DNA of 59,991 nt from an uncultured Gammaproteobacteria bacterium (lineage in GTDB: Bacteria > Patescibacteriota > Microgenomatia > Daviesbacterales > UBA10151), in the NCBI GenBank assembly GCA_964551605.1, contig CAZKCV010000001.1:1-59991 (forward strand), read 5' to 3'. A program made the translations under genes and the position numbers. Shown here piece after piece: positions 1-59,991 of the stretch (its first letter is position 1; the number at the start of each line of letters is the position of its first letter). The notes beneath the pieces were generated by a model. It saw only the letters and a list, made by a program, of their open reading frames with translations, had not been told where the DNA came from and did no database searches.

Positions 1-7
1 CTAAAGA

Positions 8-227
8 ATGACTAATGACAAAATTACCAAAAAATTTGATCTGGAAGAAAGAACTGCCAAGTTTGGGGGGGGCTATCATTAAATTCTGTCAAAAGATACC
101 AAGAGGACCTGTTACTGACCCTTTGATCACACAGTTAGTAAAGTGTGGTACAAGTGCAGGAGCTAACTACTGTGAGGCAGATGATACGGAAAGTAGGATG
201 GATTTTAAACATAAAATAGGTGGATGA
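8..227 (+). pseudogene. Four-helix-bundle protein (23S rRNA IVS / TIGR02436-like), frameshifted and truncated
   Basis: ATG at 8 reads MTNDKITKKFDLEERTAKFG, then a G8 run (65-72) shifts frame. The next frame continues AIIKFC...QLVKCGTSAGANYCEAD..SRMDFKHKIG and stops at 227, about half the usual family length. Confidence 0.8.
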
Positions 228-247
228 TTTTAGACATTTGATCATTA

Positions 248-288
248 GGATTTGATTAGAAATTAGAAATTAAAAATTAGAAATTTAC
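248..288. repeat. Degenerate heptamer tandem repeat (AGAAATT)n
   Basis: gatttgatt-agaaatt-agaaatt-aaaaatt-agaaatt-t directly downstream of the four-helix-bundle remnant. Confidence 0.75.
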
Positions 289-293
289 TGTAT

Positions 294-398
294 ATGATGT
301 ATTCACCAAAATTCAAAATTTTCTGGATAATTTTATCCATAATTGCCGGAGCAGCAATTATTCTTTTTTCCCTCTTGCCTCTGTTAACCAGCTTCTAA
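294..398 (+). CDS. Small single-pass membrane peptide (34 aa)
   Basis: Hand translation MMYSPKFKIFWIILSIIAGAAIILFSLLPLLTSF*: basic N-terminus plus hydrophobic helix. Below the ORF-track size cutoff. Confidence 0.45.
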   Translation: MMYSPKFKIFWIILSIIAGAAIILFSLLPLLTSF

Positions 399-494
399 AA
401 TCATTGACGGAGTTACACCTCCAATCCCCTTAGAATCCGTAGTCCCTCCTAAAATAACCATGTTTCCCAACTCAATTTGTGCTAAAATATAGTT

Positions 495-797
495 ATGAAA
501 AAGCTACCTAGCTTTTTAAAAAAATACTTCTGGGATGTGGATTTTGAGAAGATTGATACCCAAAAATCCTCTGTCTATATTATAGAAAGAGTTTTAGAAT
601 ACGGGAATGACAAAGCCATTAAATGGCTCTTTGAAGAATTTAAAACGGATTTAATTAAAACAGTTCTCACAACCAAACGTGGTTTTTCTCCAAAAACAGC
701 ACATTTTTGGGCATCTATTCTGGGAATTGACGAAAGAAAGGTTGTATGTTTACAAACACCTTATCTAAAAATGCGGCAGACGCATTGGCCATACTAG
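495..797 (+). CDS. DUF6922-like small protein, putative antitoxin partner
   Basis: FWDVD..KID...YIIERVLEYG motif; overlaps the downstream nucleotidyltransferase gene. Confidence 0.65.
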   Translation: MKKLPSFLKKYFWDVDFEKIDTQKSSVYIIERVLEYGNDKAIKWLFEEFKTDLIKTVLTTKRGFSPKTAHFWASILGIDERKVVCLQTPYLKMRQTHWPY

Positions 798-1378
798 GTG
801 AGTCAGGAATTCTGAAAGACGCTTATCTAGCAGGCGGGACAGCCTGCGCGCTTCAACTTGGCCATCGCCTCTCTTTAGACCTTGATTTTTTTACAGATCA
901 GGAATTCTCGACAGAAATGGTTTTAAAACAATTGGGACAGTTGCCGGGATTTAAATTGAGTGAGACAGAGAGATGGACTATACTGGGCAGTTTTCCAAAA
1001 GTAAAATTCAGTTATTTTTATTATCGATATCCGCTGGTTAATAAAACCTTTCTTTTTTCCAAGATCAGAATAGCATCCTTAGAAGATATTGCAGCCATGA
1101 AAATTGCTGCCATTTGTGATAGGGGAACCAAACGTGACTTCATAGACTTATACTTTCTTGTCCAACAAGGATTATCTCTTAAAAAGATTCTCAAGCTTTA
1201 CGATAAAAAATATGGTAAACTCTCAAACAATATTTATCACATTTTAAGAAGTCTTAACTACTTTGTCGATGCCGATCCTCAGCATTCTCCTAAAATGTTT
1301 AAAGAAGTTTCCTGGGAAGAAATAAAAGAATATTTTACCATACAAACCAGAAAGCTGACCGAAAAGTTACTGAAATGA
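746..1378 (+). CDS. AbiEii/AbiGii-family nucleotidyltransferase toxin
   Basis: YLAGGTA..LQLGHRLSLDLDFF, IAAMKIAAI..RG.KRDFIDLY. Confidence 0.85.
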   Translation: MFTNTLSKNAADALAILGESGILKDAYLAGGTACALQLGHRLSLDLDFFTDQEFSTEMVLKQLGQLPGFKLSETERWTILGSFPKVKFSYFYYRYPLVNKTFLFSKIRIASLEDIAAMKIAAICDRGTKRDFIDLYFLVQQGLSLKKILKLYDKKYGKLSNNIYHILRSLNYFVDADPQHSPKMFKEVSWEEIKEYFTIQTRKLTEKLLK

Positions 1379-3462
1379 ATCTTAAAACTCCGCTTTCTGC
1401 TTTAACCGGAATTGGTCCCGGGCTTTTATATAGACTTAAAAGACTTAACTTAAACTCTATTGAAGATCTGATATATCATTTTCCCTTTAGGTATGATGAT
1501 TTTTCCAATACTACTTCTGCACTGGAGGCTAAAGTAGGGGAGACTGTTACTTTACAGGGGGAAATCTGGTCGATCCAAAATATCTATACCCGGTCCCGGA
1601 AAATTATTACCAAAGCCGTATTTAATGATGGTGCCTCACCCATAGAACTAACCTGGTTTAACTCCTCCTGGCTGGTTAAACAAATACAAACAGGGGACAG
1701 GCTGCAGGTTTCAGGCAAAATCAGCAAATATAAAAACAAGCTTTCCATCATAGCCCCGCATTGGGAAAAACTTCCAACCCCCGGTGTTGGACAGCTTCCA
1801 ACCCCGGGATTACATACCGGCAGACTCGTCTCAATCTACCCTGAAACGGATGGTTTAAGTTCTAAATGGCTGCGGACAAAAATAGACAAGCTGCTGCCGG
1901 AAGTCATAGAGGAAATTAAGGATCCGTTACCGGATTCCATCCGTCAAAGCATGTTGCCACTTAGGGAAGCCATAAAACAAGTCCATTTCCCGGAAAATTG
2001 GGAACAGGCAGAAAAGGCCAGGGCAAGGTTAGGCTTTGATGAGCTATTTTTTATTTCTTTAGCTACCCATAAAGCCAGAGCAGAGTGGAAAAGAAAACCC
2101 TTAATTGAACCGTTAAAAATAAATCCCGAAGATATTAAGGAATTTACTGCTAAGCTACCCTTCAAACTAACCTATGCCCAGGAGAAAGTCTTAAAAGAAA
2201 TTCTGGAAGATTTAAAAAGTAATCAACCCATGAACAGATTGGTACAGGGGGAGGTAGGTTCCGGAAAAACAATTGTGGCTACCATTATTGCTTACCTGGT
2301 TTATAAAAACGGGCGGCGGACGCTTTTTATGGCCCCCACGGAAATTCTGGCTTTTCAGCATTACGATACGTTATCCAAACTTTTATCGCCATTTGGAATC
2401 ACAGTTGGAATATATACTGGATCTTACAAGTTTACTGAGGGTAAAGGGGGAAGCGGAAAGGGGAAAGTTAGAAAAAAACTTTACCCTTCACCCTTAACGC
2501 TTAACCCTGACATTATCATTGGCACCCATGCCCTTCTTTCTAAAAAACTTGCCACCGAGAATGTCGGACTGATCATCATAGATGAACAACAACGTTTTGG
2601 GGTCGAGCAAAGAACACTTTTGCGGGGAAAAACAGAAGTGCCGCATTTTTTAACTATGACAGCTACTCCCATCCCCAGAACAGTTGCCTTAACTTTATAC
2701 GGCGATCTTGATATGTCAGTCATTGATGAGTTACCGGTAGGCAGGCAAAGGGTGAAAACATATGTGGTTCCGGAAAGAAAGCGGCTTGATTCTTATGGCT
2801 TTATAGCCAAAAAGGTGGCTGAAGGAGACCAGGTTTATATAATTACCCCATTAATTGAAGCCTCCGAAACCCTCACCAGTGTCAAGGCAGCCAAGGTAGA
2901 ATTTGAGAGCTTAAAGAAAATCTTTCCCGGCCTCAACTTAGATCTGTTGCACGGCAGAATGAAGGGAACGGAAAAAGAAAAGGTAATTACGGACTTCCGC
3001 AAAGGCAAAACCGATATTTTAGTTTCCACCTCAGTAGTGGAAGTGGGCATGGATAACCCTAATGCCACCATTATGGTTATTGAAGGAGCAGAACGGTTTG
3101 GTTTGGCTCAGCTCCACCAACTGCGGGGTAGAGTGGGCAGGGGAACGAAAGAATCTTATTGCCTACTTTACACATCGGATGTGTCAAGTAATGAAGAGGG
3201 GAGGCTAAAATACTTGGAAACTACATTTGACGGGCTGAAACTGGCTGAACTGGACTTAAAAATCAGGGGCAGCGGGCAGATTTTTGGAACCATGCAATCC
3301 GGCAGGTTTGAATTGAAAATAGCAAATTTCCAAAATATCACCCTGCTGGAAAAAACCCGCCAGGCGGCCAAAGAGCTGTTAGATGCGGATCATACTCTTG
3401 ACAAACACCCGCTAGTTAAGGCAAGATTACAGGAAATCGCATCAGCAGTGATGCCTGATTAA
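1375..3462 (+). CDS. recG: ATP-dependent DNA helicase RecG
   Basis: HFPFRYDD, wedge OB fold, QGEVGSGKT, MAPTEILA.QH, DEQQRFG, MTATPIPRT, QLHQLRGRVGRG, DL.IRG.G. Confidence 0.97.
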   Translation: MNLKTPLSALTGIGPGLLYRLKRLNLNSIEDLIYHFPFRYDDFSNTTSALEAKVGETVTLQGEIWSIQNIYTRSRKIITKAVFNDGASPIELTWFNSSWLVKQIQTGDRLQVSGKISKYKNKLSIIAPHWEKLPTPGVGQLPTPGLHTGRLVSIYPETDGLSSKWLRTKIDKLLPEVIEEIKDPLPDSIRQSMLPLREAIKQVHFPENWEQAEKARARLGFDELFFISLATHKARAEWKRKPLIEPLKINPEDIKEFTAKLPFKLTYAQEKVLKEILEDLKSNQPMNRLVQGEVGSGKTIVATIIAYLVYKNGRRTLFMAPTEILAFQHYDTLSKLLSPFGITVGIYTGSYKFTEGKGGSGKGKVRKKLYPSPLTLNPDIIIGTHALLSKKLATENVGLIIIDEQQRFGVEQRTLLRGKTEVPHFLTMTATPIPRTVALTLYGDLDMSVIDELPVGRQRVKTYVVPERKRLDSYGFIAKKVAEGDQVYIITPLIEASETLTSVKAAKVEFESLKKIFPGLNLDLLHGRMKGTEKEKVITDFRKGKTDILVSTSVVEVGMDNPNATIMVIEGAERFGLAQLHQLRGRVGRGTKESYCLLYTSDVSSNEEGRLKYLETTFDGLKLAELDLKIRGSGQIFGTMQSGRFELKIANFQNITLLEKTRQAAKELLDADHTLDKHPLVKARLQEIASAVMPD
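1772..1811. repeat. In-frame palindrome CCAACCCCCGGTGTTGG plus partial second copy in recG
   Basis: Encodes LPTPGVGQLPTPG; near-identical to 21987-22006 in holB. Confidence 0.7.
2439..2508. repeat. In-frame inverted heptamer tract in recG
   Basis: GGGTAAA GGGGGAA GCGGAAA GGGGAAA ... TTTACCC TTCACCC TTAACGC TTAACCC; encodes GKGGSGKGKVRKKLYPSPLTLNP. Confidence 0.7.
3167..3188. repeat. In-frame palindrome ACACATCGGATGTGT in recG
   Basis: Near-identical to 29588-29610 in alr; both encode YTSDVSS. Confidence 0.65.
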
Positions 3463-3471
3463 CACCTACCT

Positions 3472-3666
3472 ATGGCCGGAGAACCAAAACGAAGACATTC
3501 TAAAGCGCAAAAAAGAACCAGAAGGGCTGCTATTAAATTAGCAGTCAATTTGGTTAACTGTAAAAACTGCGGTAAACTTACTTTATCCCATATAGCCTGC
3601 AAAGAGTGCGGCTTTTACGGCGGCAAGGCTGTAACCAAAGAAAAAGTTAAAGTGACAAAGGCCTAA
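3472..3666 (+). CDS. rpmF: 50S ribosomal protein L32
   Basis: PKRRHSKAQKRTRR; CKNCG..LSHIACKECGFYGGK zinc ribbon. Confidence 0.95.
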   Translation: MAGEPKRRHSKAQKRTRRAAIKLAVNLVNCKNCGKLTLSHIACKECGFYGGKAVTKEKVKVTKA

Positions 3667-4031
3667 TGAAGAAAAGATCTGACCCGCGGCACCTCAGGAG
3701 AATTACTCTCATGCAAGAGTTATTTTCCTGGCAATTTAAGCCCGGAAAAAGGGCTTCTCCTAAGATTTCAGGAATAGTCTCCAGTCTGCCTAAAATTGAT
3801 AAGCTGATTGCCAAATCAGCGCCTGACCGGCCGCTTCAGGAAATCAACCGGATTGATTTAGCTATCTTGCGTCTGGCAACTTTTGAGATTATATTAGATA
3901 AAGGGGTGCCTCCAAAAGTTGTTATTGATGAAGCTGTAGAACTGGGTAAGGAATTCGGCTCAGATTCATCAGCCAGTTTTATTAACGGCGCTTTAGGAAA
4001 GCTAATTGAGATAGAAAAAATTAAAACTTAA
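3666..4031 (+). CDS. nusB: Transcription antitermination factor NusB
   Basis: IDLAILRLATFEI, PPKVVIDEAVELGKEFGSDSSASFINGALG. Confidence 0.95.
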   Translation: MKKRSDPRHLRRITLMQELFSWQFKPGKRASPKISGIVSSLPKIDKLIAKSAPDRPLQEINRIDLAILRLATFEIILDKGVPPKVVIDEAVELGKEFGSDSSASFINGALGKLIEIEKIKT

Positions 4032-4033
4032 AG

Positions 4034-4273
4034 ATGCAAAACCAGGAAACAGCAATTTTACAAGCAATAGCAGATCACCTGGGTCTTTCTGTTGAAGACC
4101 TGGACCGCCATGCCTCTTTGCGGGATGAACTAAATTTAGGCCCAATAGAGCTAAATGACCTGTTATCTGAACTCGCCGAAAAATTTAATGTGACCTTTGA
4201 TCCGGAAGACATGGAAAACTTGAAAAAGGTAGATGACATAATTGTTTTAATTGAGGATAATTTATTAGAGTGA
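4034..4273 (+). CDS. Acyl-carrier-protein-like protein lacking the phosphopantetheine serine
   Basis: Acidic 79-aa protein matching the ACP pattern (IADHLG..ASLRDEL..LAEKFNV..D.EDMENLKKVDDI), located before rnc. The DSL motif is replaced by GPI. Confidence 0.7.
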   Translation: MQNQETAILQAIADHLGLSVEDLDRHASLRDELNLGPIELNDLLSELAEKFNVTFDPEDMENLKKVDDIIVLIEDNLLE

Positions 4274-4962
4274 TGCCGAATAATGATTTCAAAGATCTCC
4301 TGAGGACACTGGATGTAAAATTTGAAAATCCCAAGCTCCTACAACAGGCCTTTTTTCATCGTTCCTATCTAAACGAAGTTAAAATACAAATAGAATCCAA
4401 TGAACGGCTGGAATTCCTGGGTGATGCTGTTTTATCCCTGGTAATTTCTTTTTATCTTTATACCTTAAGGCCGGCCGATACTGAAGGGGAGCTAACTAAC
4501 CTCCGGGCCTACATAGTTAAAACCAAATCCCTGGCAGAAGCTGCCAAAAAATTGGAACTGGGCAAGTATTTAAGCTTATCCAAAGGCGAGGAAATTTCCG
4601 GAGGCAGAACCAACCCACAACTGTTAGCCAATACTTATGAGGCACTATTGGGAAGCCTGTTCTTAGACCAGGGACTTGAAGTTGTCAAAAAGGTAATTGA
4701 TAAAACATTATTGCCCTTTTTTGAAAAGGAGTTAAGAATGGGCCCGCCCAAAGATGCCAAATCCCTATTGCAGGAAGTGGTTCAACAAGAATCAAAACAG
4801 TCACCGCAGTATAAAATCTTACAAACCCATGGCCCGGATCATGCCAAACAATTTACTGTTGCCGTTTATATTGGCGGAAGTAAAAAGGGTATAGGTAAGG
4901 GAGCCAGTAAGCAAATCGCTGAAGAGGCAGCCGCCAAACAAGCGCTACAGTTGTTGACTTAA
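4270..4962 (+). CDS. rnc: Ribonuclease III
   Basis: HRSY, SNERLEFLGDAVL, LANTYEALLG; C-terminal dsRBD (DAKSLLQE..GPDHAKQF). Confidence 0.97.
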   Translation: MMPNNDFKDLLRTLDVKFENPKLLQQAFFHRSYLNEVKIQIESNERLEFLGDAVLSLVISFYLYTLRPADTEGELTNLRAYIVKTKSLAEAAKKLELGKYLSLSKGEEISGGRTNPQLLANTYEALLGSLFLDQGLEVVKKVIDKTLLPFFEKELRMGPPKDAKSLLQEVVQQESKQSPQYKILQTHGPDHAKQFTVAVYIGGSKKGIGKGASKQIAEEAAAKQALQLLT

Positions 4963-4982
4963 GTTCTCCTCACCTATATACT
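4954..4982 (+). promoter_or_regulatory. Sigma70-type promoter for rpsP, probably leaderless
   Basis: TTGACT-17 bp-TATACT, ending 7 nt before the ATG at 4990. Confidence 0.65.
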
Positions 4983-4989
4983 TATCTCC

Positions 4990-5391
4990 ATGCTTAAAAT
5001 TCGTTTAACTAGAATAGGTGCCAAAAAGAAACCTTTTTACCGGGTGGTTGTGATGGATGAAAGATCCAAAAGAAACGGCGCTTATATTGAACTGCTTGGT
5101 ACTTATAATCCTCTAACAGAGCCGAAAGAGATTAAATTAAAACAAGACCGGATTGATTATTGGGTCAAACAGGGAGCCCAGCTTTCCACAGGTTATCTCC
5201 GTATCATCGGCAAGGCTCCGCAAAGGCCGCCCAGGAAGCCGAAAAAGGAAAAGAAAGAGGCAACAGGCAACAGTGGACAGGTAAAAACGGAGGAACCTGC
5301 AAAAACAGAGGAGGCAGCTCCAGAAACTGAACAAGCAGAAGAAGAGCCGAAAACTGAAGAAAGCGAGAAAAAAGATGAAGGATCTGCTTAA
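4990..5391 (+). CDS. rpsP: 30S ribosomal protein S16 with acidic C-terminal tail
   Basis: [40 protein letters not shown]. Confidence 0.97.
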
Positions 5392-5638
5392 CTACATTGT
5401 TACCAGTTTAGTTACCAAACCGGAAGCCGTCTTGATTGATGAACAAAAAGAAGACAGCTTCATTACTTTGAATTTAATAGTTGACCCGTCTGATATGGGA
5501 CTGATTATCGGCAAAGGCGGTCAAACCATCAGGGCTATCAGAAAACTTTTAACAGTCAGGGCAATAGCAGAAAACGTTAGAGTGAATCTTCAATTGACAG
5601 AACCTTCAGTCAGTACATCTCCCGACGTGTCTACCTAA
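5375..5638 (+). CDS. khpA: KH-domain RNA-binding protein (KhpA/YlqC family)
   Basis: [17 protein letters not shown]; conserved position between rpsP and trmD. Confidence 0.9.
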
Positions 5639-5668
5639 CCCACACCTGGGGTGTGTTAGGTTCACACC
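5627..5668. repeat. REP-like doublet palindrome (family 1)
   Basis: GTGTCTACCTAAC-CCACACCTGGGGTGT-GTTAGGTTCACACC; the arms match the tails of the RAYT1-flanking elements. Confidence 0.8.
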
Positions 5669-5679
5669 TAAGGATTTTT

Positions 5680-6423
5680 ATGAAAATCTCAATCATTACT
5701 TTATTTCCGGAAGTGTTTAATCCTATTCTGAATACCAGTATCCTGAAACGGGCGCAAAAAAAGAACCTGGTAGAGTTTGAGCTCATAAATCTGCGCAATT
5801 TTGGTGAAGGCAGGCATCAGGTGGTTGACGACAAGCCATACGGTGGAGGAGCAGGAATGGTGCTGAAAGCTGATATTCTGGCTAAAGCACTCAAAAATAT
5901 CACTTCCAAACTGCCAACTACAAACTACCAATCCCGACGAATTTCATTCGATGAGGATTCTCGATTCGCGACAAAGTCGAAATCGGGACTACGAACTATT
6001 TTAATGTCTGCATCAGGAACACCGTATAAACAATCCGGAGCCAAACAATTTTCTCAACTTGATCATCTGATCGTCATTTGTGGCCACTATGAAGGAGTTG
6101 ACCAAAGGTTTATAGATAAATATGTTGATGAAGAAATTTCCATTGGTGATTATGTCCTGACCGGCGGGGAAGTACCAGCAATGGTCATTGTAGACTCTGT
6201 TACCAGGTTGGTTCCTGGTGTTTTGGAAAAACCGGAAGCAACTGTCAATGAATCCTTTTCTGAGGGGCTTCTTGAATATCCTCAATATACGCGGCCGGAG
6301 GACTTTGAAGGGGAGAAAGTTCCCGAAGTTTTGTTGTCCGGAAATCACGCTGCAGTAGATAAATGGCGATCCCAAAAATCCCGGGAAAAAACTAAAAAAG
6401 TAAGACCCGACCTGTTAAAATAA
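5680..6423 (+). CDS. trmD: tRNA (guanine37-N1)-methyltransferase
   Basis: IITLFPE, DDKPYGGGAGMV, CGHYEGVDQR, SIGDYVLTGGE, LLEYPQYTRP. Start taken at ATG 5680 (MKISII). Confidence 0.97.
   Translation: MKISIITLFPEVFNPILNTSILKRAQKKNLVEFELINLRNFGEGRHQVVDDKPYGGGAGMVLKADILAKALKNITSKLPTTNYQSRRISFDEDSRFATKSKSGLRTILMSASGTPYKQSGAKQFSQLDHLIVICGHYEGVDQRFIDKYVDEEISIGDYVLTGGEVPAMVIVDSVTRLVPGVLEKPEATVNESFSEGLLEYPQYTRPEDFEGEKVPEVLLSGNHAAVDKWRSQKSREKTKKVRPDLLK
5910..5998. repeat. In-frame insertion in trmD: heptamer tract interrupted by a palindromic element
   Basis: ACTGCCA ACTACAA ACTACCA [ATCCCGA...TCGGG] ACTACGA ACTA; adds about 30 residues. Confidence 0.65.
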
Positions 6424-6432
6424 TTTCCCTGG

Positions 6433-6462
6433 GTATCTACCTATCTCACCCCCGGGGTGGGA
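6433..6462. repeat. REP-like element (family 1), left flank of RAYT1
   Basis: GTATCTACCTATCTCACCCCCGGGGTGGGA. Confidence 0.8.
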
Positions 6463-6502
6463 TGAATTGACACCGTACTAATTTTTGTTGTAGTCTGAAA
6501 TT

Positions 6503-7171
6503 ATGCCCCTGCGCAAAATTCCCATTGTAGCCGGTGAAATTTATCATGTTTTCAACAGAAGTGTAGCGAGGCAACCAATCTTCCTCTCGTCTAGTGATTA
6601 TCGTCGGGCTGTGGAATGTATGAAATTTTATCTACATGACAACTTACCCCTCCGTTTTTCTCACTACAACCGTCTTCCCAAAGAACAAAAGGACTTGATG
6701 GATAAAACAATAAAAAATTCTTCCCGACTAATAGAAATATTAAGCTTTTGTCTGATGCCTAATCATGTGCATTTCCTGCTCAGAGGTCTAACAGAGAAAG
6801 GGATCATTCAATTTATGAGTAATTTCCAAAATAGCTATGCAAAATATTTTAACCTAAAAACAAATAGAAGCGGAACTTTATTTCAGGCAATGTTTAAAGC
6901 AGTTCGAATAGAAACCGGCGAACAACTTATGCATGTCAACCGATACATACACTTAAATCCCTTCACATCATATATAGTTAGTAATATCGCTGATTTGGAG
7001 AAATACCCATGGTCTTCATGCCCTGATTATTTAGATCCTTCACCAAGCTTCATAAATAAGGAGTTTGTATTAAGCTTTTTCAAAGATATACCGTCTTACA
7101 AACAATTCATTGCAGACCAAGCCGATTATCAACGCAGGCTGGACGAGATTAAACATTTAGTTCTTGAATAA
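6503..7171 (+). CDS. REP-associated tyrosine transposase (RAYT, Y1/HUH, IS200-like fold), copy 1
   Basis: YHVFNR, CLMPNHVH (HUH), SYAKYFN, YIHLNP, YPWSS; upstream TTGACA (6467)..TAGTCT (6491). Confidence 0.9.
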   Translation: MPLRKIPIVAGEIYHVFNRSVARQPIFLSSSDYRRAVECMKFYLHDNLPLRFSHYNRLPKEQKDLMDKTIKNSSRLIEILSFCLMPNHVHFLLRGLTEKGIIQFMSNFQNSYAKYFNLKTNRSGTLFQAMFKAVRIETGEQLMHVNRYIHLNPFTSYIVSNIADLEKYPWSSCPDYLDPSPSFINKEFVLSFFKDIPSYKQFIADQADYQRRLDEIKHLVLE

Positions 7172-7177
7172 CTGGAC

Positions 7178-7208
7178 GGTGTGAACCTAACCCACCCCGG
7201 GGGTGGGA
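7178..7208. repeat. REP-like element (family 1), right flank of RAYT1
   Basis: GGTGTGAACCTAACCCACCCCGGGGGTGGGA, same orientation as the left flank. Confidence 0.8.
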
Positions 7209-7235
7209 GACGCACACACCGTCTTCAGATTCAGC

Positions 7236-7928
7236 TTACTCAAAAGGGTTTGATTTACCTCGGGAAGTTAAGGGGGTTTCGGTAAAACCTGCAGTTTCCG
7301 CTTCCTGCATAATCCTGGCAATCAGTTCTTCATCCTTCTGACTAAGCAAAGGCACCGGGGAATCCGGACTGCCGAAATCCTTGGGTAAAGGCGAATACAA
7401 AACTTCAATAGCCAAAGCTATATTTAAAGCTTCAATTGCCTGGTTAGATGAAATGTCTATGCTTTTTATCCTCACCAGCCGGGGTGAATTCTCCAAATTA
7501 TCCAGTAAGGCTTGTAGCAATATTCTGGAACCTCTAAGTTCCATTTTAACCTCAAAACTATTTGCGTTCCCTAATTGCCCGGCAGTATTGCCGAAGGAGA
7601 TGGAACTGATACCAAATCCCAGCTCCAGGGTCAGTTTCTGCAACAATCCTACAACACTCCCAAAATCTTTTTCGCCGGGAAGGGTAACCAAGGCGAATTC
7701 CAGTTTGCGGGATAAATCCGTGCTATCATAACTTTCCAAAGCGCTGACTTTATTTTCCAAAAGCTTAGACTTATTCATCAGACCCTCAATGACACTCTGG
7801 TTATCAACTAACTTAATCACCTGGGGATAAATTATAAATAAAATTATAAAAATGCTGGATAATGCCACCGCTGCCGGAAAAATATAGAGATTATATTTGG
7901 TATAGAATTTAATTAAATCTTGCTTCAT
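7236..7928 (-). CDS. pilO: Type IV pilus assembly protein PilO-like
   Basis: N-terminal TM, coiled coil, LP.EKD..., LQALLDNLENSPRLVRIKSI; follows pilM-pilN. Confidence 0.75.
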   Translation of the reverse strand: MKQDLIKFYTKYNLYIFPAAVALSSIFIILFIIYPQVIKLVDNQSVIEGLMNKSKLLENKVSALESYDSTDLSRKLEFALVTLPGEKDFGSVVGLLQKLTLELGFGISSISFGNTAGQLGNANSFEVKMELRGSRILLQALLDNLENSPRLVRIKSIDISSNQAIEALNIALAIEVLYSPLPKDFGSPDSPVPLLSQKDEELIARIMQEAETAGFTETPLTSRGKSNPFE

Positions 7929-7937
7929 AACTTTCTG

Positions 7938-8483
7938 TCATTTTGGTTCTATCTTCAAACTGATCCGGTAAAATCCGTCCTTGCCGCGGTTTAAGCTTTC
8001 CACTGACACATTACTAAAGCTTCCCTCATTCATTTCTTTTTCCGACAGGTTGCTGACGAAAGTATCTAAACTAACAGGATCAGGCGCCAAAGCCAGCAAT
8101 GTTATTTCATTGGTTTTACTGATATTAATCGCACTCATCACCACGTTATCCGGAATCAATTTATCAATTATCTTATATAAAGAAGCTTGCTTTGAGGGGA
8201 CTCCCAGATACTGATTTATTACAGTTAACCTGTTTTTTAGGACAGCTAAAGATACCTGCGTACTTTTCAGGTTAGAAACCCGCTGTTCTGCTTGTCCAAG
8301 CTTTGCCTGAACTTCTGTAATATTCTGGCTTTGCAGGATCCTAAGTGCCATGGTCAAAGACGCCAGAAAAACCATTACCAAAATAATTGCCACACCAATT
8401 GCCTGAACCTTGTAGAATTTGGTCTTTTTAATTTCCCGGGTAATAATTTCCGGCGGTAGTAAATTAATAGAAATTTTAGCCAT
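7938..8483 (-). CDS. pilN: Type IV pilus assembly protein PilN-like
   Basis: Hallmark INLLP at the N-terminus, TM, coiled coil. Confidence 0.85.
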   Translation of the reverse strand: MAKISINLLPPEIITREIKKTKFYKVQAIGVAIILVMVFLASLTMALRILQSQNITEVQAKLGQAEQRVSNLKSTQVSLAVLKNRLTVINQYLGVPSKQASLYKIIDKLIPDNVVMSAINISKTNEITLLALAPDPVSLDTFVSNLSEKEMNEGSFSNVSVESLNRGKDGFYRISLKIEPK

Positions 8484-8523
8484 AAAAATTTATTTTTATG
8501 GCCAAGCTCTGCTTAGCCATCAA

Positions 8524-9561
8524 TTATTCCTCTCTTAAAGCTAAACCTACTGCAACTGAGTAAGAAGGAGCATCCTGGGCCAACTTTGAGACGGCTTCCT
8601 TGGGCCGGGTAATGGAGTACCAAGGATCAGCTTCCTGGACTTCGAGCCCGAGCAGGTTAGCCAGGTAAATAACTAAACCGGGCATTTTCGCTCCGCCCCC
8701 GGATAAAACCACCCGCTTGATAGGATTTCCGGGGTACTTTATTTCAAAAGCCTGAATGACACGTCTGGCTTCACCGGCAATGATATCCACAATTGGCCTT
8801 AGGGCCTCAAATACTTTACCTTCCAGCTGATCCTGCAGTAGGCCGTAAATCCTCTTATATTGCTCCGCTTGATTGACTTCAAAATTAAAATGCTGAACCA
8901 ATGACCTGGTTAAAGCCATGCCGCCGGTAGAAATTGATCTGGTTAACCAGATCAATCCCTTGGAAATAGTTGCAAAATCCGTGGTGGTAGCACCAAGCTG
9001 AATAATTAAAGTGTTGGGAGAAAAAGAATTATTACCGACTAAAGACCTGGTCACGGCGATTGTCTCTGTTTCTAAAACTTTCGGACGGAGCCCTGCCATG
9101 TCCAAAACTTTGATATATTTTGAAACTACATTCTTAGGAGAAGCAATCACCAAAACAACTGTTCTGGCATTTTTATCTTTGCCTTCAGACCTGACCAAGA
9201 CTTGCCAATTTAAGTTAACATCTGAGAGCGACATCGGAATGAATTCTTCCGCCGCATAACGGATCGCAGAAGCCAGTTCGGCATCAGACAAATAGGGCAA
9301 ATCATCAATAACCCTGGTAAAAACCCGGGATTCAGGCAATGCCACATTAACCTCTCTGTGATCTATCTTAGCTGCGGCAAAAAGCTGCTTAATGCTGTTT
9401 GCCAGCGCTTCCAGGTCTACATCAGTATCAGAAACAATGCCCGGTTGGGGAGAAGCAACACTACCCAGGGATCCTAGTTTATATTGTTCTTTCTCCCGCG
9501 ACAGGGAGACAATTTTTATGGAAGAAAAGCCGATATCAAGACCAACGGACAGTTTGGACAT
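8524..9561 (-). CDS. pilM: Type IV pilus assembly protein PilM (actin-like)
   Basis: GLDIGFSSIK, ALPES.VF, LETE..A, LSGGGAKMPGL, AVGLALR. Confidence 0.95.
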   Translation of the reverse strand: MSKLSVGLDIGFSSIKIVSLSREKEQYKLGSLGSVASPQPGIVSDTDVDLEALANSIKQLFAAAKIDHREVNVALPESRVFTRVIDDLPYLSDAELASAIRYAAEEFIPMSLSDVNLNWQVLVRSEGKDKNARTVVLVIASPKNVVSKYIKVLDMAGLRPKVLETETIAVTRSLVGNNSFSPNTLIIQLGATTTDFATISKGLIWLTRSISTGGMALTRSLVQHFNFEVNQAEQYKRIYGLLQDQLEGKVFEALRPIVDIIAGEARRVIQAFEIKYPGNPIKRVVLSGGGAKMPGLVIYLANLLGLEVQEADPWYSITRPKEAVSKLAQDAPSYSVAVGLALREE

Positions 9562-9569
9562 TGTTCTTA

Positions 9570-9601
9570 TTGTAAATTGTAAATTGTAAATTGTAAATTG
9601 T
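9570..9601. repeat. Heptamer tandem repeat (TTGTAAA)x4
   Basis: Perfect repeats filling the gap between pilM and the upstream pilin-like gene. Confidence 0.85.
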
Positions 9602-11397
9602 TACTTTACTTGGTATGTTCCCTTAACCAGCGAATACGACCCTGAAGGTCCGGCAGTAAACATAGTGCTGCTTAAGCCGGTTTCATAATCTATAGTGGAA
9701 TTATTAATTAACTTAATCTTCCAGGCAGTCAACTCCTTAAAAGAATTTCCTGTCCCAGGTTCAATAATACCGGTACTGGCATAATAAACTCCGGTATTGC
9801 CGTTGCTATTTACCTGGACGGCTGACTCACCGTTAGTCCGTGAATCAAAGGCGGTCAGCACCATCAGCAAACTACTGTCCATACCTGTACCATTTAGATG
9901 GTTATTGCTGTTTAAGGTCACCTTCCCGTCAACAATGATAACTCCGGAAGCGGCTCCATAACCTGAATCAAGGGTTAAAACATTATTACTGTTTAGTGTT
10001 AAGTTCCCGGTTATCCAAAGGGGGCTTTTAATATTGACCCGGCAGCCGCTGTTTAAGGTAACATTACCGACAACCTTCCTGGAATCAATATTGCTGACAC
10101 AACTGGTGATGCTGCCGGTCTCGCCGTTTGCTGCGGCAATCTGCTTCCAGTTGGCTACATTGGCATCGGAAATCGGGAAAACCTTGGGCGGCGGATCGGC
10201 TGAACCGGGAAAAGAAGTCCCGCCCACCGCAGAATTGATGATGGCTTGATAATAGGCATCCCGGCCAATAGTGAGATTTTCAATCGTATTAGCCCGCACC
10301 TCTCCGCTGACAGTCATTTTATTGCTGCCGGCTTTGACTGAAGTAGGTGATCCGCCGAAAAATGACTTAAAGCTTAAATCTACCTGAGGATTAGGAATAT
10401 TCCATTCGGGATTTCCGGTTGACCAATTAGGTGACCACCCGGGTGCCCCTCCGGTATAACTTTGCGCCAAATCAGACTGCCAGATCCAATAATTGTTATT
10501 ATCCTGGGCAGTATCAATCATTAACCAATACTTATCATCTGCCCCTATTTGCGGGGAAGAATTAAAGGTGATATCAATCCAGCCATAGACATCAGTTACC
10601 AGGCTGCTATAAAGTGTACCTTGTGCCAAAACTTCGTTTTTATCAGGTTCTCCGTCCTTATCTTCCATTATCCTGACCATAGCATCAGGCGGATTACCGG
10701 CCTTTTTTACCTTAACTGAAACTTTATTTAAGATGCCATCGGCAGCCGGTTGAAAACTTTGGGCCGCATCAAACCTATCCTCGCCGTTGACTGTTTTACC
10801 GAAGATAAAATCCTGACAGTTGCTATCCGAACAGTCGGTTTGTTGATCAGCAGAAGGAGCCGGCCCGCCGGCCACCCAGACATCCCCGGTAATTTGGTTC
10901 CCGTTTCCGGCGGTAATATTACCGTTTGAATAAACAGAACCTTCCACAATATTACTGTTACCAAGCTCTAAACCACCTTCTCCCACCTGCAAACCATAGA
11001 CGAAGGCCACACCCGTACCAATAGATGATTTTATTTTGACGGTTCTTTTAACTCTGGCTTTTTGCTTATTCGGAATATAACCTGTTGATTGGATCAGCTT
11101 GGAACCCACACCTAACGAAGTAATTGCGACTGAATACGAACCGTCTCCGAAATCAGTTTCCGGCTCACCGGTATAACTCCCGCCGGTACTATTTAAGGAG
11201 TTTAAGGCTTTATCAATCCCAGCTTCAGCCAAAACTGTTGCTTTTTCGACATCAGCAGCATAGGCGGCATTTTGAAAATAGATTTGCGCCCCGGCGATTA
11301 AGGACAAAACTGTGAATAAAACTACTGCCAATACTATCAATACTATTGCCAGAATCTGTCCAGATTGGTTATGAGTTATACGAACTATTTTAGTCAT
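9601..11397 (-). CDS. Large PilX-like minor pilin / putative tip adhesin (598 aa)
   Basis: SG|QIL hydrophobic pilin-like N-terminus, LAEAGI motif, beta-rich central domain, G/N-rich beta-helix-like C-terminus. Confidence 0.75.
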   Translation of the reverse strand: MTKIVRITHNQSGQILAIVLIVLAVVLFTVLSLIAGAQIYFQNAAYAADVEKATVLAEAGIDKALNSLNSTGGSYTGEPETDFGDGSYSVAITSLGVGSKLIQSTGYIPNKQKARVKRTVKIKSSIGTGVAFVYGLQVGEGGLELGNSNIVEGSVYSNGNITAGNGNQITGDVWVAGGPAPSADQQTDCSDSNCQDFIFGKTVNGEDRFDAAQSFQPAADGILNKVSVKVKKAGNPPDAMVRIMEDKDGEPDKNEVLAQGTLYSSLVTDVYGWIDITFNSSPQIGADDKYWLMIDTAQDNNNYWIWQSDLAQSYTGGAPGWSPNWSTGNPEWNIPNPQVDLSFKSFFGGSPTSVKAGSNKMTVSGEVRANTIENLTIGRDAYYQAIINSAVGGTSFPGSADPPPKVFPISDANVANWKQIAAANGETGSITSCVSNIDSRKVVGNVTLNSGCRVNIKSPLWITGNLTLNSNNVLTLDSGYGAASGVIIVDGKVTLNSNNHLNGTGMDSSLLMVLTAFDSRTNGESAVQVNSNGNTGVYYASTGIIEPGTGNSFKELTAWKIKLINNSTIDYETGLSSTMFTAGPSGSYSLVKGTYQVK

Positions 11398-12007
11398 TCC
11401 TTAGATTTGCCTCCGATGTAGCCGGACTGGTTTGGCTTAATTTTAAACTGATACGCACTTTGGCAGCATTAACCGGGGATACCTCAACCGGCGGGGAAGC
11501 AGAGTTAAAGTACTGGAAATGAAGGCCTGTTACCTCTGTTGCCAATATTGAATTACCCTGTTTTCTGGAACTTGAGGGATCGGGGAAAGTTTTGAAACGC
11601 AGGAAGCTTTGGTCTTTGAAAAAAATAAAATAATCAGAGGCTCCCTCCAGCATATCTCCGGCAGTATCAATGGCAGTTACTTTCAGAACCAACTGATTCT
11701 CACCGGTAGTATAGGTATCCGTACCGTCAGTGTAAGAACTGGCCACGGCATTGGCATCTTTAATGCTGAGGCGTACTTGCGACAGCGCCTCATTAATATT
11801 TAGACCTTTTTGTACCTTTGAAGACTGGTCGGTAAATACCCCGCTGCTTTGTACCACAACCATTAAAAGCAGCGTCCCGACTACCAAAGCAATCCCCATC
11901 GCCACCAAGACCTCCACTAAGGTTAAACCTTGCGAAGATGTCTTCCGTCTTCTGTCTTCCGTCTTCCGCTGCGGTAGTCGGTAGTCTGTAGTCGGTAGTC
12001 GATTCAC
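11390..12007 (-). CDS. Minor pilin (PilW-like) with repeat-encoded leader
   Basis: QG|LTLVEVLV class III signal; the leader is encoded by heptamer repeats. Confidence 0.8.
   Translation of the reverse strand: MNRLPTTDYRLPQRKTEDRRRKTSSQGLTLVEVLVAMGIALVVGTLLLMVVVQSSGVFTDQSSKVQKGLNINEALSQVRLSIKDANAVASSYTDGTDTYTTGENQLVLKVTAIDTAGDMLEGASDYFIFFKDQSFLRFKTFPDPSSSRKQGNSILATEVTGLHFQYFNSASPPVEVSPVNAAKVRISLKLSQTSPATSEANLRND
11938..12002. repeat. Two adjacent heptamer tracts within a pilin leader
   Basis: Minus strand: (ACTACCG/ACTACAG)x4 followed by (GAAGACG/GAAGACA)x4. Confidence 0.8.
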
Positions 12008-12402
12008 TGGTTTATCCCTCCTTCTCCGACCATTGTTTTTAAGGTGACAACCTGGGGTTTGTTGTTATCTTCCCAGCTAACCGTCACCAAAACCTGTTTA
12101 ACACTCTCTCCGTTTGTACAAATAGCCGGGTCGCAATCCAAAACTTCTATGGATCCACTCCCTTCCGGCAATAAACTTAAACGCGGATCACTAACAGGGG
12201 AGTTATCATTAACTAAATTATCAAAACTTAAGGCCCTTTTATCTTCCACCTGCTTAACCGCAATTTCCCGTGCCAGACTCATGTGCTTGCTTTTACTGAT
12301 CAGCATGACGGCATTAGGCAGGCTGGCGATCAGAAAGATAATTGACCCCAAAACCACCACTACCAACAGGGATTCAATAAGTGAGACTCCGCGCTCATTC
12401 AT
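12004..12402 (-). CDS. Minor pilin (PilV-like)
   Basis: RG|VSLIESLLVVV; C-terminal KQVLVTVSW motif. Confidence 0.8.
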   Translation of the reverse strand: MNERGVSLIESLLVVVVLGSIIFLIASLPNAVMLISKSKHMSLAREIAVKQVEDKRALSFDNLVNDNSPVSDPRLSLLPEGSGSIEVLDCDPAICTNGESVKQVLVTVSWEDNNKPQVVTLKTMVGEGGINQ

Positions 12403-13256
12403 TGTTTATTTATTTCATCAGCCGAGAAAATGGCATAATCAAAATAAGGGGGGACTACCTTGTCCAGCCTGAAGACCTGCACTTTCCGCTGGGTTTGACC
12501 TGAAACACCGGTGGCAGTAAATAACCTGGCCTGGGGGGGAAGGGAACTTCCCCCAAGCGGTTGGACCGCAAAGGGCTGTGAAACGCTGCTATATAAAATC
12601 CTGGCTCGGAGAAGCATTAATGGTAAAGTTAATCCTGTTAAAGTAGTTCTGCAATAGAAGGTTCTGTTGGTACCCATGCTAGTATCAATAGTTGGATTAG
12701 TACAACCGGAGGTACAAGGGGGACCGGAAGTACAGCCCACGGTCGCATTTTGAAATTTATTTGAGTTTACCCGGGTTGAATCTGAGTCTAAAAAATATTT
12801 TGTGGGTTGATATACGCCACCATTAAAAGAAATTACAGTTATTTCTAAAGCGGGCTTATCAGTAGTCGTGTTCGGCAAACCCCAATAAATATCTACGCTC
12901 GATTGATTATAAACTTGCGCTAAAGTCTCCGGATCAGCCAGCCAGACCTGGGCCAGGTCTTCTTTGGCCACCGGCAAGTACTCTAAAGCTTGCCTGGCGG
13001 CAGGCAACAGGTCCGCCCTGACATTATCTATGCTTGAATTATTACCTAAAGCAATAGGGGAAGTAATGGAGCTGCCGCTTTGAATGGCTTTCTCTATCCC
13101 GGCCTCAGCCGCCGAATAAGCCCGGGACGACTGCTCCATCCTGGTAGAAGTGGAAATATCAGACAAAGAACGCTGGATTACCGAGATGCCAATGCCGAGC
13201 GCTACCGTCATTACCAGAATTAATATCAATACTGTCTGTCCTTTTTGATCTTTCAT
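12399..13256 (-). CDS. PilX-like minor pilin
   Basis: KG|QTVLILIL (no Glu5), AYSAAEAGIEKA. Confidence 0.8.
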   Translation of the reverse strand: MKDQKGQTVLILILVMTVALGIGISVIQRSLSDISTSTRMEQSSRAYSAAEAGIEKAIQSGSSITSPIALGNNSSIDNVRADLLPAARQALEYLPVAKEDLAQVWLADPETLAQVYNQSSVDIYWGLPNTTTDKPALEITVISFNGGVYQPTKYFLDSDSTRVNSNKFQNATVGCTSGPPCTSGCTNPTIDTSMGTNRTFYCRTTLTGLTLPLMLLRARILYSSVSQPFAVQPLGGSSLPPQARLFTATGVSGQTQRKVQVFRLDKVVPPYFDYAIFSADEINKQ

Positions 13257-13263
13257 GCTTTCC

Positions 13264-13899
13264 TCATCTTAACTGAATGGTAGTCTGAAAAGCTACCGGG
13301 TCGATCTGGCTGGCTGAAGCTGCCGGAATTCCGACGGCCGGGGCTAATTCAAATTTAATTGTGATGTTATCTTTTGAACCCGCCTGTTTTGTAACGGTAA
13401 ACATGCTGCCGCTGCCGGTATTCCGGGCAGAAACCCCGGTTTGCGAATTAGTGTCAGTCAGAGTTTGGGGAGTCAGGGAATCACTACCCATCGGGTCTGT
13501 ACATAAACCGTTCACAAATACCACCGTATCATTTTTGGGAGGGGTGGCAGGTTGAACCGGAAAATCCTGTTGAATGCAGCCGTTTAAGCTATTGCAGGTA
13601 CCTTTTGCTGAATCTGCATTATTGGGCCGGAGTAATCTGAAGCGGGTATACCCGCCATTTTTAACAACCACCAAAGTATTGCCGTCATTACTCCGGCAAA
13701 CCACATTATCAGCACTTCTGACAGTTTTATCAAGATTATCCAAAACCGCCTGGCCGTTTTGCTTTATCACTGCCAGGATTTGTGATTTATTACTGCCTTT
13801 TAAGGTATTACTAAAAATAGCCACCATAATGGTGCCGACAATAGCCATGATGGCCATCACGACTAATATTTCTATCATGGTAAACCCATTGCTTTTCAT
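13264..13899 (-). CDS. Minor pilin (PilW-like)
   Basis: NG|FTMIEILVVMAI. Confidence 0.85.
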   Translation of the reverse strand: MKSNGFTMIEILVVMAIMAIVGTIMVAIFSNTLKGSNKSQILAVIKQNGQAVLDNLDKTVRSADNVVCRSNDGNTLVVVKNGGYTRFRLLRPNNADSAKGTCNSLNGCIQQDFPVQPATPPKNDTVVFVNGLCTDPMGSDSLTPQTLTDTNSQTGVSARNTGSGSMFTVTKQAGSKDNITIKFELAPAVGIPAASASQIDPVAFQTTIQLR

Positions 13900-14414
13900 A
13901 ATTTCCTTAATATGGTAGTTAATTCTGATTTGTGGCTGCCTGAAAAGTCAGTCCAGGTAACTATCGCCGTCACTCGTTTTTCTGTCTGATAACCGGCATC
14001 ATCTGACAAAATTACCGCTCTTTTAAACTGTCCGCTTGATTCCGCTGTTTGCGGCAAGCTGCTTGCGGCAGTCAAATACTGCAACTGCCCGGACGAATTA
14101 ACATTAAAATAACAATTAGGGGTACAATTTGAGCTGATCCTGTTTGCCCAAAGATCAGGATCATCCCAGGAAGTAATACTTTGACTTCCTAATTGAAAAT
14201 TGCCGGTAATGGCAATATTCCTGTCCCTGCCTGTCCTGACCCTTTCTATCCCTTCCTGGGCTAATTTAGTAGCCTGGGCAGAAGCTTTGGCAGCCCCGGC
14301 ATTTCTAAGGGAAAAAATAGTGGCAAAGGTTAAAGCGGAAACTACCAGAATTCCAACAGTTATTGCCACTAATACTTCAATCAGGCTTTGCCCGGCCTCA
14401 GTTTTGTTTTTCAT
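13896..14414 (-). CDS. Minor pilin (PilV-like)
   Basis: AGQSLIEVLVAI, ATKLAQEGIERVR, KRVTAIVTW. Start taken at MKNKTE (14414). Confidence 0.8.
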   Translation of the reverse strand: MKNKTEAGQSLIEVLVAITVGILVVSALTFATIFSLRNAGAAKASAQATKLAQEGIERVRTGRDRNIAITGNFQLGSQSITSWDDPDLWANRISSNCTPNCYFNVNSSGQLQYLTAASSLPQTAESSGQFKRAVILSDDAGYQTEKRVTAIVTWTDFSGSHKSELTTILRKL

Positions 14415-14910
14415 AAATCCGGCCTCCCTGTTCAATAATTAAAGCCTTATTACTGCCTTTATTATTCTTGATGGTGACGTTCACTGATGAACAACCGGTA
14501 TTTCCCAGATTCACTCTACTGTTCTGCGGACTGAAACTGATCGGGAAGGGAACAGACCCCGGGCAATTGGTGCCGGTTCCGCTGACCTGCTGTATCTCCA
14601 GGCCGGCATCCAGTGCTGCTGATTTTTTGGTGACAGCAGCAGCCCCCGGTTCAGTACATTTCAAGTTAATATTGGTAACACTGCTAAATTCCACTGTCCA
14701 GGTAGCGCCAAAACCGGTATTGCATTTTACATTAGCGGCGGCATTGGATTGGGCTGTCCGCAGAATGCTTTGGATATCCAGCAAGCCGTTTTTTAGCTTC
14801 TGGTCATCACCGAAAGACCTAAAATTAGCCAATGTAAAGGTCCCTACAATACTCATAATGGCGATAACCACCAGCAGTTCGATAAGGGTAAAACCACGTT
14901 GGGCAGACAT
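14398..14910 (-). CDS. FimT/GspH-like minor pilin
   Basis: RG|FTLIELLVVIAI; C-terminal LIIEQGGRI. Confidence 0.85.
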   Translation of the reverse strand: MSAQRGFTLIELLVVIAIMSIVGTFTLANFRSFGDDQKLKNGLLDIQSILRTAQSNAAANVKCNTGFGATWTVEFSSVTNINLKCTEPGAAAVTKKSAALDAGLEIQQVSGTGTNCPGSVPFPISFSPQNSRVNLGNTGCSSVNVTIKNNKGSNKALIIEQGGRIYEKQN

Positions 14911-14924
14911 AACTTAATTGTACA

Positions 14925-15356
14925 TTATGGAGAGGTAAGTGCAAAGTTGTATCTGTTACTGGGATAGGTACAACCTGTGGGCGGAGCCGGGACAGGAGAG
15001 GATGGTTTTTCCAAGCTGGCGTAAAGGCAGTATATTGTCCCGGCAGGCGTATAAACATAAGGAGGGTTACCCGTAACTGGGTCGAAAGGAACCTCTCTCA
15101 TATATGTTTTATTACCTGCAGCAATAGAACCACCGGATGAAACTTGCGCCGGGTAACTGAAATTATCAGCATAATATTGTTCCAAAGCGGATTGGATGGA
15201 TCTTAAATCAGACTGCCTTTTTGTATCCCGCCCCTGTTTCATAACCGAGGTAAAAACTACCAACCCTACTGCCGAGAGGATGGAAATAATACTTATAGTT
15301 ATAAGCAGCTCAACTAAAGTAAATCCTTTTACTGAAGATTTGGGTATTAGAACCAT
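14925..15356 (-). CDS. Type IV pilin (PilE/GspG-like)
   Basis: KG|FTLVELLITI, RDTKRQSDL..IQSALEQYY. True start taken at MVLIPK (15356), not the ORF-track start. Confidence 0.85.
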   Translation of the reverse strand: MVLIPKSSVKGFTLVELLITISIISILSAVGLVVFTSVMKQGRDTKRQSDLRSIQSALEQYYADNFSYPAQVSSGGSIAAGNKTYMREVPFDPVTGNPPYVYTPAGTIYCLYASLEKPSSPVPAPPTGCTYPSNRYNFALTSP

Positions 15357-15363
15357 TGAAGGA

Positions 15364-15795
15364 TTACTGCTGGTTTTTTCTGCAGTAGAAAGCCCCGTCT
15401 GCCGCTGCCGTGCCGCTTGCGTCAGAAGAATTGCCGCCTTTGCCATTTTCCAATTTAGCGCAAACTGTATATGTTGCTGCCGCAGATCCGGGCTTACCGG
15501 AGTAAACAAAAGTGTCGGCATTTTGAGGATCATCAGGAATTAAGCCTCCGGAAAACATAGTCGCCGCAAGTACCGGGTAAGGTAACGCTGAACCTGACGT
15601 ATAATTGGCCTCCAGGGCTTTAGCAATGGAATCAATATCAGCCTTCCTTCTGGAATCACGGGCGTTTTTCTGCAAACCGGTAAAGATAGTAATCCCAATC
15701 ACAGAAAGTACAGCGATAATTGATACTACAACCAGAAGTTCAACCAGAGTGAAACCTTTGGGGTTTCTAACAGATTTGGGCAGTAATTTTTTCAT
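15364..15795 (-). CDS. Type IV pilin (PilE/GspG-like)
   Basis: KG|FTLVELLVVV, ARDSRRKADI, YTVCAKLE. Confidence 0.85.
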   Translation of the reverse strand: MKKLLPKSVRNPKGFTLVELLVVVSIIAVLSVIGITIFTGLQKNARDSRRKADIDSIAKALEANYTSGSALPYPVLAATMFSGGLIPDDPQNADTFVYSGKPGSAAATYTVCAKLENGKGGNSSDASGTAAADGAFYCRKNQQ

Positions 15796-15956
15796 CTAAA
15801 TAAAGCTTTAATTTATTATTGTTATAAAAAGGGCACGCTGTCAAGCCCCAATACTTAGATACCAATTTACAATCCCCGGACCCCAAAAAACCATAATCAA
15901 TCAGGATTACAGGTTAGGATTACACCCCAAGGGTGCAATCGGGAATTATAGTTAAG

Positions 15957-16889
15957 TTAAGACCCGAACTGTAAATACCAGTTGATAATTTCAGTTCCCC
16001 AGAAAACCATAATCAGGCTGCCTAAAACCAAGAATGGACCAAAGGGAATGGTTTGTCCAAAATGCTTTTTCCCCAGCAGGATTAACGCCACGGAAAACAG
16101 CGCCCCGGTTATAAATGCTAAAACCAAAGCAAAAAGCGCCTGAGGAAAACCCAATACCAACCCGATAAATGCCCCCAGCTTAACATCTCCGCCACCCATG
16201 CCTTTACCTTTAGTAATAATGATCAGACTGTAAAAAAAGCCGCCAATCACTGCAGCCATCAGGATTCCGTATATCAGCGGTTCTGCCAGTTGCAAAGCAT
16301 GCCTTTGAAAATAGTCACTGCGGGGCGGCAGCAACAGTTGTCCCACTATATTCTGGGATAGGAAATAATAAAGATAACCTATTTTATAGGCAGTAACCAC
16401 AATTAAAGAAACCAGGCCTATTAAAATAGCCGGCTTGATAATCCGGTCAGGAATAAACATTTTCTTCAGGTCAGTTAAAAAGAGGCTTGCCAGAATAGTT
16501 ACAAAAAATATTTTAACCCCCAGATTTAGCAGAAAAATTGAAAATTGAAAACTTGTCCTGAGCGAGCGAAGCGAGTCGAAGGATTGAAAATTTCTAAATG
16601 CCTGCCAAAACAATAAACCTATCAGTATTCCCATTCCCACTTCAACCACTAAATATTCCTGCCCAATCTTTCTATGGCAATACCGGCATCTTCCGCGTAA
16701 CCGGATATATGAAGCAACAGGAAAAAGGTCGTACCATTTCAGTTCTTTTTTGCAAAACGGACAGTACGACCTTCCCCAAAATGATTTCTTACCTAAACTC
16801 CTGTCGGCCAGAGCCTTAACAAAACTTCCCAGTATTGATCCTGCTGCAAAACCAAGGACTAAAATTATGACTCCGACCGTAAAGTTAAT
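15957..16889 (-). CDS. pilD: Prepilin peptidase (A24) with no canonical start codon
   Basis: Frame stays open 80 codons upstream of the track start and contains GSF, RSYCPFC..CRYC; catalytic GMGGGDVKL and IPFGPFL present. No ATG/GTG/TTG lies in the extension; 16889 is an in-frame ATT. Confidence 0.85.
   Translation of the reverse strand: MNFTVGVIILVLGFAAGSILGSFVKALADRSLGKKSFWGRSYCPFCKKELKWYDLFPVASYIRLRGRCRYCHRKIGQEYLVVEVGMGILIGLLFWQAFRNFQSFDSLRSLRTSFQFSIFLLNLGVKIFFVTILASLFLTDLKKMFIPDRIIKPAILIGLVSLIVVTAYKIGYLYYFLSQNIVGQLLLPPRSDYFQRHALQLAEPLIYGILMAAVIGGFFYSLIIITKGKGMGGGDVKLGAFIGLVLGFPQALFALVLAFITGALFSVALILLGKKHFGQTIPFGPFLVLGSLIMVFWGTEIINWYLQFGS
16535..16592. repeat. In-frame insertion in pilD: CCTGAGCGAGCGAAGCGAGTCGAAGG element nested in an (AAATTGA)n tract
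   Basis: Encodes NFQSFDSLRSLRTSFQFSIF; the core is shared with yebC 54485-54509. Confidence 0.7.
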
Positions 16890-17448
16890 AGGTACAAGAA
16901 CCTCCGGAAGTTTTAATCAGTCCCAGACTGGATCCGACTTCATAAAGCGCAGGGTCGTCCCCTCCGTCATCTCCCGCCTTACCTGATTCCTTCTGAGATT
17001 CCAAAGCCGCATTAATTTCCCAATTATCACCATCAGAACAATAGGTGTAATGATTTGCAGAATTATTGGTTTGGTCAGTCGGCAGGGTTGGAAGTGATGC
17101 GATATCCTGGGCTGCTAAATTAACTTTTACCCAGCCTGTGCCGTCTGAAGCCCTGGTACCGGTATTACTTGAACCGCTACACGGAGCTGATACTCCGCTA
17201 CACAAAACTTCGGCTGCTGAACCGGTTGCTTCCTGAACAGCTATACTGATTGCTCCCTTTAGGCTCGCGAGATCGCTTAGCCTGGCCGCATCCCGGCCCC
17301 TTTTAGCAACTTCCATGGGGTTAAGTGTCAAAAAAAGTACTGTAGCCAGAATGGCAAGAATTGCGATAACAACCAAAAGTTCAACCAAAGTGAAGCCCTT
17401 GGTCAAAACTTGATCCCGATTAAATCGGGATTGAGCAGATTTTTTCAA
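16885..17448 (-). CDS. Probable major type IV pilin
   Basis: KG|FTLVELLVVIAI, RDAARLSDL, WEINAALES; TTG start at 17448 preceded by a GAGGGGGTGA Shine-Dalgarno. Confidence 0.85.
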   Translation of the reverse strand: MKKSAQSRFNRDQVLTKGFTLVELLVVIAILAILATVLFLTLNPMEVAKRGRDAARLSDLASLKGAISIAVQEATGSAAEVLCSGVSAPCSGSSNTGTRASDGTGWVKVNLAAQDIASLPTLPTDQTNNSANHYTYCSDGDNWEINAALESQKESGKAGDDGGDDPALYEVGSSLGLIKTSGGSCTY

Positions 17449-17471
17449 ATTTCTCACCCCCTCTACCATCC

Positions 17472-17502
17472 ATTGTAGACATAAAAGTTAAAGTGTAGTC
17501 AA
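17472..17502 (-). promoter_or_regulatory. Candidate internal promoter for the major pilin
   Basis: Minus-strand TTGACT-19 bp-TACAAT (spacing long). Confidence 0.4.
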
Positions 17503-17515
17503 GAGGTAGATTGGC

Positions 17516-18715
17516 TTAAAAACTGGTTGTCAGCTGGTATATTGGCAGGATGATTGAAATTACCAAAAAGGCTACTCCGATACCTAAAACAATCAGGACA
17601 ATCGGTTCAATAGCCACTGTTAAATTCTTAACCAGGTGGTCTGATTCAGATTCAAAGAATTCCGACAGCTTAATGAATATCTCATCAATCTTACCCGTTT
17701 CTTCGCCCACTCTGATCATCTGGCTGACTATTTTAGGGAAGATGGTACTGGTCAAAAGCGATGAAAAGGGTAAACCTTTTTCTACCCCTTTATAAGCATC
17801 CTTAAGGGCATTTTTGAAAACCGGATTATCAGTCAAATCAGAAACTATCCCGATTGATTCAAGCAATGGAATGCCTGCAGATGACAACAAACCAAAAGTG
17901 CGGTTAAAATTAGTTAAGGTAACATTGGTAACGATTTTTCCCACAATCGGTAGCTTCAGGACTAGTCTGCCGAAGAAAAGATTACCCTGGGGAGTCTTCT
18001 TGTACCTTTGGATGGCAATAAAAATACCCACTGATAAGATAGCTCCCAACCACCAGAAATTAATAAACATATTGGAAGTAAATATCAGTATTTTGGTGGG
18101 GAGCGGAAGTTCCATTGTAGACTGGGTATATAGACTTAAAAGCTTGGGTACGACGTAAACCATCATAATAATCATCACTACCACCATCATGGACAAGACC
18201 ACAATCGGATAAATCATGGCTCCCTTGATCCTGGCCCGGAATTCCCGGTCTTTTTCCAGACCGTCAGCCATTTGAAGCAGCACTGAATCAAGCTTTCCCG
18301 AAGCCTCCCCGGATTTAACCAGATTTACATAAAGATGGGGGAATATGTCCGGATATTTGCCGAGAGCCTGTGCCATAGTTAAACCGCCTTTGATGTTTTG
18401 TGAAATCTCAACCAAAGCTTTTTTCAAAGTCTTATTGGTCTGCTGCTCTTCCAAAATATCAATGGCTTCTGATAAAACCAGGCCGCTTGAGACCATGGTA
18501 GCCAGCTGCCGCGTTAAAATAACCAACTCGGTAAAACTAACCCGGTTAAAAAGTTTGTCCAGGAATTTATTGGCAGGAGCATTTTTAGGGTTTAAGGAAA
18601 CAACAATCAGTCCCTTTTTGCGGATGATTGAAGCAGCAGAGTGGATATCCGGTGCCTGGACACTGCCGACATGATCAATTCCTTGTAAATCTTTGGCTTT
18701 GTAGGTAAATTCCAT
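17516..18715 (-). CDS. pilC: Type IV pilus platform protein PilC (GspF family)
   Basis: FTRQLATM-like, GEASGKLD, AMIYP, ELPLPT, VGEETG. Confidence 0.95.
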   Translation of the reverse strand: MEFTYKAKDLQGIDHVGSVQAPDIHSAASIIRKKGLIVVSLNPKNAPANKFLDKLFNRVSFTELVILTRQLATMVSSGLVLSEAIDILEEQQTNKTLKKALVEISQNIKGGLTMAQALGKYPDIFPHLYVNLVKSGEASGKLDSVLLQMADGLEKDREFRARIKGAMIYPIVVLSMMVVVMIIMMVYVVPKLLSLYTQSTMELPLPTKILIFTSNMFINFWWLGAILSVGIFIAIQRYKKTPQGNLFFGRLVLKLPIVGKIVTNVTLTNFNRTFGLLSSAGIPLLESIGIVSDLTDNPVFKNALKDAYKGVEKGLPFSSLLTSTIFPKIVSQMIRVGEETGKIDEIFIKLSEFFESESDHLVKNLTVAIEPIVLIVLGIGVAFLVISIILPIYQLTTSF

Positions 18716-18758
18716 AAGTAACTTAAGTGACTTAGGTTACTTAAGTAACTTAAGTAAC
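18715..18758. repeat. Degenerate 9-mer tandem repeat (TAAGTAACT)x5 at the pilT/pilC junction
   Basis: taagtaact taagtgact taggttact taagtaact taagtaaca. Confidence 0.7.
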
Positions 18759-19789
18759 AGTTCAGGCCTTAATGCATATCTCATTGCCACTTCCTGAGAA
18801 ATTTTTGCTGACTTTACCAAGCCTACCAGCGAACGCTCCAGCGGCTGCATCCCCAGCTCTGCAGAAGTCTCAATCGTATTATCAATAAGATAAGATTTGC
18901 CTTCCCGGATAATATTCTGGACAGCAGGCGTAGCCAATAAAATTTCCGCTGCCGAAACCCGGCCCGGTTGGATGGTCGGAATTAAGCGGAGTGAGATGAT
19001 TGCTTCCAAAGTGGCTGCTAACTGAAGCTTAATTTGAGGCTGCTGTATTTCCGGAAAAACATCAACAATCCTGTCCACCGATTGAGCTGCTGAATTAGTG
19101 TGCAGTGTGGCAAATACCAAATGTCCTGTTTCCGCAATGGTCATGGCTGAGGCAATAGTTTCCAGATCCCTCATTTCTCCTATCATCACTACATCAGGAT
19201 CCTCCCGCAAACTGGCCCGCAGCGCATTTCCCCAAGACCTGGTGTCGTAAAACATCTCCCGCTGCTCAATCAGGGATTTACCTTTCGGATAAACATACTC
19301 TATCGGATCCTCAATAGTCAGGATATGGGCAGCCCTGGATTCATTAATCGTATTGATAAATGATGCCAAAGTGGTGGATTTACCGTGGCCGGTTGGCCCG
19401 GTCACTAAAACAAAACCCTGCTTTAGTCCTACCAGCCGTTTCACTACCGGCGGCAGACCTAATTCTTCAATGGTTGGTATCTTATAGGGGATAAGCCTCA
19501 ATGCGGCAGCCGGCTGGCCTTTTTGTCTGTACAGGTTTATCCTGAACCTGGCCTTTTTTTCGAATTCAAATGAAAAATCTAACTCTAAAGTTTCCTTAAA
19601 AATATTAACCTGCATTTCGTTAAGCAAAGGTTTAATCAGGCTGTCAATTTGTTCCGGGGAAGTAGGGGGCTCGCCCGGTACCGGAATCAGTTCTCCATGA
19701 ATCCTTAAGGTGGGGGGGAAACCCACCGACAGGTGTAAATCCGAAGCATTTCTTTGAATGGTCAAATCTAATAGCTGCTGTATATTCAT
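18737..19789 (-). CDS. pilT: Pilus retraction ATPase PilT
   Basis: ASDLHL, GPTGHGKSTT, TIEDPIEY, LREDPDV..IGEMRD, TLHTNSA. Confidence 0.95.
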   Translation of the reverse strand: MNIQQLLDLTIQRNASDLHLSVGFPPTLRIHGELIPVPGEPPTSPEQIDSLIKPLLNEMQVNIFKETLELDFSFEFEKKARFRINLYRQKGQPAAALRLIPYKIPTIEELGLPPVVKRLVGLKQGFVLVTGPTGHGKSTTLASFINTINESRAAHILTIEDPIEYVYPKGKSLIEQREMFYDTRSWGNALRASLREDPDVVMIGEMRDLETIASAMTIAETGHLVFATLHTNSAAQSVDRIVDVFPEIQQPQIKLQLAATLEAIISLRLIPTIQPGRVSAAEILLATPAVQNIIREGKSYLIDNTIETSAELGMQPLERSLVGLVKSAKISQEVAMRYALRPELLLKLLK

Positions 19790-19792
19790 AAC

Positions 19793-21505
19793 CTAGTCCT
19801 GGGCTACCCTTAGTACCTCCTCCATGGTAGTGACCCCTTCCAAAATCTTTAAGTACCCGTCCTGCTTCATGGTAACCATGCCGGCTGCCACTGCCGCTTG
19901 TTCAATCGTGCCTGATGAGGCATGCTCTAAAATCAATTTGGATATTTCTTCAGAAATTGAAAGTACTTCATAAATTCCCACCCGACCCAAGTAACCGGTA
20001 TTGCCGCAAAAAGAGCAACCCTTTCCTTTGTAAAGCTTCAAGCTGTTACCGGCAGAATTGGGCAGGATTTTACCCAAGACAGCCTTGATGTTTTCAATAA
20101 TTTCAGGCGGGGCGCTAAATTCCACCCGGCAATGCGGGCAAATTTTTCTGACCACTCTTTGCCCGATTACGGCATTTAAGGCGGAAATAAGCAAAAACGG
20201 TTCCACTCCCATATCCAGGAGCCTGGGCGGAGCTCCCGCACTGGAATTAGTATGGATGGTAGAGAAAACCTGGTGGCCGGTCAAGGCAGCCTGAATGGCC
20301 AAATCCGCGGTTTCAGTATCCCTGATTTCACCTACCATGATAATATTCGGATCCTGCCGGAGAAAGCTTCTGAGAGCTGAGGCAAAAGTTAAACCTACCT
20401 GGGGGTTCACTTGAACCTGGTTTACGCCGGCAATCTGGTATTCCACCGGATCCTCAATTGTGACTATATTAACCTTGGTGGTAGAAACCTTGGTTAGGAT
20501 AGAATAAAGGGTCGTGGTTTTTCCGCTGCCGGTCGGGCCGCAGATTAAGATTATTCCGTGAGGGCGCAGAAGTTGGGTTTCCAGGTTCTTTAGGGAATTA
20601 CCCCGCAAACCCAGTTCCAATAAGGTTGGCGCGCCTGATGATTTAGGCAGCAACCTCATCACCACCTTTTCCCCGAATACGGTCGGGACAGTGGAAATAC
20701 GCAGGTCCACGGTGTTTGGCCCAAAGGAAAAAGTAAACCTGCCGTCCTGGGGCAGCCTTTTTTCATCAATCTTCAAAACTGAAAGGATCTTAATCCGGGA
20801 AACCAGGGCATCATGCACGCCTTTGGGCAGTAAAATCTTCTCCTGCAAAATACCGTCAATCCGGTAACGAACCCGGGTCCGCTCTTCCTGAGGTTCAATG
20901 TGGACATCTGAGGCCCGGCTTTTGATGGCATATTCCAAAAGCTGGTTGATGATATTGGAAACCGGTGCTTCGCGTAAAATTTCCGGGCCGCCTTCACTGG
21001 TTTCTTCCTCAGGCTTAACAGATGCTACCTCTTTTAAGGCTGATGTTACCTCGGTAGTCAGGTTTTGCGAGTACTGATCAGAAATAGTCTTGATAATATC
21101 TTCCGGTAAGGCTAAGAAGGGTTTAACCCGAAATCCCGACCGCTTTTCGACAAATTCGGTAATTTGAATATCCAGAGGATCTGCCATGGCCACATACAAC
21201 TCATCTTCTTTTTTGTCAAAGGGAATGATGGTATAACGGCGGGCAGCAGCTTCCGGGACTAAGTTTAAGATATCTGCAGCAATGGCCTTGCCTTCCAGTT
21301 TAATATAAGGAACACTTAAAATCTGGGCTTTAGCCTGGATAATTTTATCAGCCGGTATCTGGTACTGCATCAGGATCTTTTCAAGCGGTTGGCCGGTGTT
21401 AATGCTTTCTAATCTGATGGCGGAAAGTTGATCTGAATTGATTAACCCCTCCCGAAACAGGATTTCTTCCAGGGAGTTCGGCGGGCTTTGGGCAGTATTT
21501 GGCAT
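19793..21505 (-). CDS. pilB: Pilus assembly ATPase PilB (GspE family)
   Basis: ASDVHIEP, PQDGR, GPTGSGKTTT, LRQDPNIIMVGEIRD, CPHC..CSFC zinc motif. Start taken at MPNTAQ (21505). Confidence 0.95.
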   Translation of the reverse strand: MPNTAQSPPNSLEEILFREGLINSDQLSAIRLESINTGQPLEKILMQYQIPADKIIQAKAQILSVPYIKLEGKAIAADILNLVPEAAARRYTIIPFDKKEDELYVAMADPLDIQITEFVEKRSGFRVKPFLALPEDIIKTISDQYSQNLTTEVTSALKEVASVKPEEETSEGGPEILREAPVSNIINQLLEYAIKSRASDVHIEPQEERTRVRYRIDGILQEKILLPKGVHDALVSRIKILSVLKIDEKRLPQDGRFTFSFGPNTVDLRISTVPTVFGEKVVMRLLPKSSGAPTLLELGLRGNSLKNLETQLLRPHGIILICGPTGSGKTTTLYSILTKVSTTKVNIVTIEDPVEYQIAGVNQVQVNPQVGLTFASALRSFLRQDPNIIMVGEIRDTETADLAIQAALTGHQVFSTIHTNSSAGAPPRLLDMGVEPFLLISALNAVIGQRVVRKICPHCRVEFSAPPEIIENIKAVLGKILPNSAGNSLKLYKGKGCSFCGNTGYLGRVGIYEVLSISEEISKLILEHASSGTIEQAAVAAGMVTMKQDGYLKILEGVTTMEEVLRVAQD

Positions 21506-21511
21506 ATATCC

Positions 21512-21588
21512 ATTATAATTAGAGCGAAGCGAAAATTTCAAGCTTTGCTTAAGAGCGATTAGCTCGCAAGCTTTGCTTATGTTAAAAT
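21512..21588. promoter_or_regulatory. Divergent pilB/holB promoter region with repeated AAGCTTTGCTT
   Basis: TATAAT (minus, 21512-17) and TAAAAT (plus, 21583-88), each 6 nt from its start codon; two AAGCTTTGCTT copies flank GAGCGATTAGCTC. Confidence 0.55.
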
Positions 21589-21594
21589 CTCCCT

Positions 21595-22251
21595 GTGATT
21601 GCAAGGCTTTTAATTTCTAGCTCCAAAGACAGGCTGAAAGAGGAAATAACAGAAATTTTACGCCTCAACCTCTCAGGTTACCGCACAAATCATCTTGATT
21701 TGTTGTATATCCAGGCTGGAGAAAAACTGGGGATTGCGGAAGCCAGGAGGATTAAAAATCATTTTTCCCTTAAGCCATATTCTGCAAAAGGCAAAGCGGT
21801 AGTTTTAGAAGATGCCTCGGTCATGACGGTTGAGGCCCAAAATGCCTTATTAAAGACCCTGGAAGAATTACCGGCAGAAGCCTTGTTGATTTTAGGAACC
21901 AGCTCAGAGGCCAATTTTCTGCCGACTGTCCTCTCCCGCTGCCAAATTATCCACCTTCAAGATACTAACCCCGCGGGTGATACGCACCCAACCCCGGGGG
22001 TTGGAAAGGAAGATATTGAGAAATTGATCAGTTCTTCCGTAGAAGAGCGTTTTGCATTTATTGAAAAGCTTAAAAATAAGGAAGAATTTCTAAAAGTATT
22101 AATTCGGTATTTTAATCAGGATGTAGCCAAAAACAAGAACCTCTTAATGAAGCTTTTACAGGCAGAAGAGTGGGCAAAACAGAATGTCAACATCCGGGCA
22201 ATTTTGGAATATTTAATGCTGGAAATGCCATCGGACCGAAGCACAAAATAA
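21595..22251 (+). CDS. holB: DNA polymerase III delta-prime-like protein (truncated, no Walker A)
   Basis: LGIAEARRI, KAVVLEDA..MT.EAQNALLKTLEE, LPTVLSRCQII. Confidence 0.8.
   Translation: MIARLLISSSKDRLKEEITEILRLNLSGYRTNHLDLLYIQAGEKLGIAEARRIKNHFSLKPYSAKGKAVVLEDASVMTVEAQNALLKTLEELPAEALLILGTSSEANFLPTVLSRCQIIHLQDTNPAGDTHPTPGVGKEDIEKLISSSVEERFAFIEKLKNKEEFLKVLIRYFNQDVAKNKNLLMKLLQAEEWAKQNVNIRAILEYLMLEMPSDRSTK
21666..21690. repeat. In-frame palindrome, family 3 (CAACCTnnnAGGTT + tail)
   Basis: caacctctcaggttaccgcacaaat. Confidence 0.65.
21968..22006. repeat. In-frame palindromes in holB (CCCAACCCCGGGGGTTGG)
   Basis: Encodes NPAGDTHPTPGVG; matches recG 1772-1791 and resembles the family 1 hairpin. 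Confidence 0.7.
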
Positions 22252-22380
22252 TTACAATAATCATATAATTATTTTGTGCGAGGGAGATCGCTTGCAAAAA
22301 TTATCTAAATGATAATTTTTGACAAGGGTAAACCCTGGACCTGCAAATGTCAGTATGCTAAAATACACTTAACCTCATAG

Positions 22381-24338
<1,958 letters not shown>

Positions 24339-24339
<1 letters not shown>

Positions 24340-24623
24340 TGGATAAAAAATTAGCCACCCACCATAGAAAAATAATTTTAATAACATTTTCTACATTTTT
24401 CGTTTTCGCATCGTTTATAATTGGGGTTTTCTTTATTATTCTTCTATCAATTTTTAGCCATGATTATGAAGAATCAAAATGCTTTGAGGCAATCAATAAG
24501 TGGTATATGGAAAGATATGGCAGTATTGCTGATGTTGAGGGAAAAAGATGGCAACAACATTTAGAGTGCGAAAAGAATATGGGTTTTTTCCCATGGGGCA
24601 AAGAAGCCCGCTTCTCTAAATAA
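24339..24623 (+). CDS. Hypothetical single-TM membrane protein
   Basis: Hydrophobic N-terminal segment, two Cys, translationally coupled to gyrB. Confidence 0.55.
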
Positions 24624-24639
24624 TAAAACTAATCTAAGC

Positions 24640-24812
24640 CTCATTTTTCGCATTTCAAAGCTATAAATCATATAATGTAGCTTAGTTATGGCTACAAAGG
24701 TAGTAAGAAAATATTTTCCACCTGGAGGGTGGACTAGCTTGGCACCTCTTCTTTTCTCGCATTAACAGATTAAAAATCATATAATGTAGCTTAAACTATG
24801 GCTACAAAAGTA
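24640..24812 (+). repeat. Tandem duplication of the murC promoter/5' end, split by a family-2 REP
   Basis: AAATCATATAATGTAGCTTA..ATGGCTACAAA.GTA occurs at 24665 and 24774; REP at 24716-24747 lies between them. Confidence 0.85.
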
Positions 24813-26186
24813 CATTTTTTGGGAATAGGGGGGAGTGGGGCATCAGGGGCGGCGGCTATTGCAGAGGCCCAGGGTTTTGAAGTCACCGGCTGCGACCTGC
24901 AACCCCACAATGAATTTACCACCCAATTCAAAAACTCCCAGCTTTTTCAAGGACATGATCCAAAACATTTAGCTTGCAACCTGAAAGGTTATCGCACGAA
25001 TATTTTGGCAGTCACTCCGGCTATTTTTTCTTTGGATCCGGATAATCCAGAGCTAGTAGCAGCCAAAGAAAAAAATATTCCCATAATAACCTGGCAACAG
25101 TTTCTTGGGGAGTATTTAACCAGGGACAAATTCGTGATTGCAGTTTGCGGTACACATGGCAAAACCACTACCACTGCCATGATTGCCAAACTTTTGGAAG
25201 ATGCCGGTCTGGATCCCACAGTTTTACTTGGAGCCATCATCCCCAAATGGGGCACCAACTACCGTATCCATCGACAAAAAGTCCACGACCGTGAATATTT
25301 TGTCATTGAAGCAGATGAATTTAATGATAATTTTTTGCCTACAAAACCGGATATCGCTGTAGTCACTAATATTGAAATGGACCATCCGGAATATTTTAAG
25401 GATTTTGAGACAGTCAAAGAAAGCTTCAGAAAATTTTTACTCCAAGCCAAACAGGCTGTAGTAGCCAATCTGACTGACCCTGGTGCAGCTGAAGTTGTCA
25501 AAGTAGTCATGAAAACACCAATTAAACAAAAATCTGACGATCGTCAATATTTTGTCAAATACCTGGACTACTCTAGAAATGAATTAAGTGTAAGTTTACG
25601 AATTCCGGGGGAATTTAACCGGTTAAATGCCAAAGCTGCCATGCAGGTGGGACTTTTACTGGGAATGGAACCGGAAACCATCAGAAACAGTCTGGCAGGT
25701 TTTACCGGAGCCGGCAGAAGGTTTGAATATATCGGAGAATATCAGGGAGCTAAGGTCTATTCAGATTTTGGCCACCATCCGACGGAAATTGCCAAAACTA
25801 TGGAAGCGGTCCGGGAAGAATTTCCCAACCAGCGAATTTTACTGATTTACCAACCGCACATGTTCTCCCGCACTAAAGCACTTTTTGATGACTTTGTGAA
25901 GGTATTCCGGGAGATCCCGGCCGATAAAACCCTTATCATGGACATCTACCCTTCCAGAGAGATTGATACCGGACTAGTCACCAGCCGGCAATTGGTCCAA
26001 GCAGTCCAAAACCAAGTGGAACCAAAATTACGCAATGGCGGAAAAATGGTACCGGATATCATGTACACAGGAAGTAATGAACAAACCCTAAACAATCTGA
26101 AACCAGAGATAAAAACAGGTGATATTATCTTTTTCATGAGCGCCGGGGATACGGACAAATTAGCAAAAGAGCTAGTCGGCTCCTAA
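24798..26186 (+). CDS. murC: UDP-N-acetylmuramate--L-alanine ligase
   Basis: GIGGSG, GTHGKTTTT, VIEADE, VTNIEMDH, GAGRRFE, DFGHHPTE, YQPH.FSRT. Confidence 0.93.
   Translation: MATKVHFLGIGGSGASGAAAIAEAQGFEVTGCDLQPHNEFTTQFKNSQLFQGHDPKHLACNLKGYRTNILAVTPAIFSLDPDNPELVAAKEKNIPIITWQQFLGEYLTRDKFVIAVCGTHGKTTTTAMIAKLLEDAGLDPTVLLGAIIPKWGTNYRIHRQKVHDREYFVIEADEFNDNFLPTKPDIAVVTNIEMDHPEYFKDFETVKESFRKFLLQAKQAVVANLTDPGAAEVVKVVMKTPIKQKSDDRQYFVKYLDYSRNELSVSLRIPGEFNRLNAKAAMQVGLLLGMEPETIRNSLAGFTGAGRRFEYIGEYQGAKVYSDFGHHPTEIAKTMEAVREEFPNQRILLIYQPHMFSRTKALFDDFVKVFREIPADKTLIMDIYPSREIDTGLVTSRQLVQAVQNQVEPKLRNGGKMVPDIMYTGSNEQTLNNLKPEIKTGDIIFFMSAGDTDKLAKELVGS
24976..25001. repeat. In-frame palindrome, family 3, in murC
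   Basis: gcaacctgaaaggttatcgcacgaat. Confidence 0.7.
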
Positions 26187-28676
26187 TTTTTTAACCCAAT
26201 CTTTAAATTGATTCCCCCTGTCTTCGTAATCCTCAAATATATTAAAACTGGATGAGGCAGGGGAGAGAAGAACAATTTTTCCCGACTTAGTTTGCGCAAA
26301 AGCAATCTCTACAGCTTTTTTCATATCCAAAATATCAAACCTTTGCGGCAGTTTCTTACTATATTTCTTTAGAGCTTCCCAAATTTTTACTCCGGTATCG
26401 GGAAAGAGTATCAATGTTTTGACATTTGACCTTGCAATTGCCTCACCTAAAACAGAATAATCCAGACCCCTATCATACCCACCGGCAATTAAAGTTTCGA
26501 CATTTTCTCCTAAAGCAGATAACGCTTGTATCGTAGCCTGGGGAATAGTAGATAGTGAATCATTATAGAACCGGATTCTCCGGGCTTCCGTTATAAATTC
26601 AAGCCGATAAGGTAAAGGCTTAAAATTGATAATCGCTGCCTCAATTTTATTATCCTTAACATTAAATAATCTACCAATAATTATGGCCGGAACAATATTT
26701 AACAGATTAAACTCCCCCAAAAGAGGAACTGTGTCTTTATGTATTAAATCCAAGACCATTTGCCGGTCTTTTTTGGAAAAGGGAATCTTTTTGGCTTGAG
26801 TTTTTTGGGCGATGTATTTTAGTTCCGGAATATCCTGGTTGTAGATTAAATAATCATGTTTCTTTTGAAACATAGTGATATTACTCTTTGCCTTCTGATA
26901 TAAAGAAAAATCTTTGTGGTGATCTAAATGCTCCGGATAAATATTGGTTATCACTGCCAATTGTGGACTTTTCTCTAAATCTTCCAGCTGAAAAGATGAC
27001 AACTCATAAACCACAATTGAGTTTTCATTCAACTGATCCAATAAATCCAAAGCAGGCTTACCAATATTGCCTACCAAATGTGCATCCATTCCGCCCTTTT
27101 TCAACACTTCATATATTAAAGAGGCGCTGGTACTTTTACCTTTAGTTCCTGTTACCCCGATAATTTTCCCTTTGAAATTTTCAAAGAAAATTTGGGTAGC
27201 TGAAGTAATCGTTTTACCTTGTTTTTGAGCTGCCTTAATTTCCGGAAGATAGGGAATACCCGGAGATTTGATAATCACATCATAATCCTTCAATCTCTCT
27301 AAATAATTTTCTCCATCGTTTTGATCTGTAATACCTATTTCCGTATTTGGATAGTGTTTTTTATAGTAATCCAAGGTGGCTTTCCCTTCTCTGCCAAATC
27401 CTAAAATCAAAGTTTTCTGATTATTGAAACTTTGTAAAACCCCAGGAATTTTCTGACCATCCTTTTTTACCCTTTCAATACTTAAAGAAATTGCAGTTTT
27501 TATTTCATCAACAGTTGCCACGCACTCAAAAGGTTTTACCTGATCATTTTCGCGAAGCAAACTTCGAACTAAAGACACTAAACTTTCATCATCTAATAAA
27601 TTCCTGCCGAATATTTTTTCAGTCTTATTTCCTAAAAAAGGGTAGAGAAGAAGATAGGTGGATACACATTTTGGACACTTACCGCACCATATCCCTTTTT
27701 TTGAGCCTCGGTTGCAACTTCTGAAAAGCTTATGGTATTTTTCCAATTTGGAAAAGGTTTCCGCCACCCGCAGTTCTCCCCAAGACCTTAAAAAACTAAA
27801 GTAATTAACAGCGCCAGATAAATATTTCTTCTCATACTCCCTGAAGTCCTGTTCAAATTCTTTAGTTTTGGAGTATTGGTGGTTAATTTCCTGTCCCAAC
27901 CACTTAACATTGCCTTCATCAGAACTGGTCTCGTTAGAAATCACCAGATTTTTATAATCATACAAAACCCCGACCAAAGTAGACAAAAAAGCCAGGTAGG
28001 CTGAAAAAGGCGTATGACCGTTTAAATAGCCGCTTTTATTCAACTCAATCAGCTTAGGATCAATAGTTCTTTTGACAATAATCGGATTTTGGCAACCACC
28101 GACCTGTGCAACTTCTATTGCTGCCTGATTAGGATTTAGAAGCAAACAACTAAACTCTTTTCCTTTTTTACTGATTGATTCCAATGTCACGGCAGAATCC
28201 TTACCGCCGCCCACTAAGACCAAATCCCGATCTTTTAATTGCCCATCATAACCGGCAAACTCAGCCTGCAACCTTTCAGGTTGACGTACGAATTCAACCA
28301 GATCCTCTTGGGTGAAAACAATTTTATTTGTATAAAAGAATTCACCTAGACCTTTTATTAAAAGTTTTTTCCAAAACTCGATTTGTTCGCCATTTAAATA
28401 CCCGGCTTTAATAACAATTTGCGGGGAACAAGCTGCTTTCCAGTAACTTAATAAGTCTACCATTCCTAAGTTAAATACTAAATTCTGCAATACTTCCGGA
28501 CCAATCTCATCCAGTCTCGCCTTTGAAACATTCGGCGCAGTAACTTCCGGGTTAAATTTAATATCAGGCTCAAGAAGAAAATCAAAAACTATTTTTAAAT
28601 TTCCTTGCTCAAACTTTGTTTCGTATCCCTTATAGATAAACCGACCATGCTTTTTTCTGAGGTCATTAAACTTCAT
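26172..28676 (-). CDS. Fusion of MurL-like peptidoglycan glutamate epimerase (N-terminal) and MurD ligase (C-terminal)
   Basis: N-terminal: LVGGGKDSAV, NGHTPFSA, SNE, NHQYSK, FRSCN..WCGKCPKC, KPFECV. C-terminal: LILGFGREG, KSPGIP, GTKGKSTS, YELSSFQLE, EHLDHH, FYNDSLST, SPASSSF. Confidence 0.85.
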   Translation of the reverse strand: MKFNDLRKKHGRFIYKGYETKFEQGNLKIVFDFLLEPDIKFNPEVTAPNVSKARLDEIGPEVLQNLVFNLGMVDLLSYWKAACSPQIVIKAGYLNGEQIEFWKKLLIKGLGEFFYTNKIVFTQEDLVEFVRQPERLQAEFAGYDGQLKDRDLVLVGGGKDSAVTLESISKKGKEFSCLLLNPNQAAIEVAQVGGCQNPIIVKRTIDPKLIELNKSGYLNGHTPFSAYLAFLSTLVGVLYDYKNLVISNETSSDEGNVKWLGQEINHQYSKTKEFEQDFREYEKKYLSGAVNYFSFLRSWGELRVAETFSKLEKYHKLFRSCNRGSKKGIWCGKCPKCVSTYLLLYPFLGNKTEKIFGRNLLDDESLVSLVRSLLRENDQVKPFECVATVDEIKTAISLSIERVKKDGQKIPGVLQSFNNQKTLILGFGREGKATLDYYKKHYPNTEIGITDQNDGENYLERLKDYDVIIKSPGIPYLPEIKAAQKQGKTITSATQIFFENFKGKIIGVTGTKGKSTSASLIYEVLKKGGMDAHLVGNIGKPALDLLDQLNENSIVVYELSSFQLEDLEKSPQLAVITNIYPEHLDHHKDFSLYQKAKSNITMFQKKHDYLIYNQDIPELKYIAQKTQAKKIPFSKKDRQMVLDLIHKDTVPLLGEFNLLNIVPAIIIGRLFNVKDNKIEAAIINFKPLPYRLEFITEARRIRFYNDSLSTIPQATIQALSALGENVETLIAGGYDRGLDYSVLGEAIARSNVKTLILFPDTGVKIWEALKKYSKKLPQRFDILDMKKAVEIAFAQTKSGKIVLLSPASSSFNIFEDYEDRGNQFKDWVKKLGAD
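28267..28293. repeat. In-frame palindrome, family 3, in murL-murD
   Basis: tgcaacctttcaggttgacgtacgaat. Confidence 0.7.
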
Positions 28677-28683
28677 TTGTGTT

Positions 28684-28744
28684 CTAAATTATACCCTCTC
28701 AAAGGCCCAGATGCTATTTAGGCCTCTTTTAAGGTATAATTTAG
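28684..28744. promoter_or_regulatory. Symmetric bidirectional promoter
   Basis: Perfect 12-bp inverted repeat CTAAATTATACC / GGTATAATTTAG; each arm supplies a TATAAT to one divergent operon. Confidence 0.7.
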
Positions 28745-28753
28745 CCTCATAAT

Positions 28754-29374
28754 ATGACTCAAGTTAATAGCAACTATTGCACTCTATATCTGGTACGTCA
28801 CGGCCAAACTGATTGGAATACTGGTGGCCTTACCCAGGGCCAAACAGATATTCCATTAAACTCTGAAGGTATTAAACAGGCACAAAACCTGGCAAAAAAA
28901 TTAAGAAGCATCAAATTTGATGCGGTTTTTTCTTCCGACCTGGTCAGGGCCAAGAAAACCGCTGAAATTATTGCCCGGGAACGTGAAATGGCTATAGAAA
29001 CAACCAAGCTTTTGCGCGAACGCCGTTATGGCAAATTTGACGGCAAACCCTGGCAGCTGATGCAGGAATTTTACGACACCTGGGTCAGATTAAACAGAAA
29101 AGAAAGGATTAAATACCGACCTTATAAAAGCTATGAAACAGATGAGGAAATTATCAGCAGGTTTATAATTTTCTTACGAGAAACAGCCATAAGGCATGCA
29201 GGCAAAACCGTTTTAATTGTTTGCCACGGCAGCATGCTCCGAACTTTGCTGAATCACTTATCAGAAGAAACTTATCTCTCAGGAGCCGTATCAAATTCCG
29301 GATATATTAAACTCAAGTCTGACGGGGTAGATTTTTTTATTAAGGAAATGAAAGGGATTAAAAAACCCGGCTAA
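28754..29374 (+). CDS. Histidine phosphatase / phosphoglycerate mutase family protein
   Basis: LVRHGQT, FSSDL.RA..TA, LRER.YG, LIVCHG. Confidence 0.9.
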   Translation: MTQVNSNYCTLYLVRHGQTDWNTGGLTQGQTDIPLNSEGIKQAQNLAKKLRSIKFDAVFSSDLVRAKKTAEIIAREREMAIETTKLLRERRYGKFDGKPWQLMQEFYDTWVRLNRKERIKYRPYKSYETDEEIISRFIIFLRETAIRHAGKTVLIVCHGSMLRTLLNHLSEETYLSGAVSNSGYIKLKSDGVDFFIKEMKGIKKPG

Positions 29375-29398
29375 ATTACCCCGGAAAGTTTCTGAAAA

Positions 29399-30553
29399 AT
29401 GCTTAAATTCTTAAATTTTTTTAGAAAAAAATACGAAACCCTAAATCGGATAGAAGTCTCCCGTGATAATTTATTACACAATTACCACTATCTGTCTTCC
29501 CTTAACAGAAAAGTTAAAGTTGCTCCGGTTGTCAAAAGTAACGGCTATGGGCACGGCACTAAAAATGTGGCTAAAATCCTGGATTCACTTTACACATCCG
29601 ATGTGTCTAGCAAACCACCTTGCTTTTGTGTAGACAGCTTATTTGAGGCCTATCAATTACAAAAAGCTAATATCAAAACTCCGATTTTAATCATGGGTTA
29701 TACCAATCCGGAAAACTTTAAGGTTAAAAAGCTACCCTTTGAATTTACAATTTATGACTTGGAAACAGCTAAGATTTTAAATGAATTTCAGCCAAATGCA
29801 AATGTGCATATTTTTGTGGATACCGGGATGCACCGGGAAGGAATCGCAATTGAAGAGCTCTCCGGTTTCTTAAATCAGCTCAGGCAACTGCCTAATATTG
29901 AAATTGCCGGCTTGATGTCGCATCTGGCTTCCTCAAAAAACCGGAAGGACCGGATGTTTCTTAATCAGGTGGCAAAATTCGAAAAGGCTAAAGAAATTTG
30001 CCGGAAAATGCATGTAGCCCCGAAATGGTTCCACATTGCTGCCACCGGCAGCCTCATTAACCCGGAGACCCGTCAGATTATTGCCGGTATTTCCAACCTG
30101 GCAAGAGCCGGATTAGCCCTTTATGGTTATTCATCCAGCACTGCTGATAAAAATCTGAAACCGGCTTTAGCTCTAATAACCAAAATTTTTCAAATCAAGA
30201 AAGTATTAAAAGGGGAAAAGCTGGGTTATGAGGGCACTTATACTGCCAAAAAAGATATGTTAACCGGTGTAGTCCCTGTTGGCTATTATGACGGGGTAGA
30301 CCGGCGGCTATCCAATAAAGGGGTGTTTCTAGCTGATAATATTCCTTGTCCTATCTTAGGTAAGGTCAGCATGAATGTTAATATTATTGATTTAAGTAGT
30401 GTCCCAGATCCAAAGTTGGGCCAGGAAGTAGTTGTTTACTCACGTAACCCGGAGGATAAAAATTCAATCGGAAACTGCGCTAAAATCTGTAAAACTATTC
30501 CCTATGATCTGTTAGTTAACCTGGCAGAAACTACCAAAAGGATAATTGTATGA
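29399..30553 (+). CDS. alr: Alanine racemase
   Basis: VVKSNGYGHG (PLP lysine), VDTGMHREG, MSHLA, GYEGTY, GYYDG, GKVSM, TIPYDL. Confidence 0.95.
   Translation: MLKFLNFFRKKYETLNRIEVSRDNLLHNYHYLSSLNRKVKVAPVVKSNGYGHGTKNVAKILDSLYTSDVSSKPPCFCVDSLFEAYQLQKANIKTPILIMGYTNPENFKVKKLPFEFTIYDLETAKILNEFQPNANVHIFVDTGMHREGIAIEELSGFLNQLRQLPNIEIAGLMSHLASSKNRKDRMFLNQVAKFEKAKEICRKMHVAPKWFHIAATGSLINPETRQIIAGISNLARAGLALYGYSSSTADKNLKPALALITKIFQIKKVLKGEKLGYEGTYTAKKDMLTGVVPVGYYDGVDRRLSNKGVFLADNIPCPILGKVSMNVNIIDLSSVPDPKLGQEVVVYSRNPEDKNSIGNCAKICKTIPYDLLVNLAETTKRIIV
29588..29610. repeat. In-frame palindrome ACACATCCGATGTGT in alr
   Basis: Matches recG 3167-3188. Confidence 0.65.
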
Positions 30554-31449
30554 AGGTATTAATAATAACAGGCGGAACCACTTCCGAACGGAATATCTCT
30601 TTAATATCTGCCAGGCAGGTAAAGAAAGGCCTGGAAAAAGCAAAATACCGGGTAGGGCTTTTTGATCTTAAAAAGGGATTTTCGGCACTTAGAAAATTAC
30701 TGCCGGAATTTGATGTTTTCTTCCCTATCTTGCACGGTGAAGAAGGTGAGGGGGGAAGTTTACAGGAATTCTTGAAAGTGAGCAAAGCCAGATATGTCGG
30801 TGGCGATCCGAATGGTTTTCAGGAAGGCTGGTTTAAGATTTCCTTCAAAAGGTTTTGTGAGAGAAATAAAATTCTAACCTCACCCTGGAAAGTGGTAAAA
30901 AATCTAGGGGAAATTAAAAGTTTTGGCTTTCCGGCAGTCTTAAAAAGCTCAAGCGGCGGCTCATCTAAAGAAGTGGTCATCTTAAAATCTCCTAATGACA
31001 TAAAGAAAAAATCCTGCCTGGAATTAATCTCTTCCCGGTTTGACCTGTTTATAGAAAAATATCTGCCCGGCACAGAAGCAACAGTTTCTATATTAGGTAA
31101 TAAAGCTTTGCCGGTCATAGAAATTATTCCTCCCAAAGGAAGCTGGTTTAGTTTTAGAAATAAATATTCAGGTGCCACCAAAGAGATTATCGGGGCTCCT
31201 TCTTTAAGTGAAAATATGAAAAAAAGGCTACAAAAAATAGCTCTGACTATTCATCAAAAATTAAAACTTGGTCCTTATTCCAGAATAGACTTTATGGTCT
31301 CCGATAAAATCCCTTACTGTCTGGAAGTAAATACCATCCCCGGACTAACCTCCAAATCCCTTTTTCCCAAAGCAGCCAAAGCAGCAGGAATAAGCTTTAA
31401 GCAACTTGTAGTAAAAATAGTTATAATGAGTTATATAAGTAACAATTAA
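30550..31449 (+). CDS. ddl: D-alanine--D-alanine ligase
   Basis: GG.TSERNISL, LHGEEGEGG, GGSS, FIEKYL.GTE, NKY, SRIDF, LEVNTIPG. Confidence 0.92.
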   Translation: MKVLIITGGTTSERNISLISARQVKKGLEKAKYRVGLFDLKKGFSALRKLLPEFDVFFPILHGEEGEGGSLQEFLKVSKARYVGGDPNGFQEGWFKISFKRFCERNKILTSPWKVVKNLGEIKSFGFPAVLKSSSGGSSKEVVILKSPNDIKKKSCLELISSRFDLFIEKYLPGTEATVSILGNKALPVIEIIPPKGSWFSFRNKYSGATKEIIGAPSLSENMKKRLQKIALTIHQKLKLGPYSRIDFMVSDKIPYCLEVNTIPGLTSKSLFPKAAKAAGISFKQLVVKIVIMSYISNN

Positions 31450-31450
31450 A

Positions 31451-32556
31451 ATGTGGTGGATGAATCCTGAAACTAAACAGCAACGAAGCTTAACCCTGCG
31501 TCCCATTCCCTCGGAACTGCCAAGTGTGGCGGGTTGGAAAGAAATTCCTATCCGGGAAAATGGTGAACTGCTTATTTCTCTTGGACCATTTTCTGATTAC
31601 CACGAAATCTTTACCAATTCCATTTATTTCGGGGAAAGGACTGACTCTCCTTATAGCACCGATCCGTTAAAGGCTGAAGAGCCTCTTTGTGGCAGTTTAC
31701 TCACCATGTTTGTCAGAGAAGGCGTTGCTAAACAATTAAGCGAAGCTCAACAACTACTTCCTGCCGGCCTGCATCTGATTGTCTTTGATACTTATCGTAC
31801 TTTGGAAGTTCAGCAATCGCTATTTGACAAATACCTCGGGGAGCTAAAAAAACAAAATCCGAATTGGGGTCAGGAACAACTTCTAGCTGAAACTCAAAAA
31901 TATGTTTCCATACCCTCCGAAGATCCCAATAAACCTTCTCCCCACAATACGGGTGGGGCTGTGGACGTAGCAATTTTCCGGTTACCAAAAGAGGCTAATA
32001 AGAGAATTGAAAAAATTGACAAGCAGCTTAAGCTTCTTGGCAATTCAGATTGGCAAGAGGCCTACAGGCTGGAAATGGAAAGGATAAGCCTGATTAACGA
32101 ACAGGCCCGGCTTTTAGAGTTTGGTACGCCATTTGATTATGGTGGCAAAGAAGCAGCTCTAAATTTCTTTGAACGCCTTTCTGCAGAGAGAAAATTATAC
32201 GGGGAAGAGGTTACAGCCAGAGATAACCGCCGTATACTCTTTAATGTCATGACGGCAGCCGGATTTGAACCGTATGAGGATGAATGGGAACAAAGACAGC
32301 CGGGTTAATCTTTGCAGAATACGGAGCTTCTATGCTTTCCCCTGAAAACCTGGCTCATGAAAAAATGCGCAAAGAACACCGCTTAGGCACTCTTCGTTTA
32401 GCGGCAGGATGGCAGGTGAATCCGGCATGGTGGATTGCAAATCCGGGATTCGCCCAACAATATTTCACAGCTGAGCAAACAGCCATGAAAGCTGGAGATT
32501 TCCTAGCCAGTAAACTACCAAAAGCAGCTATTATCCAACCACCTATAAAAAATTGA
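31451..32556 (+). pseudogene. VanX-like D-Ala-D-Ala dipeptidase (M15), split by a frameshifting deletion
   Basis: VFDTYRT, PSPHNTGGAVDV, FGTPFD and RRILFNVM..AGF..Y.DEW are present, but the expected WH.. motif is missing; the C-terminus continues in another frame (32284-32556). Confidence 0.75.
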
Positions 32557-32593
32557 GCTCTACCTATAGAACGGGATTTAGAAAATTGATCAT

Positions 32594-33244
32594 ATGAAAA
32601 CAAGATTCCTAAGGCTCGCTGATCCCGGACTGCGGAAAACCGCTCAGGAAATTACCCAAACTAAGATTAATTCAGCGGACACCAGAAAAATCATTGAAGC
32701 CATGTTGAAGGTGGCTCATGGACAACAAAAAGATCATCAAAAACCCATCATGGTGGGACTGGCTGCACCGCAAATCGGAATATCTAAAAGAATTATTCTG
32801 GTTGACGTTAAAGCAGACGGAAAAGGCCTGCCCGCAACGCCTCGCAAGCTCGGCTTGCGTGGCGGGCGGGGAAAAGTAGGGAACTTAAGAATTTACATCA
32901 ATCCAAAAATCATCTGGAAATCCAAAAGGGCAGGGGAGTGGTATGAAGGTTGTTATTCCACCGACAGAATCTGCGGCATCGTCTCCCGCCCCACCTCCAT
33001 CAAAATCCAAGCATTTGTGCTGCAACCTGAAAGGTTGCAAGCTAAACTAGTAGAAGAAAGGCGGACCGATTATACGGCCAGGATTTTCCAGCATGAAATT
33101 GACCATTTAGACGGCAAAATATTTATGGACCATATCAAAAATCCGGACTACCTGCATTGGGTAGAAGAAAAAGAATTTCCTCTATACAGAAACAAACAGG
33201 CCTGGAGAAATTGGCCCAAAAAATACCCTTTACCCCTTGCTTAA
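32594..33244 (+). CDS. def: Peptide deformylase
   Basis: GLAAPQIG, EGCYS, QHEIDHLDG. Confidence 0.93.
   Translation: MKTRFLRLADPGLRKTAQEITQTKINSADTRKIIEAMLKVAHGQQKDHQKPIMVGLAAPQIGISKRIILVDVKADGKGLPATPRKLGLRGGRGKVGNLRIYINPKIIWKSKRAGEWYEGCYSTDRICGIVSRPTSIKIQAFVLQPERLQAKLVEERRTDYTARIFQHEIDHLDGKIFMDHIKNPDYLHWVEEKEFPLYRNKQAWRNWPKKYPLPLA
32827..32870. repeat. In-frame GC-rich hairpin in def
   Basis: CCTGCCCGCAACGC..CGCAAGC TCG GCTTGCG..TGGCGGGCGGG; encodes LPATPRKLGLRGGR. Confidence 0.7.
33013..33039. repeat. In-frame palindrome, family 3, in def
   Basis: Reverse complement tgcaacctttcaggttgcagcacaaat. Confidence 0.7.
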
Positions 33245-33305
33245 AGAGGATCAAAAAAGGTATAATTTAGATGGCTAAAAAGCCTTTTTTTATTGTCTCC
33301 ATCAC

Positions 33306-35882
33306 ATGAGTAACATTGGCAAAGTTTTAACCACTCCCATTATTGAAGAAATGCAAAAGTCCTATTTGGACTATGCCATGTCAGTCATTGTTTCCCGGGC
33401 CCTTCCTGATGTCCGTGACGGCTTAAAACCTGTCCAGCGAAGGATCATCTATGCCATGCACCAGCAGGGCCTACATCACAGTTCCCGGTTCCAGAAATCC
33501 GCTGCCGTCGTAGGTGAAGTCTTAAAAAACTTCCACCCGCACGGTGATGCCCCGGTTTATGAAGCCATGGTCAGAATGGCCCAGAACTTTTCCATGAGGT
33601 ATATGTTAGTGGACGGTCAGGGAAACTTCGGTTCAATTGACGGCGATTCTCCGGCAGCCATGCGTTATACAGAAGCCAGACTTTCGGCAATCTCGGAAGA
33701 GCTCCTGCGTGACATAAATAAAAACACGGTCGAGTTTGTAGATAATTACTCCGGTACTACCAGGGAACCGGTCCTTTTACCCTCTGTTATACCTAATCTG
33801 CTGCTAAACGGTGCTTCCGGCATTGCCGTAGGTATGGCCACCCAAATCCCACCCCATAACTTAGGGGAAGTCTGCGATGCCTTAATTTACATGATTGAGC
33901 ATCCAGCCAAAAACGTCATTGCGAGCGAAGCGAAGCAATCTTCCGCGGACGAGGAAGATCGCCACGTCGAATCGAAAATCGACTCTCCTCGCGATGACAA
34001 TAAATTTTCCTCCACCGCTACGGTTGAAGACTTAATAAAATTTGTCAAAGGCCCGGATTTTCCTACCGGGGCTTCCATTTATGACCAAAGTGAAATCCTG
34101 GCAGCATATGCTACCGGAAAAGGCCGGATTGTAATGCGGGCCAAAGCAGAAATAGATGAAACACCACAGGGAAAAATGCAGATCATTGTTTCCGAGCTGC
34201 CGTACCAGGTAAATAAAGCTACCTTAATTGCCAGAATTGCTGAACTGGTGAAGGATAAAAAATTAGACGGCATTGCTGATTTGCGGGATGAATCTGACCG
34301 GAAACAAATGGTCAGGATTGTTTTTGACCTAAAAAGGGATGCCAAACCGCAATCACTTTTGAACAGCCTGTATAAATATACTGCCATGCAGTCAGTTTTT
34401 AATGTTAACCTGGTAGCTCTCTCAGATGGTGTGCCTCATCTTTTAACCTTAAAACACATCCTGGAAGAATTTATCCATCATCGGCAAGTTGTCGTCACCA
34501 GACGCTCTGAATTTGAACTGGCCGAGGCCAAAGCCCGTGAACATATTCTGGAAGGCTTAAAAATTGCCGTTGACAATATTGATGCCGTGATTGAAACCAT
34601 CAAAAAGTCAAAAGATGCTGATGCCGCCAAAACCAATTTGATGGCCAGATTTAAGCTGACTGAAATTCAGGCTTTAGCTATCCTGGATATGCAGCTTAGA
34701 AGGTTAGCTGCCCTGGAAAGGCAAAAGATTGATGATGAGTTAAAAATGGTCCGGGAAACTATTGCCTATCTGGAAGATCTTTTAGCCCATCCGGAAAAAA
34801 TCTTAAAAGTTATCAAAGGGGAACTGGAAAAAATCAAGGAAAAATACGGCGATGACAGAAGAACCAGGGTTTATAAACAAAAAGTAGGGGAGTTTTCCGA
34901 AGAAGACCTGGTACCGAATGAGGTGACCATTGCCACCATCACTGAAGGAGGCTACATCAAGCGCCAGTCTCCGATGTCTTTCAGAACCCAACAGCGGGGC
35001 GGCAAAGGGGTGATGGGTATTTCCACCAAAGAAACTGATGCGGTCTCTCATATTTTTTACACCCAGACCCATGACAGTATTTTATTCTTTACTGATAAAG
35101 GAAGGGTTTTCCAAATTAAAGTCTGGGAAATTCCGGAAACCCAACGGGCTGCCAAAGGCCAGGCCGTTGTAAATTTAATCAATATTGAGCAGGGAGAAAA
35201 AGTAACGGCGGTTTTGACTACCCGCCAAAAGGGGGAAAGCACCCAATACTTCTTTATGTGTACCGGCAAAGGCACGGTCAAAAAAACCTCCCTTTCTGAA
35301 TATGCCAATATCCGGAAAAGCGGTTTGGTGGCAATTAAGCTGGATTCGGGAGACGAGCTAGGATGGGTAGCTGCCACCGCTGGTAAAGATGACCTGATTA
35401 TTGTCTCCAGAGCCGGCAAATCCATCCGCTTCTCTGAAACCCAGGTTAAACCAACCCACCGTGACACTTCCGGGGTAAGAGGCATAAGACTTAGCAAAGA
35501 TGATGAAGTAGTCTCATTAAATATTGTCCAAAAAGATGCCCAGCTTTTAGTAATCATGGAAAATGGCTTAGGCAAAAAGACGGCATTTTCAGCCTGGAGC
35601 CGACAGGGCAGGGGAGGACAGGGCGTCAAAGCTGCCCAGGTTACAGCTAAAACCGGCCAGATTGTTACTGCCCAGGCAGTTGACGGCAAAATGGATACTT
35701 TAGTCTTAACTTCCAACAAAGGGCAGTTAATTAAAATGGATTTGGCAGAAGTACCAACACTGCAGCGCCAGACCCAGGGAGTAATTTTAATGAGAGTCAG
35801 AGCAGGGGAAAAGGTGGCAGCAGCCACGGTTGTAGCTTCTAAGGAAAAAACCGAACAAAAAGAGACTAAGAAAGAAGAATGA
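33306..35882 (+). CDS. gyrA: DNA gyrase subunit A
   Basis: [29 protein letters not shown], GyrA-box QQRGGKG, C-terminal beta-pinwheel repeats. Confidence 0.98.
33915..33998. repeat. 84-bp in-frame nested-hairpin insertion in gyrA
   Basis: Terminal IR GTCATTGCGAG / CTCGCGATGAC and internal ATCTTCC..GGAAGAT; encodes [28 protein letters not shown]. Confidence 0.8.
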
Positions 35883-36088
35883 AAAAAACTGCCTGGCTTT
35901 CAACCATAGGAATTATCTATTTCATGTTTGGTTTTATTTTTGCCATAGCTTTTGCCATCTATTACCGCTGGCCCTTTTTATCATTTCTATCCCCGGGATT
36001 TTATAGTGTAATTTTAACCTGGCCGTTTCAGGCAATTGGATTTACTAATGACCTCCTAAGATACGGCCTCGCCGGCAAACCTATTTAA
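35879..36088 (+). CDS. Small hypothetical membrane protein
   Basis: Two hydrophobic segments; overlaps the gyrA stop. Confidence 0.6.
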
Positions 36089-36094
36089 AACTAT

Positions 36095-36337
36095 ATGAGT
36101 ATTGAAAATAAATTTAAAGCATACAGAGCCGTTGTAACAGAATCAGAACAGCTACACCGCTTACTGAGTAGAAGATGGTTGGGACCCTTTCACTGGGTAT
36201 CCCGCATAACGGATCGCCTATATGGAGAAATTAAAGGAGCATGTATATATACCGGAGAGCGGATAATAGACGGGGCTACACCTGAAGAAATTGCACAAAG
36301 AAGCAGATCTTTAGTTAAGGAACTTATTAAAGATTAA
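36095..36337 (+). CDS. Hypothetical protein
   Basis: 80-aa ORF in operon-like position; no motif recognised. Confidence 0.45.
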   Translation: MSIENKFKAYRAVVTESEQLHRLLSRRWLGPFHWVSRITDRLYGEIKGACIYTGERIIDGATPEEIAQRSRSLVKELIKD

Positions 36338-36427
36338 AATTATACTCAAGCGGAGGCATATATACCTCCCAAAAACCTCTAAACCAAATCGTTTCTAAAC
36401 CAGATTGTAAGACAGACATCAAAGAGT

Positions 36428-36458
36428 AGGTGCCAAGCTAGTCCACCCTCCAGGTGGA
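36428..36458. repeat. REP-like element (family 2), left flank of RAYT2
   Basis: AGGTGCCAAGCTAGTCCACCCTCCAGGTGGA. Confidence 0.85.
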
Positions 36459-36499
36459 AAGGTATTGACACCTATACTTATTTGCTTTATTTTTAAGAT

Positions 36500-37174
36500 A
36501 TGCCAACTAACAGAAAACTGGTATTTGCAAATGATGAAATTTACCACGTATTTAATAGGGGAGTTGAAAAAAGGCCAACCTTTACAGACAAACGTGAACT
36601 AAAAAGGGCAATGCTCACCTTAGACTTCTATAGATTTGCTAAACCGCCTCTTAAGTTATCAAAACTTCTGGTTACACCTCAAGATGAACAGGTAGAGTTA
36701 TTGGGAAAACTTAAGAGAGACCATGAACAGTTGGTAGAAATAATATGCTTTTGCCTAATGCCCAACCATTTCCATTTTATGCTTAAACAAAAAACAGAAA
36801 ATGGCATCTCAACTTTTGTATCCACTGTTGCTAATAGCTATACCAGATACTTTAATACTAAGCATGACCGCATAGGCCCTTTATTTGAAGGAATATTTAA
36901 GGCTGTAAGGATAGAGTCAGACGAGCAACTGATACATGTATCAAGGTACATACACTTAAATCCGGTTTCTTCCTTCTTGATTAAACCGGAAGAATTAGAA
37001 AATTACGAGTGGTCATCTTACCCTGAATTCCTGGGATTATCAGATGGAAAGGTTGCTGCCAAAGACCTTATATTAGATTTCTTTCCTTCAGTAGAAGCTT
37101 ACAAAAAGTTTGTTTTGGATCAGGCAGATTATGCTCAACAACTGAACTTAATCAAACACTTAGCTCTGGAATAA
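36500..37174 (+). CDS. REP-associated tyrosine transposase (RAYT), copy 2
   Basis: YHVFNRG, CLMPNHFH, SYTRYFN, SRYIHLNP, YEWSS; upstream TTGACA-17-TATTTT. Confidence 0.9.
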   Translation: MPTNRKLVFANDEIYHVFNRGVEKRPTFTDKRELKRAMLTLDFYRFAKPPLKLSKLLVTPQDEQVELLGKLKRDHEQLVEIICFCLMPNHFHFMLKQKTENGISTFVSTVANSYTRYFNTKHDRIGPLFEGIFKAVRIESDEQLIHVSRYIHLNPVSSFLIKPEELENYEWSSYPEFLGLSDGKVAAKDLILDFFPSVEAYKKFVLDQADYAQQLNLIKHLALE

Positions 37175-37187
37175 TACAAAAAAGGAA

Positions 37188-37218
37188 AGGTGCCAAGCTA
37201 ATCCACCTTCCAGGTGGG
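37188..37218. repeat. REP-like element (family 2), right flank of RAYT2
   Basis: AGGTGCCAAGCTAATCCACCTTCCAGGTGGG. Confidence 0.85.
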
Positions 37219-37222
37219 ATAT

Positions 37223-37498
37223 TTATTTGCTTCCCAAATACTTCTGGGCTACATCATTAAGATAGTTAGATAACCTGGCAATGATAATGGCTGAAAGGAA
37301 GAACTCCCAAAAAGGGCTCCGGATATCTGTTCCCAGAAAGATATTAAATAAACTGACCTGGAAAGCAAAAGTCAATAAAATAGCTGCTGCCAAAGATAGC
37401 AGAGGAATGTAAGTTCTAAGTGCCTGAATATTTCCTATCAGGTATTCAATTACTGCCTCATTTAGAATTGTTAAAATCAAAACCACCAGCCAGTTCAT
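37223..37498 (-). CDS. Small multi-TM protein, holin-like
   Basis: Three hydrophobic segments; IIIARLSNYLND resembles a motif of small phage holin-like proteins. Confidence 0.5.
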   Translation of the reverse strand: MNWLVVLILTILNEAVIEYLIGNIQALRTYIPLLSLAAAILLTFAFQVSLFNIFLGTDIRSPFWEFFLSAIIIARLSNYLNDVAQKYLGSK

Positions 37499-37788
37499 GT
37501 AACCTTTCCGGGCAGGAAAAGCTTGTACAATTTAATGAAAGCTCCCACTATTGTCAAGGTCTCATCAACCCGTTTAGCCTTGCAAGACCTCGCCTGGGAG
37601 CCTGTAACTATAAGACGGGAATCTGCCAGCTGTTTTTGTAGATCGGCAATCTTTTGATCCCTTTCCTGAAGGGCCTCCTGAAGCACTATAACCTGCTGAT
37701 TTAAGGAAGCAAGAGTAGTTTGCAGGTTCTGTACTTGAGACACTAAATCAGCAGGTTCTGTTGGAGTATTAAAAACTATTTCAGCCAT
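37495..37788 (-). CDS. Hypothetical coiled-coil protein
   Basis: Heptad-rich VQNLQTTLASLNQQV..LQKQL; coupled to the next gene. Confidence 0.5.
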   Translation of the reverse strand: MAEIVFNTPTEPADLVSQVQNLQTTLASLNQQVIVLQEALQERDQKIADLQKQLADSRLIVTGSQARSCKAKRVDETLTIVGAFIKLYKLFLPGKVT

Positions 37789-37886
37789 ACCATCAGGCAG
37801 GGATTAAGTATACCATAAGGGATTGACTTATTTAAAAAAATGTCTCAATATGGAATTAACGCCAAAAAAGAAGGAGGTGATAAAAA

Positions 37887-38243
37887 ATGCAGATTATTTT
37901 AGCCTTAGTCTTAAATGCATTAGCTCTTATTGTCACAGCCTACATTGTGCCGGGAATCGCAGTAGCTAATTTCACAACAGCTCTACTTGCTGCCATAGTC
38001 TTGGGAGTGGTTAATACTTTCATAAAACCAATTCTCAGCTTTATAACAGCACCTTTAACAGTTGTCACATTAGGTCTTTTTACCTTTGTGATAAACGCAG
38101 TGGTCTTATTTATAGTTTCAGCAGTGGTGCCAGGATTTAGTGTATCCGGTTGGGTTCCGGCAATTTTAGGAGCAGTGGTGTTATCAGTAGTTGCCACAGT
38201 CCTGAATTCAGTATTCAAGGATTTAGGCAAACTGAAGAAATAA
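37887..38243 (+). CDS. Phage holin family 4 / YvlD (DUF360)-like membrane protein
   Basis: VLGVVNTFIKPIL..TAPL.V.TLGLFTFVINA; strong AAGGAGGTGA Shine-Dalgarno. Confidence 0.85.
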   Translation: MQIILALVLNALALIVTAYIVPGIAVANFTTALLAAIVLGVVNTFIKPILSFITAPLTVVTLGLFTFVINAVVLFIVSAVVPGFSVSGWVPAILGAVVLSVVATVLNSVFKDLGKLKK

Positions 38244-38323
38244 TAACCTGTTATACTGATCCGGATGCATACATCTAAAAATTCCATTTGAATGGAATGA
38301 TTAAATGTGGTAAACTATGGGGC

Positions 38324-39865
38324 ATGACTTCGGAAGTTAACGGCGAAAAATATTTACCAATACCGACTGATGAACTCTGCCTATCAATGGCAGAGAGTCA
38401 TCTTGAACAAATAGCCCGACTTAAGGAAAAACTGGGACGGATGGAAACAAGCCCCTGGCAAACTACTCCTAAAGCAGTCCTAAAAACAAAGGCTCAGCTT
38501 AAGACATTGAGAGCCAAGCCGGCAGAGGATTTAAATCTGCAAAACGGCCTCAGGCTGTGGAAAGAAAGACAAAGACAGCAGGAACAACTTTCTCTTCAGA
38601 CACTGCCGCAGGTACCGGAGACCACTAAAAGACCGGTTTCTGAATTTGGATTGGCAGTCAGGCCATTTGCCGAGGCAGCCCGGCATGCCCATAAAACCAT
38701 TAAAGAGATTCGAGAGTCTCATCCTCTCGGGAATATGTTCGGTCATGAGACCTCAGAACTAAAATCAGCTAGGATTGGTTTCAGTTTTAACACCAGTCAA
38801 ATTATCAGCCGTGTTAACGAATTAAGGGTAGAAAGTGCAGTCCAGGAAGGCACCTTAGACCCTAAAGAAATCAACAGTATAGTTATCCCCCAAATCCAGC
38901 CTCCCCGGCCGGCCGTCAGCTACCGGGTACCGGAAGCGCCGCCTCTTCAGCATGCTGATCTGTGGCCCCTGCCTATCTACCGTAATCCGGATCTTAATCC
39001 GGGTTTTGAACGCCACTTAATTACTGCTGCACGTCAGCTCTCTCCGGACGGCCAAAAAACCGGGCTTGTTCTGGCAGTTGGCCGTACCCTTTCAAGGCAT
39101 ATTACGGAAGGTCCTTGGAACTCTGTGCCTACCGAGTTTCGCGACCAGGCTGGATTGGCCCAAGGGGTGGCTGAAGTAACAGGCTGGGTAAGTCAGTTTG
39201 AAAATCAAACATTGCCCATTCCCACTGCAGCCGAACTGGGAAGAGTCGGTAACGGACAACTTAAACATACTGAAAATTTTCTCGCTGCCGCACTGGCCAA
39301 TCATCTGCTGCAGGAACTTAAAAATCCGCATCTGACGGAAAAAGATTTAAGGAAACTTTACCGGGAGTTTTCCGACACGGTGGGCCAGGCGGCTGAGTGG
39401 ATCGGCAGTCATGGCAATGAAACAGTTTGCAAAGCTATCGACAATCTGCCGCCGGTAGCCGGGGTATCGGTGATTGCCCGGCTCAGCACCCAACGTTATA
39501 CCCGGTTAGGTTTTCCCTGCAGTCTGTTTATGAGTGAAGAAAGGATGGCAGAGATATTTTCTAACACAGGGTATGATTATAAGTTTGGCCGAAAGAAAGA
39601 AAAAGGCATTCAAGAGGAGGCTGGCTATCATATCCAGATCATACTTGACTGCCTGAGAGAACGCATGAACCAGGAAGATATTAATGTACCACGGGTGTTT
39701 ACGATCCTGGAACAACTCGATTATGGAGATCTGGTACTCGAAGGAGTTTTTGAAGGAGCGGATTCCCAGGGTAAGGAAATCCTGCTTCAGGCTTTGGCTG
39801 CATGTTCCAGCTTCCCGACTTTAAGGCGTAAACTAAAACACCGTTTTGACCAAGGAGATTATTAA
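38324..39865 (+). CDS. Large hypothetical protein (about 513 aa)
   Basis: Long open frame; start taken at ATG 38324, 7 nt after TGgTAAACT; no family recognised. Confidence 0.75.
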   Translation: MTSEVNGEKYLPIPTDELCLSMAESHLEQIARLKEKLGRMETSPWQTTPKAVLKTKAQLKTLRAKPAEDLNLQNGLRLWKERQRQQEQLSLQTLPQVPETTKRPVSEFGLAVRPFAEAARHAHKTIKEIRESHPLGNMFGHETSELKSARIGFSFNTSQIISRVNELRVESAVQEGTLDPKEINSIVIPQIQPPRPAVSYRVPEAPPLQHADLWPLPIYRNPDLNPGFERHLITAARQLSPDGQKTGLVLAVGRTLSRHITEGPWNSVPTEFRDQAGLAQGVAEVTGWVSQFENQTLPIPTAAELGRVGNGQLKHTENFLAAALANHLLQELKNPHLTEKDLRKLYREFSDTVGQAAEWIGSHGNETVCKAIDNLPPVAGVSVIARLSTQRYTRLGFPCSLFMSEERMAEIFSNTGYDYKFGRKKEKGIQEEAGYHIQIILDCLRERMNQEDINVPRVFTILEQLDYGDLVLEGVFEGADSQGKEILLQALAACSSFPTLRRKLKHRFDQGDY

Positions 39866-39871
39866 TCCATT

Positions 39872-42475
39872 ATGGCACAACCGGAAAACCGCTCGCTGAT
39901 CCCGCTGGGGGCCGACACTAAAAACGCCCTGGTATCCATTCCCACTCAGGAGCTGACTTCCCAACAATCAAAGCAATTGGAACAAGCCGTCAGGCAATAC
40001 TTACGGGCGCACAAGTTAACGCACAGCTATGAAAATGTCCAGAAATCCCGTGGCGCGATCCGAAGTTGTATAGAAGACGGGCTGGAAACTACCAAAGGAG
40101 ATACAAAAGTACAGCCTTTTGATAACCTGTTTGCCTTGTTTGAAATCGGATTTAAAAACCGTCTGTCCACTATTACTGCCACCCAACAACTACTTAAAAC
40201 TCTTCCCGGCAGCGGAACCTACCAGGGCTCCCTGGCACTGCCGGAATCACTTGTTGCGCCCTGTCAATCTGTCCTGGCCAAAGCTACATTTACCGCTAAC
40301 CTGGACAGTTGCCGTCAACTTACCGAACTGACTGCAGTCCGACGTCCCATTTTTAGGAAACTTCTGGCGTTTACCCGCCAACAGGTTGAGGAGATTATAC
40401 CCGGCTCGAAAACTATGGAGCTTAAACCCGAGCAGGAGGCAGGCTTGGTCAGAAATTTAATTTTCGCCTGGGTAGTTTTTCAAAAACCTCTGCCGCTTTT
40501 AGAGACTGAAGATTTTATGCTCAACAGTTCGGAGTACAAGCGGGAATTGGACAAAAAGGATAAAAACATATGGCAGGAACTGGCAACTTCAGCAGGAATC
40601 GATTCCGCAGATGCAAACTTATTTCTGGAGCAGCTTGGACAACAAGTAGGCGAACTTACTGCCACGATTCCCCGGGGGGCCACGCCGGACCCGCAAAAAA
40701 TTGACCTGGCTTTCCGTCAATTAAATCCCAATTTCCTGGTGGTTAACCCCTTCCTGAAACTGACCGAAATTTCAGAAAACCCCAAGGACCCGGAGAGCAT
40801 CTGGGATAGAAACCATGCACAAACTCTAGAAATCGGGGGAGCTTTATATCGGGTACCCCTGCCAAGCACCCTCGTCCTTACTTCTTACCGCCAGGATCCC
40901 AGAAGGAAACATCAGTTGCAGCAAGCCGCCATCCTGACCAACCAGCTGGCCCAGGAAGTCAAAGAACAGGAAACAGACCCCCAAATCCCTGCCCTGCAAA
41001 ACCGGATCGACCAACAACGGAAAGCAATCGGGAAACTGCCTGAACAAATTAGAGATGAGGCGGACTCATCAGATATTATGATGTCTAAACCGGAACTGGG
41101 GGCTTATGCCCGAACCCAGAGAGAGATTATCAGAAATGAACTGGAACTGTTTCCCTACATCCGCAGCCTTATTGCCGAACAGCTGGAAACTGCTTATCAG
41201 CTGCTGCCAAAATACCTAGACGGCAGCTGTGTCGCTGACAGCAGGGAACTGCCGGTTTTTACGGACTTATACCAAACCCCATCCTATGTTTCCAGGATAC
41301 TGCTACGGTTCCTGCGTGAGCGCTTAATGGGCAGGTTAAGGAATTTCCAGTACCTTTACGGGTCGGCGAACCTGGAGGATTTTTTAGCCACCCGAAATCA
41401 TACCAGGCTTGACAGGTATTATCCTAAAGCCCTGCAAACAACCGTCATAGATGTTCTGAAGCTAAGAAGCGCTTTTTACATAGATGATTTCAAAACCCTG
41501 ATGCCTGAATTATCAGACTGGTCCGGCGGCCGGGTGCAATTACTGGGAGGAGCTGTTGCACAGGAGATGCACGGACAAATCATTTCCGGCCTGTTAGAAC
41601 GCGCCCATGTTCCCAGGCATAGGGCAAGGTCCTACGTAGCTGAAAATATGGAAAGTTTATTGCGCGGCGATGAAGATCCTGTAAGGAGACTCTATAATGG
41701 ATGGAGAGAGTTGGCAGAACGGTTGAAAAGAGGACATCTTGATTCTTCCGCCATTCCACAGGCATTTTACGCCCAGCTTATCCACCGGTGGAAAGAAGGG
41801 CGGCTAAGAAACGCCAAATATGCCCTGGCCGGTTGGCACAACCAATACAACTACCTGAAGGATCAGGACGAGCCTATCGAAGATAAACATATAATCTCAA
41901 GCTACATAAAAGAGAAATTACCATATCTGTTGGCCAATCAGCCATATGAGCCGGCCCTGCTGTTGCTTAGAACCATTGTCCGGCTGTCCCAAGGCACACA
42001 AAGGTTGGATCAGTTGCCTGATTTAGCCGGGTTAACCAGGTTTCCGGCGCTGGAACACAAGGCAGGCGAGATCGACAATTCCGACCGGAGCGATGTAACC
42101 GAATCTCTTAAAAACCTTTTAGCCGCAAGGAATATCCCCTTAGATGAAGATGTCATCTCAAACGCATTATCGCCTTATATTATAGGTACCGCCTTAAATA
42201 ATACCAGAACGCTGGCTATTTTTTACCGCCTCGAGCCGGAAATAAAAACCTGGCTGCGGAACATCCTGGTTAAAACAAACGGCCAGCTGAAACAGGAACA
42301 AAGGATTTTGCGCAGCGATCCGACAAAGATCCTTTCGACTGCCCAAAAAAAATTGTCCGCCAGCCAGTCCCGGCTGGAAAGGCTGGAAAAAGAAAAGCAA
42401 CATGCCCTCTCATCAAGAATCAGACAACTGGAACACCTGGGAGTAATACTGCCCGAAGAAACTTTCACAAAGTAA
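39872..42475 (+). CDS. Large hypothetical protein (867 aa) with coiled-coil segments
   Basis: Long open frame 6 nt after the previous gene; helical composition; no family recognised. Confidence 0.75.
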   Translation: MAQPENRSLIPLGADTKNALVSIPTQELTSQQSKQLEQAVRQYLRAHKLTHSYENVQKSRGAIRSCIEDGLETTKGDTKVQPFDNLFALFEIGFKNRLSTITATQQLLKTLPGSGTYQGSLALPESLVAPCQSVLAKATFTANLDSCRQLTELTAVRRPIFRKLLAFTRQQVEEIIPGSKTMELKPEQEAGLVRNLIFAWVVFQKPLPLLETEDFMLNSSEYKRELDKKDKNIWQELATSAGIDSADANLFLEQLGQQVGELTATIPRGATPDPQKIDLAFRQLNPNFLVVNPFLKLTEISENPKDPESIWDRNHAQTLEIGGALYRVPLPSTLVLTSYRQDPRRKHQLQQAAILTNQLAQEVKEQETDPQIPALQNRIDQQRKAIGKLPEQIRDEADSSDIMMSKPELGAYARTQREIIRNELELFPYIRSLIAEQLETAYQLLPKYLDGSCVADSRELPVFTDLYQTPSYVSRILLRFLRERLMGRLRNFQYLYGSANLEDFLATRNHTRLDRYYPKALQTTVIDVLKLRSAFYIDDFKTLMPELSDWSGGRVQLLGGAVAQEMHGQIISGLLERAHVPRHRARSYVAENMESLLRGDEDPVRRLYNGWRELAERLKRGHLDSSAIPQAFYAQLIHRWKEGRLRNAKYALAGWHNQYNYLKDQDEPIEDKHIISSYIKEKLPYLLANQPYEPALLLLRTIVRLSQGTQRLDQLPDLAGLTRFPALEHKAGEIDNSDRSDVTESLKNLLAARNIPLDEDVISNALSPYIIGTALNNTRTLAIFYRLEPEIKTWLRNILVKTNGQLKQEQRILRSDPTKILSTAQKKLSASQSRLERLEKEKQHALSSRIRQLEHLGVILPEETFTK

Positions 42476-42481
42476 GTAAAT

Positions 42482-43399
42482 TCACTTATTGCCTGAATGA
42501 AAAGTCTTATGCACATCCTTTAGGTGTGCATTAGTGACATGGGTATAAATTTGGGTGGTGGCAATGTTGGAATGGCCCAGCATTTCCTGGACTGAACGGA
42601 TATCAGCCCCGTTAATTAATAGGTCTGTAGCAAAACTGTGCCGCAGGGTATGCGGTGTGGCTTTGACTAACAACCCCACTGCTTTGACATATTTTTCTAC
42701 AATCCGTTCAATAGACCGGGGAGTGAGCCTCATGGCTTCCCCGGCATCCGCCGGGTCCAACCGACCTTGGAAACGCACAAAAAGGGGCTTGAAGGTGTCT
42801 TTCCGGGCTGTTAGATATTTATCCAGCCACTCAACCGCCGAATCAGAGAGAAACACAATCCGCTCCTTCTGCCCTTTGCCTACAACTGAAAATTCCCGCC
42901 TGTTTAAGTTGATACTGTCCCGGTTTAAGGAAGCCGCCTCAGATACACGCAGACCGGTAGAAAATAACAACTCTAATATGGCCTTATCCCGCAAACCGGC
43001 CTTATCAGAGGTATCGGGCGCCTCCAGTAAGCTTTTTAAGGCTGCATCATCCAATATCTTAAGCGGCCTGGCCTCTGTTTCACCCAGCTCCACTTTCTCC
43101 GGAGACAGCGTTTTAACATCCACCCGGGCCAGGTAGCGGAGGAATGCCCGGAGAGCTATCATAAAGTAATTTTGGGTAATCCTTTTCAAAGGCTTTTTAT
43201 TTTTAGGGTCTGTCCATCTGGACAAATACAACCGGTATTTTCTGACCAAATTTAAGTCAATATCTTTAGGCTCAATATCTTTGGCAAATTCCAGAAATCG
43301 TTTTAGGTAATGATCGTAATTGCGGATGGTCAGCTGTGAAGCATTACGTTCCAGCTCCAGGTATTCTAAAAAGTCAGTGATCAGGGCAGAAAGAACCAT
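42482..43399 (-). CDS. Tyrosine recombinase XerC/XerD family
   Basis: RDKAILELLFSTGLRVSE, KG.KER, HTLRHSFAT, LGH, TQIY. Confidence 0.93.
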   Translation of the reverse strand: MVLSALITDFLEYLELERNASQLTIRNYDHYLKRFLEFAKDIEPKDIDLNLVRKYRLYLSRWTDPKNKKPLKRITQNYFMIALRAFLRYLARVDVKTLSPEKVELGETEARPLKILDDAALKSLLEAPDTSDKAGLRDKAILELLFSTGLRVSEAASLNRDSINLNRREFSVVGKGQKERIVFLSDSAVEWLDKYLTARKDTFKPLFVRFQGRLDPADAGEAMRLTPRSIERIVEKYVKAVGLLVKATPHTLRHSFATDLLINGADIRSVQEMLGHSNIATTQIYTHVTNAHLKDVHKTFHSGNK

Positions 43400-43400
43400 A

Positions 43401-44198
43401 TTACAGCAGTGCCAGGCCTAAAATCCCCAAAACAGTTAAAACAGAGGCTACAATAGCCAGGGTAAAGGTCAGTTCCTTTGTGCCTGCCGGAGGCAGATTG
43501 GTTCCGGGCGCATACACCGGTTTATTTGCTGAAGGGGTAGCGTACACAGCACCCTGCCCGAAACCCGGTTGAGTTACAAAACCGGATCCCACCCCGGTAC
43601 CTGCACCGGGTGTGGTACCTGATCCCGGGATAGTACCGGAAACAGGAGCAGGTGAAGCCTGGGCATTACAGGCACCTGTTCCAATGGTAAAAGTGCCATT
43701 TAATACCGAATCCAGCATATCCACTACCATACCATCCTGGACTCCTGAAACATTAGAATCAGTAGTTTTGCTCTTATTATTAGGGTCAAAATCCAAATTA
43801 ACCTGGGTGGTGCCGGTGGGAGCAGTTGAGGGCACCGTGAAATTAATACTGGCAAAAACTCCCGAGCCGGTAAAGGGCGTGCCAATGGCAGCCATGGCTG
43901 AAATGGCAATTCTGCCGGTGGAGCTGTCTATATTGGCAATGGGGTAATCCGGAAACAGGGTGCCTTTTCTAAGGGAATCCGCGGTCAGTCTGGTGGAATC
44001 GTAAGCAATGATGGCATCCACCCCTTCGGCGGGTGCGCCGCCTGTTTTAAGCTGCACATTAAGGGTAAAACTACAACCTTTGTTAAACGGTCCGCTGGCC
44101 GGGTCTATTTCCAAAGAGGTGGTCTGGGCCGACACCCCCGCAGGGAATGTAAAAAGCAACAGGTATATTGATAAAAATAGGGCAAGATATTTTTTCAT
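43401..44198 (-). CDS. Secreted cohesin-like domain protein with C-terminal LPxAG + TM anchor
   Basis: Signal peptide; GVDAIIAYD, GSGVFASINF cohesin-like pattern; G/T/P linker; LPPAGT followed by a hydrophobic tail. Confidence 0.7.
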   Translation of the reverse strand: MKKYLALFLSIYLLLFTFPAGVSAQTTSLEIDPASGPFNKGCSFTLNVQLKTGGAPAEGVDAIIAYDSTRLTADSLRKGTLFPDYPIANIDSSTGRIAISAMAAIGTPFTGSGVFASINFTVPSTAPTGTTQVNLDFDPNNKSKTTDSNVSGVQDGMVVDMLDSVLNGTFTIGTGACNAQASPAPVSGTIPGSGTTPGAGTGVGSGFVTQPGFGQGAVYATPSANKPVYAPGTNLPPAGTKELTFTLAIVASVLTVLGILGLALL

Positions 44199-44815
44199 TC
44201 TATCAAAATTTCCAAATTGTCTACTTCCCCTAAGATATTCCGGGAGCTGTTAGCTTCCACTAAATTAGAGGCGACGGTGGTATCCTTTTCAAAATTAATC
44301 AGCAAAGAAGTCTGCCCGGCGCTTTTGGCCTTGAAATTAATGGTAGCAAGCTCACCTTTGCCCAAGAAACTATTGCCCAAACTGCTGATTCCGGAAATGG
44401 ACACCAAACCTTGTTCCGCATCTACCGAGCGAAGCGGATATTCATCCATTACGTCCCCCACAGCTATATCTTCATTGGACACTTCTAAAATTTCCGGGTC
44501 ATATTGGATAATTAAATCCACTCCGGAGATACTGTTTGAACCGGTATCCACCGTTACTGAAACCGGAACCACCTCATCAACTGTGAAGCTTAGCTGAGAA
44601 ACGGCCAGCGACATCCTGGGTATTGATGCTTCAGTAGTTTGGGTATTCTGAACAAGAGACAGGGGAGTAGGGGTCCCTTTTGGCCACAGGCTAAAAACAG
44701 CATAGATAATTTCTATGACCACTGCCACTCCTAAAACAATAAAAATGATTTTAGGTACGGAAAATTTCTTTGGTTGGTTATCAATGTTAAAGTTACCGGC
44801 ATTAAAAGTATTCAT
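44195..44815 (-). CDS. Membrane-anchored cohesin-like domain protein
   Basis: N-terminal TM; VPVSVTVDT..ISGVDLIIQYDPEIL, GKGELATINFKAK. Confidence 0.75.
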   Translation of the reverse strand: MNTFNAGNFNIDNQPKKFSVPKIIFIVLGVAVVIEIIYAVFSLWPKGTPTPLSLVQNTQTTEASIPRMSLAVSQLSFTVDEVVPVSVTVDTGSNSISGVDLIIQYDPEILEVSNEDIAVGDVMDEYPLRSVDAEQGLVSISGISSLGNSFLGKGELATINFKAKSAGQTSLLINFEKDTTVASNLVEANSSRNILGEVDNLEILIE

Positions 44816-44847
44816 AATTAATTTGTACTACACTTCCCTTTTTTTTA

Positions 44848-47800
44848 CTAGCCCGGGCTCTCGCTTTCAGGAGAGGCAGTTGGGCTGGGACTTACAGTCG
44901 GACTGACAGATGGGCTGGGAGAGGAAGAAGTGGCGGGACTGGCGCTGGCTGCCGGACCGACAGCCGGGGAACTACTGGGTATGGGGGAAGGCTGGATGCC
45001 GGGATTTGGCTCCGGCTCATCGCCCCGGCCTTCCGAATCAACCATCGACACCCTCATGCAGGCCCAGTCAATCGAATTAACCCGGCCGTCCTGGTTAAAG
45101 TCTCCGGATCTGCCCCTGGCATCCGAAGTCACACTCCATTGGTTATTTAGCTCCCTCTTATCCAAACTGTTTATTTTTCCGTCGCCGCCGTCAGCCGGGA
45201 AAATATCTCCCACCCACAGCACAAAATTGGGGACATTAGTTATGCCGTCTCCTGCCCGGAAGGGAACATTTCTACGGATGGATCTGGGCGCTTTAATTGA
45301 TAAAACATAGTCCTTGCCTGATTCAAGCCTGCGGGTTAATCCGGAAACTATCCCGTCTTTATCGATAGTCACTTTTTGATTAAACCTGCCACCGCCGGCA
45401 AATGCCTCCACCAAAGTCAAATCCACATTATCCGTCTGATGGCTGGCCGGCTGCTGGCAAAAAAGTTTAGCTCCCAAAGCCAGTGTCGAAATGGAACCGC
45501 AAGAACCATCGCCGGATTGACTATCGGCATTAATCACCGATACGGGAATGGCCTGCCCGGGGTTGGCAGTGGTTAGGGTCGCCTCCAGGCTATTATCACT
45601 CCAGGAGCCTCTGATTTGCAGGGCGGTACCACCGCTTCTAACCGTACCCCTGGCCGAACCAAAGTTCCTGCCTTTAATCTTAAGGATAGTGTTGCTGCCT
45701 TCAAAGCCCAGGGAACAGCTGGTGATGGCCGGGTCATCACCCAGCAGCCTGATGCCGATATTGCGCCTTTCCACCCGGCCCCGGGAGTCTTTGAATTCCG
45801 CCCAGATAAACTTTGGTCCGGGGGTCTTGTCTTTGAACTCAAAATTATCAATTTTCACCGGCTCCACCGTATAAGGCTGCCACAGGGCGCCGGATAAATC
45901 AGCCGGTGTCTCAGCAATTCTGTAATGGGTGGTGGTCACCGGAGCAGGGGTCGGCGTAGTGGTTGGAGCAGGTGTGGGGGAAGGGGTGGGAGACGGTGCA
46001 GCCGGTGCTAGAATCTCTATCTGGGCAGTATGTTGCTCCTGATTACCCTCAGCATCCCTGAATTCCACAAAAATAGTCTTGACCCCCGGGCGTTGGTCCT
46101 GGAAAGTGTAATTACGGGTCATGTCGGCGCCGGTATAAAGCTCCCAGGGAGCTCCTGCCAGGGCAGTCGGGTTTTCCGCCACCCGGAATTCTATCCTGGG
46201 AGTTGACGCGGCGGCGGTAAAGTTACAGTCTGACCAGGGCCCCGGCGCTCCGGTCGCGGAAGTCCGTGCCGAAACCCGGTAGCGGTAGTTTTTGCCTGCT
46301 GTCAAATTGATTGGGGAACCTAAAGTCTTGTTATCTATCACAGTTCCGCCGCTGCCGTTGTAGGAAGTTCCGGTTAACCTGTTGACCGCAATACTTTCCC
46401 TCTCAAAATTCCCGGAGTTATATTCCCACAGCCGGAAATCATAAATTGTAGCCCCGGACACCGCACCCCAACTGAAGCTGACATTTTGAGGATTAACTGT
46501 TGACCCGCCGGCCGGGGTGTTACAGGCCGGGGCAGCCGTAATCGGCGCAGCAGTACAGGTGACGGATTTGGGAGAACCCTGCAGTAAAACATTCGATCCT
46601 GCTCCAGTATTTATGCCATAAGCATAAATACTGTGGGGCTGGCCGTCCCGCAGGGTAGCCGGGACTGCGAAGCTGAAACCATGGGCGTTATTGCCTCCGC
46701 ACTGGCCACCCACCCCGGCCTCCCGTTGCTGGTTGGCAGTAACCGACCCTATACCCACTCCCTGACCGGCCGGTCCGTTGGCATAGAAATCCACCCGAAG
46801 CGGGGTAGAGTAGCTATCAGCATCACAGGTCCAGCCGGTAATAGCTTCGCAACTAGCACTGTCAAAGTAACCTCTAGGATCATTGGCAGGAGGGTTAGGA
46901 TTAGGCAAACTGCCGCCGCAGGAGGTGGCACAAACCCCGGTCTTTAATTCATTGCATTGACTGGCTGCATCCGCACCAAACCCGTTACACCACTTATTCA
47001 ATATCTTCTGGTCACTACAACCATTGAAACTGGCGGAATTCATGCCTTTAATATTAGCAATGACCCGGGGAACATTAGTGGGGGAGGTTTTAGTACTCAA
47101 ACAGGCAGCACAAGTGGGACCCAAATCCGGGGACTGGTCATCTATGTTACAGGTCCCGGTATCAGTACCCGGACCGCCTCCGGTGCCTTCATGCCGTAAT
47201 TGAATACAACGATTTCCTTCAGTAAACTCATAACACCACATACTGGTAGAGGCTCTGACATTAGAAGAATCAGAGGTATTTTGGGGACAAACAGCATGCG
47301 CAGCAGCATCATTGGCGCCACCGCAGGCATTATTTGCCCCAAACCTGGCAGCATCTATTGCCGGCGCGCCACCGGTGCCTGGTTGAATTATTACCCACCT
47401 ATAAGAATTGTTTGGAACCATCGTACAGCTGGAGTTACCGGTAAAGGATGACATGGGAATTCTACAGGCATTAGGCTGAGTCCCTCCGGTTGGGGTTGAT
47501 GGGGTTGATGGAGTAGACGGTGTACCCGTATCCGGAGTACCAACTCCAACATTACTACAACTTGATCCACAATTAGGGGAAGGATTTCTTTCTGATCTAA
47601 AGCTGTAATCATCCCCTCCGTTACATGTTACTACTCCTTCGTCACATTCACGGCATTCCGGCCAAACATCCCCAACAGCATGGCCATTGCTACAGGTAGT
47701 GACAGCACCGCTAGGCGGTTGCTGCTGCCCACCTGCAGAAGAACAATCCTTTGTACCAACACAGGACCTGCCACAAGTTCCAGGGTAAAGCTGTCCCGAA

Positions 47801-48246
47801 CAAACTTGGGTAGCTTGAGCTGCATCACAAGCACCCTCAAACGTGCCCACACAACCATAACCACACGAATCGACATAACGCTCCCCATTGCAATGAAAAG
47901 CATCGCCTAAACAGAGATTCCTTACATCGCTACAATCTCCTTCAATTGGAGGTTCACCAGATTGGTTACCTCCTCCGCCCCCACCACTCGATACACACGA
48001 TCCTAGCCCATCGCACTCCCCTCCATCCCCACAGGGAGTACCTCTGGCAATATTATTATAAGGAGAAGGGCCTTCACCAACACAGTCGTTAGGAAAACTG
48101 TCACCTCCTGGTGCATTATTGGTTGGTGCATTATTGGTTTGAGCTGCCCGGGATTTTAGAATCTGCTGTTCCTGGACTAACTTTACAGATACCGGAATGG
48201 CTACAATTAAAATCCCTATTATTATCAATTTAACCAGGTTACTCAT
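44848..48246 (-). CDS. 1132-aa multi-domain surface protein with Cys-rich region, Ig/FN3-like modules and C-terminal dockerin-like domain
   Basis: N-terminal TM + QQQILKSRA; many Cys; paired dockerin loops GDIFPADGGDGKINSLD and GDFNQDGRVNSID; Ser/Pro tail. Confidence 0.8.
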   Translation of the reverse strand: MSNLVKLIIIGILIVAIPVSVKLVQEQQILKSRAAQTNNAPTNNAPGGDSFPNDCVGEGPSPYNNIARGTPCGDGGECDGLGSCVSSGGGGGGNQSGEPPIEGDCSDVRNLCLGDAFHCNGERYVDSCGYGCVGTFEGACDAAQATQVCSGQLYPGTCGRSCVGTKDCSSAGGQQQPPSGAVTTCSNGHAVGDVWPECRECDEGVVTCNGGDDYSFRSERNPSPNCGSSCSNVGVGTPDTGTPSTPSTPSTPTGGTQPNACRIPMSSFTGNSSCTMVPNNSYRWVIIQPGTGGAPAIDAARFGANNACGGANDAAAHAVCPQNTSDSSNVRASTSMWCYEFTEGNRCIQLRHEGTGGGPGTDTGTCNIDDQSPDLGPTCAACLSTKTSPTNVPRVIANIKGMNSASFNGCSDQKILNKWCNGFGADAASQCNELKTGVCATSCGGSLPNPNPPANDPRGYFDSASCEAITGWTCDADSYSTPLRVDFYANGPAGQGVGIGSVTANQQREAGVGGQCGGNNAHGFSFAVPATLRDGQPHSIYAYGINTGAGSNVLLQGSPKSVTCTAAPITAAPACNTPAGGSTVNPQNVSFSWGAVSGATIYDFRLWEYNSGNFERESIAVNRLTGTSYNGSGGTVIDNKTLGSPINLTAGKNYRYRVSARTSATGAPGPWSDCNFTAAASTPRIEFRVAENPTALAGAPWELYTGADMTRNYTFQDQRPGVKTIFVEFRDAEGNQEQHTAQIEILAPAAPSPTPSPTPAPTTTPTPAPVTTTHYRIAETPADLSGALWQPYTVEPVKIDNFEFKDKTPGPKFIWAEFKDSRGRVERRNIGIRLLGDDPAITSCSLGFEGSNTILKIKGRNFGSARGTVRSGGTALQIRGSWSDNSLEATLTTANPGQAIPVSVINADSQSGDGSCGSISTLALGAKLFCQQPASHQTDNVDLTLVEAFAGGGRFNQKVTIDKDGIVSGLTRRLESGKDYVLSIKAPRSIRRNVPFRAGDGITNVPNFVLWVGDIFPADGGDGKINSLDKRELNNQWSVTSDARGRSGDFNQDGRVNSIDWACMRVSMVDSEGRGDEPEPNPGIQPSPIPSSSPAVGPAASASPATSSSPSPSVSPTVSPSPTASPESESPG

Positions 48247-48250
48247 ATAA

Positions 48251-49513
48251 TTATTGCTGTTTCTTTAAAACCACATTAGAAAAACTCCCGGCGCCGGAAT
48301 AAACCCTTTCAATTACTGCAAAGTACTGGTTGCTGCCGATAGTAAAGGTCGCGGGTGCGATGTGAGTTGTCCTGTACTGACCGGACTCATAAACATCCGC
48401 CTGAATCACCCCATCACCGGAGACAGTTCCGGAGAGTTGATAAGTACCGGGCACAAAAGATTGAGGATTGCCAACCCACTGGACTCTTTGATCTGATTTA
48501 TATAAAGCCACATTAGAAAAGTTGGTTGAGGAGGCAACGGTAAAATCACAGGCAATTCCTGCTGCTTGTTCTGAAGCATTGCTGGGCCAAACCCGCCAAT
48601 GATAAGTTTTACCGGGGGTTAAATTAATGGGCCTGCCCAAATCAGCTCCGGCATTTCTGCCTTCACTACCACTAAAAGAGGTACCCGGGATATCGTTTCT
48701 GATTATAACTTCCTGCCAGGTATCAGTTGGAGCAAGTCTGAAATGATACCCGGGAGCACCGGAAACTGCCGACCAAGTAAAAGTCACATTACTAGGATTT
48801 ATTATCGAACCATTGCCGGGTGAAGCACAGGCAGCAGGAGGAGAAGTGGAAGTCTGACTGTTGTTAGCAGCTCTCAGTATGGCTGCAAAGTATTGGTTTC
48901 CCGAAATTCGAAACGCTTCATCCTTCCCGGTAGTACTTTGATACTGGTTAGGGTTCGTCCCTGCTTGAGGGACATAAACATCAGCCTGGATAGACCCGCC
49001 CGTGTTTGTACCTGTCAACTTGTAAAAACCGGACGAAGCCGGAGCAGTACTACCACCAAACCACTGGACGTTTTGCCCACCGGATGGAACTGCAAAATTT
49101 TGCATACTGCCTAAAGTGCCGTTAGTTAACAAGCTAGTTAAAGTAATGCTGCCAGATCGCATATCTGCCGACAGCAGGTTGCCGGACCAGCTGATGGAAG
49201 GGGAAGAGGGTGGGGTAGGAACCGGGGTCGGGACAGGAGTTGGGGTAGGGGTATTCCCGGAACCTAATCTGGAGGTAAGCCGCAAAGTAATCGGCTGGTC
49301 TGCCCTTAAAACTACCCAGTTGTTACCCCTTTGCTCAACATTACTTCCGCTGAATTCAATCGGCTCTCCCGTGGCCCGGGACTTAAAAATCTGCTGCTGG
49401 GTAATCAAAAATACCCCCACCGGCAGGGCCAGCAGCAAGACCGCTAATATAATAAGGTTCCTTTTCTTTTGGAAAAGCTCCGAATTCCTTAGGTTGTCAA
49501 AAATTTCTCTCAT
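48251..49513 (-). CDS. Surface protein (420 aa) paralogous to its neighbours
   Basis: TM + QQQIFKSRATGEPI; FN3-like module shared with the 1132-aa protein; internal duplicated module (IQADVY..NQYFA). Confidence 0.75.
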   Translation of the reverse strand: MREIFDNLRNSELFQKKRNLIILAVLLLALPVGVFLITQQQIFKSRATGEPIEFSGSNVEQRGNNWVVLRADQPITLRLTSRLGSGNTPTPTPVPTPVPTPPSSPSISWSGNLLSADMRSGSITLTSLLTNGTLGSMQNFAVPSGGQNVQWFGGSTAPASSGFYKLTGTNTGGSIQADVYVPQAGTNPNQYQSTTGKDEAFRISGNQYFAAILRAANNSQTSTSPPAACASPGNGSIINPSNVTFTWSAVSGAPGYHFRLAPTDTWQEVIIRNDIPGTSFSGSEGRNAGADLGRPINLTPGKTYHWRVWPSNASEQAAGIACDFTVASSTNFSNVALYKSDQRVQWVGNPQSFVPGTYQLSGTVSGDGVIQADVYESGQYRTTHIAPATFTIGSNQYFAVIERVYSGAGSFSNVVLKKQQ

Positions 49514-49520
49514 TTATTCC

Positions 49521-49883
49521 TTATGGACACCAACCGCCCGCGGGCGGAGGTTCATAACATGGCTCTTGCGGGTTAAGACAAACAATAGTCGGTCTGGGGA
49601 CACACGCCGCCGGGCTTGCAGGAGACCCCAGGGGAGAACTTAATTCCAGGGAAATTTTGGCGCCTTTTTTGGCTACCCATTCCAAACCGCCACCCGGCCT
49701 AGTTCTTTGGAATACCCCCAAGGTTTCCCTTATTACAATCGGTTCCCCCGTGGCCCGGGACTTAAAGATTTGTTGGTTTTTAATTAAGTTAATGCCTATG
49801 GGAACTGCCAAAATTAGTATCCCTAAAAGGAGTAGGGTAATGAAGTTTTTTTTATGCTTAAAAAGTTCTGAAAATTCTCCCAT
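49521..49883 (-). CDS. Short surface protein (120 aa) with the same N-terminal module and a Cys/Pro tip
   Basis: TM + NQQIFKSRATGEPI; DNA-level similarity to the neighbour's 5' end. Confidence 0.7.
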   Translation of the reverse strand: MGEFSELFKHKKNFITLLLLGILILAVPIGINLIKNQQIFKSRATGEPIVIRETLGVFQRTRPGGGLEWVAKKGAKISLELSSPLGSPASPAACVPRPTIVCLNPQEPCYEPPPAGGWCP

Positions 49884-49975
49884 TGGAAAAGGGCTCTATC
49901 TCTATACTTCCATTATTTAATATAGTTTGTCAATAGTTGAGAATATATTGTACGACGAAGTACAATTTAGGAAAA

Positions 49976-50518
49976 TCAGCGCAAGCTGGCGTTTTTGCGG
50001 TTAAGAAAGTTTTGCTTGTGATTAATGTACTCAAAAAAGCGGGGTTTTGCTTGAAATTCAAATATTTTTAGATCTTCCAAATGCGGATAGGGTAGGAGTA
50101 AAAAGCTTTTAGTTGTAGAAAGGCTCAGGAATTTTTCTAACTTTAAAGCATTTGTATCCCCACATTCAACTGGAAAACACAAACTCTTATCAATTACATC
50201 AACTTCAAAACCAATTAAGGGGTATTCATAAACAATATCTGCTCTGGAAACTCCCAAGTTATCAACTAAATAATTTGCAGCAAATGTCTTTAAAACTAAG
50301 TGGGTTAAACTTTCTCCTTCTGTTAAAAGAGCTTCTCTTGAACTTGCTGCCTGATCTAATCTCTCTTCAAACTGGCCATGATCAGCTAAAATTTTAGAAG
50401 ATAATTTCAATAACCCTCCCTGATACATCCAGGTAATCTCATCTATATTCGCCCAATCAATGTTTGGACTAAAATTACTGTAAAAGATCTTTAAGAAATC
50501 ATGATTAGACCTTGTCAT
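49976..50518 (-). CDS. Hypothetical protein, possible PD-(D/E)xK nuclease fold
   Basis: H.VLK..., EYP..GFEVDV..PVECG pattern; AT-rich DNA. Confidence 0.5.
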   Translation of the reverse strand: MTRSNHDFLKIFYSNFSPNIDWANIDEITWMYQGGLLKLSSKILADHGQFEERLDQAASSREALLTEGESLTHLVLKTFAANYLVDNLGVSRADIVYEYPLIGFEVDVIDKSLCFPVECGDTNALKLEKFLSLSTTKSFLLLPYPHLEDLKIFEFQAKPRFFEYINHKQNFLNRKNASLR

Positions 50519-51135
50519 ATTTTATAAGGATTAAACAAATTAATTAACCTGATGAAATTTTCTATTGTGACTATCTTCCATCCTAAAGGGAGTTTTGTAA
50601 TTTTTTTCAAAACCCAGCTATCAATTTTATTTTGTTTATAGAAACTATTAACAACTATATAAAGTTTTAGATTTAAATTATGATATTTACTAATTTTGGT
50701 ATTAATATTTCCTTGCAAATTCCTAAAATGACCTGTTGTATTGGTCACATCGACTGCGAAATTTTCAGTCCGGTTGTATACGAAAAAATCTATTCTATCC
50801 TTAAATTTACCAACTCTTCTTTGTATATGAACGAATGGCTCACCGAATTTATTTATGAGGATTTTTTCTACTTGGTGCTCAAATTTTAACCCAGCCCTAT
50901 TCACTTGATTAGCTATTTTTGATCTATATTGACCTATACCAAGGTGTATATCATTATATCCCAAATCCTTTCTCACTTTTACCATCCCACCAAATTTCAT
51001 TTGTATCCATCTTGAAGAAGGTAAATAATCAATATTATCTAAATCATTTACAGTAGGGAATCTATCGTTTTCCTTGTAAAAACGATCTATGCCTTCCCTT
51101 AAATCTTCTAAATTCCAAAGTTTATATTTTCCCAT
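50515..51135 (-). CDS. Putative PD-(D/E)xK nuclease with an N-terminal homing-endonuclease-associated-repeat-like domain
   Basis: F.KENDRFPT..D..LPS..IQ.KFGG; G..FE..V..IL, RIDF, AVDV..T. Start taken at MGKYKL (51135). Confidence 0.55.
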   Translation of the reverse strand: MGKYKLWNLEDLREGIDRFYKENDRFPTVNDLDNIDYLPSSRWIQMKFGGMVKVRKDLGYNDIHLGIGQYRSKIANQVNRAGLKFEHQVEKILINKFGEPFVHIQRRVGKFKDRIDFFVYNRTENFAVDVTNTTGHFRNLQGNINTKISKYHNLNLKLYIVVNSFYKQNKIDSWVLKKITKLPLGWKIVTIENFIRLINLFNPYKI

Positions 51136-52144
51136 TCTTTTCAGGCTTTTCTGCAAGTGGATGATAACGTCTGTGGGAATCTTCAGCGAACCGGTCGGAA
51201 GCATTAACATATCTAGTTGTGGTATTTAATGATTCGTGTCCTAGAAGCATTTGAATTGCAACAGGAGAAGCGCCTTCTTCAGCCAAATAAGTAGCAAAGC
51301 CGTGGCGTAACGAGTGAGCGCTGGTCGGAACTATAATACCTAGTTTTTCTCTGTAACTTTTAATTTTAGCTTGCAGGTAATTAGGCGAAATTCTGCAATC
51401 TTTTGTACCCATTCTTCGTCCTTTTTGAGGAACAAACAAAGCAGGCAAAGTATCCTGTCTTATTCTAAGATAAGTATCGATTAAAGACATGGCTCTTTCT
51501 GTCAAGTAAACAAATCGTTCTTTCTTACCCTTACCCATAATAAAAATTCTGCCGCTTCTATCAATATCTTTTCTGTTTAAAGAAAGTAGTTCAGAAATCC
51601 TCATACCGGTTGCAAATAACACCTCCAGCATAGCTCTATTTCGAGCTGCTACTATAGGATCACTTTCCAAAATCGAAGGGGATTCTATTAAAGATACTAA
51701 TTCGTTTAATTCTGCTACTTTATAATGCTTTTTCTCTTTTCGTACCATTCTTATACTTTCCGGCTGGACTGGAATTTTATAATCCTGAAAGATTAGGAAC
51801 TTTAAATAACTTCTAAAAGAGGACAGTATTCTATTTATGGAGCCGCTTTGCAGTTTAGAAAAAGCCTCTTGCTCGTAAATTGCAGTTTTACGGTCAGTTG
51901 ATAAAAGATATGCTTTATAATGTTCAATGTCGGCCTTGGTTATTTGATCAAATTCCTTTTTTATTTCATTTTCCAAAAAATAGGTGAGAGTAAGCAAATC
52001 CCGTTCATAGTTGTACATTGTTTCGGAAGAGTAATTGTCAGTCTGCAAATGCAGTAAGAATTCATCAAAGAGAGGCAAGGAAATTTTCTTTTTTGCTTCA
52101 GCAGGCGAGCTTAACATAATGAGTGTTAGATTGATTATACTCAT
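51122..52144 (-). CDS. Tyrosine recombinase/integrase
   Basis: RNRAMLEVLFATGMRISEL, GKGKKER, HSLRHGFAT, LLGH, TTRY. Confidence 0.92.
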   Translation of the reverse strand: MSIINLTLIMLSSPAEAKKKISLPLFDEFLLHLQTDNYSSETMYNYERDLLTLTYFLENEIKKEFDQITKADIEHYKAYLLSTDRKTAIYEQEAFSKLQSGSINRILSSFRSYLKFLIFQDYKIPVQPESIRMVRKEKKHYKVAELNELVSLIESPSILESDPIVAARNRAMLEVLFATGMRISELLSLNRKDIDRSGRIFIMGKGKKERFVYLTERAMSLIDTYLRIRQDTLPALFVPQKGRRMGTKDCRISPNYLQAKIKSYREKLGIIVPTSAHSLRHGFATYLAEEGASPVAIQMLLGHESLNTTTRYVNASDRFAEDSHRRYHPLAEKPEKNGKI

Positions 52145-52921
52145 AATAATAGGTTCAGGCAGGCTTTGTCAAGCATCTAATTGAGTCTAAGCTTACGATA
52201 AGCTAGGTAAACTATTAGGATTTCCATTGCTTGCTGAGAAGCAACCTGTGCGAAGAATAAACAAAAGTCTAACAAAGAAAGCATACTACACAAACAAGGA
52301 AGCGTACCTAAAACGCTGTCTATACTAGCTATTTTCAGCTCTTTTAAGGCTAGTTAGACACGAGGCCTTGGAAGGCCCCAAAAACGGCTTTCTAGGGGAT
52401 AAGACGTAGGATAGGTCATCTATAGTTTAGATTGTTACAGAAACCTAAACCTATGTGTTAAGTGGCAATAAATTGAAAAGGAAAAATGACAGAAAATTTA
52501 GACGGGAACTATTGTTTTTAAACTGCATTAAATATTTTCATAAATTCCTCCATCTTATCCATTAATCTTTATAGCTTTGGGAACCCAAGACCACTTCTCC
52601 GTTTTTTCTTATTTCCATATTGTGCGACATCAATCATATAGGGAAGGATTATGGAAGAGAGAAATAAGGGATACTATGATATTGGGATATTCATTAAGGA
52701 TACATGGTCTCTTTATATCGTAATATCCTTATATCCATACCCAAAGAGAGCAGCCTTCTCCTCTCCCGACCTTCGGGTAATGTTTAGCAACTATCAACAG
52801 AGTATGCCAGAAATAGGCACACAAATACCTTATAGTTTTCCACATTTATACCTAGCAATTATATCATACTATATCATCCGTAGTTTTCACGAAATATCCT
52901 GTAGTTTTTCACACTTCCCCA

Positions 52922-53704
52922 TTATCCTGCCCAGGAGGTGGCAAAGAAGCTGACCAAAAGTACCGCCACCCCGATCCCCACATACTCCCAGACTACCCTT
53001 TTATTGATTTTACCCCTTAGTTTCTGGGTAGCCAAGCCTAAAAATACATACATTGCAGAAGATAAGGATAATGACCAGATAATCGTCGGAGAAGGCCAAA
53101 ATGACAAGCTCAAAGCCAACTCCCCTAAGATCAAGCTTAATATAAAGCTTTGCATGACTATTGCTGAACTGATTTTATCCTCCATCGAAATTGTCCAAAG
53201 CACCTGTAAAATCAACAGAAAGCTAAATATTAAAACAATAATCCCGTTCCAAAAAAATAACAGATTAAAGGCAAATATGACGTTATAGAGAAAAAAAGCT
53301 GATAACAGAGTAAATAAGAAACTGGCCGTAGAGGCAGCCCGGTATAGCGGTATTGTTCTAAGGCTGGCTACATTAAAGACATTCTGGGCTAAAAGCAGCA
53401 AATAAAAAGTTAAGCCAAACAGAACCGCTACCGGCAGCCTGGTTAACCACCTAATGGGCAGGAGAAAATAAAAGCTGGCCACAGCTACAGTGAAAAAGGT
53501 CGGTAAAATCATCAGCACAAAAGCTTTTGTTAAATTTAACCCTTCCCATAAAGACCAAAGAGAGAGTACGTAAGCTAATACTGCCAGTCCCCCCAGAAAT
53601 CTAAACCTTAAATTAAAATCCACCAACTGGGTTGATAATAACCCTATAGTTAATAAGACTGAGCTTAAAATTATCTTCTGCCTTTTATTGATATATAAAT
53701 TCAT
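52922..53704 (-). CDS. Polytopic membrane protein of unknown function
   Basis: About 8 hydrophobic segments; start taken at MNLYIN (53704). Confidence 0.75.
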   Translation of the reverse strand: MNLYINKRQKIILSSVLLTIGLLSTQLVDFNLRFRFLGGLAVLAYVLSLWSLWEGLNLTKAFVLMILPTFFTVAVASFYFLLPIRWLTRLPVAVLFGLTFYLLLLAQNVFNVASLRTIPLYRAASTASFLFTLLSAFFLYNVIFAFNLLFFWNGIIVLIFSFLLILQVLWTISMEDKISSAIVMQSFILSLILGELALSLSFWPSPTIIWSLSLSSAMYVFLGLATQKLRGKINKRVVWEYVGIGVAVLLVSFFATSWAG

Positions 53705-53715
53705 TACTCTATTCC

Positions 53716-54249
53716 CTATTTGGCCACCATCTTTAATACATGACAAATAGCAATAGCTAAGGCATCCGTGGCATCATCCAAATGCCCACCCTTCCAGTTT
53801 ACTTTCAGCTTATTTCTTCTTCTGCCGGCTGTACCCAAAAACCTTCTCACCCCGTCATGGACCTGGTTTTTGTCAGCCCTGCCTGAGCCGGCTACCATTA
53901 ATTTGACCTGGGGGCCGGTATAATCCTGGAAAGGTATTTTATGCTGGGAGGCTGTCAGCATGATGACTCCCCTTGCCTGGCCCACCATGATGGCAGTTTT
54001 GGTATTGGCGCCAAAAAATAACATTTCACAAACCATCTGGTCAGGCTTATATTTTTTGATTACCCCGGACAACTCACTATGAATCATATTTAGACGGTCC
54101 TGCATTAATCTCTCTTTAGGCGTGCTTATGTTGCCATAGGAAATCAATTCAATATCATAGTCAAATTCCCTGCCTAAAATATCATCGGGGATTTTAATAA
54201 TTCCATAACCGGTGGTGGCAGTCCCGGGATCAATTCCAAGTATAATCAT
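53716..54249 (-). CDS. ruvC: Holliday junction resolvase RuvC
   Basis: ILGIDPGT..TGYG, CEMLFF, GQARG, VAGSGRADK, DDATDALAIA. Confidence 0.95.
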   Translation of the reverse strand: MIILGIDPGTATTGYGIIKIPDDILGREFDYDIELISYGNISTPKERLMQDRLNMIHSELSGVIKKYKPDQMVCEMLFFGANTKTAIMVGQARGVIMLTASQHKIPFQDYTGPQVKLMVAGSGRADKNQVHDGVRRFLGTAGRRRNKLKVNWKGGHLDDATDALAIAICHVLKMVAK

Positions 54250-55022
54250 AAAAGACTTTCTTCTATATCAAAGTTGGCATAAACTTTTTGCACATCATCC
54301 AGCTCCTCTAATTTCTCTGCAAATTCTAACACCTTTTTTACCATGTCCGGATCTTTAATCTCCACTAAAATATTGGGTTTATAGACCAGCTCCTGGCTCT
54401 CTACCCCGAATCCGGCCTGAGTAATTTTATTACCCATAGTATTTAATTCTGAGCTCTCTGTATATACTAAGTACTTTTGTATATCATGACCCTGAGCGGA
54501 GTCGAAGGGTTCTATATACTCTTCCACATCTTCTGCTCCCAAATCTATTAACTGTAACATTTCCTGTTCCCTGTCGCCTGTAACCTGTTCCCTTACCTTT
54601 ATTTCCCCTTTCCTCTCAAACATATATGCCACACTTCCCTGTCCGGCTAAACTACCGCCACCCCGCTCAAAGATATTTTTAACCTCCTGAAGTGTCCGCA
54701 TTTTATTATCAGTCACCCCTTCTACTAAAAATGCCACTTTACCAGGCCCAAAGCCTTCATACATGACTTCTTCCAGGGTTTGACCGGGCAGTTTTCCCAA
54801 TCCCCTGTCAATAGCCCGCTGGACGTTTTCTTTGGGCATATTAACAGCCTTGGCAGCTTCAGCAGCCATTCTAAGCCTGGGGTTGGATTCCGGATCCCCG
54901 GAAGCACCCACTTTAACTGCTATAGTGATGGCATTGGCAATTTTGGTAAAAGTTAAGCCGCGTTTGATATCCGCTGCCCCCTTCGCACGTTTAATGGTAG
55001 ACCATTTGGAATGCCCGCTCAT
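54246..55022 (-). CDS. yebC: YebC/PmpR family protein
   Basis: MSGHSKWSTIK, NPRLR, YEGFGPG, TDN..RT, LEELDDVQKVY.N. Confidence 0.96.
   Translation of the reverse strand: MSGHSKWSTIKRAKGAADIKRGLTFTKIANAITIAVKVGASGDPESNPRLRMAAEAAKAVNMPKENVQRAIDRGLGKLPGQTLEEVMYEGFGPGKVAFLVEGVTDNKMRTLQEVKNIFERGGGSLAGQGSVAYMFERKGEIKVREQVTGDREQEMLQLIDLGAEDVEEYIEPFDSAQGHDIQKYLVYTESSELNTMGNKITQAGFGVESQELVYKPNILVEIKDPDMVKKVLEFAEKLEELDDVQKVYANFDIEESLL
54485..54593. repeat. Two in-frame inserts in yebC: CCTGAGCGGAGTCGAAGG element and an (AGGGAAC)-type heptamer tract
   Basis: Encode PFDSAQGH and REQVTGDREQ. Confidence 0.65.
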
Positions 55023-55127
55023 AATCTTAAAATCTTAAACCCCTAAGGTTTTTTTTGCAACCTTCAACTACCCAAATAATCTCTTAGTCACTTAGTCATT
55101 AGTACCACCTTAGTAGTCACCCACTAG

Positions 55128-55162
55128 TCACCCTAGGGGTGGATACAGGTTGGCACCCCAGG
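55128..55162. repeat. REP-like element downstream of RAYT3
   Basis: TCACCCTAGGGGTGG..TTGGCACCCCAGG; preceded by TAGTCAC-type repeats. Confidence 0.8.
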
Positions 55163-55188
55163 AAAACAACAGAAGATTAGAGTAATTT

Positions 55189-55860
55189 TTATTCCATTAC
55201 CAAATCTTTTATGTAGGCTAAACTCCTTTGGTAGTCCGCCTGATTTGCCACAAATTCAACATATTTCTCCTTTGTCCCGAATATTTTTAATAGAAAGTTC
55301 GAATCAATAAAGGGAATCTGTTGATCCGTGGCATATGCCGGAAAAGAAGTCCATTCAAAATCAGCTAATTTATCAAACTCAATTATGTATGAAGTTACCG
55401 GGTTGAGATGGATATAGCGGGAAACATGGATGAAATCCTCATCGGTCGCAATCCTTCTAGCCTTAAAAGCATTTTGAAATAAAGCTCCGTTACGGTTATT
55501 TTTCAAATTAAATGCCTTGGCAAAGCTGTTTTGTAAGTTGGAGATAAAGGTAACAATCCCCTTGTCCACAAGCTGTTTTAACAAAAAATGAAAATGGTTT
55601 GGCATAAAAGCAAAAACATAAATTTCCACCAGAGGCGTTATACTTCCCAGAGCATCCAGATACTGCTTCTTCAATTCTGATGTTAAGCTTTTAAATTTGG
55701 ACAGCCTGATTTTTTGGGGAAAGCGATAATAGTCGACTATTTCCAGGGCTTTATTTAAATTATCTTTCTGATTCTGGGCAAAGATATTTTCCCTGGCAAT
55801 TGAACGGTTGAAAACATGATAAATTTCATCGTTGGCAAAAACTACTTGTCGTTGAGGCAT
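55189..55860 (-). CDS. REP-associated tyrosine transposase (RAYT), copy 3
   Basis: YHVFNR, FMPNHFH, SFAKAFN, SRYIHLNP, FEWTS; upstream TTGACA-17-TAATCT. Confidence 0.9.
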   Translation of the reverse strand: MPQRQVVFANDEIYHVFNRSIARENIFAQNQKDNLNKALEIVDYYRFPQKIRLSKFKSLTSELKKQYLDALGSITPLVEIYVFAFMPNHFHFLLKQLVDKGIVTFISNLQNSFAKAFNLKNNRNGALFQNAFKARRIATDEDFIHVSRYIHLNPVTSYIIEFDKLADFEWTSFPAYATDQQIPFIDSNFLLKIFGTKEKYVEFVANQADYQRSLAYIKDLVME

Positions 55861-55885
55861 CCATACACCAGATTAGCCCAAAATA

Positions 55886-55920
55886 CCTGGGGTGTCAATA
55901 TACGACCACCCCTAGGGTGA
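55886..55920. repeat. REP-like element upstream of RAYT3, inverted relative to the downstream copy
   Basis: Reverse complement TCACCCTAGGGGTGG..TTGACACCCCAGG. Confidence 0.8.
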
Positions 55921-55942
55921 AATCCGAAGGATCTACGAAAGA

Positions 55943-55972
55943 TTGACAAGTATCCTGTTTTCTATCTATACT
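55943..55972 (+). promoter_or_regulatory. Sigma70-type promoter of the TPR gene
   Basis: TTGACA-18 bp-TATACT. Confidence 0.55.
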
Positions 55973-55983
55973 TTCTCACCTAG

Positions 55984-56724
55984 ATGGTCAATTCCTCAAC
56001 CTTACCCTCCAGCCTATACCAGCAAGCTATAGATGCAGCCTTAGATTCCAAGTGGGAAGAAGCCTTAAAAATTAATAAAAAAATCATCAAACTGGATCCT
56101 CAAAATATTGATGCCTTAAACCGCCAGGCCAAAGCTTATATGGAACTGGGTAAGTCAAATTTGGCCAAGAAATACTACTCAGAGGTTTTAACAATTGATC
56201 CTTACAACCCGATTGCCCTTAAAAACCTAAAGCTTATGAAATCTTATAAATCAAACGGCCCAAACGGCCAAAATACCCTTTTAGGCTGCCATAACGGCAG
56301 ACTTTCCCCTACTCTTTTCTTACAGGAACCGGGTAAAACTAAAATGGTAAATCTGCTAAAAGTAGCTGAACCGCAAAAGTTATCGCATATTTTTTGCGGC
56401 ATGAAAGTTTTAATGGCTGTTAAAAACCATAAAATCACCATTATTGATGCCAATGGGGATTATCTGGGGGTTTTGCCGGATGATATCAGCCATCATCTGC
56501 TAAGGCTTTATAAAGGCGGCAATAAATATGACCTGTTTATAAAATCCATCCGGGTAAACAGCCTGTCCGTCATTATCAAAGAAACTTTCAGAAGCAAAAA
56601 GTTCAAGAATCAACCCTCATTTCTGGAATACTCGGACTCAAGCTCTACCTCCAACCTGATGCCGAACCTGGACCGCTCTGATGATGAAGATTCAGAAGAT
56701 TCGGAAGACGAACCGGAACTCTAG
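55984..56724 (+). CDS. Tetratricopeptide-repeat protein
   Basis: AIDAALDSKWEEA..DPQNIDALNR.AKAY..DPYNPIA; acidic tail. Confidence 0.8.
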   Translation: MVNSSTLPSSLYQQAIDAALDSKWEEALKINKKIIKLDPQNIDALNRQAKAYMELGKSNLAKKYYSEVLTIDPYNPIALKNLKLMKSYKSNGPNGQNTLLGCHNGRLSPTLFLQEPGKTKMVNLLKVAEPQKLSHIFCGMKVLMAVKNHKITIIDANGDYLGVLPDDISHHLLRLYKGGNKYDLFIKSIRVNSLSVIIKETFRSKKFKNQPSFLEYSDSSSTSNLMPNLDRSDDEDSEDSEDEPEL

Positions 56725-56726
56725 AC

Positions 56727-57446
56727 TCAAATCCTCAAAAGCCGCACTACTCCCTCAGGATTTAAGACCGGCCCGCTGGTGTCACTACCTAAGCTCCTGG
56801 ACCGGAAAAATTCCATCATCTGTTCCGTAGAAAAAGGCTTCGGCACCATGACCAAAGAACCAAAGCTGAAATTCTGAAACATGGAGGCTAATTGGCCTTT
56901 TCTTGCTTCTTCCTTAGCATATACTGCTGCCCTGATTTGGGTTTGGAAAGTCAGCTCTTCTCCCTTTTTTGCTCCCAGGATGATTTGCCAAAAGAATTGG
57001 TCTTCTGCGCCTAATTTAGCTAAACTCTCAAAAATATTACCGACATTTTGGATTTGTTCCCTGGTGTTCCTGACTCCTTCCTCCCAGATAGAGATATGGG
57101 AGCTTAATAAATTCTCAGTATAATCCTCCAATTCCAGAAGGTTCAGGCTTTCCATAAACTTATCCAGGACCTTCCGGGGGCCAAATAAAGTCAGCGCCGC
57201 CTGAGGACCCTTAAAAAGCCTCTCAATGCTTAATATCAAACCTTCTGAAAGCATCAGGTAACCTAACGATCTTAAGGTCTCGGCATTCAGATTAGCGGTC
57301 TGCCTGATAAGGAAAAGGGCATATTCATCCCTTGACGTGTGGGGAATATCCCGGTAGTCCTTCATTGACATAAAGGCCAATACAAAAGATATGGCAACTA
57401 CCAATAAGAAAAGTACGATCCACAAAATCATAAGCTCATTTGTCAA
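56727..57446 (-). CDS. Hypothetical protein with N-terminal TM
   Basis: Hydrophobic N-terminus, long open frame. Confidence 0.65.
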   Translation of the reverse strand: MTNELMILWIVLFLLVVAISFVLAFMSMKDYRDIPHTSRDEYALFLIRQTANLNAETLRSLGYLMLSEGLILSIERLFKGPQAALTLFGPRKVLDKFMESLNLLELEDYTENLLSSHISIWEEGVRNTREQIQNVGNIFESLAKLGAEDQFFWQIILGAKKGEELTFQTQIRAAVYAKEEARKGQLASMFQNFSFGSLVMVPKPFSTEQMMEFFRSRSLGSDTSGPVLNPEGVVRLLRI

Positions 57447-58452
57447 AATCTTCCCCCAGGAAGATATTTATTTCTGCCCGGAAAGATTCCAGGTTCGCGC
57501 TTGACGAGCTAATTTTATCATCTGAAGCAAATATTTGTTTGAGCCTTTTTAAGCTGTCGGATTTTTCACCATATAATATGGTCTTTTTTAGCTTTTCTTC
57601 CGCATTTGAAATAATGATGACATTCCCCCCTAAATTGGTGATTAGTCTGGCAGCCTTTTGGGCAATCAAAGGCCGGTTGGTAGCATTCCAGACCGCGATT
57701 GCTTTGTGTTCAAAAGCAAATGCCGGGTCTGCCAAATCAACTAAAACACTGTCGAGTTTCACAGGGTCTGCTGTTAGCACTTCAGTTCCGTCCGGCAGGG
57801 TTTCCTGATTTAAGATTTCAAATGTATCAAGGTTTATTTCGTTGACTTTGTCGAACCTGACGCCGGCTATGCCTAATTTAAGCCTGATCAACTCCCAGAG
57901 CGTCAGATCAGTTTTCAAGTTGGAAATCAAATTTAATCCCGAAAAAGGATTTTGCTTTAGCTCCCGGACAATCCCTGCTGCAGATTGATCTGACTTATTA
58001 CCGCTAAAATCAAGGAAGCCGTCAATCGGAATACCCAGGAAACTTCTCAGTGTATCTACCAGCAGCTGGTCCCCACCCAGCTTATACACTGCCCGAAGCT
58101 GCCAAAAACCATACCCTTTAGGCACTTCCAGGAAAGTCTCATCCGGAATATTCAAGATGGCAATTTTTTTCTCTACGGGGTTATATGAGAGTATTGAATT
58201 TCGATCAGTCCGCAGCAGCAGGTTGATGTTAAACTTGGCATCCCAAATGTAATTTCTCTCGGCCTTAACTGATAATTTCCAGGGGCTGAAAAGGCTTTGG
58301 GTAAAACGGATAGTCCAGGAGATAATCAATAAACCCGCCACCAACCCCAGAATTCCCAGGGCCAACTTTGTCTGCCTGATTCTCCTGGCTTTGGATTGAA
58401 CATCTTTCCAGCCTTTTTTACCGGAATTAGATGACCGATGTTTAGTGGGCAT
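57436..58452 (-). CDS. LytR/CpsA/Psr (LCP)-like protein with LytR C-terminal domain
   Basis: Basic N-terminus + TM; LNIPDET, LGIPIDG, TDLT; C-terminal AVWNAT..LA..AAR..NLGGNV. Confidence 0.7.
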   Translation of the reverse strand: MPTKHRSSNSGKKGWKDVQSKARRIRQTKLALGILGLVAGLLIISWTIRFTQSLFSPWKLSVKAERNYIWDAKFNINLLLRTDRNSILSYNPVEKKIAILNIPDETFLEVPKGYGFWQLRAVYKLGGDQLLVDTLRSFLGIPIDGFLDFSGNKSDQSAAGIVRELKQNPFSGLNLISNLKTDLTLWELIRLKLGIAGVRFDKVNEINLDTFEILNQETLPDGTEVLTADPVKLDSVLVDLADPAFAFEHKAIAVWNATNRPLIAQKAARLITNLGGNVIIISNAEEKLKKTILYGEKSDSLKRLKQIFASDDKISSSSANLESFRAEINIFLGEDFDK

Positions 58453-58532
58453 ATTTTTAGTGTACATAACAAGGGCTTGACCGCGCAATAGGTTACACTA
58501 TATGCTGAAAAAGAGAGGGGGTGAGTTTATTC

Positions 58533-58811
58533 ATGGATCCTAATAATCCGGGCGGAGCAAACCCGGCTGACTCAAATGCTCCAATGCAAGATCCTAATCA
58601 GGCTCCTGCAGCAGATCAGCAACCAACACCAGGCATGCCACCGGCTCCTGAGCCGCAACCTGAACCACAAGGTGAAGTCCCAGCTGCACCTTCAGGCGAT
58701 CAGGGCGGCGCTGACCAGCCGGCAGAACCGGCTGCTGATCAGGGCGTACCACCTGCACCAACACCTGAACAAGGCGGCGGTGAACAAGGCGGAAACGCAC
58801 CAGTAGTGTAA
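58533..58811 (+). CDS. Low-complexity Pro/Gln/Ala-rich acidic protein
   Basis: GGGGGTGA Shine-Dalgarno before ATG 58533; disordered composition. Confidence 0.6.
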   Translation: MDPNNPGGANPADSNAPMQDPNQAPAADQQPTPGMPPAPEPQPEPQGEVPAAPSGDQGGADQPAEPAADQGVPPAPTPEQGGGEQGGNAPVV

Positions 58812-58820
58812 AATAATCTA

Positions 58821-58863
58821 GGACACCTCCGAGGAGTAACTTCGTCACACCTCGGAGGTGGGA
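58821..58863. repeat. REP-like doublet overlapping the tgt stop
   Basis: GGACACCTCCGAGGAG .. CACACCTCGGAGGTGGGA. Confidence 0.65.
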
Positions 58864-59991
58864 TTTTTAAGGTATTCAGCTTTTAATTCCCTGAATTTTC
58901 CCTGCTTGATGGCTTTTCTCATATTCTCCATTAGATGAATTACAAAATACACGTTATGATGAGTAGCCAGCTGGTGGTACAGGATCTCATTAGCCATGTA
59001 AAGGTGGCGGAGATATGCTCTGGAAAAATTTTTACAAGTGTAACAACTGCAGCTTGAATCAATCGGCTTTTTATCAGTGGTAAATTTACCCTGCCTGATA
59101 TTCAAGGTAAAGCTATTGGCTCTTTTTCCGCCGGCTTGAGGTGAAATATACAAAGAGCCAAACCTGGCCCGTCTCATTGGTGCCACACAGTCAAAAAAAT
59201 CCATGCCCCCCTCAACTCCGTTAAACAGGTCTTCCACTTCCCCGATTCCCAGCAGGTGTTTAGGCTTGTCTTCCGAAACCTCACTAACCACCCATTCCAC
59301 AATCTTACAAAGGGTGGCCTTGTCCCCATAAATCCCGCCAATGGCAATGGCTTCAAAATTATCATCAGTAAACCGGGCAGACCTGATCCGCAGATCCTTG
59401 TGTATTCCGCCATGAACAACACCATAAAGTAAAGGTGCAGCTACATTTCCACCCTCCAGGTGGACTAGCTTGGCACCTACTCTTTTTTTATATTCTGCCA
59501 GGCTACGGAGCCCCCATCTTTCTGTCAGCTCTATGGACTCCAGCATTTGAGCCTTAGTGTGCTTTGCAGATTCATGATCATCAAAAGCCACAATTAAATC
59601 AGCTCCCAGCTGGCGTTGGATTTTGATTGACTTCTCGGGAGTTAAAATATACTTGGAGCCGTCTAGATGGGATTGAAAAGTAACCCCTTCTTCCGTAATT
59701 TTGTTTAACCTTGGCCTGCTTTTTACATTCTGAACTATGAATTCTGAATTCTGAATTTCTCGCAGCACTTTGCTGCTGCCATGCTCCAGTGCCACCCCCA
59801 GGGAATAAACCTGAAAGCCACCGGAATCAGTCATAACAGGTTTATCCCAACCCATGAACTGATGTAAACCACCAAACTTTTCTATTAAGTCCGCGCCCGG
59901 ACGGAGCATCAAATGATAAGTGTTAGCTAAAATAATCTGGCTGCCGATTTCCGAAAGCTCCCGGGGCCCCAGGGCTTTAACTGCACCTAAA
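58845..59991 (-). CDS. tgt: tRNA-guanine transglycosylase (5' end beyond the window)
   Basis: ANTYHLMLRPG, TDSGGFQ, GVVHGG, HLLGIG, DCV.P, CSCYTC..H zinc site; frame open to the window edge. Confidence 0.95.
   Translation of the reverse strand, partial: LGAVKALGPRELSEIGSQIILANTYHLMLRPGADLIEKFGGLHQFMGWDKPVMTDSGGFQVYSLGVALEHGSSKVLREIQNSEFIVQNVKSRPRLNKITEEGVTFQSHLDGSKYILTPEKSIKIQRQLGADLIVAFDDHESAKHTKAQMLESIELTERWGLRSLAEYKKRVGAKLVHLEGGNVAAPLLYGVVHGGIHKDLRIRSARFTDDNFEAIAIGGIYGDKATLCKIVEWVVSEVSEDKPKHLLGIGEVEDLFNGVEGGMDFFDCVAPMRRARFGSLYISPQAGGKRANSFTLNIRQGKFTTDKKPIDSSCSCYTCKNFSRAYLRHLYMANEILYHQLATHHNVYFVIHLMENMRKAIKQGKFRELKAEYLKNPTSEV
59447..59481. repeat. Family-2 REP inserted in frame in tgt
   Basis: Reverse complement AGTAGGTGCCAAGCTAGTCCACCTGGAGGGTGGAA; encodes VGAKLVHLEGG. 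Confidence 0.85.
59727..59758. repeat. In-frame heptamer tract (ATTCAGA)n in tgt
   Basis: Encodes IQNSEFIVQN. Confidence 0.7.

Follow-up and report, generated by a model that had tools for sequence, protein, structure and literature searches.

RAYT genes and REP hairpins in the window

The window analyzed here, a 59,991-nt stretch of DNA from a member of Candidatus Daviesbacteria (Microgenomates, CPR), derives from a genome of roughly 1 Mb; the coding share is ~93%. It contains three RAYT genes, each lying between inverted REP hairpins that belong to a single superfamily (families A, B, and C) with the pattern GGTG..CAA.CTA..CCACC-loop-GGTGG and an optional outer stem. These genes, their flanks, and two further intergenic copies are as follows.

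5627 to 5668, + strand: REP family A, intergenic; gives the KH-domain gene its stop codon and lies just ahead of the ATG at 5680, where trmD truly starts
6433 to 6474, + strand: REP family A, upstream flank of RAYT1
6503 to 7171, + strand: RAYT1, Y1 HUH transposase; HVH motif, RYIHLNP tyrosine
7179 to 7220, + strand: REP family A, downstream flank of RAYT1, inverted relative to 6433 to 6474
24708 to 24755, - strand: REP family B, intergenic between gyrB and murC; orthologous copy in JACPDA (L020)
36421 to 36479, + strand: REP family B, full two-tier hairpin, upstream flank of RAYT2
36500 to 37174, + strand: RAYT2, Y1 HUH transposase
37178 to 37217, + strand: REP family B (5' half), downstream flank of RAYT2
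55128 to 55162, - strand: REP family C, flank of RAYT3
55189 to 55860, - strand: RAYT3, Y1 HUH transposase
55886 to 55920, + strand: REP family C, other flank of RAYT3

Together with their flanks, RAYT1 to RAYT3 are canonical REPtrons of the classical type. The genes were identified by PF01797 matches and by their HUH and Tyr motifs, with scores under the NCBIfam curated cut-off (46 versus 80 bits). The three paralogues are 45 to 48% identical, all lie within 60 kb, and occupy loci that are not common to sister genomes: the RAYT1 REPtron is entirely missing at the syntenic trmD-pilO junction of L037 and L038, the RAYT2 REPtron is missing downstream of gyrA in L035 and L036, and RAYT3 is missing at the yebC-TPR junction of L039.

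In-frame segments within housekeeping genes

At least 17 extra segments of 5 to 37 codons each, all in frame and free of stops, were found in the 60-kb window, a density of about one per 3 to 4 kb of coding DNA; the genes with such segments include recG, trmD, holB, murC, murL-murD, alr, def, gyrA, yebC, and tgt. The sequence-only reading had proposed at least 15 in-frame inserts, and the number and the frame held up, but a third recG site, a second yebC insert, and a third tgt site did not; the insert proposed in murC is present, but sister alignments show four there. The segments, together with the recG palindrome, are listed below.

1772 to 1812, + strand: recG site 1, CTTCCAACCCC(C)GG in two tandem copies that form a hairpin; predicted peptide LPTPGVGQLPTPG
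2428 to 2508, + strand: recG site 2, 27 codons; inverted heptamer arrays (AGGGGAA)x4.3 and (CTTAACC)x4.3
3164 to 3190, + strand: recG palindrome TACTTTACACATCGGATGTGTCAAGTA (LLYTSDVSS) in a length-conserved region; DNA matches the alr insert
5907 to 5988, + strand: trmD insert, CAAACTA x3.1 array and then two short palindromes; predicted peptide KLPTTNYQSRRISFDEDSRFATKSKSG
16534 to 16582, - strand: pilD N-terminal segment, candidate insert, AAAATTG x2.6 array and CCTTCGACTCGCTTCGCTCGCTCAGGAC; predicted peptide SFDSLRSLRTSFQFSIF
21660 to 21690, + strand: holB site 1, degenerate inverted family E; predicted peptide LNLSGYRTN
21966 to 22015, + strand: holB site 2, REP family A-like (GGTGATACGCACCCAACCCCGGGGGTTGGAAAGGAAGATA); predicted peptide NPAGDTHPTPGVG; z = -3.2
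24968 to 25001, + strand: murC insert 1, inverted family E copy (insert relative to sisters, 24975 to 24992); predicted peptide ACNLKGYRT
25281 to 25295, + strand: murC insert 2 (VHDRE), weak hairpin; present in JACPDA, missing in L035 and L036
25515 to 25544, + strand: murC insert 3 (TPIKQKSDDR), with palindrome TGACGATCGTCA inside; confirmed against sisters
26013 to 26051, + strand: murC insert 4 (QVEPKLRNGGKMV); z = -3.1; confirmed against sisters
28263 to 28293, - strand: MurL-MurD fusion, MurL domain, family E copy and putative insert; predicted peptide VRQPERLQA
29585 to 29605, + strand: alr insert SLYTSDV, palindrome ACACATCCGATGTGT; confirmed against sisters
32825 to 32869, + strand: def insert 1, 45-nt hairpin; predicted peptide GLPATPRKLGLRGGR; z = -3.8; confirmed against sisters
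33013 to 33046, + strand: def insert 2, family E reference copy ATTTGTGCTGCAACCTGAAAGGTTGCAAGCTAAA (insert relative to sisters, 33026 to 33049); predicted peptide VLQPERLQAKL; z = -3.5
33906 to 34016, + strand: gyrA insert, 37 codons; predicted peptide beginning with 10 residues not shown here and ending in SPRDDNKF
54489 to 54509, - strand: yebC insert PFDSAQG (CCCTTCGACTCCGCTCAGGGT); missing in L039 and L040
59427 to 59486, - strand: tgt insert, full copy of REP family B; in-frame predicted peptide KRVGAKLVHLEGGNVAAP
about 59706 to 59792, - strand: tgt site 1, hypervariable, 25 to 29 codons; heptamer array ATTCTGA x4.4 at 59727 to 59757

Alignment with orthologues from sister genomes gave clean gaps or replacements, as expected of the lineage-specific insertions that had been proposed: most segments were missing or swapped for unrelated ones, with flanks that were 80 to 93% identical in codon alignments. 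The site of murC insert 1 holds nothing in L035 and a different hairpin (SHIGSG) in L036 and JACPDA. For holB, the comparison was with one sister only (JACPDA), which differs at both sites, carrying a different segment that is 7 residues longer at site 1 and unrelated sequence of similar length at site 2. The trmD insert, confirmed against sisters, adds ~24 residues relative to S. aureus TrmD, and the gyrA insert falls cleanly between B. subtilis GyrA residues 202 and 204; the 9 of 28 GyrA orthologues that are without it are scattered on a neighbor-joining tree, so its presence is polyphyletic. Among 29 orthologues, recG site 1 is hypervariable (empty in P0162 and P0180), and about one-third have little or no extra sequence at site 2, the others carrying unrelated inserts of up to 45 aa. 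Orthologues P0290, P0312, and P0313, like Z. mobilis TGT, have nothing at tgt site 1. The tgt REP is also polyphyletic among orthologues on a neighbor-joining tree. The residues outside the REP at its site are not the same in REP-plus as in REP-minus orthologues; neither a simple insertion nor a precise excision describes the history of that site. The family E copy in the MurL domain has orthologous copies in L020, L042, and L045. Sister genomes also repeat peptides of their own, JACPDA having ESRVKSQ..SRLSTLATS in both gyrA and recG and L036 having SHIGSG in both murC and murD.

Three candidates were rejected as insertions. What looked like a pair of inserts in yebC is a single insert of 7 codons accompanied by a 1-codon indel; most of tgt site 3 is conserved family-wide; and the recG region at 3164 to 3190 is conserved in length and ancestral.

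The location of the inserts in loops, also part of the sequence-only reading, is seen in their appearance as gaps relative to solved PDF, TGT, GyrA, RecG, and TrmD structures. In two AF2 models, both of moderate quality (mean pLDDT, 58 and 62), inserts are predicted to be low-pLDDT coil between conserved secondary-structure elements. This holds for recG site 1 (coil, low pLDDT), for recG site 2 (coil with pLDDT of <50 between strands E344-347 and E380-383), and for the tgt REP (coil between helix H146-168 and strand E188-192, with residues 174 to 183 at pLDDT of <50).

Repeat families and the origin of the segments

As had been claimed, unrelated genes share stretches of the same DNA. The tgt REP matches the upstream REP of RAYT2 (36421 to 36447) at 27 of 27 nt, with the hairpin loop flipped and a folding z of -5.0. 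Family E (31 to 34 nt) occurs in def, murC, the MurL domain, and holB and also in pheS of two other metagenomic organisms, where it is read in the same frame (VLQPERLQA). The alr insert is identical to recG 3167 to 3185 at 18 of 19 nt; the pilD segment has CCTTCGACTC..GCTCAGG in common with the yebC insert and a 13-mer in common with the gyrA element. Counts are far above those in shuffled or random sequence: 4 copies of GGTGCCAAGCTAGTCCACC were observed (0.01 expected), as were 5 matches to GCAACCTGAAAGGTTGC (0.17 expected), 7 matches to CCAACCCCGGGGGTTGG (0.30 expected), 32 hairpins with stems of at least 9 bp (~16 in shuffles), and 11 period-7 tandem arrays (0.93 in shuffles).

The description of the inserts as palindromes applies to part of them. 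A folding z of -3 or lower was found for 9 of 18 folded segments (8 of the 17 lineage-specific ones) versus 1% of 400 random coding windows; several segments are heptamer arrays or weak hairpins. Strong folds include recG site 1 (z = -4.6), recG site 2, in which the two arrays fold as one long hairpin (z = -5.2), and the 83-nt gyrA hairpin element at 33915 to 33997 (z = -5.1). Clear terminal inverted repeats, 11 nt long (GTCATTGCGAG and CTCGCGATGAC), are confined to the latter, and the elements showed no target-site duplications. A link to RAYT, proposed for the REPs at large, is shown for only 3 of ~17 inserts, directly in tgt and by resemblance to the REP flanking RAYT1 in holB and in the core of recG site 1 (81% over 31 nt). 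Besides the REP superfamily there are at least four palindrome families; no linked enzyme lies within the window for family E, the alr/recG palindrome, the yebC/pilD motif, the 83-nt gyrA element, or the GC-rich def hairpin.

Heptanucleotide tandem arrays form a separate class and account for recG site 2, tgt site 1, and parts of the trmD and pilD segments. Cyanobacterial STRRs consist of 3 to 5 tandem copies of a 7-nt unit at many dispersed loci, with several unit sequences per genome. The arrays described here are similarly dispersed and of several unit sequences; unlike STRRs, many lie inside ORFs and are read through as predicted peptides with a 7-residue period, and some are inverted pairs that give long hairpins. 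The units and the host phylum are unrelated.

Could these segments be ordinary, fast-evolving, low-complexity CPR surface loops in which repeats are incidental and no mobile DNA is involved? Loop length varies in distant bacteria too, and for murC inserts 2 and 3, yebC, and tgt site 3 the hairpin signal is weak or absent and there is no second copy. Ordinary indels may account for murC inserts 2 and 3, the yebC insert, and part of the trmD insert, which are single copy and do not exceed random sequence in folding. For the multicopy families, however, this explanation is largely refuted by the excess of motifs over shuffles, by the hairpin enrichment (50% versus 1%), by DNA identity between unrelated genes, and by the tgt REP of L040, the DNA of which is ~78% identical to the window copy while the proteins are 62% identical. 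It survives only for single-copy, nonhairpin inserts, and as a general account we regard it as very improbable.

A second alternative is that the hairpins formed where they lie, through slippage or template switching as loop-coding DNA was replicated, and not by insertion as mobile elements, with look-alikes produced by convergence or occasional ectopic gene conversion. The REP B loop is exactly flipped between copies (CCACCCTCCAGGTGG versus CCACCTGGAGGGTGG, giving HPPGG or HLEGG in tgt orthologues), which is a signature of intrahairpin template switching; recG 3164 to 3190 is a perfect palindrome of conserved length, with DVS codons that read as the conserved YTS codons on the opposite strand; heptamer arrays are prone to slippage; and def insert 1 and recG site 2 are single copy across all DNA examined. 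Such a process nevertheless cannot yield the 27 to 34 nt with nonpalindromic flanks common to copies of families B and E in unrelated genes and organisms, family B copies adjoin a transposase gene, and def insert 1 has a GC content of ~73% (measured on 32822 to 32872) within a gene of 42% GC. We therefore consider origin in place unlikely as the overall explanation.

The best explanation as a whole, to which we assign a probability of roughly 70%, is that small dispersed repeats repeatedly entered coding DNA and that the survivors are in-frame loop segments. Copies would enter protein-coding DNA again and again, with genes forming most of the landing sites because the genome is ~93% coding. 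Selection would purge copies that break the frame, introduce a stop codon, or disturb a folded part, leaving in-frame, stop-free copies of 5 to 37 codons in a few permissive surface loops of housekeeping enzymes, which act as hotspots. Gain, loss, and replacement are ongoing, since what a given site holds varies among sister lineages, from one element to another to none at all. RAYTs may mobilize families A and B via single-stranded hairpin DNA, other families may move by a similar or an unknown route, and the encoded peptides would be neutral passengers.

That neutrality would fail if the hairpins were kept for a function in DNA or RNA (mRNA stability, translational pausing, or binding of gyrase or another protein) or if the peptides were functional. 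Between distant orthologues, the REP B DNA of tgt has changed less than the gene around it, independent intragenic family B copies are all in one orientation and mostly in one frame (in Microgenomates, mostly reading GAKL[IV]H..GG), and a hotspot can be occupied by one hairpin or another of equal length, as at murC site 1. Close sisters, however, are without inserts in the same essential genes, so no insert is required; covariation in the REP B hairpin was not significant; and the orientation bias, seen in few independent copies, stems partly from stop codons in 3 of 6 frames of the consensus. Retention for function is thus quite unlikely in our view.

Relation to known repeats

The insertion of repeats into coding DNA, as favored here, does not alter the rule that REPs are normally extragenic, which the sequence-only reading took as established. 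Of the family B copies in 41 loci, ~80% are extragenic, and across Microgenomates ~9 of 43 copies in 34 loci lie inside real proteins. Most repeat copies in the window are intragenic by number because the genome is ~93% coding; density per kilobase is ~7-fold higher in intergenic DNA.

Di Nocera, De Gregorio, and Rocco (2013; PMC3733652) described RAYT-type REPs lying within genes in several phyla, with replication, repair, and tRNA functions frequent among those genes, and GTAG-type REPtrons in Pseudomonas, Opitutus terrae, Thauera, Xanthomonas, and others. The present elements resemble GTAG-type REPs (PMC3733652) in having a Y1 HUH transposase gene between inverted REP hairpins, a length of 30 to 60 nt, often with a GTAG-like tag at the start, and a mostly extragenic distribution in which some copies give a stop codon to an upstream ORF; a minority lie in frame in known proteins, notably replication, repair, and tRNA enzymes, and different REPs can occupy about the same site in orthologues. 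They differ in the CPR host, in the three diverged RAYTs within 60 kb, in the density of one in-frame segment per 3 to 4 kb, and in that non-RAYT palindromes and heptamer arrays use the same hotspots.

Rickettsia palindromic elements (RPE; Ogata et al. 2000, as recounted in PMC10969869 and PMC3733652) are palindromic repeats in frame in unrelated housekeeping genes of a reduced genome; as those accounts have it, they too sit at surface positions that accommodate them, and they extend the protein by new peptide segments. RPE-1-type elements are there given as ~100 to 150 bp, whereas most elements here are 20 to 60 nt, the gyrA element (83 to 111 nt) being the only one near RPE size. A candidate transposase (RAYT) lies alongside in the window, whereas the statements on CGTC-type repeats, including RPE-4 and RPE-6, in those two sources report no dedicated transposase. 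The host phylum is unrelated, and no sequence kinship is expected. MITEs and the small mobile sequences of enterobacteria (Delihas 2007, PMC2759123; reviewed in PMC10969869) are nonautonomous, have terminal inverted repeats, and can form in-frame ORF fusions. The elements described here are likewise small and nonautonomous and can fuse in frame with host ORFs, but most are far shorter, show no target-site duplications, and, the gyrA element excepted, are without clear terminal inverted repeats.

The suggestion that the phenomenon was undescribed must be limited to CPR, because intragenic RAYT-type REPs are listed by Di Nocera et al. (PMC3733652); we found no literature report of in-frame repeats of this type for the CPR/Daviesbacteria phylum. 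With intragenic REPs and RPE, it belongs to an already described kind, here at unusual density and with hotspots that turn over repeatedly. It extends beyond Rickettsia and occurs in some other bacteria too (PMC3733652).

RAYT genes and their REP families

Three ORFs of the window encode Y1 HUH transposases, each lying between an inverted pair of REPs. The REPs flanking RAYT1, RAYT2, and RAYT3 are referred to here as families A, B, and C, respectively.

RAYT genes of the window and their flanking REPs
6503-7171, + strand: RAYT1, Y1 HUH transposase
6433-6474 and 7179-7220: inverted REP pair flanking RAYT1
36500-37174, + strand: RAYT2, Y1 HUH transposase
36421-36479 and 37178-37217: inverted REP pair flanking RAYT2
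55189-55860, - strand: RAYT3, Y1 HUH transposase
55128-55162 and 55886-55920: inverted REP pair flanking RAYT3

PF01797 (Y1_Tnp) scored above its curated cutoff in all three ORFs, and the HVH/HFH motifs and the RYIHLNP tyrosine motif were kept across the RAYT alignment. The top NCBIfam match, REP_Tyr_transpos (REP-associated tyrosine transposase), had an E value of ~1e-12 yet fell under its curated cutoff (46 versus 80 bits). Pairwise identity among the three proteins was merely 45 to 48%. All three REP types are built as GGTG..CAA.CTA..CCACC-loop-GGTGG, to which an outer stem may be added. A GTAG stands ahead of the GGTGCC core in two copies of the window, at 36421 and in tgt, and at loci L025 and L030 (AGAGTAGGTGCC); ACAG, ATAG, or GAAG takes its place in many further copies of family B. 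Scans of the window for tRNAs and Rfam families found neither, which rules out the conserved GGTGCCAAGCTA..CCACC motif as a known RNA. In comparisons with sister genomes, which were drawn from 22-kb loci, neither a RAYT nor a REP was found at the syntenic positions (L037 and L038 for RAYT1, L035 and L036 for RAYT2, and L039 for RAYT3), while other relatives had RAYTs at other loci, each with its own REP type. A Y1 HUH transposase, inverted REPs on both sides, and a dispersed, multicopy, mostly extragenic REP are features of REPtrons, and all of them are present here.

Repeat families were defined by self-comparison and by pattern searches with shuffled controls. The window holds 4 copies of family B (GGTGCCAAGCTAGTCCACC) versus 0.01 expected, 5 matches to family E (GCAACCTGAAAGGTTGC; a 31- to 34-nt repeat that has no linked enzyme in the window) versus 0.17, and 7 matches to the family A/D core (CC[CA]ACCCCGGGGGT[GT]GG) versus 0.30. 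Hairpins with ≥9-bp stems numbered 32 versus ~16 in shuffles, and period-7 tandem arrays numbered 11 versus a shuffle mean of 0.93 (maximum, 3). REP density was ~1.9/kb in intergenic DNA versus ~0.3/kb in coding DNA; intragenic copies nevertheless outnumber intergenic ones ~2:1 because intergenic DNA makes up 7% of the window.

In a collection of species-representative genomes, family B was found in 43 copies (≤2 mismatches) at 34 Microgenomates loci; the hosts of its 19-mer are almost all Microgenomates (Daviesbacteria, Shapirobacteria, Levybacteria, Woesebacteria, and Gottesmanbacteria). About 9 of the 43 copies lie well within long ORFs of real-looking proteins (~80% extragenic, ~20% intragenic), including two in one PMT-like protein and others in a GT39-like membrane protein, an Obg-like GTPase, and a RibD_C-like protein, and the intragenic reading is mostly GAKL[IV]H..GG. 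Across 40 family B copies, a single base pair varied, and its covariation did not exceed that of shuffles; no selected RNA structure is claimed. A Neisseriaceae match to the 19-mer (L032) was dismissed as a chance coding match with no hairpin. Many TPA MAGs that carry this Microgenomates REP are titled “uncultured Gammaproteobacteria bacterium” (e.g., L015, CAZAZW010000003.1), titles that look wrong. Upstream of murC, the intergenic family B REP is bracketed by a 44-nt direct repeat (24641-24684 and 24750-24793; 80% identical) that holds a perfect 20-mer, AAATCATATAATGTAGCTTA, with TATAAT; the repeat may reflect either duplication of a promoter or a duplication that arose upon insertion.

In-frame segments in housekeeping genes

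Coding sequence makes up ~93% of the window's 59,991 bp, which belong to a contig of 222,933 bp, and the genes include recG, nusB, rnc, rpsP, trmD, a type IV pilus cluster, holB, gyrB, murC, a MurL-MurD fusion, alr, ddl, def, gyrA, xerC, ruvC, yebC, and tgt. The closest protein matches are to “Candidatus Daviesbacteria” (Microgenomates, CPR; 90 to 93% identity for GyrA and ~81% for RecG). Extra in-frame, stop-free segments were located by comparison with orthologues.

Segments by gene
murC: four segments specific to the window versus sister loci L035 and L036
murC in the Daviesbacteria sister JACPDA010000004.1 (JACPDA): three of the window's four segments in common; the first site occupied by another hairpin, SHIGSG
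alr: one insert of 7 codons
def: two inserts (15 and 8 codons), both also gaps against solved PDFs
gyrA: 37 extra codons, exactly between B. subtilis GyrA residues 202 and 204
recG site 1: hypervariable in all orthologues, empty in two
recG site 2: 0 to 45 aa among orthologues
trmD: ~20 extra codons versus L037/L038 and ~24 versus S. aureus TrmD
yebC: a single insert of 7 codons, plus an indel of 1 codon
tgt: REP segment; hypervariable site 1 of 25 to 29 codons; third segment, mostly conserved in the family
holB: both sites unlike the single sister compared

By our count, at least 17 of these in-frame segments are lineage specific, and the sequence-only reading, which had proposed at least 15 in-frame inserts, stands in this respect. 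Of its individual assignments, the third recG insert (LLYTSDVSS) is not an insertion, its length being conserved even in T. maritima RecG, and yebC has one insert and the 1-codon indel in place of two inserts. Insert lengths are mostly 18 to 60 nt, with 83 to 111 nt reached in gyrA only.

The same reading had placed the inserts in protein loops. Inserts in def, tgt, gyrA, recG, and trmD are gaps relative to solved structures. AF2 models were of moderate quality (mean pLDDT of 58 for Tgt and 62 for RecG, from shallow alignments) and were used solely to locate segments in coil or in structured elements. The RecG model has coil (pLDDT of <50) at sites 1 and 2, between well-predicted strands, and structure at site 3; in the Tgt model, the REP peptide falls between helix 146-168 and strand 188-192, with residues 174 to 183 at a pLDDT of <50. 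Within the limits of such models, this supports a loop location for the inserts, recG site 3 excepted.

The MurL-MurD fusion (26172-28676, - strand), with a MurL epimerase domain at residues 10 to 399 and a MurD ligase, is found in the window, in JACPDA, and in two metagenome contigs; its place is taken in L035 (3405-6167) and L036 (4241-6442) by murI (glutamate racemase) plus a stand-alone murD, and close relatives thus seem to differ in how D-glutamate enters peptidoglycan. Seven Daviesbacteria GyrA orthologues (P0040, P0042, P0066, P0079, P0084, P0085, and P0102) are 1,263 to 1,346 aa long and carry intein/homing-endonuclease domains (PF14528 and PF14890); window GyrA has neither domain. 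A tyrosine integrase (51122-52144) and three small ORFs lie in a low-GC tract (49976-52921; 33% versus ~43%) that probably represents an integrated element; the largest noncoding gap of the window (52145-52921, 777 nt) comes directly after the integrase.

Shared repeats, hairpins, and turnover at hotspots

Unrelated genes carry the same DNA. In tgt, the segment is a family B REP in full, with 27/27 nt identical to the copy upstream of RAYT2, followed by a flipped 5-nt loop and the second arm. The holB segment aligns to the RAYT1-flanking REP (81% over 31 nt), and recG site 1 has the CCAACCCC.GG..TTGG core of that REP in tandem. Family E occurs in the window solely within genes (def, the MurL domain, murC in inverted orientation, and holB in inverted and degenerate form); one exact-pattern scan of a metagenome collection yielded six further copies, two of them in the pheS genes of different organisms, where the reading frame is the same (VLQPERLQA), two in orthologous MurL genes, and two in a short ORF or none. 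The yebC insert and the pilD segment have CCTTCGACTC..GCTCAGG in common, and a 13-mer is common to the pilD segment and the gyrA element. The alr insert (29585-29605) matches recG 3167-3185 at 18 of 19 nt; alr may have been copied from recG, or both may derive from a third element. Its recG partner belongs to a palindrome (3164-3190) in a conserved, structured, noninserted part of the gene.

Relatives have comparable repeats. In JACPDA, ESRVKSQ..SRLSTLATS is present in both GyrA and RecG (P0004 and P0123); in L036, SHIGSG is present in both MurC and MurD; and elements of the VIARN..KQS or IASL..ARND type are present in RecG site 2 (P0129 and P0131). Other Daviesbacteria show the same behavior as the window, with elements of their own.

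Folding was assessed for 18 candidate segments, with 400 random 50-nt coding windows as the control. A z score of ≤-3 was obtained for 9 of the 18 segments (8 of these 9 among the 17 lineage-specific ones) versus 1% of control windows. Strong folding was seen for recG sites 1 and 2, the holB family A copy, def 1 and 2, murC 4, gyrA, and the tgt REP, and others were marginal. In gyrA, the insert takes the form of an 83-nt hairpin whose terminal inverted repeats span 11 nt, and recG site 2 consists of heptamer arrays arranged as an inverted pair. The idea that all of the claimed segments are palindromic was rejected, since for murC 1 and 2, yebC, and the trmD tail the shuffles folded just as well.

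Heptamer arrays, which make up tgt site 1 and parts of trmD and pilD, are a class absent from the sequence-only reading.

Heptanucleotide arrays in the window
255-285
2438-2508
5258-5273
5907-5928
7827-7850
9569-9601
11940-12001
16534-16551
59727-59757

The arrays have 2.3 to 4.7 copies of several unit sequences, and seven of them lie inside ORFs, where they encode peptides with a 7-residue period (e.g., LPTTNYQ and EIQNSEFIVQN). As tandem arrays of 7-nt units that are of several types, dispersed, and above chance in number, they resemble the STRR repeats of cyanobacteria in array form. Two adjacent arrays, (GTCTTCC)x4.1 and (CGGTAGT)x4.3, lie at 11921-12007, at or just upstream of the start of a pilin-like gene (11390-12007); if translated they would read VNRLPTTDYRLPQRKTEDRRRKTS, and the true start is probably downstream of both.

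The sites turn over. The gyrA site is empty in 9 of 28 Daviesbacteria orthologues and is occupied in the rest by unrelated segments of 16 to 68 aa. In simple neighbor-joining trees built on gap-free columns, insert-free GyrA orthologues were scattered and insert types were not monophyletic; REP-plus Tgt orthologues were likewise scattered among REP-minus ones. The nearest neighbor of window Tgt (P0243) is REP-minus, and a tgt only 62% identical, from the complete genome CP066688.1, is REP-plus. These polyphyletic distributions rule out a single ancestral insertion for tgt and for gyrA; judged from the trees, they would fit multiple gains as well as multiple losses. The REP DNA of L040 tgt is ~78% identical to that of the window, or ~88% if the loop flip is taken as one event. 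The 5-nt loop of family B is exactly inverted between copies (CCACCCTCCAGGTGG and CCACCTGGAGGGTGG; 59446-59486 versus 24715-24755 and 36421-36460), and Tgt orthologues have both orientations, as HPPGG or HLEGG; this looks like a template-switch inversion within the hairpin. JACPDA tgt (L014, 1042-1885) has the same REP at the same site, and the gene is split into two ORFs with the middle missing, possibly a pseudogene or an assembly error adjoining the REP.

Origin of the inserts and their meaning

The account best supported here has small dispersed repeats continually entering the coding DNA of a genome nearly free of intergenic space. Selection would then spare no copies but in-frame, stop-free ones in permissive loops. 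Following the established REP/RAYT model, the adjacent RAYT, acting on single-stranded hairpins, would be the likely engine for families A and B, and slippage would be the obvious source of length change in heptamer arrays. Template switching in place is clearly also at work, as seen from the loop flips and the palindrome at recG site 3; nonpalindromic flanks shared across genes and organisms are beyond its reach. Entry of dispersed repeats could also take a more specialized form, in which a hairpin already present in a gene is recognized and retargeted by RAYT-type enzymes or by hairpin-directed template switching, and a few loops of essential CPR proteins serve as cassette sites with rapid exchange of hairpins and heptamers. 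We regard this as improbable; if true, reduced genomes would have a dedicated, DNA-structure-driven generator of protein length variation.

Intragenic REPs are already known. GTAG-type RAYT-associated REPs and CGTC REPs (including RPE-4 and RPE-6) have been described within genes of several species, often genes of replication, repair, and tRNA metabolism; orthologues may hold different REPs at the same site, and it is common for the end of a REP to provide a stop codon (Di Nocera et al. 2013, PMC3733652). A stop codon is likewise supplied by a REP end at window 5627-5668. Like the Rickettsia palindromic elements (reviewed in PMC10969869), palindromic repeats of the window lie in frame within unrelated protein-coding genes; they work like RPEs and are set apart from that family by length (RPEs are ~100 to 150 bp). 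MITEs combine terminal inverted repeats with a target-site duplication; the gyrA element has the former, and codon alignments revealed no target-site duplication flanking any insert (the GGAAAA on each side of def insert 1 is already tandem in the sister). Literature searches returned no paper tying REPs or in-frame palindromes to CPR or Patescibacteria and nothing relevant on repeat-derived peptides (SEAKQS, RFARND, and others). The present case stands out in density, in how many families reside together, in having heptamer arrays that are read as protein, and in hotspot turnover.

The diverged RAYTs, adjoining their REPs at loci that differ between sisters, provide a system for asking whether such a gene is a mobile element or a domesticated single-copy gene. 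Natural insert-plus and insert-minus alleles of essential enzymes constitute a ready map of permissive loops. Peptides such as LPTTNYQ would be seen as repeat derived and not as functional motifs, which matters for annotation, for protein-family clustering, and for phylogenetic markers (gyrA and recG); KRVGAKLVHLEGGNVAAPLLYGV is an example of a predicted peptide spanning insert junctions. These findings extend selfish repeats within coding genes to CPR from the earlier cases in Rickettsia and in scattered proteobacterial, verrucomicrobial, and other genomes, and they would explain part of the odd insertions and length variation in CPR housekeeping proteins.

Follow-up and report, generated by a model that had tools for sequence, protein, structure and literature searches.

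Several RAYTs per genome, each with one REP family of its own, are explicit in earlier work (Nunvar 2010; Di Nocera 2013; Quentin 2018), and in-frame REPs are already known. In the E. coli REPtron, TnpA-REP (YafM, PDB entry 4ER8; Quentin subclass 2.2) is a single-domain Y1/HUH enzyme of 165 aa with a Y---NP tyrosine motif, and its gene is bracketed by palindromic units that recur elsewhere in the genome, in hundreds of copies with a fixed GTAG head at the hairpin foot. The REPIN-RAYT systems of P. fluorescens SBW25 and Stenotrophomonas maltophilia comprise several divergent RAYTs, each with its own repeat class; their REPs number hundreds of copies with a GT[AG]G head and form doublets, inheritance is vertical, and the RAYT and REP trees agree. 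The TIRYT/TIRtron group (Di Nocera 2013) corresponds to TnpA-Y1 subclass 2.1 (Quentin 2018) and to Bertels group 1. Its enzymes measure about 238 aa, including an extra domain at the C terminus, and occur in low copy number as divergent paralogues within a genome; their genes are flanked by inverted repeats (TIR motif GGGGWSAS), some of them self-complementary, that belong to only moderately abundant families; the subclass has been reported without REP-like structures (Quentin 2018). Insertion sequences of the IS200/IS605 family (IS608, ISDra2) have near-identical copies, a Y---Q motif and often tnpB. CPR hosts of a RAYT/REP-type arrangement are not described in the literature searched.

The locus analysed here, a domesticated-looking tyrosine transposase gene with its repeats in an uncultured groundwater Candidatus Daviesbacteria (CPR/Patescibacteria), is a real and largely familiar REP/RAYT arrangement. 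RAYT2 shares with E. coli TnpA-REP the single-domain Y1/HUH organization, the Y---NP motif and the bracketing of its gene by palindromic units that recur elsewhere in the genome, but the two proteins are only 12% identical in sequence and RAYT2 carries a C-terminal helical extension; the units are few per 60 kb, and their head, GGTG[CT]NAA, is separated by 6-7 nt from a 5-bp hairpin with which it co-varies. The presence of several divergent RAYTs with a repeat type each, and their vertical inheritance, resemble the situation in SBW25 and S. maltophilia, whereas copies are few here and the double-footed element is one compact 44-nt unit in a host genome of about 1 Mb, unlike REPIN doublets. Low copy number, divergent paralogues and inverted, partly self-complementary flanks of limited abundance are also features of TIRYTs. 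The RAYTs of this locus (222-224 aa) carry, by motif comparison only, counterparts of the subclass 2.1 motifs: NHFH for NH[YF]H, LFQ (RAYT1, RAYT3) or LFE (RAYT2) for FQ, YIHLNP for Y[IV]HLNP, and WSS or WTS for SS. The heads GGTGTCAA and GGTGCCAA resemble GGGGWSAS without fitting it, and in contrast to the description of subclass 2.1, separate GC hairpins are the rule. As the pairing of one REP family with one RAYT and the in-frame REPs are known, the value of the locus lies in its variant features rather than in the concept; the overlap of a REP foot with a -35 box, the co-variation of head and hairpin, and the conservation of a copy within tgt are new details.

REP2 units and the other repeats of the window

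The window is the whole 59,991-nt stretch that was analysed, and its features are listed in Table 1. The REP2 unit of 31 nt reads GGTGCCAAGCTAGTCCACC-loop-GGTGGAA and stands on both sides of RAYT2. A search of the window with the pattern GGTGCCAAGCTAGTCCACCCTCCAGGTGGAA gave 0 mismatches at 36429-36459 (+), upstream of RAYT2, and at 24716-24746 (-), and 3 mismatches at 37189-37219 (+), downstream of the gene; these three matches compare with none in 100 shuffled sequences. The copy in tgt, at 59447-59477 (-), falls beyond the mismatch limit of this search owing to an inverted 5-nt loop (TGGAG vs CTCCA), all 26 other positions being identical. The likeness among the copies reaches 40-59 nt, beyond the 31-mer, and that between the tgt copy and the RAYT2 upstream copy spans 59 nt at 81%. 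A sequence-only reading had described a 31-nt element flanking RAYT2 in direct orientation, with near-identical copies at 24716 (intergenic) and 59447 (in frame in tgt), and these searches bear it out. The two flanking 31-mers are direct because the upstream element is double-footed, with an inverted second foot, TTGACACC. As single-stranded DNA, this element folds with -11.4 kcal/mol (z = -3.1), and the REP1 element downstream of RAYT1 with -17.3 kcal/mol (z = -4.1).

Table 1. Positions of genes, repeat units and the promoter-like site in the window
Feature	Position	Strand	Description	Basis
REP1, trmD copy	5627..5668	.	double-footed; 12 nt upstream of trmD ATG	
REP1, upstream of RAYT1	6433..6474	-	hairpin CACCCCCGGGGTG, foot TTGACACC	
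RAYT1	6503..7171	+	47% identical to RAYT2; between trmD and a 230-aa gene	
REP1, downstream of RAYT1	7178..7220	+	double-footed; GGTGTGAA...CCCACCCCGGGGGTGGG...CACACACC	
REP2, murC copy	24708..24755	-	dispersed, single-footed; 31/31 identical to core of RAYT2 upstream copy	
REP2, upstream of RAYT2	36421..36479	+	double-footed; A-rich lead AAAGAGTA; left head GGTGCCAA 36429-36436; spacer GCTAGT; hairpin CCACC-CTCCA-GGTGG 36443-36457; spacer; right foot TTGACACC 36465-36472	pattern and repeat searches
Sigma-70-type promoter-like site	36465..36493	+	TTGACA-17 nt-TATTTT	10/12 consensus positions
RAYT2	36500..37174	+	224 aa; Y1/HUH tyrosine transposase-like	Pfam Y1_Tnp
REP2, downstream of RAYT2	37181..37219	+	single-footed; GGTGCCAAGCTAATCCACCTTCCAGGTGGGA	
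REP3, downstream of RAYT3	55128..55162	-	GGTGCCAACCTGTATCCACCCCTAGGGTGA	
RAYT3	55189..55860	-	45% identical to RAYT2; between TPR gene and YebC-like gene	
REP3, upstream of RAYT3	55886..55920	+	GGTGTCAA...CACCCCTAGGGTG (+ strand reading)	
tgt (tRNA-guanine transglycosylase)	58845..59991	-	5' end beyond window	Pfam TGT, E = 5.7e-98
REP2, tgt copy	59427..59485	-	double-footed; loop inverted, TGGAG; in frame as (V)GAKLVHLEGGNVAAP	

Within the 60 kb, there are four copies of REP2, three of REP1 and two of REP3; two of the REP2 copies and one REP1 copy lie away from the RAYT flanks. No Rfam family covers any part of the window, and a generic scan of the window for GC hairpins, with 76 hits, was not discriminating. 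The genes hit in the window also include two of replication/repair, recG and the gene for DNA polymerase III delta'.

The RAYT2 protein

RAYT2 matches Pfam Y1_Tnp with E = 3.5e-8, and RAYT1 and RAYT3 likewise carry Y1_Tnp. Its HUH motif is NHFH (H90, H92) and its putative catalytic tyrosine is Y150 in RYIHLNP; these three residues are invariant in 42 homologues. The C-terminal helical extension comprises about 65 aa, and a Pfam search with E values up to 10 detected no HTH domain in the C-terminal 73-74 residues. The AF2 model of RAYT2 (pLDDT 90) has E. coli TnpA-REP (4ER8) as its top Foldseek match (E = 3.6e-7), followed by the TnpA structures of ISDra2 and IS608. A single-sequence search of the PDB gave no match, and a profile search of the PDB gave marginal matches to ISDra2 (E = 0.02) and 4ER8 (E = 0.15) among false positives; the relationship to TnpA-REP therefore rests on the comparison of folds. 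The NCBIfam model REP_Tyr_transpos (NF047646) scores RAYT2 at 45 bits and the three RAYTs at 45-47 bits, all below the equivalog cut-off of 80 bits. Taken together, motif and modelled fold support the assignment of RAYT2 as a RAYT-like Y1 enzyme.

Flank architecture and co-variation across the family

At all three RAYTs of the window and at most of 79 related loci, the gene stands between two inverted units whose heads point towards it. The family unit consists of a head, a spacer of 6-7 nt and a GC hairpin, which is present in most family loci. In the window, the common plan is GGTG[CT]NAA, 6-7 nt and a CCACC-type hairpin, on which the three flanks differ in spacer, stem and loop. The RAYTs themselves are 45-47% identical to one another, in agreement with the earlier description of three divergent enzymes with a different flank each. 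The same reading had called REP2 private to RAYT2, a term that would exclude cross-recognition and is overstated: REP2 and REP3 share GGTGCCAA and CCACCC. The flank type of RAYT2 does differ from those of RAYT1 and RAYT3, and the copies at murC and in tgt belong to the RAYT2 type. The coexistence of enzyme-specific REP families is no novelty, having been documented already.

The head does not follow the canonical form, a GT[AG]G at the hairpin foot; it is GGTG[CT]NAA, set 6-7 nt off the hairpin, and changes along with the stem. In sequence, it repeats its own hairpin's loop-proximal part and 3' arm, and it alters when the hairpin alters. Complementarity between head and arm is 4.55 in own pairings vs 3.57 in cross pairings, and none of 2000 permutations was as high. 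This co-variation reaches well past the -35 hexamer described below, and concrete predictions can be drawn from it for substrate reading by a Y1 enzyme. RAYT identity and flank similarity are correlated over 81 loci (Mantel test, rho 0.50; 0 of 999 permutations reach this value), so that the proposed tracking of REP type with RAYT is borne out, although physical linkage alone predicts such tracking and enzyme specificity is not thereby demonstrated. A rank test, in which the own downstream flank ranked first for the upstream flank in only 35 of the 81 loci, is too coarse, CCACC-type units being common to many loci; it gave way to the Mantel and head-to-arm tests.

Promoter-like site and terminator-like hairpin at RAYT2

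The gene-proximal foot of the upstream REP2, TTGACA, doubles as the -35 box of the promoter-like site (Table 1). Its -10 box ends 6 nt ahead of the ATG of RAYT2, so that a leaderless RAYT2 mRNA is implied. The layout TTGACA-17-TAnnnT occurs in 55 of 80 family loci, and in 28 of those the distance from the end of the -10 box to the ATG is likewise exactly 6 nt; the RAYT2 promoter is thus apparently conserved and predicted to be leaderless. Downstream of RAYT2, the hairpin at 37202-37218 is followed by ATATTTATTT and is terminator-like. The overlap of REP foot and -35 box suggests that the enzyme could control its own gene.

Dispersed copies at murC and in tgt

The murC copy stands in an intergenic space, about 50 nt before a murC-like start, and is framed by two direct copies of a stretch of about 65 nt that covers the promoter and initial codons of murC. 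The possibility that the TTGGCA of the dispersed copies drives murC was rejected, as it lies 35 nt from the TATAAT box. The same site holds a double-footed REP2 in three metagenome contigs (L114, L118 and L142) and is empty in L002, L004, L055 and L083-L085; L140 and L142 are parts of one contig that contains both RAYT2 and the murC REP.

The tgt product matches TGT chains in the PDB with E = 5e-78. The 31-nt core of the inserted copy leaves the tgt ORF uninterrupted and is translated as GAKLVHLEGGN; the whole insert is about 44-50 nt, or about 16 aa, with a net gain of 11 aa. In comparison with Z. mobilis TGT, the protein of the window has 9 extra residues at this site, which thus shows up as an insertion. 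In the AF2 model, the insert falls in the stretch that links a helix to a strand, at pLDDT < 50; as the truncated TGT is poorly modelled (pLDDT 61), the model supports only an unstructured insert. With an intact ORF, a loop position and absence from close orthologues (P0123, P0124 and P0126), the tgt copy has the features of an in-frame palindromic insert. Like intragenic REPs and Rickettsia palindromic elements (RPE), it lies in frame in a housekeeping protein and is kept at the same site in several species; it is shorter than RPE-1 (about 100-150 nt) and, unlike RPE, has a candidate cognate transposase gene 22 kb away.

Of 121 tgt orthologues, about 20 carry the same insert at this site; its distribution on the TGT tree is patchy, and both loop orientations are found. 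The full double-footed copy is kept in four genomes (the window, L207, L082 and L080), in which the REP is 82-95% identical at the nucleotide level vs 62-76% for the remainder of tgt and 42-53% for its third codon positions. On contig JACOXH010000002.1, the tgt copy is present and RAYT2 is missing at its conserved site; this copy is decayed, being 69-72% identical to the others. The suggestion that the tgt copy is a recent RAYT2 product fails on the sharing of the insert among these orthologues, one of them without RAYT2 at the conserved site. The murC copy, common to three metagenome contigs, is likewise old, so that both dispersed copies are old as judged from shared insertion sites. Whether forces at the DNA level preserve repeats within proteins is a question for which the tgt copy offers a clean test case; its high conservation could also come from selection other than RAYT recognition.

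Distribution and copy number

In every case, the orthologues of RAYT2 are located between gyrA-o69 and o91, and RAYT1 orthologues adjoin trmD. Syntenic orthologues of RAYT1 were found in L014, L028, L030 and L056, and one of RAYT3 (75% identical, beside the TPR gene) in L081; same-site orthologues in several species are 65-78% identical. The RAYTs are thus low in copy number, without near-identical duplicates and vertically inherited, and on these alignments the three are to be taken as old paralogues at chromosomal sites conserved among species. The closest relative (GyrA 93%) has neither RAYT2 nor RAYT3, nor the tgt and murC REPs, an association of RAYT2 presence with REP2 copies that comes from small numbers. 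The 231-aa ORF that follows gyrA in L084 does not encode a RAYT.

Most related loci have the hairpin only twice, at the gene, and the 1.17 Mb of such loci yielded no more than 12 extra cognate hairpins. The REP2 pattern occurs in at least 120 metagenome stretches, of which about one third flank RAYT genes and most others are intergenic. In checks of depth and junctions on assembled Logan contigs, contig word depth over REP bins was 7-60 times that of neighbouring bins, in metagenome contigs that mix several organisms. A contig (X4) that joins 37222 to 36427 was not used as a circle junction, since its short side is 33 nt and it could equally represent two tandem REPs elsewhere.

Proposed mechanism and alternative explanations

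The locus is probably a REPtron-like unit, that is, a RAYT/TIRYT-type Y1 (HUH) transposase gene bracketed by cognate palindromic elements. RAYT2 would bind the hairpin and head of REP2 on single-stranded DNA, probably at the replication fork, and tyrosine cleavage with strand transfer would copy, excise or homogenise REP2 units; such homogenisation would keep the units alike within and between lineages. RAYT1 and RAYT3 may act likewise on their own unit types, and the tgt copy may persist because a helix-to-strand loop of the TIM barrel tolerates it. Low copy number, the non-canonical head, the sub-cut-off NCBIfam score and the subclass 2.1 motifs count against the REPtron-like reading, as does the location of the dispersed copies at sites shared with other species, where they could be inert fossils. 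If the reading holds, RAYT/REP-type systems extend to ultra-small, streamlined CPR genomes, where repeats are not expected to persist, and the three divergent enzyme/repeat pairs within 60 kb form a natural set for the comparison of cross-specificity.

A bolder proposal, possible but doubtful, is that in this CPR lineage a subclass-2.1-like enzyme reads a variable, hairpin-matching head in a programmable, guide-like manner, in place of a fixed GTAG tag, and maintains copies at fixed sites by excision and re-insertion or by conversion. If true, this would explain why the tgt copy is about 90% identical across species with saturated synonymous sites, as well as the flips of the loop and the decay or loss of copies where the cognate RAYT is lost.

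It is unlikely that the flanks are mainly expression signals of the RAYT genes (operator and -35 box on the upstream side, terminator on the other), with the distant copies as inert relics and nothing mobilised today. The promoter layout of 55 of 80 loci, the terminator-like downstream hairpin, the restriction of hairpins to two per gene in most related loci, the presence of the tgt and murC copies in other species and the genome with the tgt copy but without RAYT2 at its usual site would all fit. However, a relic in tgt should drift synonymously and instead greatly exceeds the third codon positions in identity. The patchy insert with both loop orientations, the occurrence of REP2-like units in many different metagenome contexts and a head-to-hairpin co-variation that extends well beyond the -35 hexamer also argue against it.

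Quite improbable is a current or recent autonomous IS200-like insertion sequence made up of RAYT2 and its hairpins, of which the murC and tgt copies would be solo ends or miniature derivatives. Like IS200/IS605 elements, RAYT2 has the catalytic fold and hairpins at both ends, and comparison of filled and empty sites delimits a clean cassette that ends at the outer hairpin feet with no target duplication: the filled site of L001 reads GGCAAACCATAG/TCCACC...GGTGGAAGAA/TTATTTACTTCC and the empty site of L083 GGCAAACCCATATAA/TTATTTACTTCC, slashes marking the cassette boundaries. At RAYT3, the window and L206 differ in the same filled/empty manner. Most copies have an A-rich AAAGAG in front of them, which also stands at the empty tgt site and resembles a target sequence of IS200/IS605 elements, and the short near-hairpin sequence complementary to another part of the element recalls the guide-to-cleavage-site pairing of that family. 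Against this stand the absence of near-identical gene copies, with paralogues only 45-47% identical and 65-78% identical orthologues at the same site in several species, as well as the class 2 motif Y---NP rather than the Y---Q of IS200 and the lack of tnpB. The ends are, moreover, symmetric and inverted, with the heads between hairpin and gene on both sides, unlike those of IS608.

A likeness of the four 31-mers by chance or low-complexity composition has the shortness of the element and nothing else in its favour, and is negligible in view of the shuffled sequences, a fourth copy outside the mismatch limit, the similarity over 40-59 nt and the recurrence of the same element in the metagenome stretches.

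REP2 copies and their anatomy

RAYT2 and its flanks form a true RAYT/TIRYT-type unit, whose cognate repeat class can be recognised and has one member translated within tgt. The sequence-only reading had described REP2 copies flanking RAYT2 and near-identical dispersed copies about 12 kb and 22 kb away; searching the window for the 31-mer GGTGCCAAGCTAGTCCACCCTCCAGGTGGAA recovered three of these copies, with no match in 100 shuffled sequences, the tgt copy emerged as a fourth by sequence similarity, and the coordinates and distances stated proved right. The upstream unit is double-footed, with the layout AAAGAGTA-GGTGCCAA-gctagt-CCACC-ctcca-GGTGG-aaaggta-TTGACACC, and folds as ssDNA into an inner hairpin of 5-6 bp separated by an internal loop from an 8-bp outer stem (-11.4 kcal/mol, z = -3.1). 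The tgt copy, 81% similar to it across 59 nt, has both feet as in the upstream copy (-12.8 kcal/mol, z = -3.9), while the downstream and murC copies have the left head and hairpin only.

Coordinates of features in the window
Feature	Position (strand)	Remark
REP2, upstream of RAYT2	36429-36459 (+)	31-mer, 0 mismatches
REP2, downstream of RAYT2	37189-37219 (+)	31-mer, 3 mismatches
REP2, murC	24716-24746 (-)	31-mer, 0 mismatches
REP2, tgt (fourth copy)	59447-59477 (-)	26/26 non-loop positions identical; 5-nt loop inverted
RAYT2 ORF	36500-37174 (+)	224 aa
RAYT2 promoter-like site	36465-36493	
Hairpin downstream of RAYT2	37202-37218	followed by T-rich run
murC-start direct copies with REP2 between	24641-24814	
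25-aa ORF through murC REP2	24688-24765	
Third REP1 copy	5627-5668	double-footed; 12 nt 5' of trmD start codon (5680)
Palindrome in recG (ORF 1375-3462)	1755-1812	in frame
Palindrome in DNA polymerase III delta' gene (ORF 21595-22251)	21966-22006	in frame
Variable TGT segment	~59720-59800	residues 66-91 of partial protein
gyrA	33306-35882	

RAYT proteins

All three RAYT proteins carry the Pfam domain Y1_Tnp and share the motifs NHFH (HUH motif), RYIHLNP (catalytic tyrosine) and W(S/T)S; their pairwise identity is 45-47%. The nearest NCBIfam model, REP_Tyr_transpos, scores them at 45-47 bits, below its 80-bit cut-off. The RAYT family is large, with 7961 hits in a set of 8000 scored candidates. 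The AF2 model of RAYT2 (pLDDT 90, pTM 0.87) has as its top PDB match E. coli TnpA-REP with a bound REP hairpin (4ER8, E = 3.6e-7), with the ISDra2 and IS608 transposases next. By motif comparison, motifs and length fit subclass 2.1 as tabulated by Quentin et al. 2018 (PMC6006769), which equals Bertels group 1 and the TIRYT proteins of Di Nocera, and for which REPs are reported absent; in contrast to this REP-less description, the subclass-2.1-like proteins of the window have hairpin flanks. For RAYT2, TGT and GyrA, the nearest homologues bear the annotation Candidatus Daviesbacteria or Microgenomates, and the window sequence, from a contig of 222,933 bp, occurs in groundwater metagenomes.

Flank plan, promoter and co-variation of head and hairpin

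Flanks were compared in 79 loci from GTDB genomes. Almost all follow one plan, namely hairpin, 6-7 nt, TTGACACC, about 30 nt, ORF, GGTG[CT]NAA, 6-7 nt and hairpin, that is, a pair of inverted units with heads toward the gene. The direct orientation previously noted at RAYT2 thus holds for the 31-mer, because the upstream unit has an extra outer head, but not as a rule. The gene-proximal head TTGACA acts like a -35 box: in 55 of 80 loci, TAnnnT stands 16-18 nt after it, and in 28 loci the end of the -10 box lies exactly 6 nt 5' of ATG. This spacing points to a leaderless RAYT2 mRNA. The hairpin and T-rich run downstream of RAYT2 are terminator-like.

Immediately 5' of YNAA, the head repeats hairpin sequence, namely the loop-proximal part and the 3' arm, and can therefore pair with the 5' arm in place of the 3' arm; this pairing is the minimum-energy fold in both REP3 units. 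Head-to-own-arm complementarity averages 4.55 nt against 3.57 nt for cross pairings, a value reached in 0 of 2000 permutations, although the loci share kinship and the figure is hence no clean probability.

Heads and the hairpins with which they co-vary
Head	Hairpin
GGTG	CCACC..GGTGG
GTGTG	CACAC..GTGTG
GGTTG	CAACC..GGTTG
GGATCG	CCGATC..GATCGG
CCCGAGGTG	TTCCAC-TCCCGAG-GTGGAA

Ancestry and relation to known systems

Conserved gene order indicates that RAYT1-3 are old paralogues with vertical inheritance. Each of the RAYT2 orthologues with 65-76% identity (loci L001, L002, L004, L005) has gyrA-o69 on one side and o91-o97-o118 on the other; RAYT1 orthologues (L014, L028, L030, L056) are found between trmD and a 230-aa gene, and a RAYT3 orthologue (L081, 75%) between a TPR gene and a YebC-like gene. 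In the closest relative (GyrA 93%), o69 abuts o91 without RAYT2 (L083), RAYT3 is missing between the TPR and YebC-like genes (L206), and there is no REP within tgt or upstream of murC. RAYT2 is absent from L084 and L085 too. When the filled site of L001 is set against the empty one of L083, the cassette is seen to end at the outer foot of each hairpin, without target duplication.

Flank similarity increases with RAYT protein identity (Spearman 0.50; reached by 0 of 999 Mantel permutations), but each flank is in physical linkage with its gene, so that the correlation by itself does not prove enzyme specificity. The coexistence of enzyme-specific REP families proposed in the sequence-only reading is plausible in the window, where enzyme-level specificity is putative, and is already established for such systems. 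Rayt genes always lie between two inverted REPs, and each of the six Stenotrophomonas RAYTs has its own REP (Nunvar 2010, PMC2817692). Double-foot REPs and in-frame REP insertions are already in the REP/RAYT literature; intragenic REPs, many within replication/repair genes, have been listed, and TIRYT genes have been described between inverted repeats that are partly self-complementary and moderate in copy number (Di Nocera 2013, PMC3733652). The open-access texts searched yielded no paper that connects Patescibacteria or Daviesbacteria with RAYT or REP. The variant features are the head co-varying with the hairpin and also forming the -35 box of a predicted leaderless promoter, hairpin flanks on a subclass-2.1-like protein, the CPR host, and fixed-site copies strongly conserved at nucleotide level, with loop flipping. 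Mechanistic steps past the sequence anatomy would follow E. coli TnpA-REP and IS608 (PMC3479197), from which they are drawn.

Copies in tgt and at murC

The tgt reading frame is unbroken through the REP, which encodes (V)GAKLVHLEGGNVAAP, and the site has 9 extra residues relative to Z. mobilis TGT. A recognisable insert at the same site occurs in about 20 of 121 TGT orthologues, scattered across the tree in both loop orientations (HLEGG, HPPGG); close relatives such as P0123, P0124 and P0126 are without it. DNA of five copies (window, L207, L082, L080, L081) aligns base for base. Among the first four, which have the full double-footed copy, the REP outside the loop is 82-95% identical, against 62-76% for the rest of tgt and 42-53% at third codon positions; the L081 copy, which has lost its right half, shares 69-72% identity with the others. 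L081 shares a contig with L085, which is without RAYT2 at the usual site. The empty site (L206) reads CGAAAAAGAG, then ACGATGG..., and the filled site of the window AAAAAAAGAG, then TAGGTGCC...; A-rich AAAGAG, as at the tgt site, stands before most copies found elsewhere. Other orthologues have unrelated inserts at the REP site (e.g., CHSEAKPKN..., QLSAISLKTKK..., YDGRRKKCQ), which marks the TGT loop as a hot spot for insertions. Two further TGT segments, the tabulated one and residues ~283-291, have no counterpart in Z. mobilis TGT and vary among Daviesbacteria; one includes gaattctgaattctgaat and the hairpin gcagcactttgctgc.

Between gyrB and murC, a double-footed REP2 is present in L114, L118 and L142 in the orientation opposite to that of the window; L140 and L142 belong to one 44-kb contig, on which a RAYT2 orthologue flanked by REP2 also lies. 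In L002, L004, L055 and L083-L085 the site is empty or otherwise occupied. The murC REP2 of the window lies between two direct ~65-nt copies (~80% identical) that comprise the murC promoter and codons 1-5. The upstream copy starts the 25-aa ORF; this arrangement could reflect an insertion-linked duplication or repair of the insertion.

The loop alone is inverted (CTCCA vs TGGAG) between the otherwise identical upstream and tgt copies, and likewise between the tgt orthologues L080 and L081 and those of L082 and L207, giving HPPGG or HLEGG in TGT. Loop inversion and whole-element inversion at murC (window vs L142) suggest flipping between short inverted arms.

Abundance and other palindromes

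Cognate hairpins beyond gene flanks are rare (12 in 1.17 Mb of related loci). The REP2 pattern occurs in at least 120 metagenome stretches; the 80 stretches read contain 84 matches, of which ~28 flank RAYT genes, 3 are at murC, and most others fall between genes or at their edges. Contig word depth in four groundwater metagenomes rises over the two REP2 bins to 7-60x that of adjoining sequence, with many different loose ends. One Logan contig (run X4, compared with window 35800-37800) joins 37222, the downstream REP end, to 36427, the upstream REP start, with a short side of only 33 nt, which may reflect a circle junction, REPs in tandem elsewhere or misassembly.

A GTG-start ORF in the ORF list covers the third REP1 copy, yet its intragenic location is probably only apparent. 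In L085 (JACOXH010000002.1, 7732-7790), a double-footed REP (GGTGTCAAGCTGATCCACCCGGAGGGTGGAATACATTGGCACC) lies within the coordinates of a DegT/DnrJ/EryC1 aminotransferase gene, on a contig without RAYT2 at the usual site. The GC-rich palindromes in recG and the delta' gene are of another type (CCAACCCC/GGGGTTGG), that in recG encoding PHWEKLPTPGVGQLPTPGLH; their stems resemble RAYT flanks in L035, L039 and L040, and no RAYT with such flanks is present in the window. GyrA of close relatives has 809-882 aa, several orthologues contain inteins (1263-1346 aa), and a GyrA stretch in the window resembles a lineage-specific insert.
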